64,000 bases of DNA, taken from positions 1-64,000 of the forward strand of contig NW_025765657.1 in the NCBI RefSeq assembly GCF_003918875.1, given 5' to 3'. Both the position numbers and the translations under genes were made by a program. Source of the DNA: Haliotis rubra. Taxonomy: Eukaryota. The notes under the pieces were generated by a model. It saw only the letters and a list, made by a program, of their open reading frames with translations. It searched no databases and was not told where the DNA came from. Of the stretch, positions 1 to 64,000 are shown piece after piece. Each line of letters opens with the position of its first letter. Positions within the stretch are counted from its first letter, which is position 1.

Positions 1-1380
1 ACACTTCTCCTACATAACGGAAGCTGACCGCTTGTCGGCATACATTCAACATCGTGAAAACTATCGACAGCCATGCCATGTGCTCATGGTTACAGTCTGA
101 CCTTTAGAAGCAACTGAAGCTGACCATTTGTGACACTACATTCACCACCACGCTGAAAATTATCAACGACCATTCCATGTACATGATTGCAGTCTGGCCT
201 TTGAAATTACAATAAAATCAACTTCTGGGGTCAGCGGACAGGCTAGCTTTGCGAGCACCAGGAAGTCACACGGGAATCTAAACATCAGCCCTCCAAGGTC
301 CGCACCAGCTGTCTGCTTGAACATATCTGTTCGCGTAAAGCGCGAAGTCATGGTGATACAAATGACGGCGGTAAATGCCTTCAAAATGGTGGTCAGTTTT
401 AATGACTGGATGGAGGTGCTTTTAATAAACATAACAGCTTATACTATTTCACTTAATCTGGCTGTCACATGTCTCTTCAGTTACATTGCTCGGCGAGCAA
501 GCGGTTCTGTCTTCTGGTAGTAGTGGTGCATAGACTGCACTCCATTCACGCACGCAATAATCATATGCGGGCCCACCAGTGGTTTTGTTGCTAGCAGCTA
601 CAGTGTTTAGTGCAGATTATGGCAAAATAAATACTCAGAACTTCGAGGTTGTTCCTTGTGTGCCGTCACCAATGGCGTATTTTAAACTGGCTAGTGATGA
701 TACCTTTGATTTAACAAAATGCGCTCTGATATTTTCACAGCTTTTGACCTAATAATGTAACTAATTTCCCCTCATATGCATTGTGAAATATTAATTCTGC
801 GTTTGAAAAGAGATTTTGTTATTAGTGAACCTCGAGTCGGCAAACTCATAAAATAATTGAATAATAATCACAGACAATCAGGTCAACCTGAGAGGTCACA
901 CACACCTGGGTTGGAAGGAGACTCCCAAAGGGGGCTTAAGGGTTCAACAGTCGATTAGGTCACACAAAGGTCACACATATGTGACGTCTATAAAATAGCC
1001 GACAAAATGCCCTCCACACACACACCCTTACAACAAGTATTATTTTACAATATTCCTCACAACCACACTGACATACTATAACAAATACTATGCTTGAAAG
1101 AATATTTAGGAAAACATTATCGAAATCATGTAATAAAAGATAGTAGGATTGCTATAATATTTTGGTACTGCATGGTAATGATATAGAATACCATTATTTT
1201 GTTCGATGTTTTGCAACATTTTCAGTTCCTGGTTAATTTTTAGCTTTCGCTAATATTCAGATTGGAATAAAAAACAATTAGACTCCTTTAAGTAATGAAC
1301 ACAAAAGATTATATGATTTGCTTTTCATCAAAAAGTTTCATGGAATCCCATAAGCTGTTGACTACGTAACATATACTTAC

Positions 1381-4300
1381 TATTCTTCTCTGAATGCAAA
1401 ATGTTAAAGCGATGAACAACCAGAGAGATGTGAAAAACACTGGAAACATCATTATTAGCCCATATCGCTCTTTCGAATGTGATTACCATCACCCCAGGAT
1501 TAAAGTAGCGATTCCCGCTAGAGGAGGATCGTGAGGTTGGCACACAACATGCTCCGTTGTCTGAAGGACTGCACACCAACAGATCGAATGATGTCCATCG
1601 ATTAGCAAACTCATCTGGTGGCACCTGCACAGAGCGTAGCCCAAGAAGGAACAAGTAAATGCCCAGATGAATAAAGTGTGGCTCTACGTAGAATATATCT
1701 AAACGTGCATATTTTGAAAAGAAGTGCTTTGATTACGCCTTACAAAGGGATAAACAATGTGAATGTGTTGCCCGGAACACTACAGATATCCTTCACTGTG
1801 TTTATCCATGGGATATGAAAACCTATGAGTCCTGATCGGCAATATAAACACCCATCACAATAGAAAAACACATCTGAACACCTGGTCTCCGGTAGATACC
1901 TGACTCTCATCAACATACACACACCAGGATGCTGGGTGTCGGCAACATACGCACCTGGATGCAGATTGTCAGCAGCATACACACACCATGATACTGGGTG
2001 TCGCAACAAACAAACACCTGGATGCTGGGTGTCAGCAACATATACACACCTGGATGCTGGGTGTGGTCGGCATCATACACACCTGGATGCTGGGTTGTCG
2101 GCAGCATATACTGGCTGGATATTGGTGTCAGCAGCATACGCACACCTGGATGCTGGGTGTCGGCAACAAACAAACACTTACCTGGATGCTGGGTGTCGGC
2201 ATACGCAACTGGATGCTGGTGTCGCCAGCAAGCAAGCGCACCGGATGCTGGGTGTCAGAGCATGCACACAACTGGATGCTGGTGTCGGCAGCATACGCGG
2301 ATGCTGGGTGTCGGCAGCAGACGCACGCACACCGGATTGCTGGGTGTCGGCAACAGACACACCTGGATGCTGGGTGTCGGCATGCACCTGGATGCGGGTC
2401 GGCAGCGAACACACCTGGATGCTGCAGATTGTCGGCAACATACGCACCGGATTGCTGGTGTCATGCAGTCACTGGCTGGATTGCTGAGATTGTCGGCAAC
2501 ATGCACACCGCGATGCTTGGTGTCGCGGCAAAACACGCACCGGATTGCTGGGTGTCAGCAACATACACACACCTGGATGCTGGGTGTCGGCAACGAACAC
2601 ACCTGGATACTGGGTGTCAGCAACATGCACAACTGGATACTGGTTGTCCGGCAACTTATACACACCATGATAGCAGTTGTCAGCAACAAACACACACCTG
2701 GATGCTACGGGTGTCGGCAGCATGCACACACCTGGATACTGGGTATCCAGCAACATACACACGCCTGGATACTGGGTGTCAGCAACATACACACCTGGAT
2801 ACTGGGTGTCGGCAACATACACACCTGGATACTGGGTGTCAGCAACAAACACATACCTGATACCGGTCGTCAGCAACATACACACACCTGGATACCTGGT
2901 ATCAGCAACAAACACACACCTGGATACTGGGTGTCAGGAACAAACACACACCTGCATATCTGGTATCAGCAACAAACACACCTGGATACCTGGTATCAGC
3001 AACAAACACACACCTGGATACTGGGTCTTAGCAACAAACACACACCTGTATACCTGGTATCAGCAACAACCCTAGATACTGGGTGTCGGCAACATACACA
3101 CACCCTGAATACTGGGTGTCAGGAACTACACCTGGATTCTGGGTGTAGCAGCAAACACACCTGGATACCGGGCCTCAGCAACAAAAGAAACACCTCTGTA
3201 TAACGGGTCTCAGCAACAAACACACACCTGTATAACCGGTCTCTCAGCAACAAACGCACACCTGTATAACCGGCATCAACAACAAACACCAACTGATACT
3301 GCATCTCAGGAACAAAAACACAACTGGATACAGGGTCTCAGCAACATACACACCTGATACAGAGTCTCAGCAACAAGCAGACACCTGAATACCACAGGTA
3401 TTAACAACAACACCTGGTCACGGTGTCAACTAACATCTACCCACCTAAATGCTGGGTGTCAGGAGCACACACACACCTGGATACTGGGTGTAAGCAACAA
3501 ACACACACCTGGATACCGGGCCTCAGCAACAAAAACACCTCTGTATAACGGGTCTCAGCAACAAAACCTGTATAACCGGTCTCGCTTAACAAACACACCT
3601 GTATAACCGGTCCCAGCAACAAACACATGCACTAGACATAAAGAAGCGTTATCCACCTACGCTTTGAATTGAAAGTACCAAAGATTTTTGAAGGGTTTTG
3701 GTTTACCAATGAAAGCAATAACACAGCTTTATGCAAATCACGAAAATAAATTCTCAAATGCATTCTAAAGTATTTGGGTGAAATGCATCTTTTCCCAGAA
3801 GAGTTTGGTGTCTATATTCGTCCATGCCGAATTAAACCGAATTATAGTGATGTTGATGTCCAAAGGTTGAAATTAAATTCTGCTTTGGGACAATGATAGA
3901 GCCATTTAAGTCACCATTTTTCAACGCTATTAAAACAAGAAGCAACTGTTGTAGAGTTTTCTTTTGTAGAGATTTGTAAAATAATCATTGCTATGATTTT
4001 TGTCTTTTAAAACGTTTTCTGCTTTGTTTGCATTGGTGAAAACAAGTGGAAGCCTGTCTTTGATATTGGCGAAAACATGTTTGAACATCTACAATTATCT
4101 TTGTTGCTGTTTTTGCTTGCAGGCTAACGTTTTCTGTTCCGTTTTACGCAGTATCAATCCTTGGAAGCGGCAATATTCAGGCAATTGTTGCATCCGTTTC
4201 ACATGGAATGGTTGTATGGGGTATAAAGGCCTAGAAGACATGATCTGATGCACAGGTGCGAGGAAATGTGCTATTAACGGCTGAGGGAAGGGGTCAATGG

Positions 4301-7300
4301 GATTGGTGCGGATGGGATGGGCATGCGTGCTGTTGCCAGCCATCGGATGCCGTTATCTGGTTAAGGAGCGTGTTTGGGGCTTCAGACGGGCTGGGATCAC
4401 CGTAGACAGACCAGAAATTGGACGTCCGCATCCACAACGCCAGCTGAATGGGGTACCTCCGTCATTAAGGAAGGAGAATCAACGTTTCTTTGGCGTTTAG
4501 TATCACCTGTATATCTCTCGTATCGGCAACAAACACACACCTGGATATATGGTATCGGCAACAAATACAGACCTGATGCTGGGTCTCAGCAACATAAACA
4601 ATCCTGGATGTTGAGCTGAGCAGCATGCACGTACCTTGTAGCGCTGGTATATCAGAAAGATGCAACACTTGAACACCCGTATCAGTAACAAAACATACAG
4701 ACACTATGCCAGTAACGGCTCGGGTATAAGGGTCCTCAACTGTTCTCCCAAAGGGACACTTGAAGTTGGAAGATAGCTCAACCAACGCATCCATATTTCC
4801 TAGAGACAAACAATTTAGTGAAGTGATCTTCTCTATCAGAATAACACCACTATCGCCTCAGCTACTTTCAACGTATAATGACAGCTGGACCGCGCGTGCA
4901 TGTAGGATTCATGTACAGTTTTCCACAGAAGTTATTGGGAAAATCTTTTATAGTAATGCACAATAACAGGTTAAAAAGGTGTTACATTTATGCTATACAG
5001 GTGCTCCGGTAGCGGGAGGTATCGCGAAGGCTTGATGAGTGAGACCTTACTAAATCAACAGATATATACCTAGTGTGGCAGGCAACAGCTGCTTGTTGAC
5101 ATGTAAGGTCTGACAGCAAAAGTAGGCAAAGAAACTCGTTCTAGTTTGGTTTTGAAAGGGATAAGACAATGCAAAAGAGTTAAAAGCTGGTAGACACTGA
5201 AGCATTCCCTCGGTCTACAATATATACTGAGAACTTTGAAGAATATTCAGTCAGGAGTTAGGAGTTAGAGCACAAGACAGGGCTGGAAAGGCCAATAAGT
5301 TTAAGTAAGTACCTGTGAAATATCGTAATAAAATTTACAAAATATGTTTAGTTAAACATTGGTGCCAAAGAGGAATAACTCGTTTTTCTTTAGCAGTATG
5401 CAAGAGCATAAAGAGGGAATAACTCTCGAGAGTTTGTGAAGGACAACGAAAGGTTGTAATGGTTTTCTGAAATAAAAGGTATAACTACACACAACTGCAC
5501 TGTATACGGATCGCCTGCAAAGATTTACCTCTAAAATAATAAGGTCATCTATTGCGTAGAACAAGGCGCTGACACGGTTGAATTGCGATGAATAAATGAA
5601 CGTAAACTCATTATGAGCAGTGAGGTGTAAGTGTCTCCGAAAGAATGTCAGGCTTAAGCGCGCTGACAGGTGCCATCAGTTCGACATGTTTTGGAAGGTA
5701 CATGTCGTTTGTAAACTGTGGGAAATGAAAACAAAGAAAATTGGTGAGTTACCACTACAAATTCAGGCAGGGATTTTGGCTCGGAATCGAAATCCACGAT
5801 TTCGAGCTTCCGAAACCAAGCTAGCTCAAAGTGCAGCTTCGACTTTTGTTGCTGTATGTCTTGTTCCAGTGGAGTGGAAATCTATTGGCGAAAATATGTG
5901 CATACTTCAACTGGGATAAATGCAGTGAGGCATTGTTGGATTCAGCCCTGGAAACGACTTGGTGTGTTGACCTCGTTACATCCCTTTCCTTTTTATATGG
6001 TACTATGACCCCACGATGGTGACGGTGATTACCACCTTGACGGCAGTTTTAAGCGATTACAAGCCTGTAAATTCCCTCACAATCGATGAAAGAAAAGAAA
6101 AGGAATGTTTAAACTAATTGTGAGTGCTCCTGCGAGAAATCAAAGGGTAGGAATCCATGTTTTTGTTTTTTGATGAGAAAGATTCATGTCTGTGGCTTTC
6201 CGAACTGTGTGAGATTTGGACAAAGATGCCGTGAGAGCCGATCTGCATAACACCAAGAGCATGTCGAGGAATTTAACCGGTGGGTTGGGATGTCGCATTG
6301 AATTGGCCTTGGATTTGTTATTGTTTTCGTTGGAGTTTGACGAGAGACGATATGTTGAACATCTTGAAGTGATCCGCTCCTTCCGGCGGTGAGATACTGT
6401 ATGAAGGTGAATTGGATTTAAGATTTTGATAATGCGGGCAGCACAAAACAGTGGTTGTGGCACGAGAATGAGTGTTCCAAATTTTAAACTGGCCCAGCTA
6501 CAAGCACAGATCTTGCCCTTCAATGAGAATGTGCGGGGACTAATGAAGAGGGCAGAATAAACCAAAGAGGACTTAGACATGTTGAGATGAACAGAGAAGT
6601 GGTCGAATATCGGGGATGCAGCTGTCACGCAATTTCATACCAAACTTTCATGGGTATGTCATGTATTGCATGGAAAGGAGGTCCTCACAAACTACTGAAA
6701 AGACACTTAGACTGTAAGAGGAATCATATCCTCAAAATATTCGCTTGAGTAAAGGCGACTATAGTTTACATGCGTATATTAGATATTTGCCAAAACAACT
6801 TTATCGATATTTCCTGGGAATACTATGAACAGCTTCAAGGTTCGTTGATTTTTAATGTACGATGAAAATGTATCAACAATATCATTTATCAGTAACTGAG
6901 TACACATTTAGCATACGTCGGATTAGTATCATTCATTAGGACAAGTACATTATGCCTTACCGTTATAAAGGCTGCCCTTACCGTGACGAGGCTCGATTCT
7001 CAATTCTTTTGTACCCGTCAGGTCTACCGCGTGCGGTCCTCTAAAATGGTATATAGGTTCAGGTTCCAGTAAATTTAAGTAATTTCCGCGACATATTCCA
7101 TAAAAAGTATACAGATTGAGATGATATGAGAAATAAGATTTTATCCATTTCTTTTGAGCAAAATGTCCAATTGCTATTTAATTGAACAAATATAGTGATT
7201 TATTTGTATTGGGGAAGATAATATTATGGAGATGCCAATAGTATTTAGATCAGCGAGTATCAACTAAAGAGTGGTTTAAGATTTCAGGATCAAGGAAACA

Positions 7301-9229
7301 CACAGCACAGAAACTATAGGCCCCAATGAACCGCTGCCACCAGTCACGCCAAGCCAGGAGTTGCGTCAATGCTTGGGGTGAGGAGTCTTGATACTGTCGG
7401 GTACAAAGCAACGCTTCCGCCATCACTTTCCCCACCAGCAACTGGCTCTCCTCCATACTCAGGATCATCCCCATCTCAATCTCAAACATGCACCAGTGAT
7501 GGCTCTGAATGAAGTCCTGGAGACAACTTGCCAACACAAATCTTCTCAGACAGTCGGATGTGTTCAGTGATGTTTTCAATATTCTGCTACCTCCGTGAAA
7601 GTCTCTCCTCGTGCATGCTGCATCTACCGAAGCCCATCTCTGCTTGACTCGGGCGTCTGGTGACCTCCTCCACCCACTCTCTGTCGGAGATTTCATAGGA
7701 GAAGACGTGGGTACCTCTTTCCTTGAAGGCGGAGGGACGGCACTTGTCCGTGTGTGATTGGATGTTCGGATTAGTCACGCGTTTATTATCTCACCGGATA
7801 AGGAGGCTGGGTTAATGCGTCTCCTGTGCCTGTAGGTGAGTGGGTAGAGTGAGTGAGTGGGGTGAGTAAAAAGGCAGTGTGTAGCGTGGGCAATCAGAAC
7901 CCTCACTCTTTGCGCTTACTAACACTGTGATGCCCACCGCCATGTTTATTGCCGGTGGGGTCATTATTGAGTCATCTTAAGAAGAAGATCACTAAAAGGT
8001 TGGTTTAACGCTGAACCGAACAAGCTTTATAACGGTCCTGCTTCATATGGTGAACGTCGGCAGAAGCAATCTAGGGTCTGAACCAGTGATCAAATGTTTC
8101 TGTCAGCAGCCCGGCATATCTTTTACCCATCAAAAGAAAAATTCAAATCACCCTATGTGTAATAAAGAGTTCATTGAAGATCCTGTTCGAAATGTGTTAT
8201 TCAACTTATACTAAGTACGTCAGTTGCATGCTTGGAGACTGCTGTCTTTGCATCTCGATTGGGACAGTTGGCATGCACGGCCTGTGGTTATTTTTCGAGA
8301 TTTTGAGATATGTTTCGTTCTTTTTGGACTGACTGACTGACTGAGTTTGGTTTTGCATACGCTTTTGGCAATATTCCGGTAACATCACGGGGACGCCGAA
8401 ATGGGCTTCACGCATTTGTGCCCGTGGTAGAGTCGAACCCGGGGCTTCGGCGTGACAGGCAACCTTTAACCACTAGGCTACCCCACCGCCCTCTTTTGCG
8501 AAGCATTTATTCCCTTGTGTTTTATTTCGCAGTACTCACCATTGAACGCCTGGTACATCGACATTTTGATACTGGTTAATAATAGCACATGATAGTCGAC
8601 TCTGTCTTTGTTGGAAATTTCCTACTTTATGGAAAATCAATCTTGTATTATTCCCCGAAGCGCATTATATGCCTTCATAAACGAAATATGCATGTAGAAA
8701 CTACATTTACCGCTGCCCATATCCCGGTATAGGATGTCTAACGATCTTTACCTGCTCTAAAAGATGGAACAGGTCTAGAGTGCATGTTTTCGATACTGGC
8801 AGAAGGTAGCGAAGTGGCCATCGTGACAAGTGGAAGTAAATACGCTGTCAAGGTCACTGAGATCCTGAGTTACTGTAATGTTGATGCTGAACGAATGGGG
8901 TTACGTCTTGGGATGTCCAAAGGAACTGGATCAGCAGTCGTCGCATCAGGAGAAAAACGACTTTTCTCACAGTTGGTTCGTGTTCTTCTTCCATTATTTT
9001 CTTTCCAATCTGTCGATCTGGACATTCGTGCTGAGGAGCAATGCTCATCCCTGAGTCGATACCCGTCGTTGCTTGATGTCATCACCGGGGCCTCTAACAT
9101 CAACACCACATCCAGCCTAGATTCATCCGAGAGATGGACCCCGAAGAGGCTGTGGAAGAGGGTGATACGGGGATTCTTCGGGATGGATCCATCCTCTGGT
9201 TCTGATAGCGGAGAGGGTAAAGTGTCCAT
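1381..9229 (-). pseudogene. Copy A of the TIR-TM gene, exons 1-4, frameshifted as given (pseudogene or consensus errors); continues off the window start
   Basis: Mirror exons ~8752-9229, ~7304-7829, 4699-4799, 1381-1624. TIR peptides (YEISDREWVEEVTRR, ERDFHGG, WCMFEIEMGMILSMEESQLLV) are split across frames by many small indels. Confidence 0.75.
1905..3630. repeat. 31-32 bp minisatellite array (mirror copy, ~1.7 kb)
   Basis: Unit ~CAACATACACACACCTGGATACTGGGTGTCAG; explains the repetitive ORFs at 1740-3628. Confidence 0.97.
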
Positions 9230-12200
9230 CGTGTCTGAAGGAGAGAACCAGTCTTATTTACTGTTGGCCAGAATCAATTTAATTTCTAGAAAAGTAAACG
9301 AAATTTAGTCTTATTCCATAACCATCTAATGTCCTTCATTATTTACTTTTTGTGAATGTATTGACTGTTGTTTCATACCTCCATTTTATCGTTAAATAAT
9401 CAAGATTTCATACAGCAATAATACGAAGCTTAACAAAGGTTAGGAGGATTTTTGATTGAATAGCCTCCCTTCTAGTTTACAGAAATACACACACAAAAAA
9501 CGATCCACGTGGTACCGAAAAGAGGCTAATTTTGTACTTTCGTTCTAATAACATTGACCTTCATTCTCGGCCAATACCCTACAGAAAAGCAGAACAGCAA
9601 GCATAGGCAATTATCATAAAGTCAACACTTGGCAACATCGTCTTTCAAATCAATTTCTTTCAAGCAACATATTCCCCTCATACCCGTGGTTAGAAATGAC
9701 TATTCAGGGTACAGGATATTGCTTGCGATGTCATAAATATAAGTCGCTTCAAAATATGGGGTCCCTTGATAAATTTCACTCATTTCGGGTATATATAGCG
9801 GTATAAACTTCACCAATAATGGTGCCGCAAATGGTGGCTTGATGTTTCAGAATTGAACTGTCGATACGTTGATATAAAGTTTCCTCATGGAACGGATGAC
9901 AAGCTTGATTAAACATTAGAGGCAAATGTGTTTACCCAATTAAAGAAGTGGCGAAACGGTTCTTTCGTATGATAGTATTTTTCAGTTTTCGCATGTTGCC
10001 TTGGCATCATTGGTCCCTCTGGAACAATTAAGGTAATTTTACCCGAAGTATGGTTTTCAGATTTAACATATATCATTTTGAAAATCATATGCAAAGGAAG
10101 CAAAAGTCGGCGCATCCCATCTAGATCAGCAAAATGCCTGTTCAACAGTAACAGCTCCGTGCTTTACATCAAAGTATCAACAAATACTTCAAATATATCT
10201 GGAATGCTGTTGAACTATCATTAAAATCACAATATAACAAAAAGCTCTTAAGGGTATGGTGGAAATAACTTACCAAAAGCGAAAACGAATCATATGTTGA
10301 GGTATGAAAAAAGAATAATAAATTTTCCATGTCATTAAAATGCTTCAAAGTGCTCATCGAAAGATTGAGTCCGTCCTGTCACCATAATGCAGTATCATTT
10401 CTACATATAATTTGTTATCTCTTTTTCTTGCTTGATAGAGTGCGTTTCCGGCTGACGTGTCGGTGAATGTCACTAAGTTCAAAATCGCAGTATGTTTGCG
10501 GGTCTACACCCACATGCAGAAGTACACCACAGGTTCAGCCTCTTACTTCACCTTCCTGTTCTGTTGACTTTTGGTGAAGAAGGCCCTCGGAGTGCTGGAG
10601 GTCCATCAGTAAAGACAGGTTTGCATAAATTGTCCCACCCATATACATGGCATGGTGACAAATTTTACTATTCTTCTGATTCTTTAGAACTGTAGGTAGT
10701 GAAAAGTATTAAACAGGCCTCATCAGAAACTTTAAATCTCAAATATTTATCGAATATATTTTTAAAATCTTTAATCCTCGCAAAAGTACGAGCATGACGA
10801 GGGCCTGTGGCTATGGGCAGTCTGTTCCTGGGTGTCTTTCGACACTGAGTAACACAACAGACCAGGGAACCAGGCTGGACCCAGATTTGACAAAACCACT
10901 CGTACAGAGTCATGGAAGACTACCAACCAAATCGTGCAACAACCTTAATACCTAAAAAATAGATCTTGGGCTGCTCCCAAAGTGAAAGAGTGCTGTAAGA
11001 GTGAACAAACAACCGACACAAAGATATTTGAATATTTATTTATGTGTACGATATCAGGCATATGTATGGTATTTACCATCCGGACTAGAATCGTCTCTGA
11101 GAGAATGCCTAGTACACCAGAATTTTGAGCAGATACTCTGCTCTCAGTAAATCTCCACAAGAGCAGCGCCACAGTCGGCTAGCCATTCCGACGCTAGAAA
11201 CACCTCACAGTAATGCATACTATGCCAAACGGAATAATAGTTCAATAACAGACTAGGTTTACTAAAAGACGTCCTTCCTTTTAAAAATCATGAAAAAGTC
11301 AAAGGTTATTCCAGAATGTGTGATAAATAAATTATTAATTCCTTTCTTTACCATAAACAACATCATGTAATTAAGGTCCATGCTGATGTAAAACCAATCT
11401 ATTTAAAATCAGATCATATTCATTCATAAAGTGAAAAGTATGACATGTAATGAGTAATTGTATTTCGATATCAGATTAAATATATATACTCTACTGTGAT
11501 CTTTTAATTGTTGAGATTTACGCTGAATTAACCTGCAAAGTTAAAATGAAATAGAAAAGTACAAATAACTACCTCTTACATCTATTGGGCTTCGGATGTG
11601 TGTCAACTGACATTCGGAGTAAGTGGACCAATGAAGCGAAATAGACACATGACATAGCAATCTATTGGTTTATGAAGACACAGTCCCTGAAGCATTAACT
11701 TGACGAAGAAGAGAATCCTGCAATGGCACTGCGAGTTGTTCGTGGCTGCCATTTTGATCGAAACGAAGCGGGATGCCAGACAGTCAGACCGGGTGGGTGT
11801 GCGCTCAGGGTGTAACGGCTGGTTTGTTGCAGATGCCCTCACGGCTGTTATTGTTGTTATGTATGAGATGTTGGGTTTTGTGTGCGTGCTGGTGCACGGT
11901 GGTATGTGTTTTGCAATCGGCAGACGAAGCATAGCATGTCATGTGTTCCAGAATTATCGCACTTGCCGCGCGATGTATTGGCAGTGCATAATGTGACAGA
12001 GACCGAGACTTCGGTTATGAAATCAATGCATTTTGTAGTTGTATGTAAGCTGATTGGTGTTAAGTTCAGATTGCGGGTGGTCGGTGATGGCAGCTATTGT
12101 GATTGAATATTGTGATGCCAGACGGGCGGGGAGACGCACCGGGTGTCGTAAAACAAGACGTGAGGTTTTGTCGCTGACAGCGGTATATCTGATATCACAG

Positions 12201-13488
12201 TTAGAAATTCTGTCAGCAGCTAAAATATTGACATTGCTCGGTATCGAACTGAAAGTGACTCATTGAAGGGCGATTATTGGTGTTATAGAGATGAGTGGGG
12301 TCTCGAGTTCGGCCAACGGATTTGAGGGTGAAGAGAAAGTGTAGTTATCTTCCGGTATACTTTGACTTGTAAAATGCAGTAGCTTATCGGATCACAAAAG
12401 GCAATGTGGTGAAGTTTCCGGGTATGCGGTCTGTAAATAATCGAGGTCTGGACCAGACGATCCGGTGATCAACAGCATGAGCATCGATCTGCGTATGCTT
12501 TTGGGATACGATGACGTAATGTCAACCAAGTCAGCGAGCCTGACTGCCCGATCCCCTTTAGTCTCCTGTTACGACAAGCATGGGTTGCTGGAAGACCAAT
12601 TCTAACCCCGGATATTGCAATGTTGCGGTGAGGTGAATGTGGAAGTCATTAAAAGTGTCTTCTTGATATTAATTATCTATATCAACACGAATAGATTAAA
12701 GTTACACAAACATCCGAGGCTTGCTGATGTTTTCACTTTTATTCAACGAGTGTTGATATAAGTGACTATCAGGAGACACAAGGAGTGAGATTTTATGTAT
12801 CATCGAAAGTCATTCTTCATCAGTTATCAGTAAAAGAATATGAATTTAACTGGAATACAAAACTGCCATTAGGCCTCTTCGAGCATTGATCTCAGCAAGG
12901 TTATTATAGAATTGTGACGTCATCAGCTTCATGACATCATAACATTGTGATGTCATCAACTCTCTGCGACGTCAATAGCATTGTCAACTGTGTTCTTTAG
13001 TGATGTCAAAGCTTTGTAGAGCATTAACTGATGATGTAATAGCATGTTGACAGTTCAATTATTTACGATATTCACAACATTGATACTACTTGTAGATAGC
13101 GCTTGTTAATACCCATAGAGACTAGGATACACAGAGTGATTATTTTTTGATAATCGCATATGTGGTTTTCAGTGATTCTCAACGTTTATTGGCAGCTAAG
13201 CAGAGAAGAAATATGATTGTTGACTGGAACTACTTTTCGTGATCGAAGTTCATTGACAACTTTTACCGTTTCCCCATTGATAATTAGGAACGTGCTGTAC
13301 CTTTCACACATTCCGAGATTAATGTAAAAGAAACATAAAAGGTTAAAGAATATGAATACTCTTTTATTAGACATTATTATTTCTGAAATAAAATTGCGTT
13401 ATAAATAGTAGTCTTTCTAAAAATAAATAACCTTTAAAAACCAACAACAATCAGTTTGCGTTGTAAACAAACATTATTGGCCGCCGAT

Positions 13489-13660
13489 AGGCTAACCCCG
13501 ATCAAGGCCCGAAAACGACCAGACCCTCTCTCTGACAATGGTGTACCAGTACATCAAATCACGCAAATTTCCGGGCACAAAAGTTTTCAATGAATGAAGC
13601 AGTTACTCTTCAATTAATGAGAAACAACATCAGTCCATCAATAAATTGTTGTCAAACCCT
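13489..13660 (+). pseudogene. Tyrosine recombinase C-terminal remnant (Crypton-like)
   Basis: Hand translation RLTPIKARKRPDPLSDNGVPVHQITQISGHKSFQ*MKQ/YSSINEKQHQSINKLLSN resembles the HSxRK...I.Q.SGHK...Y box II; contains a stop and a frameshift. Confidence 0.6.
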
Positions 13661-16649
13661 TGTATAGTCTGTTTGCAGGTGAAAAGGTGCCGATGAATTT
13701 CGCTTTTAAACGAAAAAGTGAATCAAAATAAAAAGCGATATTAAGATTGCGAATCCTCGCCATTTTTAATGCCTTGCCAATCCGAACATTTTAAATCTCC
13801 GGGGTCATGTTCGGCTTTGGATAAAGTTGTTTTAACAAGCGATCATGGTTTCCAAATCGCTATTGTTGGTTTGTATTGCAAGGGTAAGGTGGATGGAACA
13901 GTGAAACAAAATGCACGAGCAGTACGTGTGCGGAGCGTTAACTTAGGACCAACCCGACGTGTTCTCGATTGTTTCGTTTAATGTGCAATTGCCAGGTTTT
14001 GGCTGTTAAATCAAGTTCAATGATATATTTAAAAGATCATTTTTTTATTATATTAACAAATGTTAAATTTTATTACATTCGAGACAAAATCATTTTTGTT
14101 TGTGTTTTGTAAAAGCAATTTTGCGTTATCATTTTCCATAGTGTAGTTATGTTATTACCCGCTGGAGAAGTTAGGTTTTAATACGCGCATGAATACGAAT
14201 CAGCTGTTAGAGGTCACAAGTCCTGTGCTCGGGTGGCTTTTGTTCCGTGGTTCTTCTTTTTTAAAATTATGGTATGGTGTGAAATGGAATGTAGCTCGGT
14301 ACGGTGATTGCGATAGGGCCATGCCTCGTAGAAATAATGTTCAGTGCCTGGCCAAAGGCTCGCACTGTGAACATTATGTCATCTCGGACATATTTCCTCG
14401 TAATCTACTGTATTGCAGACAATTGATCTCTAAATCTCACACACAGCGATATCTACTGTGGGAGACAGTTTTGGATGATAAATTACCATCAGCGTCAGTT
14501 TGCTTTAAATCTCTGCTCTACATTTACGATGAATGTGTACTTTGTCACTACAAAATGTAGTAGCGATGTCCTGAATTGTATAAATTTGTAACTTTCCAGA
14601 GAACTTTTGGATTTCAACATGGAAATCACCACTAACAATATCGATTATGAAACAGCGAAAGACATTCACATCGAAACATTCGTAAAAATATATGATATTC
14701 GCCATATTGATTATCAACTTATAAAACACAGTTCAATGTTAGTAATAGTGTGTGAAAAGAGTGAGTTAAGTTTTACGCCGCACTCCGTTCAGCAATATTC
14801 CAACTATATAGCGGTGTCGGTAAATAATTGAATCTGGACCAGACAATCGAGATAACAATTATGAACATCGATCTGATAGAACAACATTGGGTGGTGATAC
14901 TCAAATATATAATAATAATAAACAACACTTTAACTCAGATTCTTTTAGGAGAATGAAGTTGAAATGAATTGCGACTAGCAATAGCTGTTGTCATTCAGTG
15001 TAAACGATGCATCTTTGGGGGTATGATGGAGCTTAAATGTTACCCAGTCAAATAAGTCATTTGAAAAATAGAGATCTAGTTGAGACTGATTGCCTGGACA
15101 TTTTCAGTTTAGTGTATCCATCAAATGCAAGGTATTTGTTTTGAATGTTGTGCCAGGACCATTTGACCAAGTTTTATTGTTATACGACCCCTTAACATCA
15201 AAGAGAGCAGCTGAAGTTGCCTACCAGACTTATGGACATATTCCTGCTGCTTAAGTTGCCCGAAAAAGGCTCTGCAAAAGTGATAACGGATCTAAATTCA
15301 CAGCTAAAGTAACCACTAGAACTAAAAGAACTTGGATCTGATGATCATTGTGCACGGTAAACCACGACACCGCAAAGTCAAGAATCGGTTAGGCAGAGTG
15401 ATTTCTGATATCAAAGGACATGGATCTGTGCTTGGATGAGTGAAAATTGAAAAAGTGAGTTGGTATCAGATTTTATTCAGTTCAGGACTGACTGACTGAG
15501 TTTGGTTTTACGCCGCTTTTAGCAATATTCCAGCAACATCACGGCGGGGACACCAGAAATGGGCTTCTGCCACATTGTACCCATGTGGGGATTCGAACCC
15601 GGGTCTTCGGCTTTACGGGCCAACGCTTTAAACCGCTAGGCTACCCCCACTGCCCCTCGGTTCGGGAAGAGACCTCTAGGTTTTCAGCAGAGTATCCAAC
15701 GGTCCGTGTCGACAATGGCTTTGGAATGGGGCCCGGGTTGGATTGCGATCAACATCACTTACTGTTGACATCCTGAACAAGCTTTCGCAGGGGATGACCT
15801 GCTTGCGGCTGCCGGTTCCCACCTGGAGCGGTCTGGGACCCGTTGGTCTGACCCTCTGAAGAAGACGACGATTAAGTCGCTTGGTCAAGTATTTGGTCGA
15901 AATTTTGATCATTCGGTCCAGATGACTTGGGAATGTTAGTCTTTTGATTCATTTTTCGACCAGAATGACTGGTCGTTTCCAGTCATTTTTGACCAAATGA
16001 TGGTTTGACGGATTGACTGTAACGTATATGAAGCTCTGCCGGAACAAACATCCCTTTGCACATTTTGGCTTGCACAGCATCTACACACGGATTAATACTT
16101 ACACCCCTCCACACCTAACTCGGCACCAAGGCCGATATGTCGATCCCTAGTCTCAGTACGGTAGACGATACATCGGCAGCCGCTGACATTTGATTTATGA
16201 CAAATTCATTTTACAATTCAATGTTTTCATGGCATGCGTTTTTCATTATGTTGAACGTGTTTTGATTTGCTCCCGGAAATTCGTACAATTCTAAGTTTCA
16301 AATTTATCGAACAGTGTCATTGACTTTTAACAGTCCGGGTACATTGTATATCAGTCTTGGGGTTGTGGGTGTGGGGTGGTAAGTATTAGAATGAGGACGA
16401 ATAACGAAGTGCATGATTCCTAACGATGTGACATTATGATTATGACAAATGACCGAACTTACGAGTGTATCCAGTACAATTCACAGCTGGTCACGTGTCA
16501 CTCTCAGAGATTAATTAACATGCTCGGTTTTTTTTAACTTTATGTAAATGTTGTGTGAACCTTTTGCATTTCATATGTTCTCTGACATTCGAAGCTTTGC
16601 AGATCCTTATCCACACATTTTCACTAAACTACTCGTCTCCTTAAGTATT

Positions 16650-16925
16650 GCATTTTCTGACTGAGTGTCAGAAATTAGAACCCAACATGGCGCTAGTTTC
16701 CTCCACTACTAATTATCTAACGATGTTGAGGGGATTTACGAACATATATACCTCGAGGTGTTCGAGATTCGATACAACCGCACTAATGCATTTTCTGACT
16801 GGTGTCAGAAGTCAGAACAACATCGGCGCTAGTTTCTCCGCTACTAATTATCTAACGATGTTGAGGGGATTTACGAACATATACTAGTATACCTCGAGTT
16901 GTTCGAGATTCGATACAACCGCACA
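16650..16925. repeat. ~137-bp tandem duplication (mirror ~26535-26810)
   Basis: GCATTTTCTGACTG..GTGTCAGAA...GATACAACCGCAC occurs twice in both arms. Confidence 0.85.
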
Positions 16926-19900
16926 ATGCCCCAATGCAAGTAACTAAATAAGTTCCACGAGGACCCTTCTACTTCGAGACTGGACCTAAGTTCGACAATA
17001 CATAGAGGTTAGACAAATAGGTGTTTGACTGCATATGCATGTTGCAAGTATCAATAGCGGGAAGTGAAGATCACGTATCTCCCACGAGGGTCTCTAGCGA
17101 TTCGGTGTACGTCTTGTCTGCCTCTCCCTCCAAGTCATGTTCTGCGAGGTTGTGCTCCCGGAATGAATAATACTCACGTTTACAGTATCGACAAAACAAC
17201 CTCGTCTTTCAAACGCTTGCGGTAAATATTTTACACTATCCACACAAAGCGATTTTTACGGTCGATCTTGGTCTGAAAGGCATGTTGCCTTCCGGAAATA
17301 ATACCGGTGAACAGCGTCATCTATGCATGCTCGTGATACTGGAACAGGACGTAACAGCATAGTTGACCATTGTGGGTGACCATTTCATATGTAATTATCT
17401 TATTGGTGGGCCATGTTTTGGAAGTCAGAATATGTACCTAACGACGACAAATATTTGTGGATCGTTTTACCTCATCTCGATGTTTCCGCAAGGACTCGAT
17501 GGAATTAATGTTGCGTTGTTTGAACGCGGGAGAATGCTCGACCGATGCAATATGTTCGTAATAATGAGGGGTGATCAGCGCCAACGCTTTTACCACTAGC
17601 TTACCCCACTGCCCCTTGCTTACGTAAGATTAATCGTGCAAGCATGTTGTTATGAAAGCGGTAATCGATAAAGAAAAGCCTGCAATGCTATGGTTTCTGG
17701 TTGCTGTGCGTCATCCATCGCGTAATGTCTCTGCAAGGCATATAGAGTCTTGACGTTGGTTTATGTGCGTCGGATATATAGTAATGGCGTATGTGAGTGA
17801 TTCCATGGCTTTACGCCGCTTTTGCAATAATGCTCAGCAATGTCGGCGGGGACGCCAGATATGACTTCAAGACATTGTGCCCATGTGGTGTCGAACCGGG
17901 CCTTCGACGTGACGATCGAACGCTTTACCGCTTGGGCTAACCCACCACCTAAGATATATTGAGACTTTGATGCGATTCAATATATGAAACAAAGGTTTAA
18001 TCTATCCAGAGACAACCTTTCCCTGAGCACGTATCACGCTGGCTTGCCCTCTAGTCCAGTTTGTTGATATGTGTCGGGGGTCGGATGGATTCGAGTCTTT
18101 TTGAGTTTTCAGAAACGGTGGATGCACCTTAGTCACGGTTCTGTAGGACGCAGGGCACGCTGAGAGACGGCTGATTAATAGATTGCGTGTGAGCAAGAGC
18201 AAATACCTCTATTCCGGTTGATGATCGCTGTATTTATATGCACTTACTCAGGAACTTTGGAATGGAAACGTGTGATTTCGAGCTTTGGTCGATCCTGACT
18301 ATTCGGTCTTTATCTCTACTGTAAAAGTATAGACATAGAGAGTGTGTGGGTGACTTTGTGTTTTAATCCGCTTTTCATCAATCAAGATCTTTTTATATTG
18401 AATACGACCCGTGAAGATCCGGGCTAGAATTAATCTTCAGTAACCAATGTTTTGTCCTAAAAGAGCGATTAACAGGATCGCGGGTCTTAGTTGATATATG
18501 TCATCGGTTCCCAGTTGCGTACATCATCGGTGCTCATACTGTTGATCACTGGGATTATCTGGTCAGACTCTATTGTGTTACAGACCGCCGACATATAACT
18601 TGAATATTGCTGAGATGCGCGGCGTAAAAACTACACTCTTTTACTTACAAGGAAGCGATGGTTCAAATATGCTAAGCTATGCGAGAAGATATTCCATGTT
18701 TTGATGTGTATTTGTTTTGTTTTAGGTATAATCCAAACAACACGTTGCCAACGGAGGTGTTGGAAAGGTAATTATGTAAACATGTACTAAACAAATATCT
18801 CGTAAACCAGTTGAATTAATGACGGTGTTCTCTAAATAATCGAGGTGTGATCGAGACAATGTATGCCGTGATCAATATCATAAGCGTCAATCCAAGCAGA
18901 GGTGTGATACGGCGACAGGTAATCAGCCAAGTCACCGAGACTGTTCGTTTGTTTTTGTTGTTTAACGCCGCACTCAGCTATATTCCATTCCTACTATGGC
19001 GGCGGTCTCTAAATAATCGAACCTGAACCAGACAATCCAGTGATCAATCTCGCAAAGTATCAGTCAAAGCAAATTAATGATACGCCAAGGCAATTAGCCA
19101 TGTCACCGAGACGGACCAGTCGATCCAGTCGCCTCTTACCTGTTTCCTGAAATAAACTTACAGTAATTTATGATGATATATCCACGCACATCATATATAG
19201 TTATTACTTGTTTATTGGGACACATTGATGGTGCGGGATTAAATACGGGACTAAATGAGTGAGTGTAGTTTTACGCCACTTCTTTAGCAATATTCAGCAA
19301 TATCAGGGCAGGGACACCAGATGCGACACATCGGTACCCATGTGGGGGAATTGAACCGGGTCTTCCGCGTGACGAGCGAACGCTTTAACCCACAAGGCTA
19401 CTCCCACCGCCCCATACAGGACTGACCATTAATAGCAAAACAATAAACATGAAACGAAATGGGTGCTTTAAGCAGCCACTTGACTCTTAGATCACTCATG
19501 CTGTTTCATTCTCGTTATGTTATCATGGTTCGATTTATTTTACAGCGTTTTCCAAATAGAACGAAAGCATGATGAACTAACAGGTCGTTTTCTGACTCAA
19601 TGGGAATTCCGTGATGAATCTCGTTTCATAAACTTCATGTAAACTAAAGCTGTTGTACTTCCAGAGTGAACAAAACTGTTTGCTTATATGGCGACACCAA
19701 CCCTCCTGACACGAGATGGCTGTCGCTAAATGTGTCATAGCGATACTCTAACTCTCGTGTTTATTACTGTGCTTGGAAATATTTGAAACTGTTGCATTAA
19801 CACACGGCACAGGAAAAACACGTACTTTGAGACTTTGAAGGAGACATACAGATAAAATATTAAAAATAAATTATGAAAAGAATGAATAGCATGTCTTTGG

Positions 19901-20888
19901 TCTTTCGAATATTTCATAGCAATTATAAATTTTTAAACTATAATTTAACTGATGTCTTTCAGTGGCATTTAACTGTTAATCAGCAATTACATGATTTAAT
20001 CAACAACATCAGCTTAAATTTTTACCAATCATCAGGTTAGCATCACAATTTTTTCATTCATTGAAATTCATAATATACAGGCCAACAGATATCTCTTGGA
20101 TTTTGTCGGTCGTCGCTATTTTACACCGTCTCAGAGACCGCGGTGTGTGACTGAATTTATCGAGTTGTACACCCTCGTGGTATCTCGCGTATTACTCAAA
20201 GTGACTGTCATTTTAGGTGAGCGCAAAAAGATGTGCGCAAAAAGGTCCACCATGTACTGCGCAGTTATCAAATTAGGTTCCACTAAACAAATACACTGTA
20301 TATATATGATTGTCTTTGCAGCCAATATAAACGTAAATTGTAAATTTTATTCAACTTATATGTTGTTTAACAAAAAGTATACCTCGAATAGAGTTTGCAT
20401 TAAACTAAGATTGCTCTCGGTCTTTCATGTAATGTGCATACACCATTGTAATACAAACGAATAATACCGATTTGAATCTGTGATCGTTTGTTAAACAACT
20501 TTTATTCCAAGTTGAATAAAATACTGAGATTTAAAAGTTCAATTGGCAAGGTAAGATTATGAGTATTCGCAATCTTAATTTCACTTTATTTGATGTACTT
20601 TTTTGTTTGAAGTGAAATTCATAGGTACGTTTTCACTGCAAACAGACTATAACTCAAATCTCATCACATGCTCCCCGAGCGAGCACCGTATGTAAACAAC
20701 TGAAGAGACAGAGACATGTCAAAGCTGTGATTGGATGAAATAGTGTAAGATAAACAAGCTTTATGTTTCATGTTTTTAAAAAGCCAATCCATCCAGTAAA
20801 CAAAACTGACCTTAATTTTATTTTATTTTTATTCCAGGCTGGGGGAGCAATCTAGTTTTGCAGCCATTATGCGTATAAAATGTGGACG

Positions 20889-21891
20889 GACATCTCAGCA
20901 TTTCAGGAAAAAATACAGTGAGTGTTAGTTCAACGGATATGCGGTGATGCGGCCGCTGTTTCCAACACACCTACGCGCACATTCGACCACGGCAGTCCTA
21001 TATAAATATCATAGTCCACGCTGGGGTGACATGACTGCACGCTGGGGTGACATGTATTTTGACAGTTTTCGGCGATTTTTCAGAATATTTTGGTAAGAGA
21101 TGGAAAGGTATGGTCTGCATATGAAATGTAGACTGACATCTCATCATTTCAGAAAAAAATACAGTGAGTGTAAGTTCAACGCCTTAGTGGTGATGCGGCC
21201 GCTGTTTCCAACACACCTACGCGCACATTCGACCACGGCATCCCTATATAAATATCATTGTCCAAGCTGGGAGACCATATGTATGCAGTTTTCGGCGACC
21301 TTTTAGAATATTATGGTAAGAGATGGAAAGGTATGGTCTGCATATGAAATGTAGACTGACATCTCATCATTTCAGAAAAAAATACAGCGAGTCTCAGTTC
21401 AACGCCTTTGTGGTGATGCGGCCGATGTTTCCAACACACCTACGCGCACATTCGACCACGGCAGTCCTATATAAATATCATAGTCCACGCTGGGGTGACA
21501 TGACTGCACGCTGGGGTGACATGTATTTTGACAGTTTTCGGCGATTTTTTGGTCTGCATATGAAATGTAAACTGACATCTCAGCATTTCAGAAAAAAATA
21601 CAGTGAGTGTTAGTTCAACGCCTTAGTGGTGATGCGGCCGCTGTTTCCAACACACCTACGCGCACATTCGACCACGGCATCCCTATATAAATATCATTGT
21701 CCAAGCTGGGAGACCATATGTATGCAGTTTTCGGCAACTTTTTAGTTGAACTAACACTCACTGTATTTTTTTCTGAAATGCTTAGATGTCAGTCTACATT
21801 TCATATGCAGACTATACCTTTCCATCTCTTACCAAAATATTCTGAAAAATCGCCGAAAACTGTCAAAATACACTCCCAGCGTGCAGTCATG
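20889..21891. repeat. ~216-246 bp tandem repeat (A-B-A-B) ending in an inverted partial unit, at the centre of palindrome 1
   Basis: Units start at 20889, 21135, 21358 and 21574; 21745-21891 is the reverse complement of ~21030-21180. Confidence 0.92.
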
Positions 21892-24800
21892 AAACGAGAT
21901 TCATCACGGAATTCCCATTGAGCCAGAAATGACCTGCTTTCTTTCGTTTTATTTGGAAAACGCTGTAAATAAATCGAACCATGATAACATAACGAGAATG
22001 AAACGGCATGAGTGATCTAAGAGTTAAGTGGCTGTTTAAAGTACCCATTTCTTGTTTCATGTTTATTGTTTTGCTATTAATGGTAGTCCTGTATAGGGGC
22101 GGTGGGGTAGCCTTGTGGTTAAAGCGTTCGCTCGTCACGCGGAAGACCCGGGTTCAATTCCCCACATGGGTACGATGTGTCGCATCTGGTGTCCCTTGCC
22201 CTGATATTGCTGGAATATTGCTAAAAGTGGCGTAAAACTACACTCACTCATTTAGTCCCATTTAATCACACCATCAATGTCCCACAAACAAGTAATAACT
22301 ATATATGATGTGCGTGGATATATCATAATTACTGTAAGTTTATTTCAGGAAACATGTAAGAGGCTGAGTGCGGCGTTAAACAACAAACAAACGAACAGTC
22401 TCGGTGACTTGGCTGATTACCTGTCGCCGTATCACACTTGCTTGGATTGACGCTTATGATATTGATCACGGCATTCATTGTCTCGATCACATTCGATTAT
22501 TTAGAGAACACCGTCATTAATTCAACTGGTTTACGAGATATTTGTTTAGTACATGTTTATATAATTACCTTTCCAACACCTCCGTTGGCAACGTGTTGTT
22601 TGATTATACCTAAAAAATAACAAATACACATCAAAACATGGAATATCTTCTCGCATGCTTAGGCATATTTGAACCATCGCTCTCTGAAGTAAAAAGTGAG
22701 TGAGTTTTTACGCCGCACTCAGCAATATTCAAGTTATATGGCGGCGGTCTGTAAATAATAGAGTCTGGACCAGATAATCCAGTGATCAACAGTATAAGCA
22801 CCGATGTACGCAACTGGGAACCGATGACATGTATCAACCAAGACCCGCGATCCCGTTAGTCGCCTTTTAGGACAAACATTGGTTACTGAAGATTAATTCT
22901 AGCCCGGATCTTCACGGGTCGTATTCAATATAAAAAGATCTTGATTGATGAAAGCGATATGAATAGAGTAATGCATAAAGCGGATTATAAACACAAGTCA
23001 CCCACACACTCTCTATGTCTATACTTTTTTACAGTGAGTGATAAAGACCGAATAGTCAGGATCGATTAAAGCTCGAAATTACACGTTTCCATTCTTGTGT
23101 TCCTGAAGTGGGTGTATATAACATAGTGATGTCAACCGGAATAGAGGTATTTGCTCTTGCTCACACAATCTATTAGCCAGCGTCTCGAAGCGTGCCCTCG
23201 TGTCTATAGACCAGGGATTAAGGTGTATCTACTGCAGCTGAAAACTCGTGACTAACCATCCGATCTCCTCGATATATCAATAAACTGGATAGAGGGGGCG
23301 TGTTGAAGTGATACGTGCTCGGGAAAGGCGTCTCAAGATAGAATCAGCCTTTGTTTCATATAATGAATCGTATCAAAGTCTCATTATATCTTAGGTGGTG
23401 GGTTAGCCTAAAAGGTAAAGCGTTCGATCGTCACGTCGAAGGCCCGGGTTCGATTCCCCACATGGGTACAATGTGTGAAGCCCATTTCTGGTGTCCCCCG
23501 CCGTGATATTGCTGGAGTATTGCTAAAAGCGGCGTAAAGCCATAATCACTCACATACATATTATATCTGACGTATTATAACCAACGTCAAGACTTTATAT
23601 GTTTTGTAGAGACATTACGTGATGGAGGATGCACAGGCACCAGAAACTATAGCATTACAGGTTTTTGTGATCGATTATTGCTTTTATAATACATGCTTGC
23701 ATGTACGTATATGTGCGTCTGCTCGTGCCAGTTCGTACTAGTACCTGTCTTATAGTGTCAGCCCAATGAAATACCATGAAGTTTAAAGTGGTACCTTACT
23801 CAGAAAAAGAATTAATAACCATTAGCTTCCGTAGGTATCACTTGGCCGGGGATCAAACCACCCACCTTTCACTCTACGGACAAACGCGCTATGCACTAAA
23901 CACCAATGTGGATTGTAACAAAATACAAACCAATAATAGCGATTTAAATTTATGATTGTTTGTTAAACAACTTTTATCAATAAAATTCTAAAATTTAAAT
24001 GTTCAATTGGCAAGGTAAAATTAAGAGGATTCGCGATTTTAATTTCACTTTATTTGATTTACTTTTTTGTTTAAAGTGAAATTCATCGGTACGTTTTCAC
24101 TGCAAACAGACTATAGTTTGAAAGATTGCGAAGATCACTGATGAGTAGGCCATTCAAAGCTCAAATCTTAATGTATTGGCATTTATATGGATTTTTGGAT
24201 TACGGTGTGGTCGAAAAGCTAACAGCATTATTAATCAAACCCTCAAAGCTGTGCAAAAGTTGTGCCAGTCTGCCAACGTTGAATGACAGTTAAAGCAGTG
24301 AACGCGCACCTGCCATATATCCAGCAGATCGGTATAGTCACTCTTCGATTTTTATGAATGTTAAACTCTCCTCAGAATACCACAATCTACCGACATATGA
24401 ACAGAACTGAAGTTTTTACATGTGTAGTGTAAATAACGAATGAATGTTGTTTCATGCTACATTCCAGCGAAGATCGAGTCTATATGGATCGTACAATTCA
24501 TACATTTCTTTAGACCCACACCGTCCATTGGCGATTCACACAGTACGATGGTACACATTCAGCCTTATCACACGTTGCAACCACCAAATAACCATTTTAG
24601 TCCTAAGCATAATGTTAAAGCATGGGAGTTAAGATGGTCTTAGATGTATGGCATAGGGTCAAGGAATCCCCACACCGGAATCCCAAGTGGGGACAATCAC
24701 AGATTTTAAGTGCATGGTTTTACGCCGATCTGAAAGTTGTATAAACATTGTGTGCTGTAACGAAACTCAGTCGATGATCTTACGTTAACGGGCAGTGGGG

Positions 24801-25037
24801 TAAGCTAGTGGTTTAAGCGTTGGCTCGTCACGGCGAAGGCCCGGGTTCGATTCCCCATATGGGTACAATGTGTTGCCCCGTCCTTAGCTTGTAGCTCTGA
24901 ACTTCAACCTCTATAACATTATTTTCATGAATATACAATTGTGCACGGGTCTCCCGGAAGATAAAGTTAAAACACGGACAAGGGAAAGTCGTGTTGTGAC
25001 ATTATTTTGTGGATATCTTATATGTGATATCGAAGCA

Positions 25038-25383
25038 AGGGATGGCTAATATGATCGATAATCGGAAATATCGTCGATAGGAAAAATGTTTAATGATCAT
25101 CGACAGGAAAAAAGTGATCGACAACATGGTACATGATTTATGTGATAGAAAAAAAGTTTTAATTTTCTCAAACAATATAAATGTAGGACTTTAATCATGG
25201 TCTGCTTCTAAATTATGTTTTTTGAAAACCCATGCAAAACCCATGTGACCACTCACCAATGATGTCAAGTATATAATTTCTTTCAGACATTTTTTACATT
25301 TTTGCTCAAAGTTACACCTCCGATATTTATCGATTCAGTGAACGATTATCGATGTCTATGATCTCTATCGATAACCAGCCCTA
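25038..25383. mobile_element. Possible hAT-type MITE, right arm only
   Basis: Ends AGGGATGG..ATCGAT and ATCGATAACCAGCCCT with subterminal ATCGAT repeats; no clear TSD. Confidence 0.4.
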
Positions 25384-28300
25384 ATGTGGCTGCCTACATC
25401 ATGGTGGTGGGCAGAGGATGACGGAATGTATTCCTGATTGTATTGAGTGATTGTATTGAGTGAGTTAGTGAGTGAGTCTGGTTAAAATTATGCAACCTTT
25501 AGCAATATTGAAGCAATATCACGGTGGGACACCACAAGTGGTCAGAATTGATCAACCCATGCTTGTCGTTTGAGGCGACTAACGGGATCGGGTGGTCAGG
25601 CTGGCTTACTTGGTTGACACTGACACATGTCATTGTACCCCAGTTGCGTAGATCGATGCTCCTGCCGTTGATCACTGGATTGTCTGGTCCAAACTCCATT
25701 ATTTACAGACCACCGCCATATAGCTGTAATACTGCTGAGCTAGTGCGACGTTAAACAACCAATTCAACCAACAAACAAACCAACAAACCTATTTAGGACG
25801 CATACCGCAAAATGTATTCCTTCTCATCACAATGTTATTCGTGAACTAATAATACACACATTTATTTATTTATTTTTTTTTTTTTGTTGATCACTCCTCT
25901 CGTATTACGAACATATTGCATCGATCGAGTATTCCTGCGTTCAAACAACGTAACATTAATTTATCGAGTCCTTGCGGAGGACGATGAGGTAAAACGATCC
26001 ACAAATATTTGCCGTCGTTGTGTATACCTGGACTCACAAAACATGGCCACCACAAGATAATACATATGAATCGTCACTCACAATGGTCAACTACGCTCCA
26101 CAATGGTCAACTATGCTGTTACGTCCCGTTCCAGTATCACGAGCATGGCTAGATGACGCTGTTCCATGGCATTATTTCCGGAAGGCAACATGCCTTTCAG
26201 ACCAAGATCGACCGTTAAAATCGCTTGTGTGATAGTGTAAAATATTTATCGCAAGCGTTTGAAAGACGAGGTTGTTTGTCGATACTGTAAACGTGAGTAC
26301 TCATTCCGGGAGCACAACTCCCGTATAACATGACTTGGAGGGAGAGGCAGACAAGACGTACACCGGTCGCTAGAGACTTCGTGGGAGACACGTGATCTTC
26401 ACTTCCGGTATTGATACTTGCAACATGCATATGCAGTCAAACACCGATTTGTCTAACCTCTATGTGTCGAACTTAGGTCAGTCTCGAAGTAGAAGGTCCT
26501 CGTGGAACTTACTAGTATTTAGTTACTTACTGGGTCATTGTGCGGTTGTATCGAATCTCGAACAACTCGAGGTATATATGTTCGTAAATCCCCTCAACAT
26601 CGTTAGATAGTTAGCAGTGGAGAAACTAGCGCCATGCTGGGTTCTGACTTCTGACACCAGTCAGAAAATGCATTGTGCGGTTGTATCGAATCTCGAACAA
26701 CTCGAGGTATATATGTTCGTAAATCCCCTCAACATCGTTAGATAATTAGTAGAAGAGAAACTAGCGCCATGCTGGGTTCTGACTTCTGACACCAGTCAGA
26801 AAATGCAATACTTGGAGACGAGGTTTAGTGAAAATGTGTGACAAGGAGCTGCAAAGTTTCGAATGTCGAAACATTCGAAATGCAAAAGGTTCACACAACA
26901 TTTACATAAAGTAAAAAAAAAACCGAGCATATTAATTAATCTCTGAAGTGACACGTGACCAGCTGTGAATTGTACTGGATACACCAGTGTCTTGTCATTG
27001 TCTGTCACAATGTCACATCGTTAGAATCATGCACTCGTTATCTGCCCCTAGTCTGTCTCACAGTCCCTGAACCAAATTAATTTCCCTACTGCCAAGCCCT
27101 CTCTGCAGTGCTAAAGCCCTAAATAAAGCAAGTCTAGATTTCCTCAGGTTCTGAATCTCTGGTCTCCCTAGGGCTCCTTTTCAATATAAATGGGCTTGTT
27201 TGTTACTATCAAAATTATATATATTTAGAGACTAAGCCTTAGTCTAATCTGTCCCCTACCCCACCACTTACCACACCCACACCCACAACCCCGAGACTGA
27301 TATACAATGTACCCGGACTGTTAAAACAATGAAACCGTTCGATAAAGTTTGAAACTTAGAATTGTACGAATTTTGGAGCAATCAAAACATGTTCAACATT
27401 ATGTAAAAACGCATGCTATAAAAACTGCATTGAATTGTTAATGAATTTGTCATAAATCAAATGTCATGGCTGCCGATGTGGCGTCAAGCGTACTGAGACT
27501 AGGGATCGACATATCGGCCTTGGAAAGGGAGGTGTGGGGGGTGTGAGTATTTGTCCGTGTGTAGATGTTGTGTTAGCTAAGATGTGTAAACGGATGTTTG
27601 TTTCGGTAGAGTTTTATATATGTTACAGTCAATCTGTCAAACCATCATTTGGTCAAAAATGACTGAAACGATCAGTCAGTTGGTCGAAAATGGTCAAAAG
27701 ACTAACATTCTAAGTCATTTGACCGAATGACTAAAATTTTCGACCAGTCATTTGACCAAGTGACTTAATCGTCGACTTCTTCAAGGGGGTCAGTCTCACG
27801 GGTCTCAGACTGCTCTAGGTGGGAACTGGTAGCTGCAAGTAGGTCATCCTCTGCAGCTTGTACAGAATGTCATCAGGAAGTGGTGTTGATCGCAATCCAA
27901 CCTTGGCCTCCATTCCATATCAAAAAAATAATCACCTGTGTATCCTAGCCCCTATGGGTAATAAAAAGCGATATCTACAAGTAGTATCAATATTGTAGAT
28001 ATCGCAACAATTGAACTGTCAACATGCTATTACATCATCAGTTAATGCTCACAAAGCTTTGACATCACTAAGAACACAGCTGACAATGCTACGACGTCGC
28101 AAAGTTGATGACATCACAATGCTATGATGTCATGAAGCTGATGACGTCACAATTCTATAGCCTTGCTGAGATCACTGCTCAAGAGGCCTAATGGCAGTTT
28201 TGTATTCAGCTAAATTCATTCTTTTACTGATAACTGATGAAGAATGATTTTGGATGATACGTAAAATCTCGCCCTCGTGTCTTCTGATATCAATCATATC

Positions 28301-29905
28301 AACACTCGTTGAATAAAGTGAAAACATCTTCAGCAAGCCTCGGATGTTTGTAACTTTAATCAACTCGTGTTGATATAGATAATCAATATCAGAAGACACT
28401 TGGGTGACTCCATGTTCACCTCACTGCATCATTGCAATATCCGGGTTAGAACTGATCTTCAGTAACCCATGATTGTCGTAAAAGGAGACTAAGGGGATCG
28501 GTGGTCAGGCTCGCTGACTTGGTTGACACATGTCATCGTATCCCAAAAGCATACGTAGATCGATGCTCATGCTGTTGATCATTCGATTGTCTGGTCCAGA
28601 CTCGATTATTTACAGACCGCATACTCCGGAAACTACCACATTGGGTTTTTGTGATCCGATAAGCATTGCATTTTTACAAGCCAGTATACTGGAAGATAAC
28701 TATACTTTCTCTTCACTCTCAAATCTGTTGTTTAAATCTGAGACTTAATTTCATTCTATAATATCACCTGTTAAAATGTGCAACTGTAACTTTCGAGTAT
28801 AAAGAATAGAGTCTGACTTTCCACCCTAATGAAGTCTGTTGTACCACATCTATCTAGAGTTTTTATCTCTCAACATTGTACACGCTATTTGTAGTTAGAT
28901 GGTCCGTGATCAATGCAGCTATGGTAACGGTAATACAGTGGCTCTGAGGCGGCATTAGCGACATGTTCTATTTTTAGATCAAAATGGCAGCCACGAATAA
29001 CTCGTGAAAGGAAGGTAGGGATTCTCTTTTCGTCAAGTTTAATGTTTAGACTGTGTTCATAATGTACTAGATTGCTATGTCATGTGTCTATTTTGCTTCT
29101 TATTGGTCCACACACTCCTGAATGTCAGTTGACACAATATCCGACGCCTCCATTAGATGTAAGAGATAGTTATTCGTACTTTCTATTTCATTTTAACTTT
29201 GCAGGTTAATTCAGCGTAAACCTCAACACTTAAATCACAGTAGAGTATATAAATTTAATTTGATATCGAAATACAATTACCATTACATGTCATACTTTTC
29301 ACTTTGCGAATGAATATGATCTGATTTTAAATAGATTGGTTTCATAACAAGATGGACCTTAATTAGCATGATGTTGTTTATGGTAAAGAAAGGAATAAAT
29401 AATTTGTTTATCACACATTCTGGAATAACCTTTGACTTTTCATGATTTTTAAAAGGAAGGACGTCTTTAGTAAACCTAGTCTGTTATTGAACTATTATTC
29501 CGTTTGCATAGTATGTGTAATACGTGAGTGTGCTCTTAGCGTCGGAATGGCTAGTCGACTGTGGCGCTGCTCTTGTGGAGATTTACTGAGAGCAGAGTAG
29601 CTGCCTGTGCACTGCAGGCATCAGGGCATTCTCTCAGACGATTCTAGTCCGGATGGTAAATACCATACATATGCCTGATATCATACACATAAATAAATAT
29701 TCAAATATCTTTGTGTCGGTTGTTTGTTCACTCTACAGACTCTTCACTTTGGGGGAGGCCCAAGATCTATTTTTAGGTATTAAGCGTTTGTTATGGACGA
29801 TTTGGTTGGTAGTCTCTCCATGACTCTGCGCCGTGTACGGGTGGTTCTTGTCAAATCTTGGTCCAGCCTGGTTCCTGGGATCTGCTGCGCTACGCTTAGT
29901 GTCGA

Positions 29906-30222
29906 GGTGAGGTGAGGTGAAATTAGGTTTAACGTCGTGCTTGAGAATATTTCGCTCATATGACGACGTGCATGCGTGCGATGTGTATGTGCGGCTGCTT
30001 GTACTAGCCCAGACTAAAGCTGGTTTTATAGTGCTAGCTCACTGAGATACCATGCCGCAGTGAAGCATGAATACCCCACTCAGACACATTATACTGAATC
30101 CGAGCCGACCAGTCCTTGTTGTACCCATTAATGCCGAGCGCCAGGCAGGGACCAACAAGTACCATATTTAAACGTCTTTTGGTATGACGGGGCCGGGGAT
30201 CGAACCCGCGACCTTTCGCTCG
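29906..30222 (-). mobile_element. SINE family 3 insertion, right arm only
   Basis: B box GGTTCGATCCC on the minus strand, (TCACC)n tail, TSD GTGTCGA at 29899-29905 and 30223-30229; empty site at ~10839-10845. Confidence 0.88.
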
Positions 30223-31548
30223 GTGTCGAAAGACACCCCCGGAACAGATCGCCCATAGCCACAGGCCCGCGTATATATATATATATTTGAGATCGTGATC
30301 TTGAACTTAGTGACATTCAGATGGGAATGCACTTTGACAAGTAAGAAAAAGAGATAATAAATTATATGTAGAAATGATGATTGCATTATGGTGACAGGAC
30401 TGACTCACCTTTCTTTGATGAGCATAAAAGGTATCTTTAACGACATGGACAAATTCATTATTCTTTGTTTTTTCATACTCAATATATGATTTGTTTTTGG
30501 TTTTGTTTTATTTCTTCAGAATTATACCTTTAAGAGCTTTTTGTTATATTGTGTGATTTTAATGATAGTTCAACAGTATCTTAGATATATTTGTTGATAC
30601 TTTGTAAAGCACAGAGCTGTTACTGTTAAACAGGCATTTTGCTGATCTAGATGGAAAGTGCCGACTTTTGTTTCCTTGTAATAGCTTTTCATACATACAG
30701 TGCCATCCAAACGTTTATATGATCTTCAAATGATATATGTTAAATCTGGAAAACCATACTTCGGGTAAAATTACCTTTAATTGGTCCAGAGGGACCACAG
30801 ATGCTTTAAATATGCGAAAACTGAAAGAATACTATCATATGAAAGAACTGTTGCCACTTTTAATTAAACACATTGCCTTTAATGTTTAATCAAGCTGTCA
30901 TCCGTACCATGAGGAAACTTTATATAAATTTATCGATGCTCAATTTTGAAACATTGCCAGTTATTTGTAGAAAAGATTGAATGACACTATATTGTTAAAG
31001 AGGTTGCTATATATACCTGAAATGAAGAAATTTATCAGCGGGATCCTTTATTTTGAAGCGACTTATATTTATGACATCGCAGGCAATATCCTAAATTCTG
31101 AATAGTCATTTCTAACCACGGGTATGAGGAATATGTTGCTTGAAAGAAATTGATTTGAAAGACGATGTTGCCATGTTGACTTTATGATAATTGCCATGCT
31201 TGCTGTTTGAAGTTTTCTGTAGGGTATTGGCCGAGAAAGAAGGTCAATGTTATTAGAACGGAAGTACAAACAGCTCTTTTGGTACCATGGGATCGTTTTG
31301 GTTTTTTTGTATTTCGTAAACCAGAAGGGAGGTCATTCAATCAAAAATCCTCCTAACCTTGTTAAGTCAAAATATTGCATGAAATTCGATTATTTAATGA
31401 TAAAAATGAGGTATGAAACAGTCAATACATTCACAAAAGTAAATAATGAAGACATTAGATGGTTACAGAATAAGACTAAATTGTTTACTTTTCAGAAATT
31501 AAACGATTCTGGCAAACAGTAAATAAGACTGGTTCTCCTTCGTACACG

Positions 31549-31999
31549 ATGGACACTACTCCTCTGCTATCAGAACCAGAGGATGGATCCATCCAAGAAT
31601 CCCCGTATCACCTTCCACAGCCTCTTCGGGGTCCATCTCTGGATGAATTAGCTGGATGTGGTGTTGATGTTAGAAGCCCCGGTGACGACATTACAACGAC
31701 GGGCATCGACTTCAGGGACTACACGTCTCTCAGCACGAATGTCCAGCTGGACAGATTGAAAGAACACGAAGAACACGAACCAACTGTGAGAAAAGTCGTT
31801 TTTTCTCCTGATGCGACGACTGCTGATGCAGTTCCTTTGGACATCCCAAGACGTAACCCCATTCGTTCAGCATCAACATACAGTAATCAGGATCTCAGTG
31901 ACCTTGACAGCGTATCTACTTCCGCTCGTCACGATGGCCACTACACCTCTGCCAGTATCGAAGACAGGCACTCGAGACCTGTTCCATCTTTTAGAGCAG
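31549..31999 (+). CDS. Copy B exon 1: acidic Ser/Pro/Asp-rich, probably disordered N-terminus (MDTTPLLSEPEDGS...PVPSFRA)
   Basis: ORF 31549-32040 with donor CAG|GTAAGA at 31999/32000, phase 1 matching exon 2; homologous exon in the mirror copy at 8752-9229. Confidence 0.7.
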
Positions 32000-34900
32000 G
32001 TAAGACGTTAGACATCCTATGTTTCCTGGGATATGGGTAGTGGTAACCGTAGTTTCTTACATGCATATTTCTTCGTTTATGAAGGCATATAATGCGCTTT
32101 GGGGAATAAATACAAGATTGATTTCCAAAAAAAAAATAGGAAATCTTCACCAAAGACAGAGTCGACTACCATGTGTTATTGAATCAGTATCAAATGTCGA
32201 TGATACCAGGTGTTCAAGGAAAGAGGGGTATCATGAAATAAACACAAGGGAAATTAAATGCTTCTAAAAAAGAGGGGCGGTGGGGTAGCCTAGTGGTTAA
32301 AACGTTGGCTCGTCACGCCGAAGCCCCGGGTTCGATTCCCCACATGGGCACAATGTGTGAAGCCCATTTCTGGTGTCCCCCGCCGTGATGTTGCTGGAAT
32401 ATTGCTAAAAGCGGCGTAAAACTAAACTCAGTCAGTCAGTCAGTCTAAAAAAGAACGAAACATATCTTCAAAATTCGAAAATAACCAAGGCCTGCATGCC
32501 ACTGTCCCAATGAGACAGTAAAGACAGCAGTTCTGGCACATGCAACTGACGTACTTATATGTTGAATACATTGAACACATCGTCAATGAACTTTATTACA
32601 CATATATTTTGAATTTTCCTTTTTTGATGGGTAAAAGATGTGCCGGGCTGCTGACAGAAACATTTGATCATTGGTTCAAATCCCAGATTGGTTTGTCAGA
32701 CATTCACCATATGAAGCAGACCGTTATAAAGCTGTTCGGTACAGTGTTAAACCAACCTTACTGATCTTTCAAGATGACCAAATAATGACCTTACAGGCAC
32801 AACGGGCGGTGGGGTATCACAGTGTTAAAGCGTAAAGAGTGAGGGTTCGATTGCCCACACACTCGCTCACTCACTCACTCACTCACAGGCACAGGAGACG
32901 TGACAACCCAGCCTCCATCTGGTGAGATAATAAACGCGGACGAATCTGTACATCCACCACACTGGACAAGTGTTGCCCCTCCGCTCTCAGAAGGAAAGAG
33001 GTACCACGTCTTCTTTTCCTATGAAATCTCCGACAGAGAGTGGGTGGAGGAGGTCACCAGACGTCTAGAGTCGCCAGAGATGGGCTTCAGATGCAGCATG
33101 CACGAGAGAGACTTTCACGGAGGTAAGCGTATCATTGAAAACATCACCGAACACATCCGGCTGTCGGAGAAGACGGTGTTGGTGCTGTCTCCAGACTTCA
33201 TTCAGAGTCACTGGTGCATGTTTGAGATTGAGATGGGGATGATCCTGAGCATGGAGGAGAGCCAGCTGCTGGTGGTGCCTGTGATGGTGAAGCGATGCTT
33301 TGTACCCGACAGTATCAAGACCCTCACCTACATTGATGCAACTCCTGGTAATGACTGGTGGCAGCGGTTCATTGGGGCCATAGTTTCTAAAGGTGTGTTT
33401 CCTGATCCTGAAACTCTAAATACCTTAGTAGATACTGATCTAAATAATTACATTCCATACATTATCTTCCCAATACAACAATCACTATATTTGTTCAATT
33501 AAATAGTAATTGGACATTTTCGCCTAAAAGAAATGGATAAAATCCTATTTCTCATATCATCTCAATCTGTATACTTTTCAAGGAATATGTCGCGAAATTA
33601 CTTAAATTTACTGAAACCGAACCATATACCATTTTAGAGGACCTACGCGGTAACCTGACGGGTACAAAAGAATTGAGAATCGAGCCTCGTCACGGTAAGG
33701 CAGCTTTATAACGGTAAGGCATAATGTACTGTCCTAATGGTGATACATCCGACGGTATAAATGTGTACCAGTTACTGATAATGATATTGTTACCATATTA
33801 AGGACATTTTAATCGTATATTAAAAATCAACAAACCTGAAAGAAACATAGTATTCCCAGGAAATATCGAGAAAGTTGTTTTGGCAAATATCTAATATATG
33901 TATGTAAACTATAGTCGTTTTATTTCAAGGAATATATTAAGATATGATTCTCTTACAGTCTAAGTGTCTTTTCAGTAGTTTGTGAGACCTCCTTTCCATG
34001 CAATACATGACATACCCATGAAAGTTTGTAGGAAATTGCGTAACAGCGTATCCCGATATTCGACCACTTCTCTGTTCATATCCTCAACATGTCTAAGTCC
34101 TCTTTGGTTTATTCTGCCCTTCATTAGTCCCCGCACATTCTCAATAGGGTTAAGATCTGTGCTTGTAGCTGGGCCAGTTTAAAATTTGAACATCATTTTC
34201 GTGCGACAACCACTGTTTTGTGTTGCCCGCATTATCAAAATGGAAAATCCAATTACCTTCATACACTGTTCGGGCCGTTGGAAGGAGGTGATCACTTAAG
34301 ATGTCAACATATCGTTCCTTCGTCAAATTTCCAATGAAAATACACAACGGCGTCACTCCACGTGATATCCTACCCCACTGGTTAAATTTCGGGATATGTT
34401 TTGGGTGTTAGTAGATCGGTTTCACGGTCTCTTTTGTCCAAGATTTTTACACAGTTCGGAAAAAGCCAGACAGAACTTTCATCAAAAAAGAAAACATTAT
34501 CCCAATCTTGATTTTCGTGAGCACTACACCAGTTTAAACATCTTTCTTTCTTTCATCGATTGTGAGGGAATTCCCACAGGAGCTTGTAACGCTAAAAACT
34601 GCCGTCAAGGTGTGTACTGTCACTATCGGGGTCTTAGTACTATATAAAAGGAAAGGGATGTAACGAGGTCAACACACCAAGTTCGTTTCAGGGCGAATTC
34701 AACAATGCTCACTGTATTTATCCCAGTTAAAGTATGCACACATTTTCAAGCCAGTAGATTTACCGACAAAATAAGACATACAGCACAAAAGTCGAAGCCG
34801 TACTTTGGGAGCTAGGGTCTTCGGAAGCTCGGAAATCGTGATTTCTCGATTCCGAGCCAAAATCCCTGCTCAGAATTTGTAGTGGTAACTCACCAACTTT

Positions 34901-37900
34901 CTTGTTTATTTCACAGTTTACACAAACGACATGCACCAAAACATGTCGAACTGATGGCACCTGTCAGCGCGCTAGTCGCCATTCTTTCTGAGACACTTAC
35001 ACCTCACTGTCATAATGAGTTTACGTTCATTTATTCATCGCAAACTGAATCGTGTCGTGCCCGTTCGCCATTGACGACCTTATTATTTTGTAGGTAAATC
35101 TCGCAGGCGATCCGTGCAGTGCAGTTGTGTGCAGTTGAGCCTTTTATTTCAGAAACCATTACAACCTTCAAGCGTCCTTCACAAAACTCTCGAGAGTTAT
35201 ACCCTTTATGCTCTCCTTGCATACCGCTAAAGAAAACGGAGTTATCTCCCTTACACCAATGTTTAACTAAACATATTTTGTACCTTATTACGATATTTCA
35301 CAGTACTTACTAAACTTATTGGCCTTCCAGCCCCTGTCTTGTGCTCAATCCCAACTCCTGACTGAATATTCTTCAAAGTTCTGTATACTGTAGACAGAGG
35401 AATGTCATGTCTACCAGCTAACTCTTTTGCATTAGTCTTATCCCTTTCAAAATCATCTAGAACGAGGTTTCTTGCCTCTTCTGCTGTCAGACCTTACATG
35501 TCAACAAAGGAAGCCGTCTGCCACACCAGGGGAGATAACTGTTGATATAGTAAGGTTCATCATCAAGCCTGCAAGAGTTACCTCCCATATTGAGTACCTT
35601 ATTTCATAATGTAACACCTTTTTTCTAAATTCCGTTATCAGTATTTACAAAGATTTTCTCAATAACTTCTGGGAAAACTGTACATGAATTTATGTACGTG
35701 TTGTCCAGTTGTCAATATACGTTGAAAGTATCTGAGGTGATAGTGGTGCTATTTGATAGAGAAGATCACTTCACTACTGTTTGTCTTTAGGAAATATGGA
35801 TGCGTTGGTTGAGCTATCTTCCAACTTCAAGTGTCCCTTGGGAGAACAGTTGAGGACCCCTTATATACCCGAGCCGTTACTGAGACAGGGTGTTCAGGTA
35901 TGTTTTTGTTACTGATATGGGGTGTCCAAGTGTTGGTATCTTGCTGATACCAGTTATACAGTTGTGTATGTTGCTCAGGCCCAATATCCAGGATTGTTTC
36001 TGTTGCTGAGACCCAGTATCAGGTCTGTATTTGTTGCTGATACCAGGTATCCAGGTGTGTGTTTGTTGCTGATACGAGATATACAGGTATACTAAACGCC
36101 AAAAGAAACGTTACCCTCCTTCCTTAATGACGGAGGTACCTATTTTCAGCTGGCGTTGTGATGCGTGGACGTCCACTTCTTGGTCTGTCTACGGTGATCC
36201 CAGTCTGTCTAAAGCCCTGAATACGTCTTATAACCGTGATACGGTGGCATCCGAGGGCGTTGGCAACAGCATTGTATGTCGACCCCATCTGTACCATCCC
36301 ATTGACTCTTTCTCTCCCTTCAGCTGTTAATCGTGGCATATTTCTCGTACTTGTGTATCAGATCATGTCTTCTAGGCTCTCTTTATACCCTATGCAATCA
36401 TTCTGCATGTGAAATGGATGTAAATACTGTTTGAATATTGCTGCGTTTGGGCGATTGATATTGCCATGTGTAAAATGGAAATAGAAAAATGTTAGTTTGC
36501 AAGCAAAAATGTTAACAAAGATAATTGTAGATGTTCCTAAACATGTTTTCACAATATCAAAGACAGGTTTTACTTGTTTTCACTAATGCAAATCAGCAGA
36601 AAATGTTTTAAAAGACAAAAATCATAGCAATGATTATTTTACAAATTTACAAACTCTACAACAGTTGTTTCTTGTTTTAATAGTTGAAAAATGGTGACTT
36701 TAAATGGTTTCTCATTTTTCCCAAAGCAGAATTTAATTTCAACCTTTCTTTTGGACATCAACATCACTATTATTGGTTTATTTCGGCATGGACGAATATA
36801 GGACAATTAAACTCTTCTGAAAAAGATGCATTTCACCCAAATACGAATGCATTTGAGAATTTATTTTCGTGATTTGCATAAAGCTGTGTTGTTAAGCTTT
36901 ATTGTAAACTAAAACCTTCTAAAAATCATTGGTAGTTTTCAGTAATTCATAAAGGTAGGTGGGTGACGTTTCCTTTGGCGTCTAGTGCATGTGTTTGTTG
37001 CTGAGACCGGTTATACAGGTGTGTGTTTGTTGCTGAGACCCGTTATACAGAGGTGTTTTTGTTGCTGAGGCCCGGTATCCAGGTGTGTGTTTGTTGCTTA
37101 CACCCAGTATACAGGTGTGTGTGTGCTCCTGACACCCAGTATCTAGGTGTTGTTGTTGATACCAGGTATTCAGGTGTGTGCTTGTTGTTGAGACTCTGTA
37201 TCAGGTGTGTATGTTGCAGACACCTAGTATCCAGGTGTGTGTTTGTTCCTGAGATGCAGTATCAGCTGGGTGTGTGTTGCTGAAACCAGGTATAGAGGTG
37301 TGTGTTTGTTGCTAAGACCCAGTATCCAGGTGTGTGTTTGTTGCTGATACCAGGTATCCAGGTGTGTGTTTGTTGCTGACACCCAGTATCGAAGTGGGTG
37401 TATGTTGCTGATACCAGGTATCCAGGCGTGTTTGTTGCTGATACCAGGTATCCAGGTGTGTGTTTGTTGCTGATACCAGGTATCCAGGAGTGTGTTTGTT
37501 GCTGATACCAGGTATCCAGGTGTGTGTTTGTTGCTGACACCAAAATGTGTATGTTGCTGACACCCAGTATCGAGGCAGGTGTATGTTGCTGATACCAGGT
37601 ATCCAGTTGTGTGTGTAGGTTCCTGACACCCAGTATCAAGTGTGTGTATGTTGGTGACGACCGGTATCAGGTATGTGTTTGTTGCTGACAACCAGTATCC
37701 AGATGTGTGTATGTTGCTGACACCCAGTATCCAGGTGTGTGTATGTTGCTGACACCCAGTATCCAGGTGTGTGTTTGTTGCTGACAACCGGTATCAGGTA
37801 TGTGTTTGTTGCTTACACCCAGTATCCTGGTGTGTGTATGTTGGTAACACCCAGTATCCAGGCGTGTGTATGTTGCTGACACCCAGTATCAGGTATGCGT

Positions 37901-40900
37901 TTGTTGGTGACACCCTGTATCAGGTATGTGTTTGTTGCTGACGACCAGTATCCAGGTGTGTGTTTGTTGCTTACACCCAGTATCCAGGTGTGTGTATGTT
38001 GCTGACACCCAGTATCCTGGTGTGTGTATGTTGCTGACACCCAGTATCCAGGTGTGTGTTTGTTGCTGACAACCGGTATCAGGTATGTGTTTGTTGCTTA
38101 CACCCAGTATCCAGGTGTGTGTATGTTGCTGACACCCAGTATCCAGGTGTGTGTATGTTGCTGACACCCGGTATCCTGGTGTGTGTATGTTGCTGACACC
38201 CAGGATCCAGGTGTGTGTTTGTTGCTGACAACCGGTATCAGGTGTGTGTATGTTGGTAACATCCAGTAATCAGGTGTGTGTATGTTGCTGACACCCAGTA
38301 TCAGGTATGTGTTTGTTGGTGACACCCTGTATCAGGTATGTGTTTGTTGCTGACGACCAGTATCCAGGTGTGTGTATGTTGCTGACACCCAGTATCCAGG
38401 CGTGTGTATGTCGCTGACACCCGGTATCAGGTATGTGTTTGTTGGTGACACCCAGTATCAGGTATGTGTTTGTTGCTGACACCTTGTATCCGAGTGTGTG
38501 TATGTTGCTGACACCCAGTATCATGGTGTGTGTATGTTGCTGACACCCAGTATCCAGGTGTGTGTATGTTGCTGACACCCAGTATCCAGTTGTATGTATG
38601 CTGCTTACACCCAGTATCCAGATGTGTGTATGTTGCTGACACCCAATATCCTGGTGTGTGTATGCTGCTGACACCCACTATCCAGTTGTGTGTATGTTGG
38701 TAACACCCAGTATCCAGGTGTGTGTATGTTGCTGACACCCAGTATCAGGTATGTGTTTGTTGGTGACACCCTGTATCAGGTATGTGTTTGTTGCTGACGA
38801 CCAGTATCATGGTGTGTTTGTTGCTTACACCCAGTATCCAGGTGTGTGTATGTTGCTGACACCCAGTATCCAGGCGTGTGTATGTCGCTGACACCCGGTA
38901 TCAGGTATGTGTTTGTTGGTGACACCCAGTATCAGGTATGTGTTTGTTGCTGACACCTTGTATCCGAGTGTGTGTATGTTGCTGACACCCAGTATCATGG
39001 TGTGTGTATGTTGCTGACACCCAGTATCCAGGTGTGTGTATGTTGCTGACACCCAGTATCCAGTTGTATGTATGTTGCTTACACCCAGTATCCAGATGTG
39101 TGTATGTTGCTGACACCCAATATCCTGGTGTGTGTATGCTGCTGACACCCACTATCCAGTTGTGTGTATGTTGGTAACACCCAGTATCCAGGTGTGTGTA
39201 TGTTGCTGACACCCAGTATCAGGTATGTGTTTGTTGGCGACACCCTGTATCAGGTATGTGTTTGTTGCTGACGACCAGTATCCAGGTGTGTGTATGTTGC
39301 TGACACCCAGTATCCAGGTGTGTGTTTGTTGCTGACACCCAGTATCCGGGTGTGTGTATGTTGCTGACACCCAGTATCCAGGTGTGTGTATGTTGCTGAC
39401 ACCCAGTATCCAGGTGTGTGTATGTTGCTGACACCCGGTATCCTGGTGTGTGTATGTTGCTGACACCCAGTATCCTGGTGTGTGTATGTTGCTAACACCC
39501 AGTATCCTGGTGTGTGTATGTTGCTGAGAGTCAGGTATCTACTGAGACCAGGTGTTCAGATGTGTTTTTCTTATTGTGGATGGGTGTTTATATTGCTAAT
39601 CAGGACTCATAGGTTTTCTTATATCCCATGGATAACACAGTGAAGGATATCTGTAGTGTTCGGGCAACACATTCACATTGTTTGTCACTTGTAAGGCGTA
39701 ATCAAAACACTTTTCAAAATATGTACGTTTGGGGGATTTATTCTAGGTGTAGAGCCACTTTATTCATCTGGCCATTTACTTGTTCCTTCTTGGGCTGCCT
39801 GCGCAGGTGCCACCAGATGAGTTTCAACAATCGATGGACATCATTCGATCTGCAAGGTGCTGGTGTGCAGTCCTCTGTGACAACGGACCATGTTGTGTGC
39901 CAACCTTCACGATCCTCCTTCTAGCGGGAATCTCTACTGTAGCGCTGGGGGTGATAGCAAAAGGAGAGCCACCGCTAATAATGATATTTCCAGTGTTTTT
40001 CACATCTCTCTGGCTGTTCTTCGCTTTAACATTTTGCATTCAGAGACGAATAGTAAGTATATTCATATTATATCTGGTAATGTTACGTATAGTCAAATAG
40101 CTTCTCGGATTCCGTGAACTTTTTTGATGAAAGCAAATCATATAATCTTTGTGTTCATTACTTAAAGGAGTCTATTTTTTTTTTATTCCAATCTGAATAT
40201 TAATGCGAAAGCTAAAATTTAACCAGGAACTGAAAAATGTTGCAAAAACACGGAACAAAACAATGGTATTCATATCAAATACCATGCAGGAATTTTTTTC
40301 AAAATATATCCTTTCAAGTATAGTATTTGTTATAGTATGTCAGTGTGGTTGTGAGGGAATATTGTAAAAATAATACATGTTGTAAGGGGTGTGTGTGTGT
40401 GTGAGGGCATTTTGGTCGGCCGTTATGTTTTTATGACGTCACATATGTGTGACCTTTGTGTGACCTAATCGACTGTTGAACCCTTAAGCCCCCTTTGGGA
40501 GTCTCCTTCCGACCCAGGTGTGTGTGACCTTCAGGTTGACCTTGGTAGTCTGTGATTATTATTCAATTATTTTATGAGTTTGCCGACTCGAGTGTTCACA
40601 CAGCAAAATCTCTTTTCAACGTAGAATTAATATTACATAATGCATATGAGGGGAAATTAGTTGCTATTTATTAGGTCAAAAGCTGTGAAAATATCAGAGC
40701 GCATTTTGTTAAATAAAAGGTATCACTAGCCAGTTTAAAATATGCTGTCATTGGTGATTTGGTACACAAGGAACAACTCCGAAGTTCTGAGTATTTATTT
40801 TACATATCTGTGAACAATAAACGATTGTAGCTGTTAGCAAATAAAATTCATGCGCCATGTGGGCCTGTATATGATTATTGCGTGCGTGAATGGAGGGTGC

Positions 40901-43900
40901 AGTCTATGCACTACTACTACTACTAAGAGCAGAATCGCTTGCTCGCTGAGTGGGGCCGTAACTGAAGAGACATGTGACAGCTGTGATTGGGTGAAATAGT
41001 ATAAGGTGTTATGTTTGTTAAAATCACCTCCATCCAGTCATTAAAACTGACCACCATTTTAAGTATTTAATGCTGTCATTTGTATGACCATAACTTATGC
41101 TTATGCGAGAACAGATATGTTCAAGCAGGTGACAGTTGGTGCGGACCTGGGAGGGTTGATGTGTTTAGCTTCCTGTTGTGTGACTTCCTGTGCTCGCAAA
41201 GTTAGCCTGTTCAAGTTGACCAGAAATTGATTTTATTGTAATTTAAAGGCCAGACTGTAATCATGTGTACATGGAATGGTCGTTGATAATTTTCAGCGTG
41301 GTGGTGAATGTAGTGTTACGAATGGTCAGCTTCCGTTGTTTAACGGTCAGACTGTAATCATGAGTACATGGCATGGCTGTCGATAATTTTCAATGTGATG
41401 TTGAATGTATGCTGACAAGTGGTCAGCTTCCGCTATGTAGGGAGAGAAGTGTCTGACCGGAATTAAATACAGGAAATAGTAAGCAGTTTAGGACTGATGG
41501 TCACAGAATATCTCAAGTAGGGTGTCAACTGGTTGTGCAGTGATGAAATGATTAAGCATTTGTCATATATATTACTGAATAAAAAAAACAAACCTACATG
41601 TGTTCCTTCTGTAAAACATTCCAATGCTTTTACTCAAAATTTAAAATTGAACTTTACTCTCAAACTGCAAACATAAAAAAAAACCCACCCATGAATGCTA
41701 TATATGACATTTTTTTTGACATCATGTGACATTTGACATCATGTGACATAGGTTACTCACATGTCGTTAGCCACCTAATTCCACAGACAGTACAATGAAA
41801 TACTGGTGTAAGCTTCTTGTGACTGTATTGTGTCGGGTATGAAGATGTTGGGGCCTCCCGGTGTTAAGAATTGTATTCTGTGTATTCAGTGACATAGGGA
41901 GGATTATTTATCAGTTGTAAAACAAAGATTTATACAACGAACAGTTGTCTCATGTCAGTCCTCCAGCAATCCATTAAGTGAGTGAGTGAGTTTAGTTTTA
42001 TCTTACACTCAGTAATATCGCAGTTATATGGTCTGTAAATAATCGAGTCTGGACCAGACAATCCAGTGATCAACAGCATGATCATCGATCTACCCGGACC
42101 TTCACGGGTACAATACGTTAAGAAACAAGAGAGATATACAGATTTCATTGTTTATAAGCTCTGTTTCAAATGAGTAGGCTTTAGGATAGGAGCTCTCCCA
42201 AATGTCTACTTCACATGTTGTGCTAATCGTCTTATTGTCCTTCCTCATCGTCCTGTCGAGAACCTTCACTTGTTTGTAGAGCCATATAATACGTTCAGGA
42301 TAAGGTTTAATGTTCATCCGTTCTAAAAGATGCTTCACTATGTAGGTTTTCCCACAGGAGGTGGGCCCTGAGACGATCATGGTAAATGGGTGTATTAGTC
42401 TAAATTCTTCCAATGACTGGGTAGTACTCTCTGATGAATGTGGTTGCATCATAGGTGATCGTACTTGTGATGGTGGTGGTGGAGGAGGAAGAGCAGGTGC
42501 TTGTGGTGGTGGAGGAGGAGGAGGTGCTTGTGGTGGTGGTGGTGGCGGCTGCATTGCTCGTCTGTGTTGATTCCTGAGATGTCTAGGCATGGCATCCCTT
42601 CTGGAAAAATTGAAATTGCACACGGGACACGTTCTTGACTGCATGGTGGTCCGAGTCTAAATGGCAGGAAACCTGTCTACTGGCTGCTTTTATCTAAAAA
42701 GTCGTCTTCCGTTTCTTCATGGGACTCTGGGAGGAACGTTTTTTTCTAGCTTTAGATCCCCCATTCTCCTGCATCTGAATAAGAGGCTTGGCCTGTTCGA
42801 CCACTTGTTGAGTAGGGGTAACAAAATTAATCTTAGGTTGCTCTGTGGTTTCTAGTTTTTGTTTGCCTTTCTTCCACTCTGGGTCATACAGTTCAATATA
42901 GGGGGAGGAATAGTCATATTAGTCACGGCGTTCTGATTTTTTAAAATCTATGTCCCAGGACAATATAGATATTTCCGTTAGTCCATTCCTCCACCTTTGG
43001 TCAAGATGTAATGGTTCATTCAAACCCACCTTGACATTAAAAGGTTTGTTGCTGGGATAGAGGTGTTCACTATCTGTACTTCTGACCGTAATGTATTTAT
43101 CCATGTTTAGATTTAATCTTGGGGTTAGGTAACAAGTATCCCAAACTACTGCTGAGTAGTGCGGTCCACAAATTGGACCTTCCTTTGTCCAAGGACAAAT
43201 TGACAATACACGTAATGACTACAATGTAAATAATAATGTTTTTCCCAAAAATGTCCAGGTGTCAGATGATGTACTCCGCATAAGAGATACTGCTGCTTCA
43301 GTGTCTTCCATCATAGACGACTTTAAAAACAGGTTACGTTGTGCTTTTATTCTGTTTCACATCACCTGGGATCCATGAATTGTATTTTGTAGACCAATGG
43401 AACCATTTCACTAACACTCCTCTTTTTGACAATGTCTTGAATTCTATACTCCTGATCTGGATTTTCTACCACTGCTTGTAGCTCTGATGAATAAAAGGCA
43501 CCTTCAATAGGATCACCACCCCAATCTTTCAATATTTACATGTCATTTCCTTGAGACCAATATCTTCTTATTATTGTAAAAAAATCACCAGACTATTTCT
43601 CTTGATATTCTCTGTCAAAAGTTCTCTTCAGATGACTCACTCTGACTTTATCCCCCACTTTGAAAGTGAACTTCTTTTTACTCTGTTTCACCTGGCGGGG
43701 TTTAATCAAATACTGAGAGAGTCTCACTTCATCTTCATTTTTTGAGTTACACTAGCAGGAGACTGTCCTAAGGAACGATGTTTAGTGTGATTGTAACTCT
43801 TGACTACATCTGGTAAGATATCCATATATCTGTAGGTAAAGTGTTTCAACATGTATCGATACAATCTCATTTTAATGGTTTTAATCACTCTCTCAGTATA

Positions 43901-46900
43901 GGGGGCCTTGGTTTCATTCAGTGTAAACATTTGGGTTGCCTTGTGCTTTTTCAAAGAGGCTTTTACCCACCAATTCTTAAATTCTGATCCCATGTCGGAT
44001 TGAAAAATACCAGGCCTACGATCTTGTGTCTTCCATAAATGGGTCAATGCTTTCACCACTTCTTGTCCCTTTGTAGATTTGAGTGGATACACCCATAGAT
44101 ATCGTGAAAATAGATCTATGATGACCAATAAATACTTCACACCATCGTTGTACTTTGAAAGTGATGTCTAAACCTTCCACCACATAGTGTCTTCTTGGAA
44201 ATGTTCTCCAAACTTGATGAGTCATAGTATAGTTCTCCTGACCTTTGAGCCATTTCTTGATACGATGTAGACCAATTTTAAACTGACCCTCTGCTTTCAC
44301 AGCTTCATACAACTTCTTGGGTCCAGAACAACTACTAGCGTGTTTTGGGGTCATAATAAATCCTATTCAAGTACTCTTCCCAAGGTGCCATCTCAAATAC
44401 AACTGAACATGACTAACATGCATCATGCTATATTAACAAAACCCAAGACGAAAATACAATACAAGGTTTTTATTTATATCAAGTGTCATATATAGCATTC
44501 ATGGATGTTTTTTTTTATGTTTGCAGTTTAAGAGCAAAGTTCAGTTTTAAGATTTTGAGTAAAAGCACTGGAAAGTTTTACAGGAGAACAAATGTAGGTT
44601 TGTTTTCTTATTCAGTAATATATATGACAAATGCTTAATCATTTCATCACTGCACAACCAGTTGACACCCTACTTGAGATATTCAGTGACCATCAGTCCT
44701 AAACTGCTTATTTAATTCCGGTCAGACACTTCTCTCCCTACATAACGGGAAGCTGACCACTTGTCAGCATACGTTCAACATCACATTGAAAACTATCGAC
44801 AGCCATGCCATGTACTCATGATTACAGTCTGACCTTTAAACAACGGAAGCTGACCATTTGTGACACTACATTCACCACCACGCTGAAAATTATCAACGAC
44901 CATTCCATGTACACATGATTACAGTCTGGCCTATAAATTACAATAAAACAATTTCTGGTCAACTTAAACAGGCTAACTTTGCGAGCACAGGAGGCCACAC
45001 ACAACAGGAAGCTAAACACATCAACCCTCCCAGGTCCGCACCAACTGTCACCTGCTTGAACATATCTGTTCTCGCATAAGCATAAGTCATGGTCATACAA
45101 ATGACAGCATTAAATACTTAAAATGGTGGTCAGTTTTAATGACTGGATGGAGGTGATTTTAACAAACATAACACCTTATACTATTTCACCCAATCACAGC
45201 TGTCACATGTCTCTTCAGTTACGGCCCCACTCAGCGAGCAAGCGATTCTGCTCTTAGTAGTAGTAGTGCATAGACTGCACCCTCCATTCACGCACGCAAT
45301 AATCATATACGGGCCCACATGGCGCATGAATTTTATTTGCTAACAGCTACAATCGTTTATTGTTCACAGATATGTAAAATAAATACTCAGAACTTCGGAG
45401 TTGTTCCTTGTGTACCAAATCACCAATGACAGCATATTTTAAACTGGCTAGTGATACCTTTTACTTAACAAAATGCGCTCTGATATTTTCACAGCTTTTG
45501 ACCTAATAAATAGCAACTAATTTCCCCTCATTGTGTAATATTAATTCTACGTTGAAAAGAGATTTCGCTGTGTGAACACTCGGCAAACTGATAAAATAAT
45601 TGAATAATAATCACAGACCACCAAGGTCAACCTGAAGGTCACACATACACACACACCTGGGTCGGAAGGAGACTCCCAAAGGGGGCTTAAGGGTTCTACA
45701 GTCGATTAGGTCACAAAAAGGTCACACATATGTGACGTCATAAAAAAAAATGGCCGACCAAAATTGGTTGTTTGGGCATATTCCCTACCCCACACAAAAG
45801 CGGTATGTAAAACGCCACTCACTCACTCGCCCAAGACTGACATTTACTTCCTGAAATATCTTATCTTATAGCAATGCCCAACAGAATGCCTACAAAGCCA
45901 GAGCTGAGACAACCTAGACTTTAATAATAATTTTACACTTGAGATAGATTCCTGTTTCAATTTATTCTCTGGGCTGTTGGAATCCAAAGAAAGATTTTTG
46001 GCGTCTTCATAGAATCTGTCTTTATGAAATCTATTCTCATCTAGATTGAGCCAAAACATCAACTCATCGCGAAATCCTTATAAATGATGGTGACATTTTG
46101 AATAATACTTGAATAATCTGTGTAAATAATTTGTACTCCCCGAAAATCGTCAAAATGTGATATAAGAACATATATTTTCATTCCAGAGACGGTCTCGACT
46201 CCGAAAAGCAGTTGCTGAAGTCAACGCGATATTTCTGAAGTACAACGTCATCGTAGGATATAAGATGCAAACGGCTGGTTGCATTTTGACCCGGACATAT
46301 GTCAGTACTCGTAACGTTTTTTGAAATCGCATGTTCTCAACAGAGATCATTGCACTCTCTATCTGGCAATCACCTCAATTTCATTGCACCATTGGTACAG
46401 GGGTGGCCCAACAGCCTAGGGCATTGTAATTCGCCCTGCAAATTTACGTCTCTTTAGCGTACCTGAAGCATACAAGTTCGATTGTCCACATGGGTACAAT
46501 GTATGAAGCCCATTTCTGGTGTCTCCAATACCCGACTCCCCCCCTCCAGTGATATTGGTGGAATACTGCTAAAAGCGGCGTAAAACTAAACTCACTCACA
46601 CTCACCCATGATTTTTTAAAGTTTGTAAGTAAAGGGAGTGCTCACAGGATTCAAATAATGTTTAATTTTGTAACACTTTTGCCATGAGATCTCCTACATC
46701 AGGATGAATTGTGACATATTTGTTTTTCTTTTTTTGTCCGAAAAGGAAGACCGTATGTGTCTAATATTTTCACACCTAATTGGCCTTTCTGGAGCCCTTA
46801 GAACTCATCTCTTCTAAGGATTTTATTATTTTAAATGTGATGACTCTTCCTTATTCTTAATGGTAACTACATGTTGAGCAAGGGTCTTGGATATTCAATT

Positions 46901-49390
46901 TCTTTGTTAAAACGAAAGCGACCTTAGAATGATCTTTCTTGTTCATCATGTCTACTTGTTCATGCCATTTAATGAAGTAAACTTATTTTTTCATTATTAG
47001 ATATAGTTCTGATGCTAATAATGCTGTGTTCTTGGTTCGAGTTAGTTTCACTTTGATAAAAAAGGACACTTCTTTCATAGAATACGTGTGTATACTTCCC
47101 ATCAAAAGTTTAGACGTACGAGTGTCAATATAGCCACTTACTTCAGCCAGCTGTTCTTAACTAAATTTTGCAAAATATTCCATACTGCCTGAAGGTACTG
47201 TTTACACATGAACTGATGTATTGTTAAACAAATTCGTAAGGTCGGTAAGATTGTTGTCATGAGTTAAAAAAAAATTAAAAATCAGTGAAATTTGGCGAAT
47301 TCTTAACAAAACTTTACACCAAAACGCAGATGTTCACATGCACGATATTTGCACATCCTTATCAGCAATTTGATGCATAATCCTCGTACAATTCATATGC
47401 ATAAGGTTTGCAGTTGGTTCCCGCAAGATAGTTGTGAAATCAATGTTCGATACCATATATATATTCATAACATATAGTGAGTGTTTTAAGTGGGTCTAAA
47501 CTTTTGATGGGAAGAGTATTAAGAAGTCCATCGCTATTTTCAGCTCCAATTTTGGTTTTATAATCCAACGGAATGCAAGGTACGTACGAAACTGTTCATG
47601 CTCTTTTCATTTTTAATGATGATATTGTATAACTTGAAAAGTGTACGTTGACATTCTTTGATGTAAAGTAATCATAAACATCCAGAATAGTCAGATTCGT
47701 CATGTTATATGATCTATACACAGATATAGTTGAGAGTAATAGTGCACACAATTTGATATCGATTATTGCTTTATAAGGTTCCCGGTTAACGTCAGTTGTG
47801 TAATCTCATAGTGATGTAAACTAGTGATACTAGTGACTCATGTTTGCAGTGTGTATTTCGTCGTTCCCCAGGTAACTGTTTACCTGTGAAGGTTGGAATG
47901 CTTGTCGCCAGAGGCGACAAACAAGATCAGGTGGTCAGGATCGCTGACTAGGTTGATGCATGAGGTATCCCCTTTGCATAGATCATTGCTCGTACTGTCA
48001 GTCACTGGATTGTCTGGTCCATTGTTTACAGACCGCCTGGATTATTTACATATCGCCGCCGTATAGCTGGAATATTGTCGTGTGCAGCGTTAAACAACAA
48101 ACATACCAAAGAGAAAAGTTTTGATTACTTTCAGAACTTATTGGCCAATTTTCTGGAAGGAATTGAAGGAAGACATCTTGCATCTGGTTCAAATGCAGAC
48201 AAGGTTAGTACTGTATTTATTTTGTTTGTTATATATGAATCATACCTTCTCTAGCTCATTTCTGACAATCACGATCCCAAACGTTCAGTAGATCAGAAGC
48301 AGTCGTAAAATCGTTAGCACCTTTTCAAAATTAATTTTCCTTGTTTTTGTGACGCAAATGAATTCAGTGAATCAATGTTGAGTTGGGTCAGTGATCCTCT
48401 CATTAAGGCTTAGGCCAGGGATATTGTTGGAAATGAATGGACCAAGGATGTAGTCAGTAAGGGTTGGGCCGAAGATGCTCTTGTAATGGCTGAGCTGCAG
48501 ATGCAGTCATTTAAGGTTGGGCCGAGGATGTTCTTGTAATGGCGGGGCTGGAGATGCAGTCATTTAGGATTGGGCTAAGGATGCTCTAGTGATGACTGGC
48601 CCAGGGATGCAGTCAGTGGGGCTTGGGCCAAGGATGCTCTAGTGATGACTGGGCCAGGGATGCAGTCAGTGGGGCTTGGGCCAAGGATGCTCTAGTGATG
48701 ACTGGGCCAGGGATGCAGTCAGTGGGGCTTGGGCCAAGGATGCTCTAGTGATGACTGGGCCAGGGATGCAGTCAGTGGGGCTTGGGCCAAGGATGCTCTA
48801 GTGATGACTGGGCCAGGGATGCAGTCAGTGGGGCTTGGGCCAAGGATGCTCTAGTGATGGCTGAGCTTGAGATGCTGTTACAAAAGACTGGGCTGCTGCT
48901 GCAGTCAGTTGGGTTGGGCCGAAGATGCTCTTGTAATGGCTGGGCTGGAGATGCAGTCAGTTGGGTTGGGCCGAGGATGCTCTTATAATGGCTGAGCTGG
49001 AGATGTAATAGTTGGGTTGGGCAGAGGATGCTCTTGTAATGGCTGAGCTGGAGATGCAGTCAGTTGCCTTTTAGTCGATGAACAAGATCGTCTTATCTGG
49101 GGCCAAGGTTGCCATTATATTAGTATATTCTGAAGACTGCGTGAAATTCACCCGTAGGTCAATTCGTTGCCTTCAAATAAAAATTTTGCCACAATACTGT
49201 AAGGATCAACTTGTCTTCACAGGCATCGCAGCTGTTTCAACACCACTGCCTTGACTACACTTCCGCTTACAACGAAGGTCAGCTCAAGGTCAAACATGGC
49301 GCTAGGCACGTCCGCAACGCCATCTGCCTTTGTCAGTTTGTAGAGGACAAGTACTCAGAGGGCCAGCGTCTTCCTATCATGATCGTATGA
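31549..49390 (+). CDS. Spliced gene (copy B): TIR domain + 2 TM + TMEM268-like C-terminal region, 564 aa
   Basis: Exons 31549-31999, 32889-33392, 35791-35897, 39807-40052, 46187-46300, 47544-47579, 48135-48203, 49223-49390. All seven introns are GT-AG with compatible phases (1,1,0,0,0,0,0). Total 1695 nt = 565 codons, open from ATG to TGA. An upstream UTR exon or extra small exons cannot be excluded. Confidence 0.85.
32274..32443 (+). mobile_element. tRNA-derived SINE family 1, full length with TSD; mirror 8327-8491
   Basis: A box TAGCCTAGTGG, B box GGTTCGATTCC, (CAGT)n tail, TSD TCTAAAAAAGA. Other copies at about 15487-15656(-), 17795-17950(-), 19257-19413(-), 22096-22250(+), 23394-23552(+), 46475-46605(+), 50915-51082(-), 60802-60960(+). 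Confidence 0.92.
32889..33392 (+). CDS. Copy B exon 2: TIR domain
   Basis: Box 1 YHVFFSY, box 2 CSMHERDFHGG, VLVLSPDFIQSHWCMFEI, LTYIDA, box 3-like WW. Acceptor CACAG at 32888, donor AAG|GTGTGT. Confidence 0.95.
34030..34520 (-). mobile_element. Degenerate Tc1/IS630 DDE transposase fragment; mirror ~6140-6640 (+)
   Basis: YVDILSDHLLP..WIFHFDNA..ILNWP..DLNPIENV across frameshifts. Confidence 0.8.
35791..35897 (+). CDS. Copy B exon 3: (G)NMDALVELSSNFKCPLGEQLRTPYIPEPLLRQGVQ
   Basis: TTTGTCTTTAG acceptor, CAG|GTATGT donor, phase 1 to 0, no stop; mirror at 4699-4799. Confidence 0.8.
36090..36985 (-). mobile_element. Tc1/mariner 5' fragment (transposase HTH 36124-36339) splitting the minisatellite; mirror ~3630-4500 (+)
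   Basis: MPRLTAEGRERVNGMVQMG..VANALGCHRITVIR..FRQTG.TVDRPRSGRPRITT: paired-like HTH followed by the GRPR motif. Confidence 0.85.
36985..39530. repeat. 31-32 bp minisatellite array in intron 3 of copy B (~2.5 kb) with a 474-bp higher-order duplication
   Basis: Unit ~GTTGCTGACACCCAGTATCCAGGTGTGTGTAT. Identical translations at 38427-38738 and 38901-39212 (offset 474). Degenerate units also at 35876-36090. Confidence 0.97.
39807..40052 (+). CDS. Copy B exon 4: VPPDEFQQSM, Cys cluster, two hydrophobic TM helices
   Basis: GCAG acceptor, ATA|GTAAGT donor. Segments FTILLLAGISTVALGVIA and LIMIFPVFFTSLWLFFALTFCI. Confidence 0.85.
42102..42644 (-). pseudogene. C2H2 finger + poly-Pro + truncated Maverick packaging ATPase (A32/FtsK-like)
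   Basis: CPVC-x12-HLRNQH; FRLIHPFTMIVSGPTSCGKT (Walker A)..PERIIWLY, then similarity is lost and no Walker B is seen. Confidence 0.8.
42919..43104 (-). pseudogene. Maverick minor capsid (penton)-like N-terminal fragment
   Basis: MDKYITVRSTDSEHLYPSNKPFNVKVGLNEPLHLDQRWRNGLTEI matches the recalled pattern TLxSxxSxxxYPxNxxxxFxVxLxxxLxLxGxWxVGLxEI. Confidence 0.55.
43098..43313 (-). pseudogene. Small hydrophobic Maverick ORF remnant (IIIYIVVITCIVNLSL...LWTALLSSSLGYLLPNP)
   Basis: Hand translation in a frame not in the ORF track; motif recalled from small membrane ORFs next to Polinton integrases. Confidence 0.5.
43334..44391 (-). pseudogene. Maverick retroviral-like (rve) integrase with C-terminal chromodomain, frameshifted
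   Basis: MAPWEEYLNRIYYDP..GPKKLY..WLKGQENYT; YLLVIIDLFSRYLWVYPLK; QSDMGSEF; ERVIKTIK; YNHTKHRSLG; FKVGDKVR; VKW..NSWIP. The segment with the first catalytic Asp appears deleted. Confidence 0.9.
46187..46300 (+). CDS. Copy B exon 5: RRSRLRKAVAEVNAIFLKYNVIVGYKMQTAGCILTRTY
   Basis: TTTTCATTCCAG acceptor, GTCAGT donor, 114 nt phase 0-0; basic stretch directly after TM2. Confidence 0.8.
47095..47516. mobile_element. Tc1/mariner-type MITE in intron 5
   Basis: 21-bp perfect inverted repeat CTTCCCATCAAAAGTTTAGAC (47095-47115 / 47494-47514), TA flanks. Confidence 0.8.
47544..47579 (+). CDS. Copy B exon 6 (36-nt micro-exon): LQFWFYNPTECK
   Basis: TATTTTCAG acceptor, AAG|GTACGT donor, phase 0-0; fits the recalled TMEM268 pattern QLWFVYFDxxxC. 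Confidence 0.7.
48135..48203 (+). CDS. Copy B exon 7: NLLANFLEGIEGRHLASGSNADK
   Basis: CTTTCAG acceptor, AAG|GTTAGT donor, 69 nt; length and splice sites conserved in the mirror copy 63630-63698. Confidence 0.75.
48400..49065. repeat. 53-bp VNTR in intron 7 (mirror 62845-63400)
   Basis: GGGCCAAGGATGCTCTAGTGATGACTGGGCCAGGGATGCAGTCAGTGGGGCTT starting at 48625, 48678, 48731, 48784, with a partial unit at 48837; fewer perfect units in the mirror arm. Confidence 0.93.
49223..49390 (+). CDS. Copy B exon 8 (terminal): ASQLFQHHCLDY...RHVRNAICLCQFVEDKYSEGQRLPIMIV*
   Basis: TTGTCTTCACAG acceptor, TGA at 49388-49390; RH-x5-CxCQxxE motif like the TMEM268 C-terminus; frame conserved in the mirror copy. 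Confidence 0.85.
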   Translation, partial: ASQLFQHHCLDYTSAYNEGQLKVKHGARHVRNAICLCQFVEDKYSEGQRLPIMIV

Positions 49391-51730
49391 AGTAAATCCA
49401 TGCTTTATGGCATTGTGATTTCCCAGGATAGCAACACAATGCTCCTTTATGTACAAAAACACACTCTGTGTCAGGTCTTACTTTCTTATGTACCAGTTTG
49501 AATGTTTTCGATGGTGATAGTTTAGTTTAAAACAGATTATAAAATTTCGGTAATATGCCTGCCGTGATTAGACGGTTACCTACTTTGGTAAAACCGACAT
49601 TGCTGACAAAGCAAGAACATAGGGAGAAAGAAGCTTTGTTTCGAACCGACAATGTCTTAATGCCAATCAAAGAAGTCTTAGATGTCTGACGAACCTGTGA
49701 CTCTCCCAATGAATTGTGGCCCCATTCTCTACTGAACTACCGGCCCTCCATTTTATATAGACACGTAGTTTTAAAGCCTTCAGTTTCCATTGAGCGTAGT
49801 TGGTTTGTTGGTTGGTTGTTCAATGCCGCACTCAGCAATAGTCTAGCTATATGGCGGCGGTCTGTAAATAATCAAGTCGGGACCAGACAATCCAGTGATC
49901 AACAGCATGAACATCGATCTACGCAGTTGGGATACGATGACATGTGTCGACAAAGTCACTGAGCCAGACCACCCGATCCCGTTAGTCGTCTCTTGCGACA
50001 AGCATGGGTTGATGAAGACCAAGGCTTTTTGTAAAATAACGTAAATTGTTTGAAAAATATTCTGATTTTGACTCACATGTCACAAACGTTGTTTACGCGT
50101 TGCCAAAACTTGAAAACACCATAGTGTACTTTCTTTTGTACGTCAGTTCAGTTACTGTGGTCCCCTTTCCCCGAGGTCTCTCAGTAAGAATTAGTCCCAA
50201 CAACCTGTCTTTGCCATATGACATGAGTGGTCAGGCTCTGTCACTATAGAATGTTGATGAGGGTGGCGTTGAACAAAAACATGATGTCGAAGGTGGTAAC
50301 ACCCTACGACTGTATCGCCACAGTAAGCCACAACATCGTGATATTAACTAAAACACAATCCAAAGCGGCGTTCAACGCATTCAACAGTTTAAACTGTGTT
50401 CTCAATAATCCTGTCGTCAGACACCCCAAAATCCACGGCACTTAAAGAAAATGGAATATAACCTTTTTATTTGCCTGTATATCCCTGATTTCATGATCCC
50501 AGGACCCAACCTATTTAGATACTTTAAAAAAACATGCACGTACAGTGTATATATATATTAAATCTTATGTACCACATGTTAAATCCTTTGTGTCTGTCTG
50601 TCTCTCTGCCTACAGCGAGTCCTCACTAAAACGGACGTCAGCTATCCAGAAACCCTGCTATCCAGAAGACATTCATTGAAACTGGAATAAGTGGATCAGG
50701 TTAATGGTCTCGATGCCCTCTTCATGGCTAAAATATGCATTAAACATGTTCAGTTATCCGGACAATCAAAATCTGTTGTTCTGTGTGTTTACGCAAGCGT
50801 CCATCATGTTTGAGCAATATTCCAGCAACATCACGACTGGGAACACAAGAACTGGGCTTTACACATTGTAGTCATGAATGGAATAGAACTTTTGTCTTCG
50901 ACCTAATGAATGAGGGAGCAATGTTTTAAGCAGCTTTTGGCAATGTTTCAACAACATCAACCGAAATTCCGAGCGAAACCAGAAAAGGGCTTCCCACACT
51001 GTACCCATGTGGTGAATCGAGCCCGGTCTTCAGCGTGACAGGCGAACGCTAGCGCTTCAGCAATATGCTACCACACCGCCCGCAATATATGCTTTCGAAT
51101 CGCAATATATCGCAATATGAAAATTCTCTGCAATACCCACCCCTAGTAGATAAACGTGCAATAATGGACTCGTATTAAAGAAAAAGCATGGATATACGAC
51201 AACTGACAGGATCGACCAATTTCATTACTATGTGCACACTACTGCAGGTCTCCAGATAATTTTTCAACATCAGGAGTACGTACTCCTTATTTTTTTCAAT
51301 ATAGGAGTACTGGAAAACCTTAGGAGTACATTTAGAGTACTGAATGGAATTTAATGGCGGATCAGTAATCTTGTGTTTCGTTTTATATATGCACCACAAC
51401 ATAGCTACTCTTGTGTAAAAAGGTCAATAAATAATAAAACATTATTTTTTCAGATAAATACGTCTGTAAATGATTCTATGACCGTGCAACATTGCAGTGG
51501 TGCATATCTGCTACGTTTTCTAAATTATTTCCTACCGTATCGTGCATATTTTATATCCGTACATACGCCGATACGGCCCTTATCTTGAGCCCTGATACTG
51601 TATGACAGCGGTTAGATTCATGATGACAAAGGACGTTAAACGACGGTACTAATTATGAACCTGCAGGTGTCCGGCATTAAGGTGACTGCACAAAGTGTGC
51701 TCGGCTTTGAGTCAGTTTACTATGGCATTA

Positions 51731-52135
51731 TGGCAAGACATTTTCACATTTTAAGTATAAAGTACACACTCTTCAATTGCCTTAATATATTTTGAATGAA
51801 AATAGAGATGTCTAGAATTGAATTGAAGACATCTGGAATTGGATTTGGGATATCTTAAAATGAATTAAACATAGGGATATTTAAAGATATCTGTGATACA
51901 ATTCATGACATCGCGAAATGAATTAAGGACATATTGAAACTCATTAATACCTTGAAAAAGAATTGCTAATATCTTTAATTGGTTTAATGATATCAGAGTA
52001 GGATTTAAAGACGTACAAATTCATGGTTTAATGATATCTGTAATTTAGTTGCTGGTATCTTGCAGTTAGATAAAGATATCTTTAAAACAATATACAATAT
52101 CTTAATTTCTCAATAAATGTAAAAATGGCTTGCCA
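51731..52135. mobile_element. PIF/Harbinger-type MITE (mirror 59689-60088)
   Basis: TIR TGGCAAGACATTTTCACATTT / AAATGTAAAAATGGCTTGCCA, TTA duplicated on both sides, GATATC-rich interior. Confidence 0.7.
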
Positions 52136-53404
52136 TTACGCATGGTAGCTCAACACCATATCAAGCTGGTAACTCAGTGGGTTATAATAAATAGTATTAA
52201 ACTTTTTTTCTAATTGGTGTATTTTTAAAGTATGACGTTTGTATTTGTAAAAACAGCCCAGAAAAGAAGGGGGTACTGTGGGTTTTCTGGAGATATGGAG
52301 TCTTGAAGAATCCTTGGCAAGCCAAGACTTTTAACATGGGAGTCTATGGGAAAATCAGCAAAGTTCTGACATGATCCCTCATTTTCATAATTTCTAGTAT
52401 TCAATTTTAAAAAAAATTCCGATATGTTAATGACAACATGTTTTGCCATAAAAATAAGTATAAAAAAACATGGATTACTGAGGGTATTTTTCCACTATGA
52501 CACAATGTGTAACATTATATTACATATTTGCACCAATGTTATGTGATTTTCATGATAAAATTAAGGATTTACGTGGCTTAAATAGTTTTTCCTCAAATAT
52601 TTGAATGACTTACTGCATTGACAATTCAAATATCTTAGCTTAAGTGCATCCATGTTAACATTTATCTGATATTTTAAGCGAAAAGGTGAAGAGTTAAGAA
52701 ATTTGACACACTGGGCATTATTCACCATTGACTGAAATGGTTATATCATTCTAGACTCTATATTTTCAATGGAGTAATTATTTAATAATATTATTTTTAA
52801 ATAACAAAACACACACAATCTTAACAATGAAATGTTACATTTATTACATTATTGTACTTTTTATTTCATATCATACATACATGTACATTTGATTTTAAAG
52901 TTATACATAACATTTTGGATATAAAAGTTTAGCATTATAATCACTTGATGTAACAGCTATGTACACATCTATGTTATAAATGAAAAAAAGTATTAACACG
53001 TCCTGGTAATATATTCAATTAGCCATTTATAATAAATAAAGTAATCAGTGAGCTATATCACAATTCATGAAGGTAAATAGATATCAATAAGTTAGGAAGG
53101 CTAATCTGTTATTTCAACATGATTTTTACACTATCACATAAATACATGTGGTGTTGTGGATATAACAAAATGTTGGGCTTGTATTGAAGCCAAACATATA
53201 TTCCACAATAAACAATAACATTTGTATGTATTTGCAAATGATTAATCAGCTAAAGCATGATAATTTTTAAATTCAAGCAAAATGATCTCATTTACATGAA
53301 ACAACTAGGTGCACATATTCAAATATACTAAGGTGACATAATCTCCTAAGGTGACAATTCAAAATTAAAGAGGAATGATAGTGAAGATCTGCTGAAATCT
53401 TCAA

Positions 53405-54120
53405 TGTGTCCCCGTGACCTTGAAAAATATGTCAAGGTCACCAAAAACAACAGTGATCCCTGCACCTTCTCTAGATGAAGTTTGGTGTCAAGTATGAAAA
53501 GAAATCTAGTGAACTGTTTTTGAGATTTATTATATGCTAAACAGTGAGAAAAGTGCTCATCACTACAGTGAGATATCGCTTTTCTCATCACTGTGAAAAT
53601 ATCACAAAGAGGATGATGTAACCTGAACATCAGCGGTTGATAAGTGACAGTGCAACAATGGTATGATGACATCAGAAACAGCTAAAGTGGACCAATATTG
53701 ACTTATCATACCTCATTTTCCATCAATGAAGCATATAATAAGCAATAAAATACCCTCTATATCTCGCTGACTTTAATAAAGTGTTAGCTCCCTTGTAATC
53801 TTGAAATGGTGAAACCTGACTGGGACCTTTCTCATACCATTTTGACTGACTGACTGACTGAGTTTGGTTTTACGCCAAATACTGGTCTTCACACATTCTA
53901 CTCATGGGGGGATTCGAATCCGGGTCTTCGGCGTGACGAGCCAATGCTTTAACCATTAGGCTACCCCACCGCCCCCATACCATTTTGTACCTAGGTACCG
54001 AATATGAAAAGAATCTAGTTAATGGTTCCAGAAATATTCCAATTTGTTTGTATGGACGGACGGATGGACAGAACCTAATACCCTCCGCTTCATGCTAAAC
54101 TCACGGTGGGGGGGTAAAAA
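53405..54120. mobile_element. Non-autonomous Helitron/Helentron-like remnant
   Basis: GTGACCTTGA..TCAAGGTCAC hairpin, (GGAC)n microsatellite, then a GC stem-loop and A-tract; interrupted by a SINE. Confidence 0.45.
53845..53975 (-). mobile_element. tRNA-derived SINE family 1 copy with 12-bp TSD
   Basis: TSD CATACCATTTTG at 53833-53844 and 53976-53987; internally deleted body. Confidence 0.88.
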
Positions 54121-54202
54121 TATCTTTTAAGATAATCGAATTTTACAGTGTAAAGCACTGAACTAAACAAAATACAGGTCATCTTGAAACAACAAAGTTT
54201 GA

Positions 54203-57200
54203 TCAAACTGTAACTTTGGAAAGGTAGTGGGATAGAGAATTTACTATCTTCTGAGAACTTGTTACCCTGCATTTGTTCTGGTACTTTTCAGCAAACACAT
54301 TGGATAATCCAATATCTCCCTGTCTCTTGTAAACTACTTTCAAGTGGTCAAAGCAGAGACCACTAGAGGCTATCTTTCTGGCCATATTTGTAGATAAAAC
54401 CTTTTCACACACAAGGTGTTGAAGGCTTGGAAGATTAGCTTTTATAGCTTTAGACCGTGCCAAGGAGTCTGTACAGTACTTCACACAAAAAGTAGATTGG
54501 GTCTTTGCATCAAGAGAAGCATGACAAGTTGAGTACAGCTGTTGCAATGACAAGGCATCTGACAAGGCATCATGTGCAACATAGTCACTCCCCAAAATAT
54601 TTTTAAACAACTCAACCCGAGCGTATGAATTAAGTCCAGGATTTGTCAATTTGAATAGCTTAAGTGTATCTAGAAAACCATGTACATGATTTGAAAAATG
54701 CGGTATGTAATCAATGGCAAGTAATGCATTGAAAAGTAATGGACAATCATATAACTTGATATTGTGCCCAACCAGAACATTGCCTTCACTTTTGCTAAGA
54801 AAGCAAATCAGGTCTCCAATAACCGTCTTTAAAGATACAGGATAAACTTCTTCACTGTAGTGAAACATCCTTCTCCCCTCAACACGTATGCCTGTGACCT
54901 GTGCAGCAGCTGGAGTAATCTGTACCTCGGGTACAACATAGCGGTTGAATCGTTCTTCACCCCGGACTGCAGCTAACTGTGTCACATGAGATGTTCTCGC
55001 TATAAGAGAATAAAGCAAGACATAAGAAGACATATAAAAAAAGTACTTCTTTTAATAGGTGTTAAGCAACCCCCCCACCCCCACCCTGTAATATCCTTGT
55101 ATTATTGATTACACAAATAATGCCAGAACACTTATTAGATATTTAGATCAAATATATATATTTATGGAGCACAATTTTAAACATTCATGTATAAATGCAT
55201 TGTGAGTCTAACTTTTGCAGGGTAGTAAATTCAAGATCTTAATATTCAAATATATCTTACAATGCATAGTGTCCTCGTCAGGATAAAAGTCAACAGATAT
55301 TTTTTATATCCGTTGGGGTCATATGCGGGTATCGATGCAAATTAGAGAGATCAAATGCCTCAACTTCTTTTCAAAATCCTTATGAAGTCACTCTATTGAA
55401 TATTTGAAACGCCAAGCAAAGTGTGTCAAAATTAATAAACATGGTAAAATATAGCATCTATCAAAATTTAAAAAACATTCGTAATATCTCCAAATGGGTT
55501 CCTGCTCCTATTATCTATCATTCACCTGTGTTTCTCTGAAATGGATTAATGTGCACATTTCAGGGCATTTTCTATCAGCTACATAATGTTGCAGGTCATT
55601 TAGTGGTAATAGAAAAGAAGAACGACATGGTACGATAACACAAGCGTATTTTGGGATGGTAAATAGTATTAATTCCTAATGCTAGGTATTTACCATCCCA
55701 AACCTGATTCGTGTGATAATCTCTATTTCCATTTCACTTGTATTTTACATACCTAAGCCAGTAGTTTCAAGATCAAAGACTATCTATGTGGTGTTGTTAA
55801 GCTGAAGTGGCTCCTGGACAGGTACAGGAAGTGGTGGAGGAATGCTAACTAGGTCATCGGTGTCAGTCTCCTCAGACATGTCAACCATGGCAGAGTACGT
55901 CGTACCTTCTCTGACTTCTTGAACTGTTCGCTTCTGACTTCTGAAACAGATTTATGAAAAACTATTATGTAGGTCAATAGTCCAATGAGTATGATGGTTA
56001 CATATCTGTAGACTACTTCGTTCTTCATTACGGAATATAGGGCCTCAGAGCATTACATCATTAACAATGTCTTTCAAGACGGACCAAGTTCTTGTATCCT
56101 TCTCTATCATGGTAGAATATGATATATATAAATTTCTACTAGAGTGAGTGAGTATGATTTTACGCCACTTTTAGCAATATTCCAGCAATATCACGGCGGG
56201 GGACACCAAAAATAATTTTCTACTTGAGGTCAGAGTTAAAAGCTGACATACCTCATAACCTTGAGATGTAATCTATGCTGTTTAGCTTTAATCGTTGATG
56301 CAATAGCCTTTCGTTTGCGATGCTGAAGATCTTTCAGTGTGAAATGCTGTCTGGTATAGGTCCCAGGTGACAGTCCAAGAGTCCTGTTAACCTGTAGAGG
56401 AGGATTATCAATTATTAATAAATGGTCATGAAGTTTCCTTATAACTTTAAGGCACTTAGAGTGTTACACATTACACCATTGATTAACATAAGAATTCTTT
56501 TAAGCCACTAAAGAATAGGAATGATTTTTCATATATATTTTTGCATATCTGAGACCAGGATAAAAGTAGCATAAAACAGAACAAAGTAATTTAAGAGGGA
56601 CCTCATCATCCCTGTAACCATTAAAGAATTAATAGTATATTGTCAACAATCATGGGCCATAACTTTTCAATTCAAACTTAAATCAGCTTTACTTTATCTT
56701 TAATCTTTAACCACATTCCCCTTCCTAAGGACTTCAAATAAACTGAACTGGAACTATAGAACAAGACACATTTCAAATTCAACTTCTAAATGATTTTAAC
56801 AAAACTGAACTGGAACTGTAGAACAGAATACATTTCTAATTCAACTTCTAAATGATTTCAAATCAACTGAAATCGAACCATAGAACAGAATACATATTTC
56901 TTACAGCTATAATATAGCTGTGGCCCACATTCTTTTGTGCAACGGAAGCAGCAACCCTGAAGTGAAGACTTGAGGAGCCAGAATAATGTCTAGATTTTGG
57001 TGCCTTGCTAGACACGGTCTTGTTAAAACGATCATTGGATTGTGTGCTTCCAAGACTGGCAAGTCTTACTTTGTGTATAGCATAGTTGTCAAACAAAGCT
57101 TTTAGGTCTGCTTGTAAAGTCAAATCTGACAGAGCTTTACCATAAGGAAGAGACCTGAAGCTTGAGCTTGACGACATCAAAAATCTGCACCAAGTGTCAT

Positions 57201-58260
57201 CACACTTACTGTGATCACCAAATGGGTGACATGATAGTGCAGTTAATCCTCTGCTTATTCCATCTTGGTTTCCTTTGTTTTGGCTGATCATGTAGTTGAA
57301 ACATTTTTGTAGATACCTGATTACTTTGGTGCTCAGTGTCTTGTGTTTTTTCTGCAGCTGATACAGTTTATTACCTAAGCCTTTCCTCACATGATTTTTG
57401 TCAGACTGTTTAACAATGTCCTTGTCTACATTTGCCCTTAATCTGGCTATACTTGTAGCATCATCATCTCCTATGATTGAGGTCACATGTACATCCTCTT
57501 CCTTAGCTTTAACTACCATCTCAGATACCATGTCAGGTTCCATACCTTTACTGGAACCATCCCAGTTCTTTCTGCAGTCATGCTCTTCAGGAATCCTGTT
57601 AGCTTTATTTGCTTGATGACAGATTCGGCAACTCTTTGAGCGGATCGAATAGCCAAGAACTTTGCCAGTTTTGTTCCCGATCATTGAGCAGTGTCCTGAA
57701 ACATATAAATGTCTGTTTATTTATTTCAATTTTCTGCTTGAATATGATATATTTATTTTAACAAGTTTAGCTCTAGTGTCTTGATATTATCTGACCAAAA
57801 CACAAACCCATCAATAACACTGTTACATGTCTTGTAGTAGTCAACATACTGGTCTGAAGGATAAAGTAAAACAAGGAAATAGAACTAATATAACTGAGAG
57901 TTTAATAAATCACAAACATAAAAAATAATGTGACAATGGTTACTTTAATCATGCTGTGAACATTTGTACTATTGAAATCTAACTAATTGAAAACACATCA
58001 ACACAAAACCCAGATCTTAAAACCTTTTTCATCTGAAATGATGCCAGAGAAGGTACCACTTATCACTTTCAAGAAAACATATTGATACATTTACATCATT
58101 ACACAGAGAGATATACCTAATAGTCTTGTATTATGCATAAGTATAAACAAGCAACTAGAATTAGAATGAATTACCAGACAGGCTGTCATAGCATTTTCCA
58201 CTGCCCCGCTTCTGCCATCCTGCATCAACACTCACACAGATTCTTCGGCTGCCGGGAGAA
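54203..58260 (-). pseudogene. 5'-truncated spliced gene: Mutator-like/Kolobok-type DDE transposase fused to DEDDh exonuclease and PML-C-like tail
   Basis: Exons 58175-58260, 56905-57695, 56252-56391, 55753-55940, 54203-54999, all GT-AG and phase-compatible. Transposase motifs VDAGWQKRGSG, CxxC..HxC, GMEPD, IGDDD, DKNH, HPFGDHSKCDDTWC, TQSND. Exonuclease motifs FDLETTG, GHNIKLYD, FLDTL, AHDALSD. One in-frame TAG at 55784-55786. Confidence 0.85.
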
Positions 58261-61200
58261 CTGAAGAAGAGGAAAAAAACATGATGTTGCAATTTCATTT
58301 TAAAAACAGTTCACTGGATTTCTTTTCATACTTGACACCAAACTTCATCTAGAGAAGGTGCAGAGATCACTGTTGATTTGGTGACCTTGACATATTTTTC
58401 AAGGTCACGGGGACACATTGAAGATTTCAGCAGATCTTCACTATCATTCCTCTTTAATTTTGAATTGTCACCTTAGGAGATTATGTCACCTTAGTATATT
58501 TGAATATGTGCACCTAGTTGTTTCATGTAAATGAGATCATTTTGCTTGAATTTAAAAAAAATATCATGCTTTAGCTGATTAATCATTTGCAAATACATAC
58601 AAATGTTATTGTTTATTGTGGAATATATGTTTGGCTTCAATACAAGCCCAACATTTTGTTATATCCACAACACCACATGTTTTTATGTGATAGTGTAAAA
58701 ATCATGTTGAAATAACAGATTAGCCTTCCTAACTTATTGATATCTATTTACCTTCATGAATTGTGATATAGCTCACTGATTACTTTATTTATTATAACTG
58801 GCTTATTGAATATATTACCAGGACGTGTTAATACTTTTTTCATTTATAACATAGATGTGTACATAGCTGTTACATCAAGTGATTATAATGCTAAACTTTT
58901 ATATCCAAAATGTTATGTATAACTTTAAAATCAAATGTACATGTATGTATGATATGAAATAAAAAGTACAATAATGTAATAAATGTAACATTTCATTGTT
59001 AAGATTGTGTGTGTTTTGTTATTTAAAAATAATATTATTAAATAATTACTCCATTGAAAATATAGAGTCTAGAATGATATAACCATTTCAGTCAATGGTG
59101 AATTATGCCCAGTGTGTCAAAATTTCTTAACTCTTCACCTTTTCGCTTAAAATATCAGATAAATGTTAACATGGATGCACTTAAGCTAAGATATTTGAAT
59201 TGTCAATGCAGTAAGTCATTCAAATATTTGAGGAAAAACTATTTAAGCCACATATATCTTTAATTTTATCATGAAAATTACATAACATTGGTGCAAATAT
59301 GTAATATAATGTTACACATTGTGTCATAGTGGAAAAATACCCTCAGTAACCCATGTTTTTTAATACTTATTTTTATGGCAAAACATGTTGTCATTAACAT
59401 ATCGGAATTTTTTTTTAAATTAAATACTAGAAATTATGAAAATGAGGGATCATGTCAGAACTTTGCTGATTTTCCCATAGACTCCCATGTTAAAAGTCTT
59501 GGCTTGCCAAGGATTCTTCAAGACTCCATATCTCCAGAAAACCCACAGTACCCCCTTCTTTTCTGGGCTGTTTTTACAAATACAAACGTCATACTTTAAA
59601 AATATACCAATTAGAAAAAAAGTTTAATACTATTTATTATAACCCACTGAGTTACCAGCTTGATATGGTGTTGAGCTACCATGCGTAATGGCAAGCCATT
59701 TTTACATTTATTGAGAAATTGAGATATTGTATATTGTTTTAAAGATATCTTTATCTAACTGCAAGATACCAGCAACTAAATTACAGATATCATTAAAACA
59801 TGTATTTGTACGTCTTTAAATCCTACTCTGATATCATTAAACCAATTAAAGATATTAGCAATTCTTTTTCAAGGTATTAATGAGTTTCAATATGTCCTTA
59901 TTTCATTTCGCGATGTCATGAATTGTATCGCAGATAGCTGTAATTATCCCTATGTTTAATTCATTTTAAGATATCCTAAATCCAATTCCAGATATCTTCA
60001 ATTCAATTCTAGACATTTTCATTCAAAATATATTAAGGCAATTGAAGATATCTGTACTTTATACTTAAAATGTGAAAATGTCTTGCCATAATGCCATAGT
60101 AAACTGACTCAAAGCCGAGCACACTTTGTGCAGTCACCTTAATGCCGGACACCTGCAGGTTCATAATTAGTACCGTCGTTTAACGTCCTTTGTAATGACA
60201 CAGCCGTAGATCGAGGCCACGACCTTTCGCTGTCCGCTTCATAAGGCCTCTATCTTATCATCATGAATCTAACCGCTGTCATACAGTATCAGGGCTCCAG
60301 ATAAGGGCCGTATCGGCGTATGTACGGATATAAAATATGCACGATACGGTAGGAAATAATTTAGAAAACGTAGCAGATACGCACCACAGCAATGTTGCAC
60401 GGTCATAGAATCATTTACAGACGTATTTAGCTGAAAAAATATTGTTTTATTATTTATTGACCTTTTTACACAAGAGTAGCTATGTTGTGGTGCATATATG
60501 AAACGAAACACAAGATTACTGATCCGCCATTAAATTCCATTCAGTATTCTAAATGTACTCCTAAGGTTTTCCAGTACTCCTATATTGAAAAAATAAGGAG
60601 TACGTACTCCTGATGTTGAAAAATTATCTGGAGACCTGCAGTAGTGTGCACATAGTAATGAAATTGGTCGATCCTGTCAGTTGTCGTATATCCATGCTTT
60701 TTCTTTAATACGAGTCCATTATTGCACGTTTATCTACTAGGGGTGGGTATTGCAGAGAATTTTCATATTGCGATATATTGCGATTCGAAAGCATATATTG
60801 CGGGGCGGTGTGGTAGCATATTGCTGAAGCGCTAGCGTTCGCCTGTCACGCTGAAGACCGGGTTCGATTCACCACATGGGTACAATGTGGGAAGCCCTTT
60901 TCTGGTTTCGCTCGGAATTTCGGTTGATGTTGTTGAAACATTGCCAAAAGCTGCTTAAAACATTGCTCCCTCATTCATTAGGTCGAAGACAAAAGTTCTA
61001 TTCCATTCATGACTACAATGTGTAAAGTCCAGTTCTTGTGTTCCCAGTCGTGATGTTGCTGGAATATTGCTCAAACATGATGGACGCTTGCGTAAACACA
61101 CAGAACAACAGATTTTGATTGTCCGGATAACTGAACATATTTAATGCATATTTTACCATTTGAGCCATGAAGAGGGCATCGAGACCATTAACCTGATCAA

Positions 61201-61869
61201 CTTATTCCAGTTTCAATGAATGTCTTCTGGATAGCAGGGTTTCTGGATAGCTGACGTCCGTTTTAGTGAGGACTCGCTGTAGGCAGAGAGACAGACAGAC
61301 ACAAAGGATTTAACATGTGGTACATAAGATTTATTACATGTATATCTATACACTGTACGCGTATGTTTTTTTAAAATATGTAAATAGGTTCGGTCATGGG
61401 ATAATGAAATCAGGGATATACAAGCAAATACAAAGGATATATTCCATTTTCATTAAGTGCCGTGGATTTTGGGGTGTATGACGACAGGATTATTGAGAAC
61501 ACAGTTTAAACTGTTGACTGCGTTGAACGCCGCTTTGGATTGTGTTTATATCACGATGTTGTGGCTTACTGTGGCGATGCAGTCCTAGGGTGTTACCACG
61601 TTCGACATGTTTTTGTTCAACGCCACTCTCATCAACATTCTAAAGTGACAGATCCTGACCACTTATGTCATATGACAAAGACAGGTTGTTGGGACTAATT
61701 CTTACTGAGAGACCTCGGGGAAAGGGGACCACAGTAAATGAACTGACGTACAAAAGAAAGTACACTATGGTGTTTTCAAGTTTTGGCAACGCGTAAACAA
61801 CGTTTGTGACATGTGAGTCAAAATCAGAATATTTTTCAAACAATTTACGTTATTTTACAAAAAGCCTTG

Positions 61870-62092
61870 GTCTTCATCAATCCATGCTTGTCGCAAGAGA
61901 CGACTAACGGGATCGGGTGGTCTGGCTCGCTGACTTTGTCGACACATGTCATCGTATCCCAACTGCGTAGATCGATGCTCATGCTGTTGATCACTGGATT
62001 GTCTGGGCGAGACTCGATTATTTACAGACCGCCGCCATATAGCTGGACTATTGCTGAGTGCGGCATTGAACAACCAACCAACAAACCAACTA
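61870..62092 (+). mobile_element. SINE family 2, 5'-truncated, Nin-domain-like core; mirror 49800-50020
   Basis: Core CATGCTTGTCGYAAGAGRCGACTAACGGGATCGGGTGG, 3' end shared with family 1, (CAAC)n tail. Other copies at about 12425-12612, 18406-18635, 22697-22921, 25545-25790, 28440-28625, 47883-48105, 63725-63950. The Nin label is from memory. Confidence 0.8.
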
Positions 62093-62498
62093 CGCTCAAT
62101 GGAAACTGAAGGCTTTAAAACTACATGTATATATAAAATGGAGGGCGGGTAGTTCAGTAGAGAATGGGGTCACAATTCATTGGGAGAGTCACAGGTTCGT
62201 CAGACATCTAAGACTTCTTTGATTGGCATTAAGACATTGTCGGTTCGAAACAAAGCTTCTTTCTCCCTATGTTCTTGCTTTGTCAGCAATGTCGGTTTTA
62301 CCAAAGTAGGTAACCGTCTAATCACGGCAGTGATATTACTGAAATTTTATAATCTGTTTTAAACTAAACTATCACAATCGAAAACATTCAAACTGGTACA
62401 TAAGAAAGTAAGACCTGACACAGAGTGTGTTTTTGTACATAAAGGAGCATTGTGTTGCTATCCTGGGAAATCACAATGCCATAAAGCATGGATTTACT

Positions 62499-63698
62499 TC
62501 ATACGATCATGAGAGGGAGACGCTGGCCCTCTGAGTACTTGTCCTCTACAAACTGACAAAGGCAGATGGCGTTGCGGACGTGCCTAGGGCCATGTTTGAC
62601 CTTGAGCTGACCTTCCTTGTAAGCGGAAGTGTAGTCAAGGCAGTGGTGTTGAAACAGCTGCGATGCCTGTGAAGACAAGTTGATCCTTACAGTATTGTGG
62701 CAAAGTTGAATTACAGTATTTTGAAGGCAACGAATTGACCTACGGGTGGATTTCACGCAGTCTTAAGAATATACTAATATAATGGCAACCTATGTATGCT
62801 CCTTGGCCCCAGATAAGACGATCTTGTTCATCGACTAAAAGGCAACTGACTGCATCTCCAGCTCAGCCATTACAAGAGCATCCTCTGCCCAACCCAACTA
62901 TTACATCTCCAGCCCAGCCATTACAAGAGCATCTTCGGCCCAACCCAACTATTACATCTCCAGCCCAGCCATTATAAGAGCATCCTCGGCCCAACCCAAC
63001 TGACTGCATCTCCAGCCCAGCCATTACAAGAGCATCTTCGGCCCAACCCAACTGACTGCAGCAGCAGCCCATTTTTTTGTTACAGCATCCCTGGCCCAGT
63101 CATCACTAGAGCATCCTTGGCCCAAGCCCCACTGACTGCATCCCTGGCCCAGTCATCACTAGAGCATCCTTGGCCCAAGCCCCACTGACTGCATCCCTGG
63201 CCCAGTCATCACTAGAGCATCTTCAGCCCAATCCTAAATGACTGCATCTCCAGCCCCGCCATTACAAGAACATCCTCGGCCCAACCTTAAATGACTGCAT
63301 CTGCAGCTCAGCCATTACAAGAGCATCTTCGGCCAAACCCTTACTGACTACATCCTTGGTCCATTCTTTTCCAACAGTATCCCTGGCCTAAGCCTTAATG
63401 AGAGGATCACTGACCCAACTCAACATTGATTCACTGAATTCATTTGCAGTCACAAAAACATGGAACATTAATTTTGAAAAGTTGTTAACGATTTTACGAC
63501 TGCTTCTGAACGTTTGGGATCGTGATTGTCAGAAATGAGCTGACGATAGTACCCTTCTCCATGAATCATCGATAATGTATAGAGAAGGTATGATTCATAT
63601 ATAATAAACAAAATATATACAGTACTAACCTTGTCTGCATTTGAACCAGATTCAAGATGTCTTCCTTCAATTCCTTCCAGAAAATTTGCCAAAAAGTT
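62499..63698 (-). CDS. Copy C of the TIR-TM gene, last two exons (63630-63698, 62499-62666); the rest should lie beyond the window end
   Basis: Same lengths (69, 168 nt), splice sites and stop as copy B exons 7-8; 5 replacement and 2 silent differences. Confidence 0.8.
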
Positions 63699-64000
63699 CT
63701 GAAAGTAATCAAAACTGTTACGTTTTGGTATGTTTGTTGTTTAACGCTGCACACAACAATATTCCAGCTATACGGCGGCGATGTGTAAATAATCCAGGCG
63801 GTCTGTAAACAATGGACCAGACAATCCAGTGATTGACAGTACGAGCAATGATCTATGGAAAGGGGATACCTCATGCATCAACCTAGTCAGCGATCCTGAC
63901 CACCTGATCTTGTTTGTCGCCTCTGACGACAAGCATTCCAACCTTCACAGGTAAACAGTTACCTGGGGAACGACGAAATACACACTGCAAACATGAGTCA

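What the first reader, a model, noticed from the sequence alone, without database searches (positions are those of the whole stretch)
1..64000. The TIR gene is amplified as an inverted triplication (minus, plus, minus)
Seen: copy A and copy B are head-to-head around a junction near 19.6-21.9 kb; copy B and copy C are tail-to-tail around 53.5-58.3 kb. Established: a centrally inverted triplication is the product of fold-back or template-switch amplification (ODIRA, DUP-TRP/INV-DUP, breakage-fusion-bridge). Inference: this immune gene is expanding by palindromic amplification rather than simple tandem duplication. The alternative is haplotypes joined in inverted orientation by the assembler.
Basis: partly seen in the sequence, partly recalled or inferred. 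Interest (0 to 1): 0.8.

Follow-up and report, generated by a model that had tools for sequence, protein, structure and literature searches.

The report
Mixed-orientation TIR gene cluster, one unreliable copy
The three head-to-head and tail-to-tail copies are in the assembled sequence, but they are part of a cluster of at least four unequal copies on a short, repeat-bounded abalone contig, and the leftmost copy looks like uncorrected long-read sequence, so a one-step palindromic amplification is not shown.

Summary
The geometry is confirmed. Copy A (1-20107, minus) meets copy B (21889-53521 plus a flanking element to 58305, plus) head-to-head. B meets copy C (58302-64000 and on to 83206, minus) tail-to-tail.

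The window is the first half of a 127.5 kb contig that starts and ends inside copies. A fourth copy, D (87-127.5 kb), lies in direct orientation after C, so the order is - + - -. Two further contig ends also fall inside copies.

Copy A is not a trustworthy third copy:
- It nests inside the young B/C/D clade but carries about 11-13% private change (relative-rate test 110:1).
- Small indels are evenly dense, and A>G changes are clustered on one strand.
- All three of its exon pieces that I could compare are broken.
- Deep short-read contigs from both sampled animals hold only 6-7% of its 31-mers, no more than the 8.75% it shares with the other copies.

The genome's size and contig count match a published Haliotis rubra Nanopore/Illumina meta-assembly, so uncorrected read sequence at a contig end is the likeliest cause.

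B, C and D look intact but are a mosaic: the odd one out changes from segment to segment. B|C is a single breakpoint (58302-58305, 4-5 nt of A) inside a multi-copy transposase-exonuclease element. That anatomy resembles a fold-back join.

Verdict: an ordinary mixed-orientation gene cluster in a weak part of the assembly.

The parts
1..20107 (-). Copy A of the unit, cut by the contig start. It runs from an arm of the intron transposon to the upstream end of the unit. The sequence is anomalous and likely poorly corrected.
   Evidence: Collinear with D (108316-124373) and C (71916-83206) at 86-90% identity. Long private branch (0.135 against 0.000 for D), relative-rate count 110:1, evenly dense small indels, clustered A>G on the + strand. 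Only 0.06-0.07 of its 31-mers are found in deep short-read contigs.
7181..7798 (-). Broken TIR-domain exon of copy A
   Evidence: tblastn against B's exon gives 43% identity across frameshifts, with 2 stops.
8747..9229 (-). Broken exon 1 of copy A
   Evidence: tblastn gives 42% identity across frameshifts, with 1 stop.
20108..21888 (.). Head-to-head spacer between A and B. It holds a short unique stretch, a high-copy SINE-like repeat (20439-20651) and a 223-nt satellite (20870-21765).
   Evidence: Very high word depth in the short-read contigs of all three runs, and no contig bridges it.
21889..53521 (+). Copy B: upstream region, TIR gene and 3' flank. The gene looks intact.
   Evidence: Exon 1 at 31549-32037, TIR exon at 32843-33499 (Pfam TIR_2, E = 2.5e-21), open reading pieces at 39753-40097, 46166-46321 and 49181-49387, all conserved in C and D. 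A 70%-identical 285-aa protein from another source joins an exon-1-like part to the TIR part.
36990..39527 (+). 32-nt minisatellite in an intron of B. Counterparts lie in A (1907-3564), C and D.
40409..45764 (-). Transposon remnant with 1.3 kb terminal inverted arms, inside an intron of B. It carries an integrase core and an adenovirus IVa2-like ATPase piece. It is shared by B and D, one arm of it is in A, and it is absent from C.
52187..58305 (-). Multi-copy element downstream of B. It carries a Mutator-like transposase (56863-57684) and an RNase_T/PML_C exonuclease (54203-55033). It forms the B|C spacer. Its left limit varies among genomic copies.
   Evidence: Pfam hits. At least 10 genomic copies at 94-97% identity. 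Left ends fall at 52187, 52271, 53248 and 53287. Four other copies run on past 58305 with a shared sequence that this copy lacks. The same element lies downstream of D.
58302..58305 (.). B|C breakpoint. The element interior is joined to the reverse complement of its own position 53521, with an overlap of 4-5 A residues.
58302..64000 (-). 3' part of copy C. The unit continues to contig position 83206. The last conserved open piece is 62502-62708.
   Evidence: Inverted match to B 53521-47834. 93% amino-acid identity with no stop. C's exon 1 and TIR exon lie at contig 72094-72585 and 71151-71801.

Best explanation
The window is the left half of a short (127.5 kb) contig that begins and ends inside repeats. 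It comes from a draft abalone assembly, most likely the Haliotis rubra Nanopore/Illumina hybrid meta-assembly. It samples a multi-copy cluster of units of roughly 25-40 kb, each carrying a TIR-domain gene. The contig order is A(-) B(+) C(-) D(-), and more copies sit at other contig ends.

B, C and D are real, apparently intact paralogues. They differ by 2-10%, differ in transposon content, and their kinship is mosaic. This is what a tandem gene family looks like after older duplications and exchange between copies (inferred).

One unit, B, is inverted. Its tail-to-tail join to C is a single breakpoint inside a Mutator-like transposase/exonuclease element. The anatomy is that of a fold-back or template-switch join, or of a palindrome whose centre was later deleted (anatomy shown, mechanism inferred). 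The event is old, not ongoing.

Copy A is not an old pseudogene. It is a D-like copy carrying about 10-13% private, error-like differences. The most likely cause is a raw or poorly polished Nanopore read overhang at the contig end (inferred). Its broken frames and its junction with B therefore cannot be used as evidence for a triplication.
For: Contig layout and the fourth copy.

Other contig ends inside copies: C2075 starts inside one, and the 4,961,153 bp contig C2744 ends inside one.

Intact exons in B, C and D against broken exons in A.

Mosaic kinship, as odd-one-out counts (B/C/D): far upstream 15/6/71; upstream 135/15/13; TIR-exon segment 8/62/6; intron 22/101/20; 3' flank about equal.

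Anomaly of A:
- Sister to D, with branch 0.135 against 0.000.
- With the C1158 copies as outgroup, A nests in the clade that differs by 2.3% or less, yet has a branch of 0.11.
- A young 540-nt repeat sits at the same unit position in A, C and D. It is 97-98% identical in C, D and more than 30 other genomic copies, but 77% identical with 27 gap openings in A. The Tajima count is 110:1, p = 4e-25.
- About 8 indel events per 250 nt, evenly spread (variance/mean 0.7). A>G affects 11% of A residues on the + strand against 2.7% for T>C, and is clustered (variance/mean 4.75).
- Runs from one study and two samples, whose contig totals are about genome size, hold 0.06-0.07 of A's sampled 31-mers, while 0.0875 of A's 31-mers are shared with B/C/D.
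- Contigs laid on 19.6-20.1 kb differ mainly by gaps, whereas those on B mostly have 0-2 gaps.

Assembly method: G000 has 1,378,282,171 bases in 2855 contigs. The published H. rubra assembly has 1,378,265,264 bp in 2,854 scaffolds. It was built from wtdbg and DBG2OLC assemblies merged with QuickMerge, polished with Racon and Pilon, using two animals (PMC6774278). A protein from contig C2744 is named Haliotis rubra by NCBI.

B|C breakpoint.
Against: No long read or contig bridging either junction could be examined. The laid contigs are 700 nt or shorter at low-copy depth.

The short-read contigs also differ from B by 1-3%, partly carrying C's letters. They collapse copies or come from other haplotypes, so the test by 31-mer share lacks a measured control on B.

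A's profile (substitutions more common than insertions, insertions more common than deletions) is not, as far as I recall, the usual raw Nanopore profile, and I found no documented source for the A>G bias.

The junction topology (B bounded inside the limits of A and C at both ends) is what a two-switch inverted triplication predicts.

The mosaic kinship of B, C and D could also come from an assembler switching between copies.
Confidence: 0.55

Rival explanations
1. The whole arrangement, including the B|C join, is an assembly artefact. The true locus would be a direct tandem array (or fewer copies with haplotype and individual variants) that was mis-stitched by the hybrid meta-assembly of two heterozygous animals.
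For: The contig is short and begins and ends inside repeats. Three other contig ends also fall inside copies. The assembly merged two assemblies made from two animals, followed by haplotig purging (PMC6774278). False duplications are common in such assemblies (PMC9516828). Kinship is mosaic. The short-read contigs match no single copy exactly. The closest paralogues elsewhere are direct tandems.
Against: The B|C join has no shared sequence across it apart from 4-5 A residues, so an overlap-based misjoin is unlikely. The arms differ by 2-10%, have an ordinary substitution spectrum, intact exons and different transposon content, so this is not a template/complement fold-back read. C is too different from B in the intron and in the membrane-segment exon to be an allele.
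Confidence: 0.2
2. This is a genuine inverted triplication, made long ago in one replication-based event with two template switches (DUP-TRP/INV-DUP or ODIRA-like). It was later blurred by gene conversion with neighbouring copies, transposon gain and loss, and a further tandem duplication that gave D.
For: The order is - + -. B is bounded on both sides inside the limits of A and C. A runs 478 nt further upstream than B (19630-20107 matches C 82725-83206). C starts at the equivalent of B 53521, whereas B runs on to 58305. There is microhomology at B|C. In the 3' flank B, C and D are equidistant at about 2%.
Against: Copies made in one event should be each other's closest kin, and they are not. 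C lacks the intron transposon that A, B and D share. A's sequence is not usable as evidence. The spacers are 2.3 and 4.8 kb, against under 70 bp for ODIRA loops. The fourth copy is direct.
Confidence: 0.15
3. Copy A is a real genomic copy that underwent strand-biased, clustered hypermutation (mainly A>G on the contig + strand) after duplication in inverted orientation.
For: The A>G changes are asymmetric and clustered. They depend on the 3' neighbour: the rate is 0.16-0.17 before G or C against 0.07 before A or T.
Against: Evenly dense 1-2 nt indels accompany the substitutions. A's private 31-mers are missing from the short-read contigs of both sampled animals. A sits at the extreme end of the contig. 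There is no depletion of G 5' of the changed A, which to my knowledge is typical of ADAR editing.
Confidence: 0.04

Closest known systems
Fold-back inverted duplication with a single-copy spacer (own knowledge, e.g. human inverted duplications; related template-switch models in PMC10766186 and PMC10766183)
   Same: The B|C pair has two inverted arms starting from one breakpoint, short microhomology, and a kilobase-scale stretch present once between the arms.
   Different: The arms are not sister copies along their length. The event is old, with 2-10% divergence. The breakpoint lies inside a multi-copy transposase-exonuclease element. No terminal deletion can be assessed.
ODIRA inverted triplication (PMC4689423, PMC10766183)
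   Same: There are three copies with the central one inverted.
   Different: The junction loops are 2.3 and 4.8 kb, not inverted repeats of about 7 bp less than 70 bp apart. The copies are unequal. One copy is unreliable. A fourth copy lies in direct orientation. Whether an origin is included is unknown.
DUP-TRP/INV-DUP complex rearrangement (PMC11293582, PMC4352052)
   Same: The middle inverted segment is bounded inside the limits of the flanking copies, so short stretches next to each junction are present twice rather than three times.
   Different: No normal haplotype is available for comparison. No pre-existing inverted low-copy repeat was identified at a junction. The copy ages differ.
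False duplications and unpolished contig ends in long-read or hybrid assemblies (PMC9516828; assembly method in PMC6774278)
   Same: Copy A sits at the contig end, carries error-like private differences, is missing from short-read k-mers, and is closest to another copy on the same contig.
   Different: A is not a plain duplicate of its neighbour B, and it is not a mirror image of B. A 2.3 kb non-palindromic spacer separates them.
Tandemly arrayed invertebrate TIR-domain gene families
   Same: The copies share a Pfam TIR_2/TIR exon. There are several close paralogues, with direct tandem pairs (C-D, and two on contig C1158).
   Different: One member is inverted. The link of the TIR exon to the downstream membrane-segment exons rests on the other first-stage note and on conservation, not on a transcript seen here.

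Membership tests
ODIRA inverted triplication | Three copies with the central copy inverted | tested here: met
   A(-) B(+) C(-) within the window. However, a fourth copy D(-) follows, and A is unreliable.
ODIRA inverted triplication | Junctions at short interrupted inverted repeats (about 7 bp, less than 70 bp apart), leaving only a small loop | tested here: not met
   The spacers are 2,259 bp (19630-21888) and 4,780 bp (53522-58301). The definition is taken from PMC4689423.
ODIRA inverted triplication | The three copies arise together, so they are equally related | tested here: not met
   A is sister to D on a long branch. The odd-one-out counts among B, C and D are mosaic. C lacks the intron transposon.
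ODIRA inverted triplication | The amplified segment contains a replication origin | not testable with these tools
   No origin data are available for this animal.
DUP-TRP/INV-DUP | An inverted middle segment flanked by stretches present twice | tested here: inconclusive
   The topology fits. Copy number against a normal haplotype and the reality of A could not be tested.
Fold-back inverted duplication | A single inverted breakpoint with microhomology and a single-copy spacer | tested here: met
   This holds for B|C only. The breakpoint is at 58302-58305 with an overlap of 4-5 A residues, and the spacer is 4.8 kb.
Fold-back inverted duplication | The two arms are each other's closest relatives | tested here: not met
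   In the gene body B pairs with D. In the 3' flank B, C and D are equidistant.
Breakage-fusion-bridge amplification | Continued alternation of orientation and loss of distal sequence | tested here: not met
   C and D are in direct orientation. Distal loss is not testable on a 127 kb contig.
TIR-domain protein (Pfam PF13676/PF01582) | Match above the curated cut-off | tested here: met
   B's exon scores TIR_2 76.9 bits (cut-off 28) and TIR 50.9 bits (cut-off 21.3). D and C are 98% and 87% identical at the protein level. A's exon gives no Pfam hit and has stops.
Uncorrected long-read sequence or false duplication in an assembly | Excess private differences relative to sister copies, including dense small indels | tested here: met
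Uncorrected long-read sequence or false duplication in an assembly | Private k-mers absent from accurate short reads of the same animals | tested here: met
   The runs hold a share of 0.06-0.07, against 0.0875 of A's words shared with the paralogues. Caveat: no measured control share exists for B.
Uncorrected long-read sequence or false duplication in an assembly | Low or single long-read coverage over the stretch | not testable with these tools
   Only short-read contigs were served.

The most novel reading that the evidence does not exclude
The cluster preserves a genuine, old inverted triplication of a TIR immune gene, made by two template switches. One switch lay inside a Mutator-like transposase/exonuclease element. 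The structure was later blurred by gene conversion. This would be a fixed germ-line example in a mollusc of the DUP-TRP/INV-DUP architecture that is otherwise known mainly from yeast experiments and human disease.
Probability: 0.15. Interest if true: 0.45.

Novelty: new member of a known kind. Interest (0 to 1): 0.2.

Why it matters
If the claim were true as stated, it would show an immune gene family growing by replication-based palindromic amplification in a wild animal. What the evidence supports is more ordinary: a multi-copy TIR gene cluster with one inverted member, sitting where a draft hybrid assembly breaks down.

The practical value is a caution. One of the three "copies", with its "pseudogene" frameshifts, is probably uncorrected read sequence. 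Gene counts and evolutionary readings from this contig should wait for an accurate re-assembly. The fold-back-like B|C breakpoint inside a transposase-exonuclease element is worth a junction PCR, but it is not remarkable by itself.

Tried and rejected
- Simple template/complement fold-back read as the source of A: rejected. A is closer to D (90.1%) than to its neighbour B (83.7%), and the 2.3 kb spacer is not palindromic.
- A as an old pseudogene: rejected by rooted and transposon-anchored relative-rate tests.
- The spacer element as a transposon whose terminal inverted repeats explain the arms: rejected. Other genomic copies run on past 58305 with a shared sequence and show no inverted end there.
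- Plain inversion of one unit in a tandem array: it does not fit without extra deletions. The expected element remnants are missing from the A|B spacer.
- The contig's other end as equally noisy: not so. D's far-upstream stretch is diverged, with many transversions and no A>G bias.
- Pfam on the downstream open pieces (39753-40097, 46166-46321, 49181-49387): no family found. I searched exon by exon and did not build or search a joined spliced model.
- Word search with the TIR exon: only two proteins returned. Look-up of the contig that encodes the first of them found nothing on record.
- Read laying: only short-read contigs were served, the region is rich in high-copy repeats, and no piece bridged a junction.
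- Earlier-findings searches for noisy contig ends or hypermutation: nothing found.
Full report
**What is in the window.**
- Window 1-19629 matches 41452-21889 at 79-88% identity.
- Window 47834-53521 matches 64000-58302 at 92-98% identity.
- The spacers are 19630-21888 and 53522-58301.

The window has no N runs. Only one intact TIR-domain exon lies in the window: B at 32843-33499 (Pfam TIR_2, E = 2.5e-21). A second, frameshifted copy with two stops lies at 7181-7798. Inside the window, copy C is only the 3' part of the unit.

**Wider context.** The window is positions 1-64000 of contig C767, which is 127,536 bp long. Reading the rest of the contig shows four copies of a unit of roughly 25-40 kb:

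| Copy | Strand | Contig positions | Note |
|---|---|---|---|
| A | - | 1-20107 | cut by the contig start |
| B | + | 21889-57094+ | |
| C | - | 58302-83206 | |
| D | - | 87195-127514 | reaches the contig end |

- The order is therefore - + - -, and the alternation does not continue.
- Contig C2075 starts inside another copy that is 98% identical to D.
- The 4,961,153 bp contig C2744 ends inside a partial copy.
- The closest paralogues elsewhere, two on C1158 about 20 kb apart, lie on the same strand.
- The cluster is therefore a place where the assembly breaks. Its true copy number is unknown.

**Gene content.**
- Exon 1, the TIR exon and three further conserved open pieces are free of stops in B and D over their likely exon parts.
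- In C, the only stop in the TIR piece falls 12 codons after the point where an annotated relative ends, so it is probably intronic.
- A 285-aa protein from another source joins an exon-1-like N-terminus to the TIR domain. This supports placing those two exons in one gene.
- The downstream pieces gave no Pfam family.
- I searched exon by exon and did not build a joined spliced model.

**Copy A is anomalous.**
- *Tree position.* In a six-copy alignment A is sister to D, with a branch of 0.135 against 0.000 for D. With the C1158 copies as outgroup, A nests inside a clade whose other members differ by 2.3% or less, yet it has a branch of 0.11.
- *Relative-rate test.* A young 540-nt repeat sits at the same unit position in A, C and D. 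It is 97-98% identical in C, D and more than 30 unrelated genomic copies, but only 77% identical with 27 gap openings in A. The Tajima count is 110 against 1 (p = 4e-25). Age cannot explain this.
- *Indels.* A's private changes include 1-2 nt indels at about 8 events per 250 nt, evenly spread (variance/mean 0.7).
- *Substitutions.* These are strongly asymmetric between strands. A>G affects 11% of A residues on the + strand, against 2.7% for T>C. The A>G changes are clustered (variance/mean 4.75).
- *Short-read support.* Three DNA runs from one study and two samples have contig totals close to genome size. They hold only 0.06-0.07 of A's sampled 31-mers. Since 0.0875 of A's 31-mers are shared with B, C and D, A's private words appear to be absent.
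- *Laid contigs.* Those on 19.6-20.1 kb differ from A mainly by gaps. Those on B mostly have 0-2 gaps.

**Likely cause of the anomaly.** The genome has 1,378,282,171 bases in 2855 contigs. The published Haliotis rubra assembly has 1,378,265,264 bp in 2,854 scaffolds. A protein encoded on C2744 is named Haliotis rubra by NCBI. That assembly was made as follows (PMC6774278):
- a wtdbg Nanopore assembly and a DBG2OLC hybrid assembly were merged with QuickMerge;
- polishing used two Racon rounds and one Pilon round;
- data came from two animals;
- Purge Haplotigs was applied afterwards.

The likeliest reading is that A is a raw or poorly polished read overhang. Its reads would have been drawn to the cleaner paralogues during polishing. 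This is inferred; long-read coverage could not be examined.

**A is not a mirror copy of B.** It is closer to D than to B (90.1% against 83.7%), and the spacer is not palindromic. It therefore represents some copy with a D-like gene body and a C-like upstream region. Its adjacency to B rests on sequence that runs through a SINE-like repeat and a high-copy 223-nt satellite.

**The B|C junction.**
- The spacer is a multi-copy element that carries a Mutator-like transposase and an RNase_T/PML_C exonuclease.
- Four other genomic copies run on past window position 58305 with a shared sequence.
- The window's copy instead switches at 58302-58305 to the reverse complement of its own position 53521, across 4-5 A residues.
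- The same element follows D in the same relative orientation. Its far end lies at 83268-83605, next to C's upstream end.
- B|C is therefore one breakpoint with a 4.8 kb single-copy stretch between the arms. This is the anatomy of a fold-back or template-switch join, or of a palindrome that later lost its centre.
- The arms have an ordinary substitution spectrum and intact exons, so this is not a read-level fold-back artefact.

**Kinship of B, C and D.** Odd-one-out counts change along the unit:

| Segment | B odd | C odd | D odd |
|---|---|---|---|
| Far upstream | 15 | 6 | 71 |
| Upstream | 135 | 15 | 13 |
| TIR-exon segment | 8 | 62 | 6 |
| Intron | 22 | 101 | 20 |
| 3' flank | about equal | about equal | about equal |

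- C lacks the intron transposon remnant that A, B and D share.
- C's membrane-segment exon is only 57% identical in protein to B's.
- The palindromic partners are therefore not sister copies.
- This argues against one recent event. It points to an older family with exchange between copies, or to assembly mosaicism.

**Comparison with known mechanisms.**
- *ODIRA* requires an inverted central copy, junctions at inverted repeats of about 7 bp less than 70 bp apart, and an included origin (PMC4689423). Here the loops are 2.3 and 4.8 kb, and the copies are unequal.
- *DUP-TRP/INV-DUP* topology fits, because B is bounded inside the limits of A and C. It cannot be established without a trustworthy A and a reference haplotype.
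- *Breakage-fusion-bridge* is not supported, because C and D are in direct orientation.

**Verdict.**
- The geometry is real in the assembly.
- The reading as an inverted triplication made by palindromic amplification is only partly supported.
- One junction (B|C) looks like an old fold-back-type join.
- One "copy" (A) is probably uncorrected sequence.
- Tandem duplication is also evident in this family.
- No read bridging either junction was seen.
- Interest is low until long reads or an accurate assembly confirm the order.

Noticed in passing
window:40409-45764: Transposon remnant with 1.3 kb terminal inverted arms (94% identical). It holds an rve integrase core (43724-44140, minus) and an adenovirus IVa2-like ATPase piece next to a C2H2 finger (42102-42644, minus). 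The combination resembles a Polinton/Maverick. It lies in an intron of B, is shared with D, one arm is in A, and it is absent from C.
   Followed up: partly
window:52187-58305: A Mutator-like transposase plus DEDDh/PML_C exonuclease element is present in at least 10 genomic copies at 94-97% identity. The copies share a common continuation on the right but have variable left ends (52187, 52271, 53248, 53287).
   Followed up: partly
window:1907-3564 and 36990-39527: A 32-nt intronic minisatellite differs in copy number between units: about 53 repeats in A and about 80 in B. Arrays also occur in C (contig 66771-68787) and D (110264-111961).
   Followed up: no
window:11760-12261 (also contig 75106-75655, 119918-120457, 99779-100320): A young repeat of about 540 nt has more than 30 genomic copies at 97-98% identity. 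It is useful as a clock for dating the unit copies.
   Followed up: yes
window:3640-16340: Clustered A>G differences limited to one strand, more frequent before G or C, with no depletion of G on the 5' side. I read this as read error, but I did not find a documented source for this exact profile.
   Followed up: partly
window:20870-21765: A 223-246 nt tandem repeat shows very high word depth in the short-read contigs of all three runs, so it is a high-copy satellite. It sits in the A|B spacer.
   Followed up: partly
L017 (contig 66299-66622) compared with window:39753-40097: The membrane-segment exon of copy C is only 57% identical in protein to B's, against 82% for D. The residues before the hydrophobic stretch are nearly unchanged. 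This is a locally fast-changing segment or an exchange with a distant paralogue.
   Followed up: no
window:48433-49066 and 62843-63363: A 51-53 nt tandem repeat lies just upstream of the last conserved open piece. It is present in both arms with different copy numbers.
   Followed up: no

What the first reader, a model, noticed from the sequence alone, without database searches (positions are those of the whole stretch)
31549..49390. Hidden 8-exon gene: membrane-anchored TIR fused to a TMEM268-like domain, with no ectodomain
Seen: eight phase-compatible exons, several too short for the ORF track, splice into an open 564-aa frame: acidic N-terminus, TIR, LLRQGVQVPPDEFQQSM, Cys cluster, TM1, short loop, TM2, RRIRRSRLRKAVAEVNAIFLKYNVIVG, LQFWFYNPTEC, and finally RHVRNAICLCQFVE. 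Established: TLR/IL-1R proteins have an ectodomain and a C-terminal TIR, and MyD88/SARM1 have no TM hairpin. Inference: four motifs in order match my recollection of vertebrate TMEM268 (GIQVP; AN..L.H..LLG; QLWFVYFD..C; RH...CPCQLIE), which has no TIR. The positive-inside rule puts both TIR and C-terminus in the cytosol. This suggests a poorly characterised invertebrate innate-immune receptor or adaptor class.
Basis: partly seen in the sequence, partly recalled or inferred. Interest (0 to 1): 0.9.

Follow-up and report, generated by a model that had tools for sequence, protein, structure and literature searches.

The report
Abalone membrane-anchored TIR–TMEM268-like adaptor gene
This is a real abalone gene, already in RefSeq as an unnamed protein, that joins a Toll/IL-1-receptor signalling domain to a two-helix membrane anchor related to human TMEM268; the same design occurs in other molluscs, a worm, an acorn worm and apparently amphioxus, so it is a further member of a little-studied family, not a new class.

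Summary
The gene has nine coding exons: a 57-nt exon at 33638-33694 was missed. The nine-exon product (583 aa, all GT-AG) is 100% identical to RefSeq "uncharacterized protein LOC124272339 [Haliotis rubra]". The window is the first 64 kb of contig QXJH01001689.1, so the gene is not hidden.

The TIR call is solid: Pfam TIR_2 at 2.4e-21, closest to the TLR1/2/6/10 TIR domains.

The TMEM268 call, made from memory, is correct:
- Weak but consistent DUF4481 hits appear in 12 of 15 family members.
- The C-terminal half aligns at 1e-17 to a Capitella protein carrying TIR plus a full-length DUF4481 (79.6 bits).
- hhalign gives 99.2% probability.
- Mouse, human and cow TMEM268 are the top three Foldseek hits.

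There is no signal peptide. The hydrophobic hairpin has a 5-residue loop followed by a polybasic stretch, which puts both ends in the cytosol.

The same architecture occurs in other molluscs, an annelid, a hemichordate and a protein named "TIRB". Most likely function: a membrane-tethered TIR adaptor or regulator. The window also holds a pseudogene copy and the 3' end of a paralogue.

The parts
31549..31999 (+). Coding exon 1: start codon and acidic, Ser/Thr/Pro-rich N-terminal region (residues 1-151)
   Evidence: One search gives the exact model, donor GAGCAG|gtaaga; 30 acidic vs 14 basic residues in the first 175, and no hydrophobic signal-like segment. 77% identical to H. asinina.
32889..33392 (+). 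Coding exon 2: TIR domain
   Evidence: Pfam TIR_2 1.6e-21 on the exon alone and 2.4e-21 in the full protein, residues 191-305. Nearest solved structures are the TLR2 and TLR1 TIR domains, 2e-16 and 1e-15.
33638..33694 (+).
   Evidence: tblastn with P0001 gives 95% identity. Needed for 100% identity to P0004. Phase 1 on both sides, so skipping it keeps the frame.
35791..35897 (+). Coding exon 4: start of the DUF4481-like module. A 32-bp minisatellite begins at its donor.
   Evidence: aligns to the start of the Capitella DUF4481 region; tandem array from 35895.
39807..40052 (+). Coding exon 5: amphipathic helix, Cys cluster, TM1 (about residues 403-424), 5-residue loop, TM2 (about 430-452)
   Evidence: Hydropathy segments 400-427 and 428-452. 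phmmer of this exon against 1.84 billion proteins finds only three abalone representatives. Phase 0/0 cassette, skipped in H. asinina isoform P0007.
46187..46300 (+). Coding exon 6: polybasic juxtamembrane stretch, helix and first beta strand
   Evidence: Seven basic residues in the 18 after TM2. The best DUF4481 Pfam stretch maps here and to exon 7 (residues 464-515, profile 130-180).
47544..47579 (+). Coding exon 7, 36 nt: second beta strand with an invariant Cys
   Evidence: C167 of the domain alignment is invariant in all 15 sequences.
48135..48203 (+). Coding exon 8, 69 nt
49223..49390 (+). Coding exon 9: C-terminal helices with the conserved RH.R...C.CQ..E motif, and the stop codon
   Evidence: The motif is conserved in the Capitella and Ptychodera proteins.
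1381..9229 (-). Decayed paralogue (pseudogene): equivalents of exons 1-5 with stops and frameshifts
   Evidence: tblastn with P0001, P0004 and P0005. The remainder would lie beyond the contig start.
62499..63698 (-). Last two coding exons (63630-63698 and 62499-62666) of the intact neighbouring paralogue LOC124272341; the two genes lie tail to tail
   Evidence: The P0005 exon model in L002 translates exactly; coordinates converted from L002.

Best explanation
The stretch is the nine-exon Haliotis rubra gene LOC124272339. It encodes a 583-aa protein with five parts: an acidic, probably disordered N-terminus; a TLR-type TIR domain; a short linker; and a TMEM268/DUF4481-type module. That module holds a Cys cluster, a hairpin of two hydrophobic helices joined by about five residues, a polybasic stretch, and a small alpha/beta C-terminal domain. 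There is no signal peptide, so the TIR stays in the cytosol, the hairpin returns the chain to the same side, and there is no ectodomain. I infer that it works as a membrane-tethered TIR adaptor or regulator. The DUF4481 module would fix it to a membrane, possibly helped by palmitoylation of the Cys cluster, and may bind tails of membrane partners as mammalian TMEM268 does with integrins. The TIR would make homotypic contacts with TLR or MyD88 TIR domains, so that signalling is assembled or damped at that membrane. Shown here: the gene model, the two domains, their homology and the architecture's wide distribution. Inferred: topology (hydropathy only), partners, sign of regulation and palmitoylation.
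For: - Gene model: identical to the RefSeq protein and a called gene on the H. rubra contig.
- TIR: 76.9 bits against a cut-off of 28. Closest solved relatives are TLR2/1/6/10, Hydra TRR-2, oyster TIR-STING, MyD88 and TIRAP.
- DUF4481, Pfam: the orthologue P0001 scores 25.4-28.7 bits (cut-off 25). Twelve of 15 relatives hit the same profile region.
- DUF4481, alignment: P0004 vs Capitella TIR+DUF4481 gives 6e-49 over 450 residues, and the C-terminal halves alone 1e-17. hhalign gives 99.2%, E 7.8e-20.
- DUF4481, fold and features: TMEM268 of mouse, human and cow are Foldseek ranks 1-3, E 2.6e-7 to 1.2e-6, TM 0.59-0.60, and the next hit is at 0.04. The nearest protein-atlas clusters are DUF4481/TMEM268 at 0.86-0.89.
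- Topology: two hydrophobic segments, a short loop (KGEPP), 7 basic residues after TM2 and no N-terminal hydrophobic segment.
- Human TMEM268: two adjacent TM helices (PMC6748091). It binds ITGB4 and the CD11b C-terminus, protects CD11b from lysosomal degradation, and supports antibacterial defence (PMC11169502).
- Purifying selection on the TIR between paralogues: dN/dS 0.11.
Against: - No expression, localisation or interaction data for any abalone member were available.
- The window's own protein is below the Pfam gathering score for DUF4481 (14.6-18.6 bits).
- The BB-loop proline of TLR and MyD88 TIR domains (RD..PG) is glycine here, and is absent throughout the family. Canonical MyD88-type contacts are therefore not assured.
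- The structure model is only moderate (pLDDT 70, pTM 0.67, 15 sequences).
- Topology rests on a Kyte-Doolittle scan and the positive-inside rule, not on a dedicated predictor.
Confidence: 0.6

Rival explanations
1. It is a trafficking or stabilising factor. The DUF4481 module does what mammalian TMEM268 does, protecting membrane receptors from endosome-lysosome degradation. The TIR only serves as a handle to select TIR-bearing receptors (TLRs) as clients. Control would then act on receptor abundance, not on signal relay.
For: TMEM268 stabilises ITGB4 and CD11b through binding their cytoplasmic parts (PMC6748091, PMC11169502). Homology of the module is shown. The TIR is most like receptor TIR domains.
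Against: No evidence that the stabilising activity is ancestral to the family. Sequence identity to vertebrate TMEM268 is only 16-17% in the structural alignment.
Confidence: 0.2
2. The TIR is an enzyme: an NAD+-cleaving effector of the SARM1, plant or bacterial type, held on a membrane by the hairpin and switched on by clustering.
For: A Glu follows the conserved WC motif (SHWCMFEIE), as in NADase TIR domains. There are weak Pfam hits to the bacterial ThsB_TIR (3.1e-4) and CAP12-PCTIR_TIR (0.15) models, and PDB hits to Roq1 and Cat1 at about 1e-4.
Against: The same Glu is present in TLR2, which signals as a scaffold (alignment). The strongest matches by ten or more orders of magnitude are TLR and MyD88-type TIR domains. 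No SARM1 match was listed.
Confidence: 0.1
3. It is a gene-prediction chimera: a TIR gene (exons 1-4) and a separate TMEM268-like gene (exons 5-9) wrongly joined across the 3.9-kb minisatellite intron.
For: No transcript data were seen here. Intron 4 holds a 2.5-kb minisatellite with many CAGGT decoys. An H. rubra model without a TIR exists (LOC124263876, P0003/P0008).
Against: The DUF4481 homology already starts in exon 4, upstream of that intron. Phases match at all junctions. The same fusion occurs in an annelid and a hemichordate, and in 13 models from five abalone species. The two paralogues keep the whole arrangement.
Confidence: 0.03

Closest known systems
Vertebrate TMEM268 (C9orf91), Pfam DUF4481 / PF14800
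   Same: Cys-rich stretch, hairpin of two adjacent TM helices, beta hairpin and C-terminal helices with the RH...C.CQ..E motif. The fold match covers residues 1-246 of the module and about 37-344 of TMEM268. Human TMEM268 has two adjacent TM helices at 104-126 and 130-152 (PMC6748091).
   Different: TMEM268 has no TIR domain. Identity is 16-17% in the structural alignment. The window protein is below the Pfam gathering score.
Deposited TIR + DUF4481 proteins: Capitella teleta CAPTEDRAFT_224550 (P0016) and Ptychodera flava P0018/P0017. By fold only: molluscan TIR proteins A0A6J8CUB2 and A0A210QRL8, and 'TIRB' A0A0A0UEG1
   Same: Same order of domains, TIR then DUF4481 module with a TM hairpin. 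P0004 aligns to P0016 from the start of the TIR to the C-terminus (6e-49). The C-terminal model matches TIRB residues 199-492 at E 2e-8, TM 0.69. Protein-atlas clusters of 54 and 84 mostly molluscan TIR proteins match the module.
   Different: Only 26-28% identical outside abalones. The abalone genes have a long acidic N-terminus and lack the 40-residue insert that the distant members carry after the beta hairpin. From memory, unverified: TIRB is the amphioxus bbtTIRB of Peng et al. 2015 (J Immunol 195:3110, cited in PMC6043800), reported as endosomal with a cytosolic TIR that binds MyD88. That paper was not held.
TLR / IL-1R receptors and Hydra TIR-only receptors (HyTRR)
   Same: A membrane protein with a cytosolic TIR. 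The TIR is closest in sequence to TLR2/1/6/10 and HyTRR-2.
   Different: No signal peptide, no LRR or Ig ectodomain, TIR on the N-terminal side of the membrane segments, and a hairpin instead of a single pass.
Membrane-targeted sorting adaptors TIRAP/Mal and TRAM (functional analogy only)
   Same: Cytosolic TIR adaptors held at membranes, with a polybasic juxtamembrane stretch. The TIR is significantly similar to TIRAP (2e-7).
   Different: Those use lipid binding or myristoylation, not a TM hairpin, and share no homology outside the TIR.
CHIC1/2 and Erf4/GOLGA7 (PF10256), cysteine-rich hydrophobic proteins
   Same: Weak fold and feature resemblance: a Cys cluster plus a hydrophobic hairpin plus a small beta element. 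Foldseek E 0.07-0.13; atlas TM 0.46; GCP16 chain 8hf3_B TMt 0.56 but E 2.2.
   Different: Not significant. A lead for palmitoylation only, not evidence of kinship.

Membership tests
TIR domain superfamily (Pfam TIR_2 / TIR) | Profile match above the curated cut-off | tested here: met
   TIR_2 76.9 bits (cut-off 28) and TIR 48.2 bits (cut-off 21.3), residues 189-305.
TIR domain superfamily (Pfam TIR_2 / TIR) | Box 1, box 2 (BB loop RD..PG) and box 3 (FW) motifs of signalling TIR domains | tested here: inconclusive
   Box 1 (YHVFFSY) and a WW-type box 3 are present. Box 2 reads RDFHGG, so the BB-loop proline is glycine. The proline is absent in every family member retrieved.
TMEM268 / DUF4481 (PF14800) | Pfam profile match at or above the gathering score (25 bits) | tested here: not met
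   The window protein scores 14.6 bits (whole) and 18.6 bits (C-terminal half). The H. asinina orthologue scores 25.4 and 28.7 bits, Capitella P0016 79.6 bits over profile positions 2-293, and Ptychodera P0018 31.5 bits.
TMEM268 / DUF4481 (PF14800) | Significant homology to bona fide DUF4481 domains by pairwise and profile-profile comparison | tested here: met
   BLASTP of the C-terminal halves, P0004 vs P0016, gives 1e-17. hhalign of the abalone alignment vs the Capitella/Ptychodera alignment gives 99.2%, E 7.8e-20, over 211 columns.
TMEM268 / DUF4481 (PF14800) | Same predicted fold as TMEM268 | tested here: met
   Foldseek against Swiss-Prot AlphaFold DB: mouse, human and cow TMEM268 are ranks 1-3, E 2.6e-7 to 1.2e-6, TM by query 0.59-0.60, over the full module. 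An arthropod DUF4481 cluster gives TM 0.65. The model is moderate (pLDDT 70).
TMEM268 / DUF4481 (PF14800) | Two adjacent TM helices with a very short loop | tested here: met
   Kyte-Doolittle segments 400-427 and 428-452. Human TMEM268 has 104-126 and 130-152 (PMC6748091). No dedicated topology predictor was available.
Toll-like receptors / IL-1 receptors | Signal peptide and LRR or Ig ectodomain N-terminal to one TM helix, with a C-terminal TIR | tested here: not met
   No LRR or Ig Pfam hit. No hydrophobic N-terminal segment (highest 19-residue Kyte-Doolittle mean among windows starting in the first 45 residues: 0.03). The TIR precedes the membrane segments.
MyD88 / SARM1 adaptors | Death domain (MyD88) or ARM plus SAM domains (SARM1) beside the TIR | tested here: not met
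   No such Pfam hits at E up to 10.
ecTIR-DC families of Gerdol et al. 2017 | Assignment to one of the numbered conserved TIR families by domain architecture | not testable with these tools
   The defining paper (Dev Comp Immunol 2017) is not held. Papers that cite it do not describe a TM-hairpin family.

The most novel reading that the evidence does not exclude
The DUF4481 module would be the ancestral membrane anchor of a bilaterian TIR adaptor, and vertebrate TMEM268 its TIR-less remnant. In that case TMEM268's recently reported role in antibacterial defence would be inherited from an ancient TIR pathway. In abalones the family is being diversified by swapping or separately preserving the TM-hairpin cassette. 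That cassette is 30% identical between two neighbours that are 85-98% identical elsewhere, with dS 0.55 against 0.087, which may retarget the same TIR to different membrane partners.
Probability: 0.3. Interest if true: 0.5.

Novelty: new member of a known kind. Interest (0 to 1): 0.3.

Why it matters
The gene adds abalone members, and a small local cluster (one intact gene, one intact neighbour, one pseudogene), to a family of membrane-anchored TIR proteins that is widespread in invertebrates and almost unstudied.

The useful result is the firm link between that family and TMEM268/DUF4481. Of the 8.4 million papers searched, none connects TMEM268 with a TIR domain: the two that hold both words are unrelated, and only one mentions DUF4481. 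Mammalian TMEM268 has just been tied to antibacterial immunity (PMC11169502). The link gives a testable idea for what the membrane module does next to a TIR, and for where TMEM268 came from.

For genome annotation, it shows that Pfam's DUF4481 threshold misses most abalone members.

Tried and rejected
- **Pfam on single exons.** Only the TIR was found; the downstream exons are too short for DUF4481.
- **phmmer of the TM exon** against 1.84 billion representatives returned only three abalone proteins.
- **Word-indexed protein searches** with the C-terminal region of P0001, and with a six-sequence abalone alignment, found only abalone proteins and no stand-alone TMEM268. I could therefore not build a TMEM268 alignment for a direct hhalign. 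I used DUF4481-positive Capitella and Ptychodera proteins as the bridge.
- **First AlphaFold model.** With six sequences it was too poor to search with (pLDDT 49.6). The 15-sequence model was used instead.
- **Solved structures.** No solved structure resembles the module: hmmsearch best E 3.9, Foldseek PDB best E 0.5.
- **Literature.** TMEM268+TIR, DUF4481, C9orf91+TIR, bbtTIRB and TIRB+amphioxus gave nothing relevant. Gerdol 2017 and Peng 2015 are not held.
- **Positive selection on the hairpin** is rejected as the sole explanation of its divergence. dS is raised as much as dN, and the low-identity zone runs on into the intron.
- **Receptor reading** is rejected: the loop is 5 residues and there is no signal peptide.


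Full report
**1. What is in the sequence**

The window is eukaryotic DNA with no N runs. Each has an AG acceptor and a GT donor.

A phmmer search with the exon that encodes the hydrophobic hairpin (window 39807-40052) against 1.84 billion representative proteins gave only three hits, all from abalones. The best was a 583-aa Haliotis asinina protein, P0001.

Aligning P0001 back to the window with tblastn recovered every reader exon.

I refined each junction against the H. rubra protein P0004. This gives nine exons:
- 31549-31999
- 32889-33392
- 33638-33694
- 35791-35897
- 39807-40052
- 46187-46300
- 47544-47579
- 48135-48203
- 49223-49390

All are GT-AG. Together they make 1752 nt, and the 583-aa translation is identical to P0004, RefSeq "uncharacterized protein LOC124272339 [Haliotis rubra]".

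The look-up of that protein places the gene at 31549-49390 of contig QXJH01001689.1 (assembly GCA_003918875.1). The window is therefore the first 64 kb of that contig.

Exon 3 is phase 1 on both sides, which is why its omission went unnoticed. An H. cracherodii relative (P0014) is annotated without the equivalent exon, so the shorter form may exist as an isoform.

**2. The TIR half**

The exon 2 product matches Pfam TIR_2 at 1.6e-21 on its own and at 2.4e-21 in the full protein, residues 191-305.

Against all PDB sequences, the nearest are:
- TLR2 at 2e-16, then TLR1, TLR6 and TLR10
- Hydra Toll-receptor-related 2
- the oyster TIR-STING fusion
- MyD88 and TIRAP

Plant and prokaryotic TIR domains appear only near 1e-4.

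The BB-loop reads RDFHGG, so the proline of the RD..PG motif is glycine. That proline is missing in all relatives retrieved.

There is no signal peptide. The highest 19-residue hydropathy mean among windows starting in the first 45 residues is 0.03, and the first 175 residues are acidic and rich in Ser/Thr/Pro.

**3. The TMEM268-like half**

(a) Pfam. The window protein hits DUF4481 (PF14800, the TMEM268 family) only weakly, at 14.6-18.6 bits against a gathering score of 25. The H. asinina orthologue passes with 25.4 bits for the whole protein and 28.7 for the C-terminal half. Twelve of the 15 relatives scanned hit the same model, mostly at the same profile positions, about 124-181.

(b) A bridge protein. 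A search with the 481-aa abalone paralogue P0002 found Capitella teleta CAPTEDRAFT_224550 (P0016, 566 aa) and two Ptychodera flava proteins. P0016 carries a TIR and a full-length DUF4481 match: profile 2-293 of 293, 79.6 bits, 3.5e-22. The window protein aligns to it from the start of the TIR to the last residues at 6e-49. The C-terminal halves alone align at 1e-17.

(c) Profile-profile. The abalone C-terminal alignment against the Capitella/Ptychodera alignment gives 99.2% probability, E 7.8e-20, over 211 columns.

(d) Protein-language-model neighbours. The three nearest clusters to the C-terminal half are DUF4481/TMEM268 clusters, scoring 0.86-0.89 with 190-197 shared features.

(e) Fold. 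A first AlphaFold model from six sequences was poor (pLDDT 49.6). With 15 sequences it reached pLDDT 70.2 and pTM 0.67. Foldseek against Swiss-Prot models ranks mouse, human and cow TMEM268 first to third. Their E-values are 2.6e-7 to 1.2e-6, TM by query is 0.59-0.60, and the whole module is aligned. The next hit is at E 0.04.

Homology to TMEM268 is established. Formal Pfam membership of this particular protein is not.

**4. Topology**

A Kyte-Doolittle scan finds exactly two hydrophobic segments, 400-427 and 428-452. They are separated by a short turn (KGEPP) and followed by seven basic residues in the next 18.

With no signal peptide, the simplest reading is TIR in the cytosol, a hairpin through or into the membrane, and a cytosolic C-terminal domain. 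Nothing is exposed beyond a few residues. Human TMEM268 has the same arrangement of two adjacent TM helices (PMC6748091).

The Cys cluster directly before TM1 is a plausible palmitoylation site. The only support is a weak resemblance to the palmitoylated CHIC/Erf4-type proteins, so this remains a lead.

**5. Distribution and prior knowledge**

The same architecture is annotated in abalones:
- H. asinina, H. rubra (at least four full-length loci, plus a TIR-less partial model), H. rufescens and H. cracherodii
- three length classes: about 580, about 480 and about 550 aa

Beyond abalones:
- The annelid Capitella and the hemichordate Ptychodera carry it.
- Two protein-atlas clusters of 54 and 84 mostly molluscan TIR proteins match the C-terminal module.
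- AlphaFold DB cluster representatives that match the module include two "TIR domain-containing proteins", several TMEM268 entries, a C. elegans PH-domain protein and, as best hit, A0A0A0UEG1 named "TIRB" (E 2e-8, TM 0.69, its residues 199-492).

From memory, TIRB is the amphioxus bbtTIRB of Peng et al. 2015, reported as endosomal with a cytosolic TIR that binds MyD88. The paper's existence is confirmed by its citation in PMC6043800. I could not read the paper itself, and the database row gives no organism.

In the searchable literature, the only two papers holding both TMEM268 and TIR are unrelated (interferon-gamma transcriptional memory; a colorectal-cancer drug study). Only one paper mentions DUF4481.

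The architecture is therefore known to databases and probably to one functional study. The TMEM268 connection seems not to have been discussed.

**6. How it most likely works**

Shown:
- a cytosolic TLR-type TIR fused to a TMEM268-type membrane module
- the TIR under purifying selection between paralogues (dN/dS 0.11)

Inferred: a membrane-tethered TIR adaptor or regulator that meets TLR or MyD88 TIR domains at a defined membrane.

Mammalian TMEM268 binds cytoplasmic parts of integrins and shields CD11b from lysosomal degradation, with a positive role in antibacterial defence (PMC6748091, PMC11169502). The module may therefore also bring partner binding or control of receptor turnover, which is the main rival. 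An NADase role is less likely given the TIR's nearest relatives. A chimeric gene model is very unlikely given cross-phylum conservation of the fusion.

**7. Surroundings**

- A decayed copy lies on the minus strand at 9229-1381, with stops and frameshifts in the equivalents of exons 1, 2, 4 and 5.
- The last two exons of the intact paralogue LOC124272341 (P0005) lie on the minus strand at 63630-63698 and 62499-62666, tail to tail with the gene.
- The two intact genes are collinear at 84-94% nucleotide identity, introns included, except around the hairpin.
- There, protein identity is 30% against 85-98% elsewhere. Both dS (0.55 vs 0.087) and dN (0.71 vs 0.035) are raised, and the low-identity zone continues into the downstream intron. 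This points to a mosaic history of the hairpin cassette rather than simple positive selection.
- An H. asinina isoform (P0007) skips that cassette altogether.

**8. Verdict**

The domain interpretation is correct and now tested. The claims of a hidden gene and a new class do not hold. It is a new, uncharacterised member of an existing invertebrate TIR-DUF4481 family.

Noticed in passing
window 39894-40043 (exon 5, codons 403-452) vs L002 9018-9251: The TM-hairpin segment is 30% identical between the two adjacent paralogues, which are 85-98% identical everywhere else. Nei-Gojobori dS is 0.55 and dN 0.71 in the hairpin, against 0.087 and 0.035 in the rest. The low-identity zone extends into the downstream intron. 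This looks like a swapped or separately preserved cassette.
   Followed up: partly
window 39807-40052; protein P0007 (H. asinina isoform X2): The TM-hairpin exon is a phase 0/0 cassette. An annotated H. asinina isoform of a paralogue skips it, which would give a soluble TIR-DUF4481 protein without the membrane anchor.
   Followed up: partly
window 40428-45746 (inside intron 5): A roughly 5.3-kb insertion has about 1.1-kb terminal inverted repeats that are 97-100% complementary. On the minus strand it encloses an Adenovirus IVa2-like packaging-ATPase fragment with a C2H2 finger (42105-42644) and an rve integrase core (43727-44140). It looks like a truncated, recently inserted Polinton/Maverick-type element. 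It is absent from the paralogue's intron.
   Followed up: partly
window 35895-36088 and 36990-39527 (intron 4); L002 6799-8712: A 32-bp minisatellite (about 80 copies, 84% matches) starts at the last codon and donor of exon 4, so it repeats CAGGT-like donor mimics. The same array sits in the paralogue's intron, so it predates the duplication.
   Followed up: partly
window 1381-9229, minus strand: A pseudogene copy of the TIR-DUF4481 gene (exon 1-5 equivalents) has several stop codons and frameshifts. It lies head to head with the intact gene about 22 kb away, and its 3' part would lie beyond the contig start.
   Followed up: partly
window 48433-49066 (intron 8): Tandem arrays of period 52-53 bp (8 and 3 copies, 90% matches) create a run of short repeated ORFs just upstream of the last exon.
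   Followed up: no
window about 55784-58298, minus strand (L001 34236-36750): A called 403-aa gene with a Pfam Mutator (PF20700) hit lies between the two TIR-DUF4481 genes. It overlaps another first-stage note on a DDE transposase.
   Followed up: no
AlphaFold DB entry Q18202: A C. elegans PH-domain protein has a C-terminal part (residues 141-395) with the same fold as the module (E 1.5e-7, TM 0.66). This suggests the DUF4481 anchor is combined with different cytosolic heads in different phyla.
   Followed up: no
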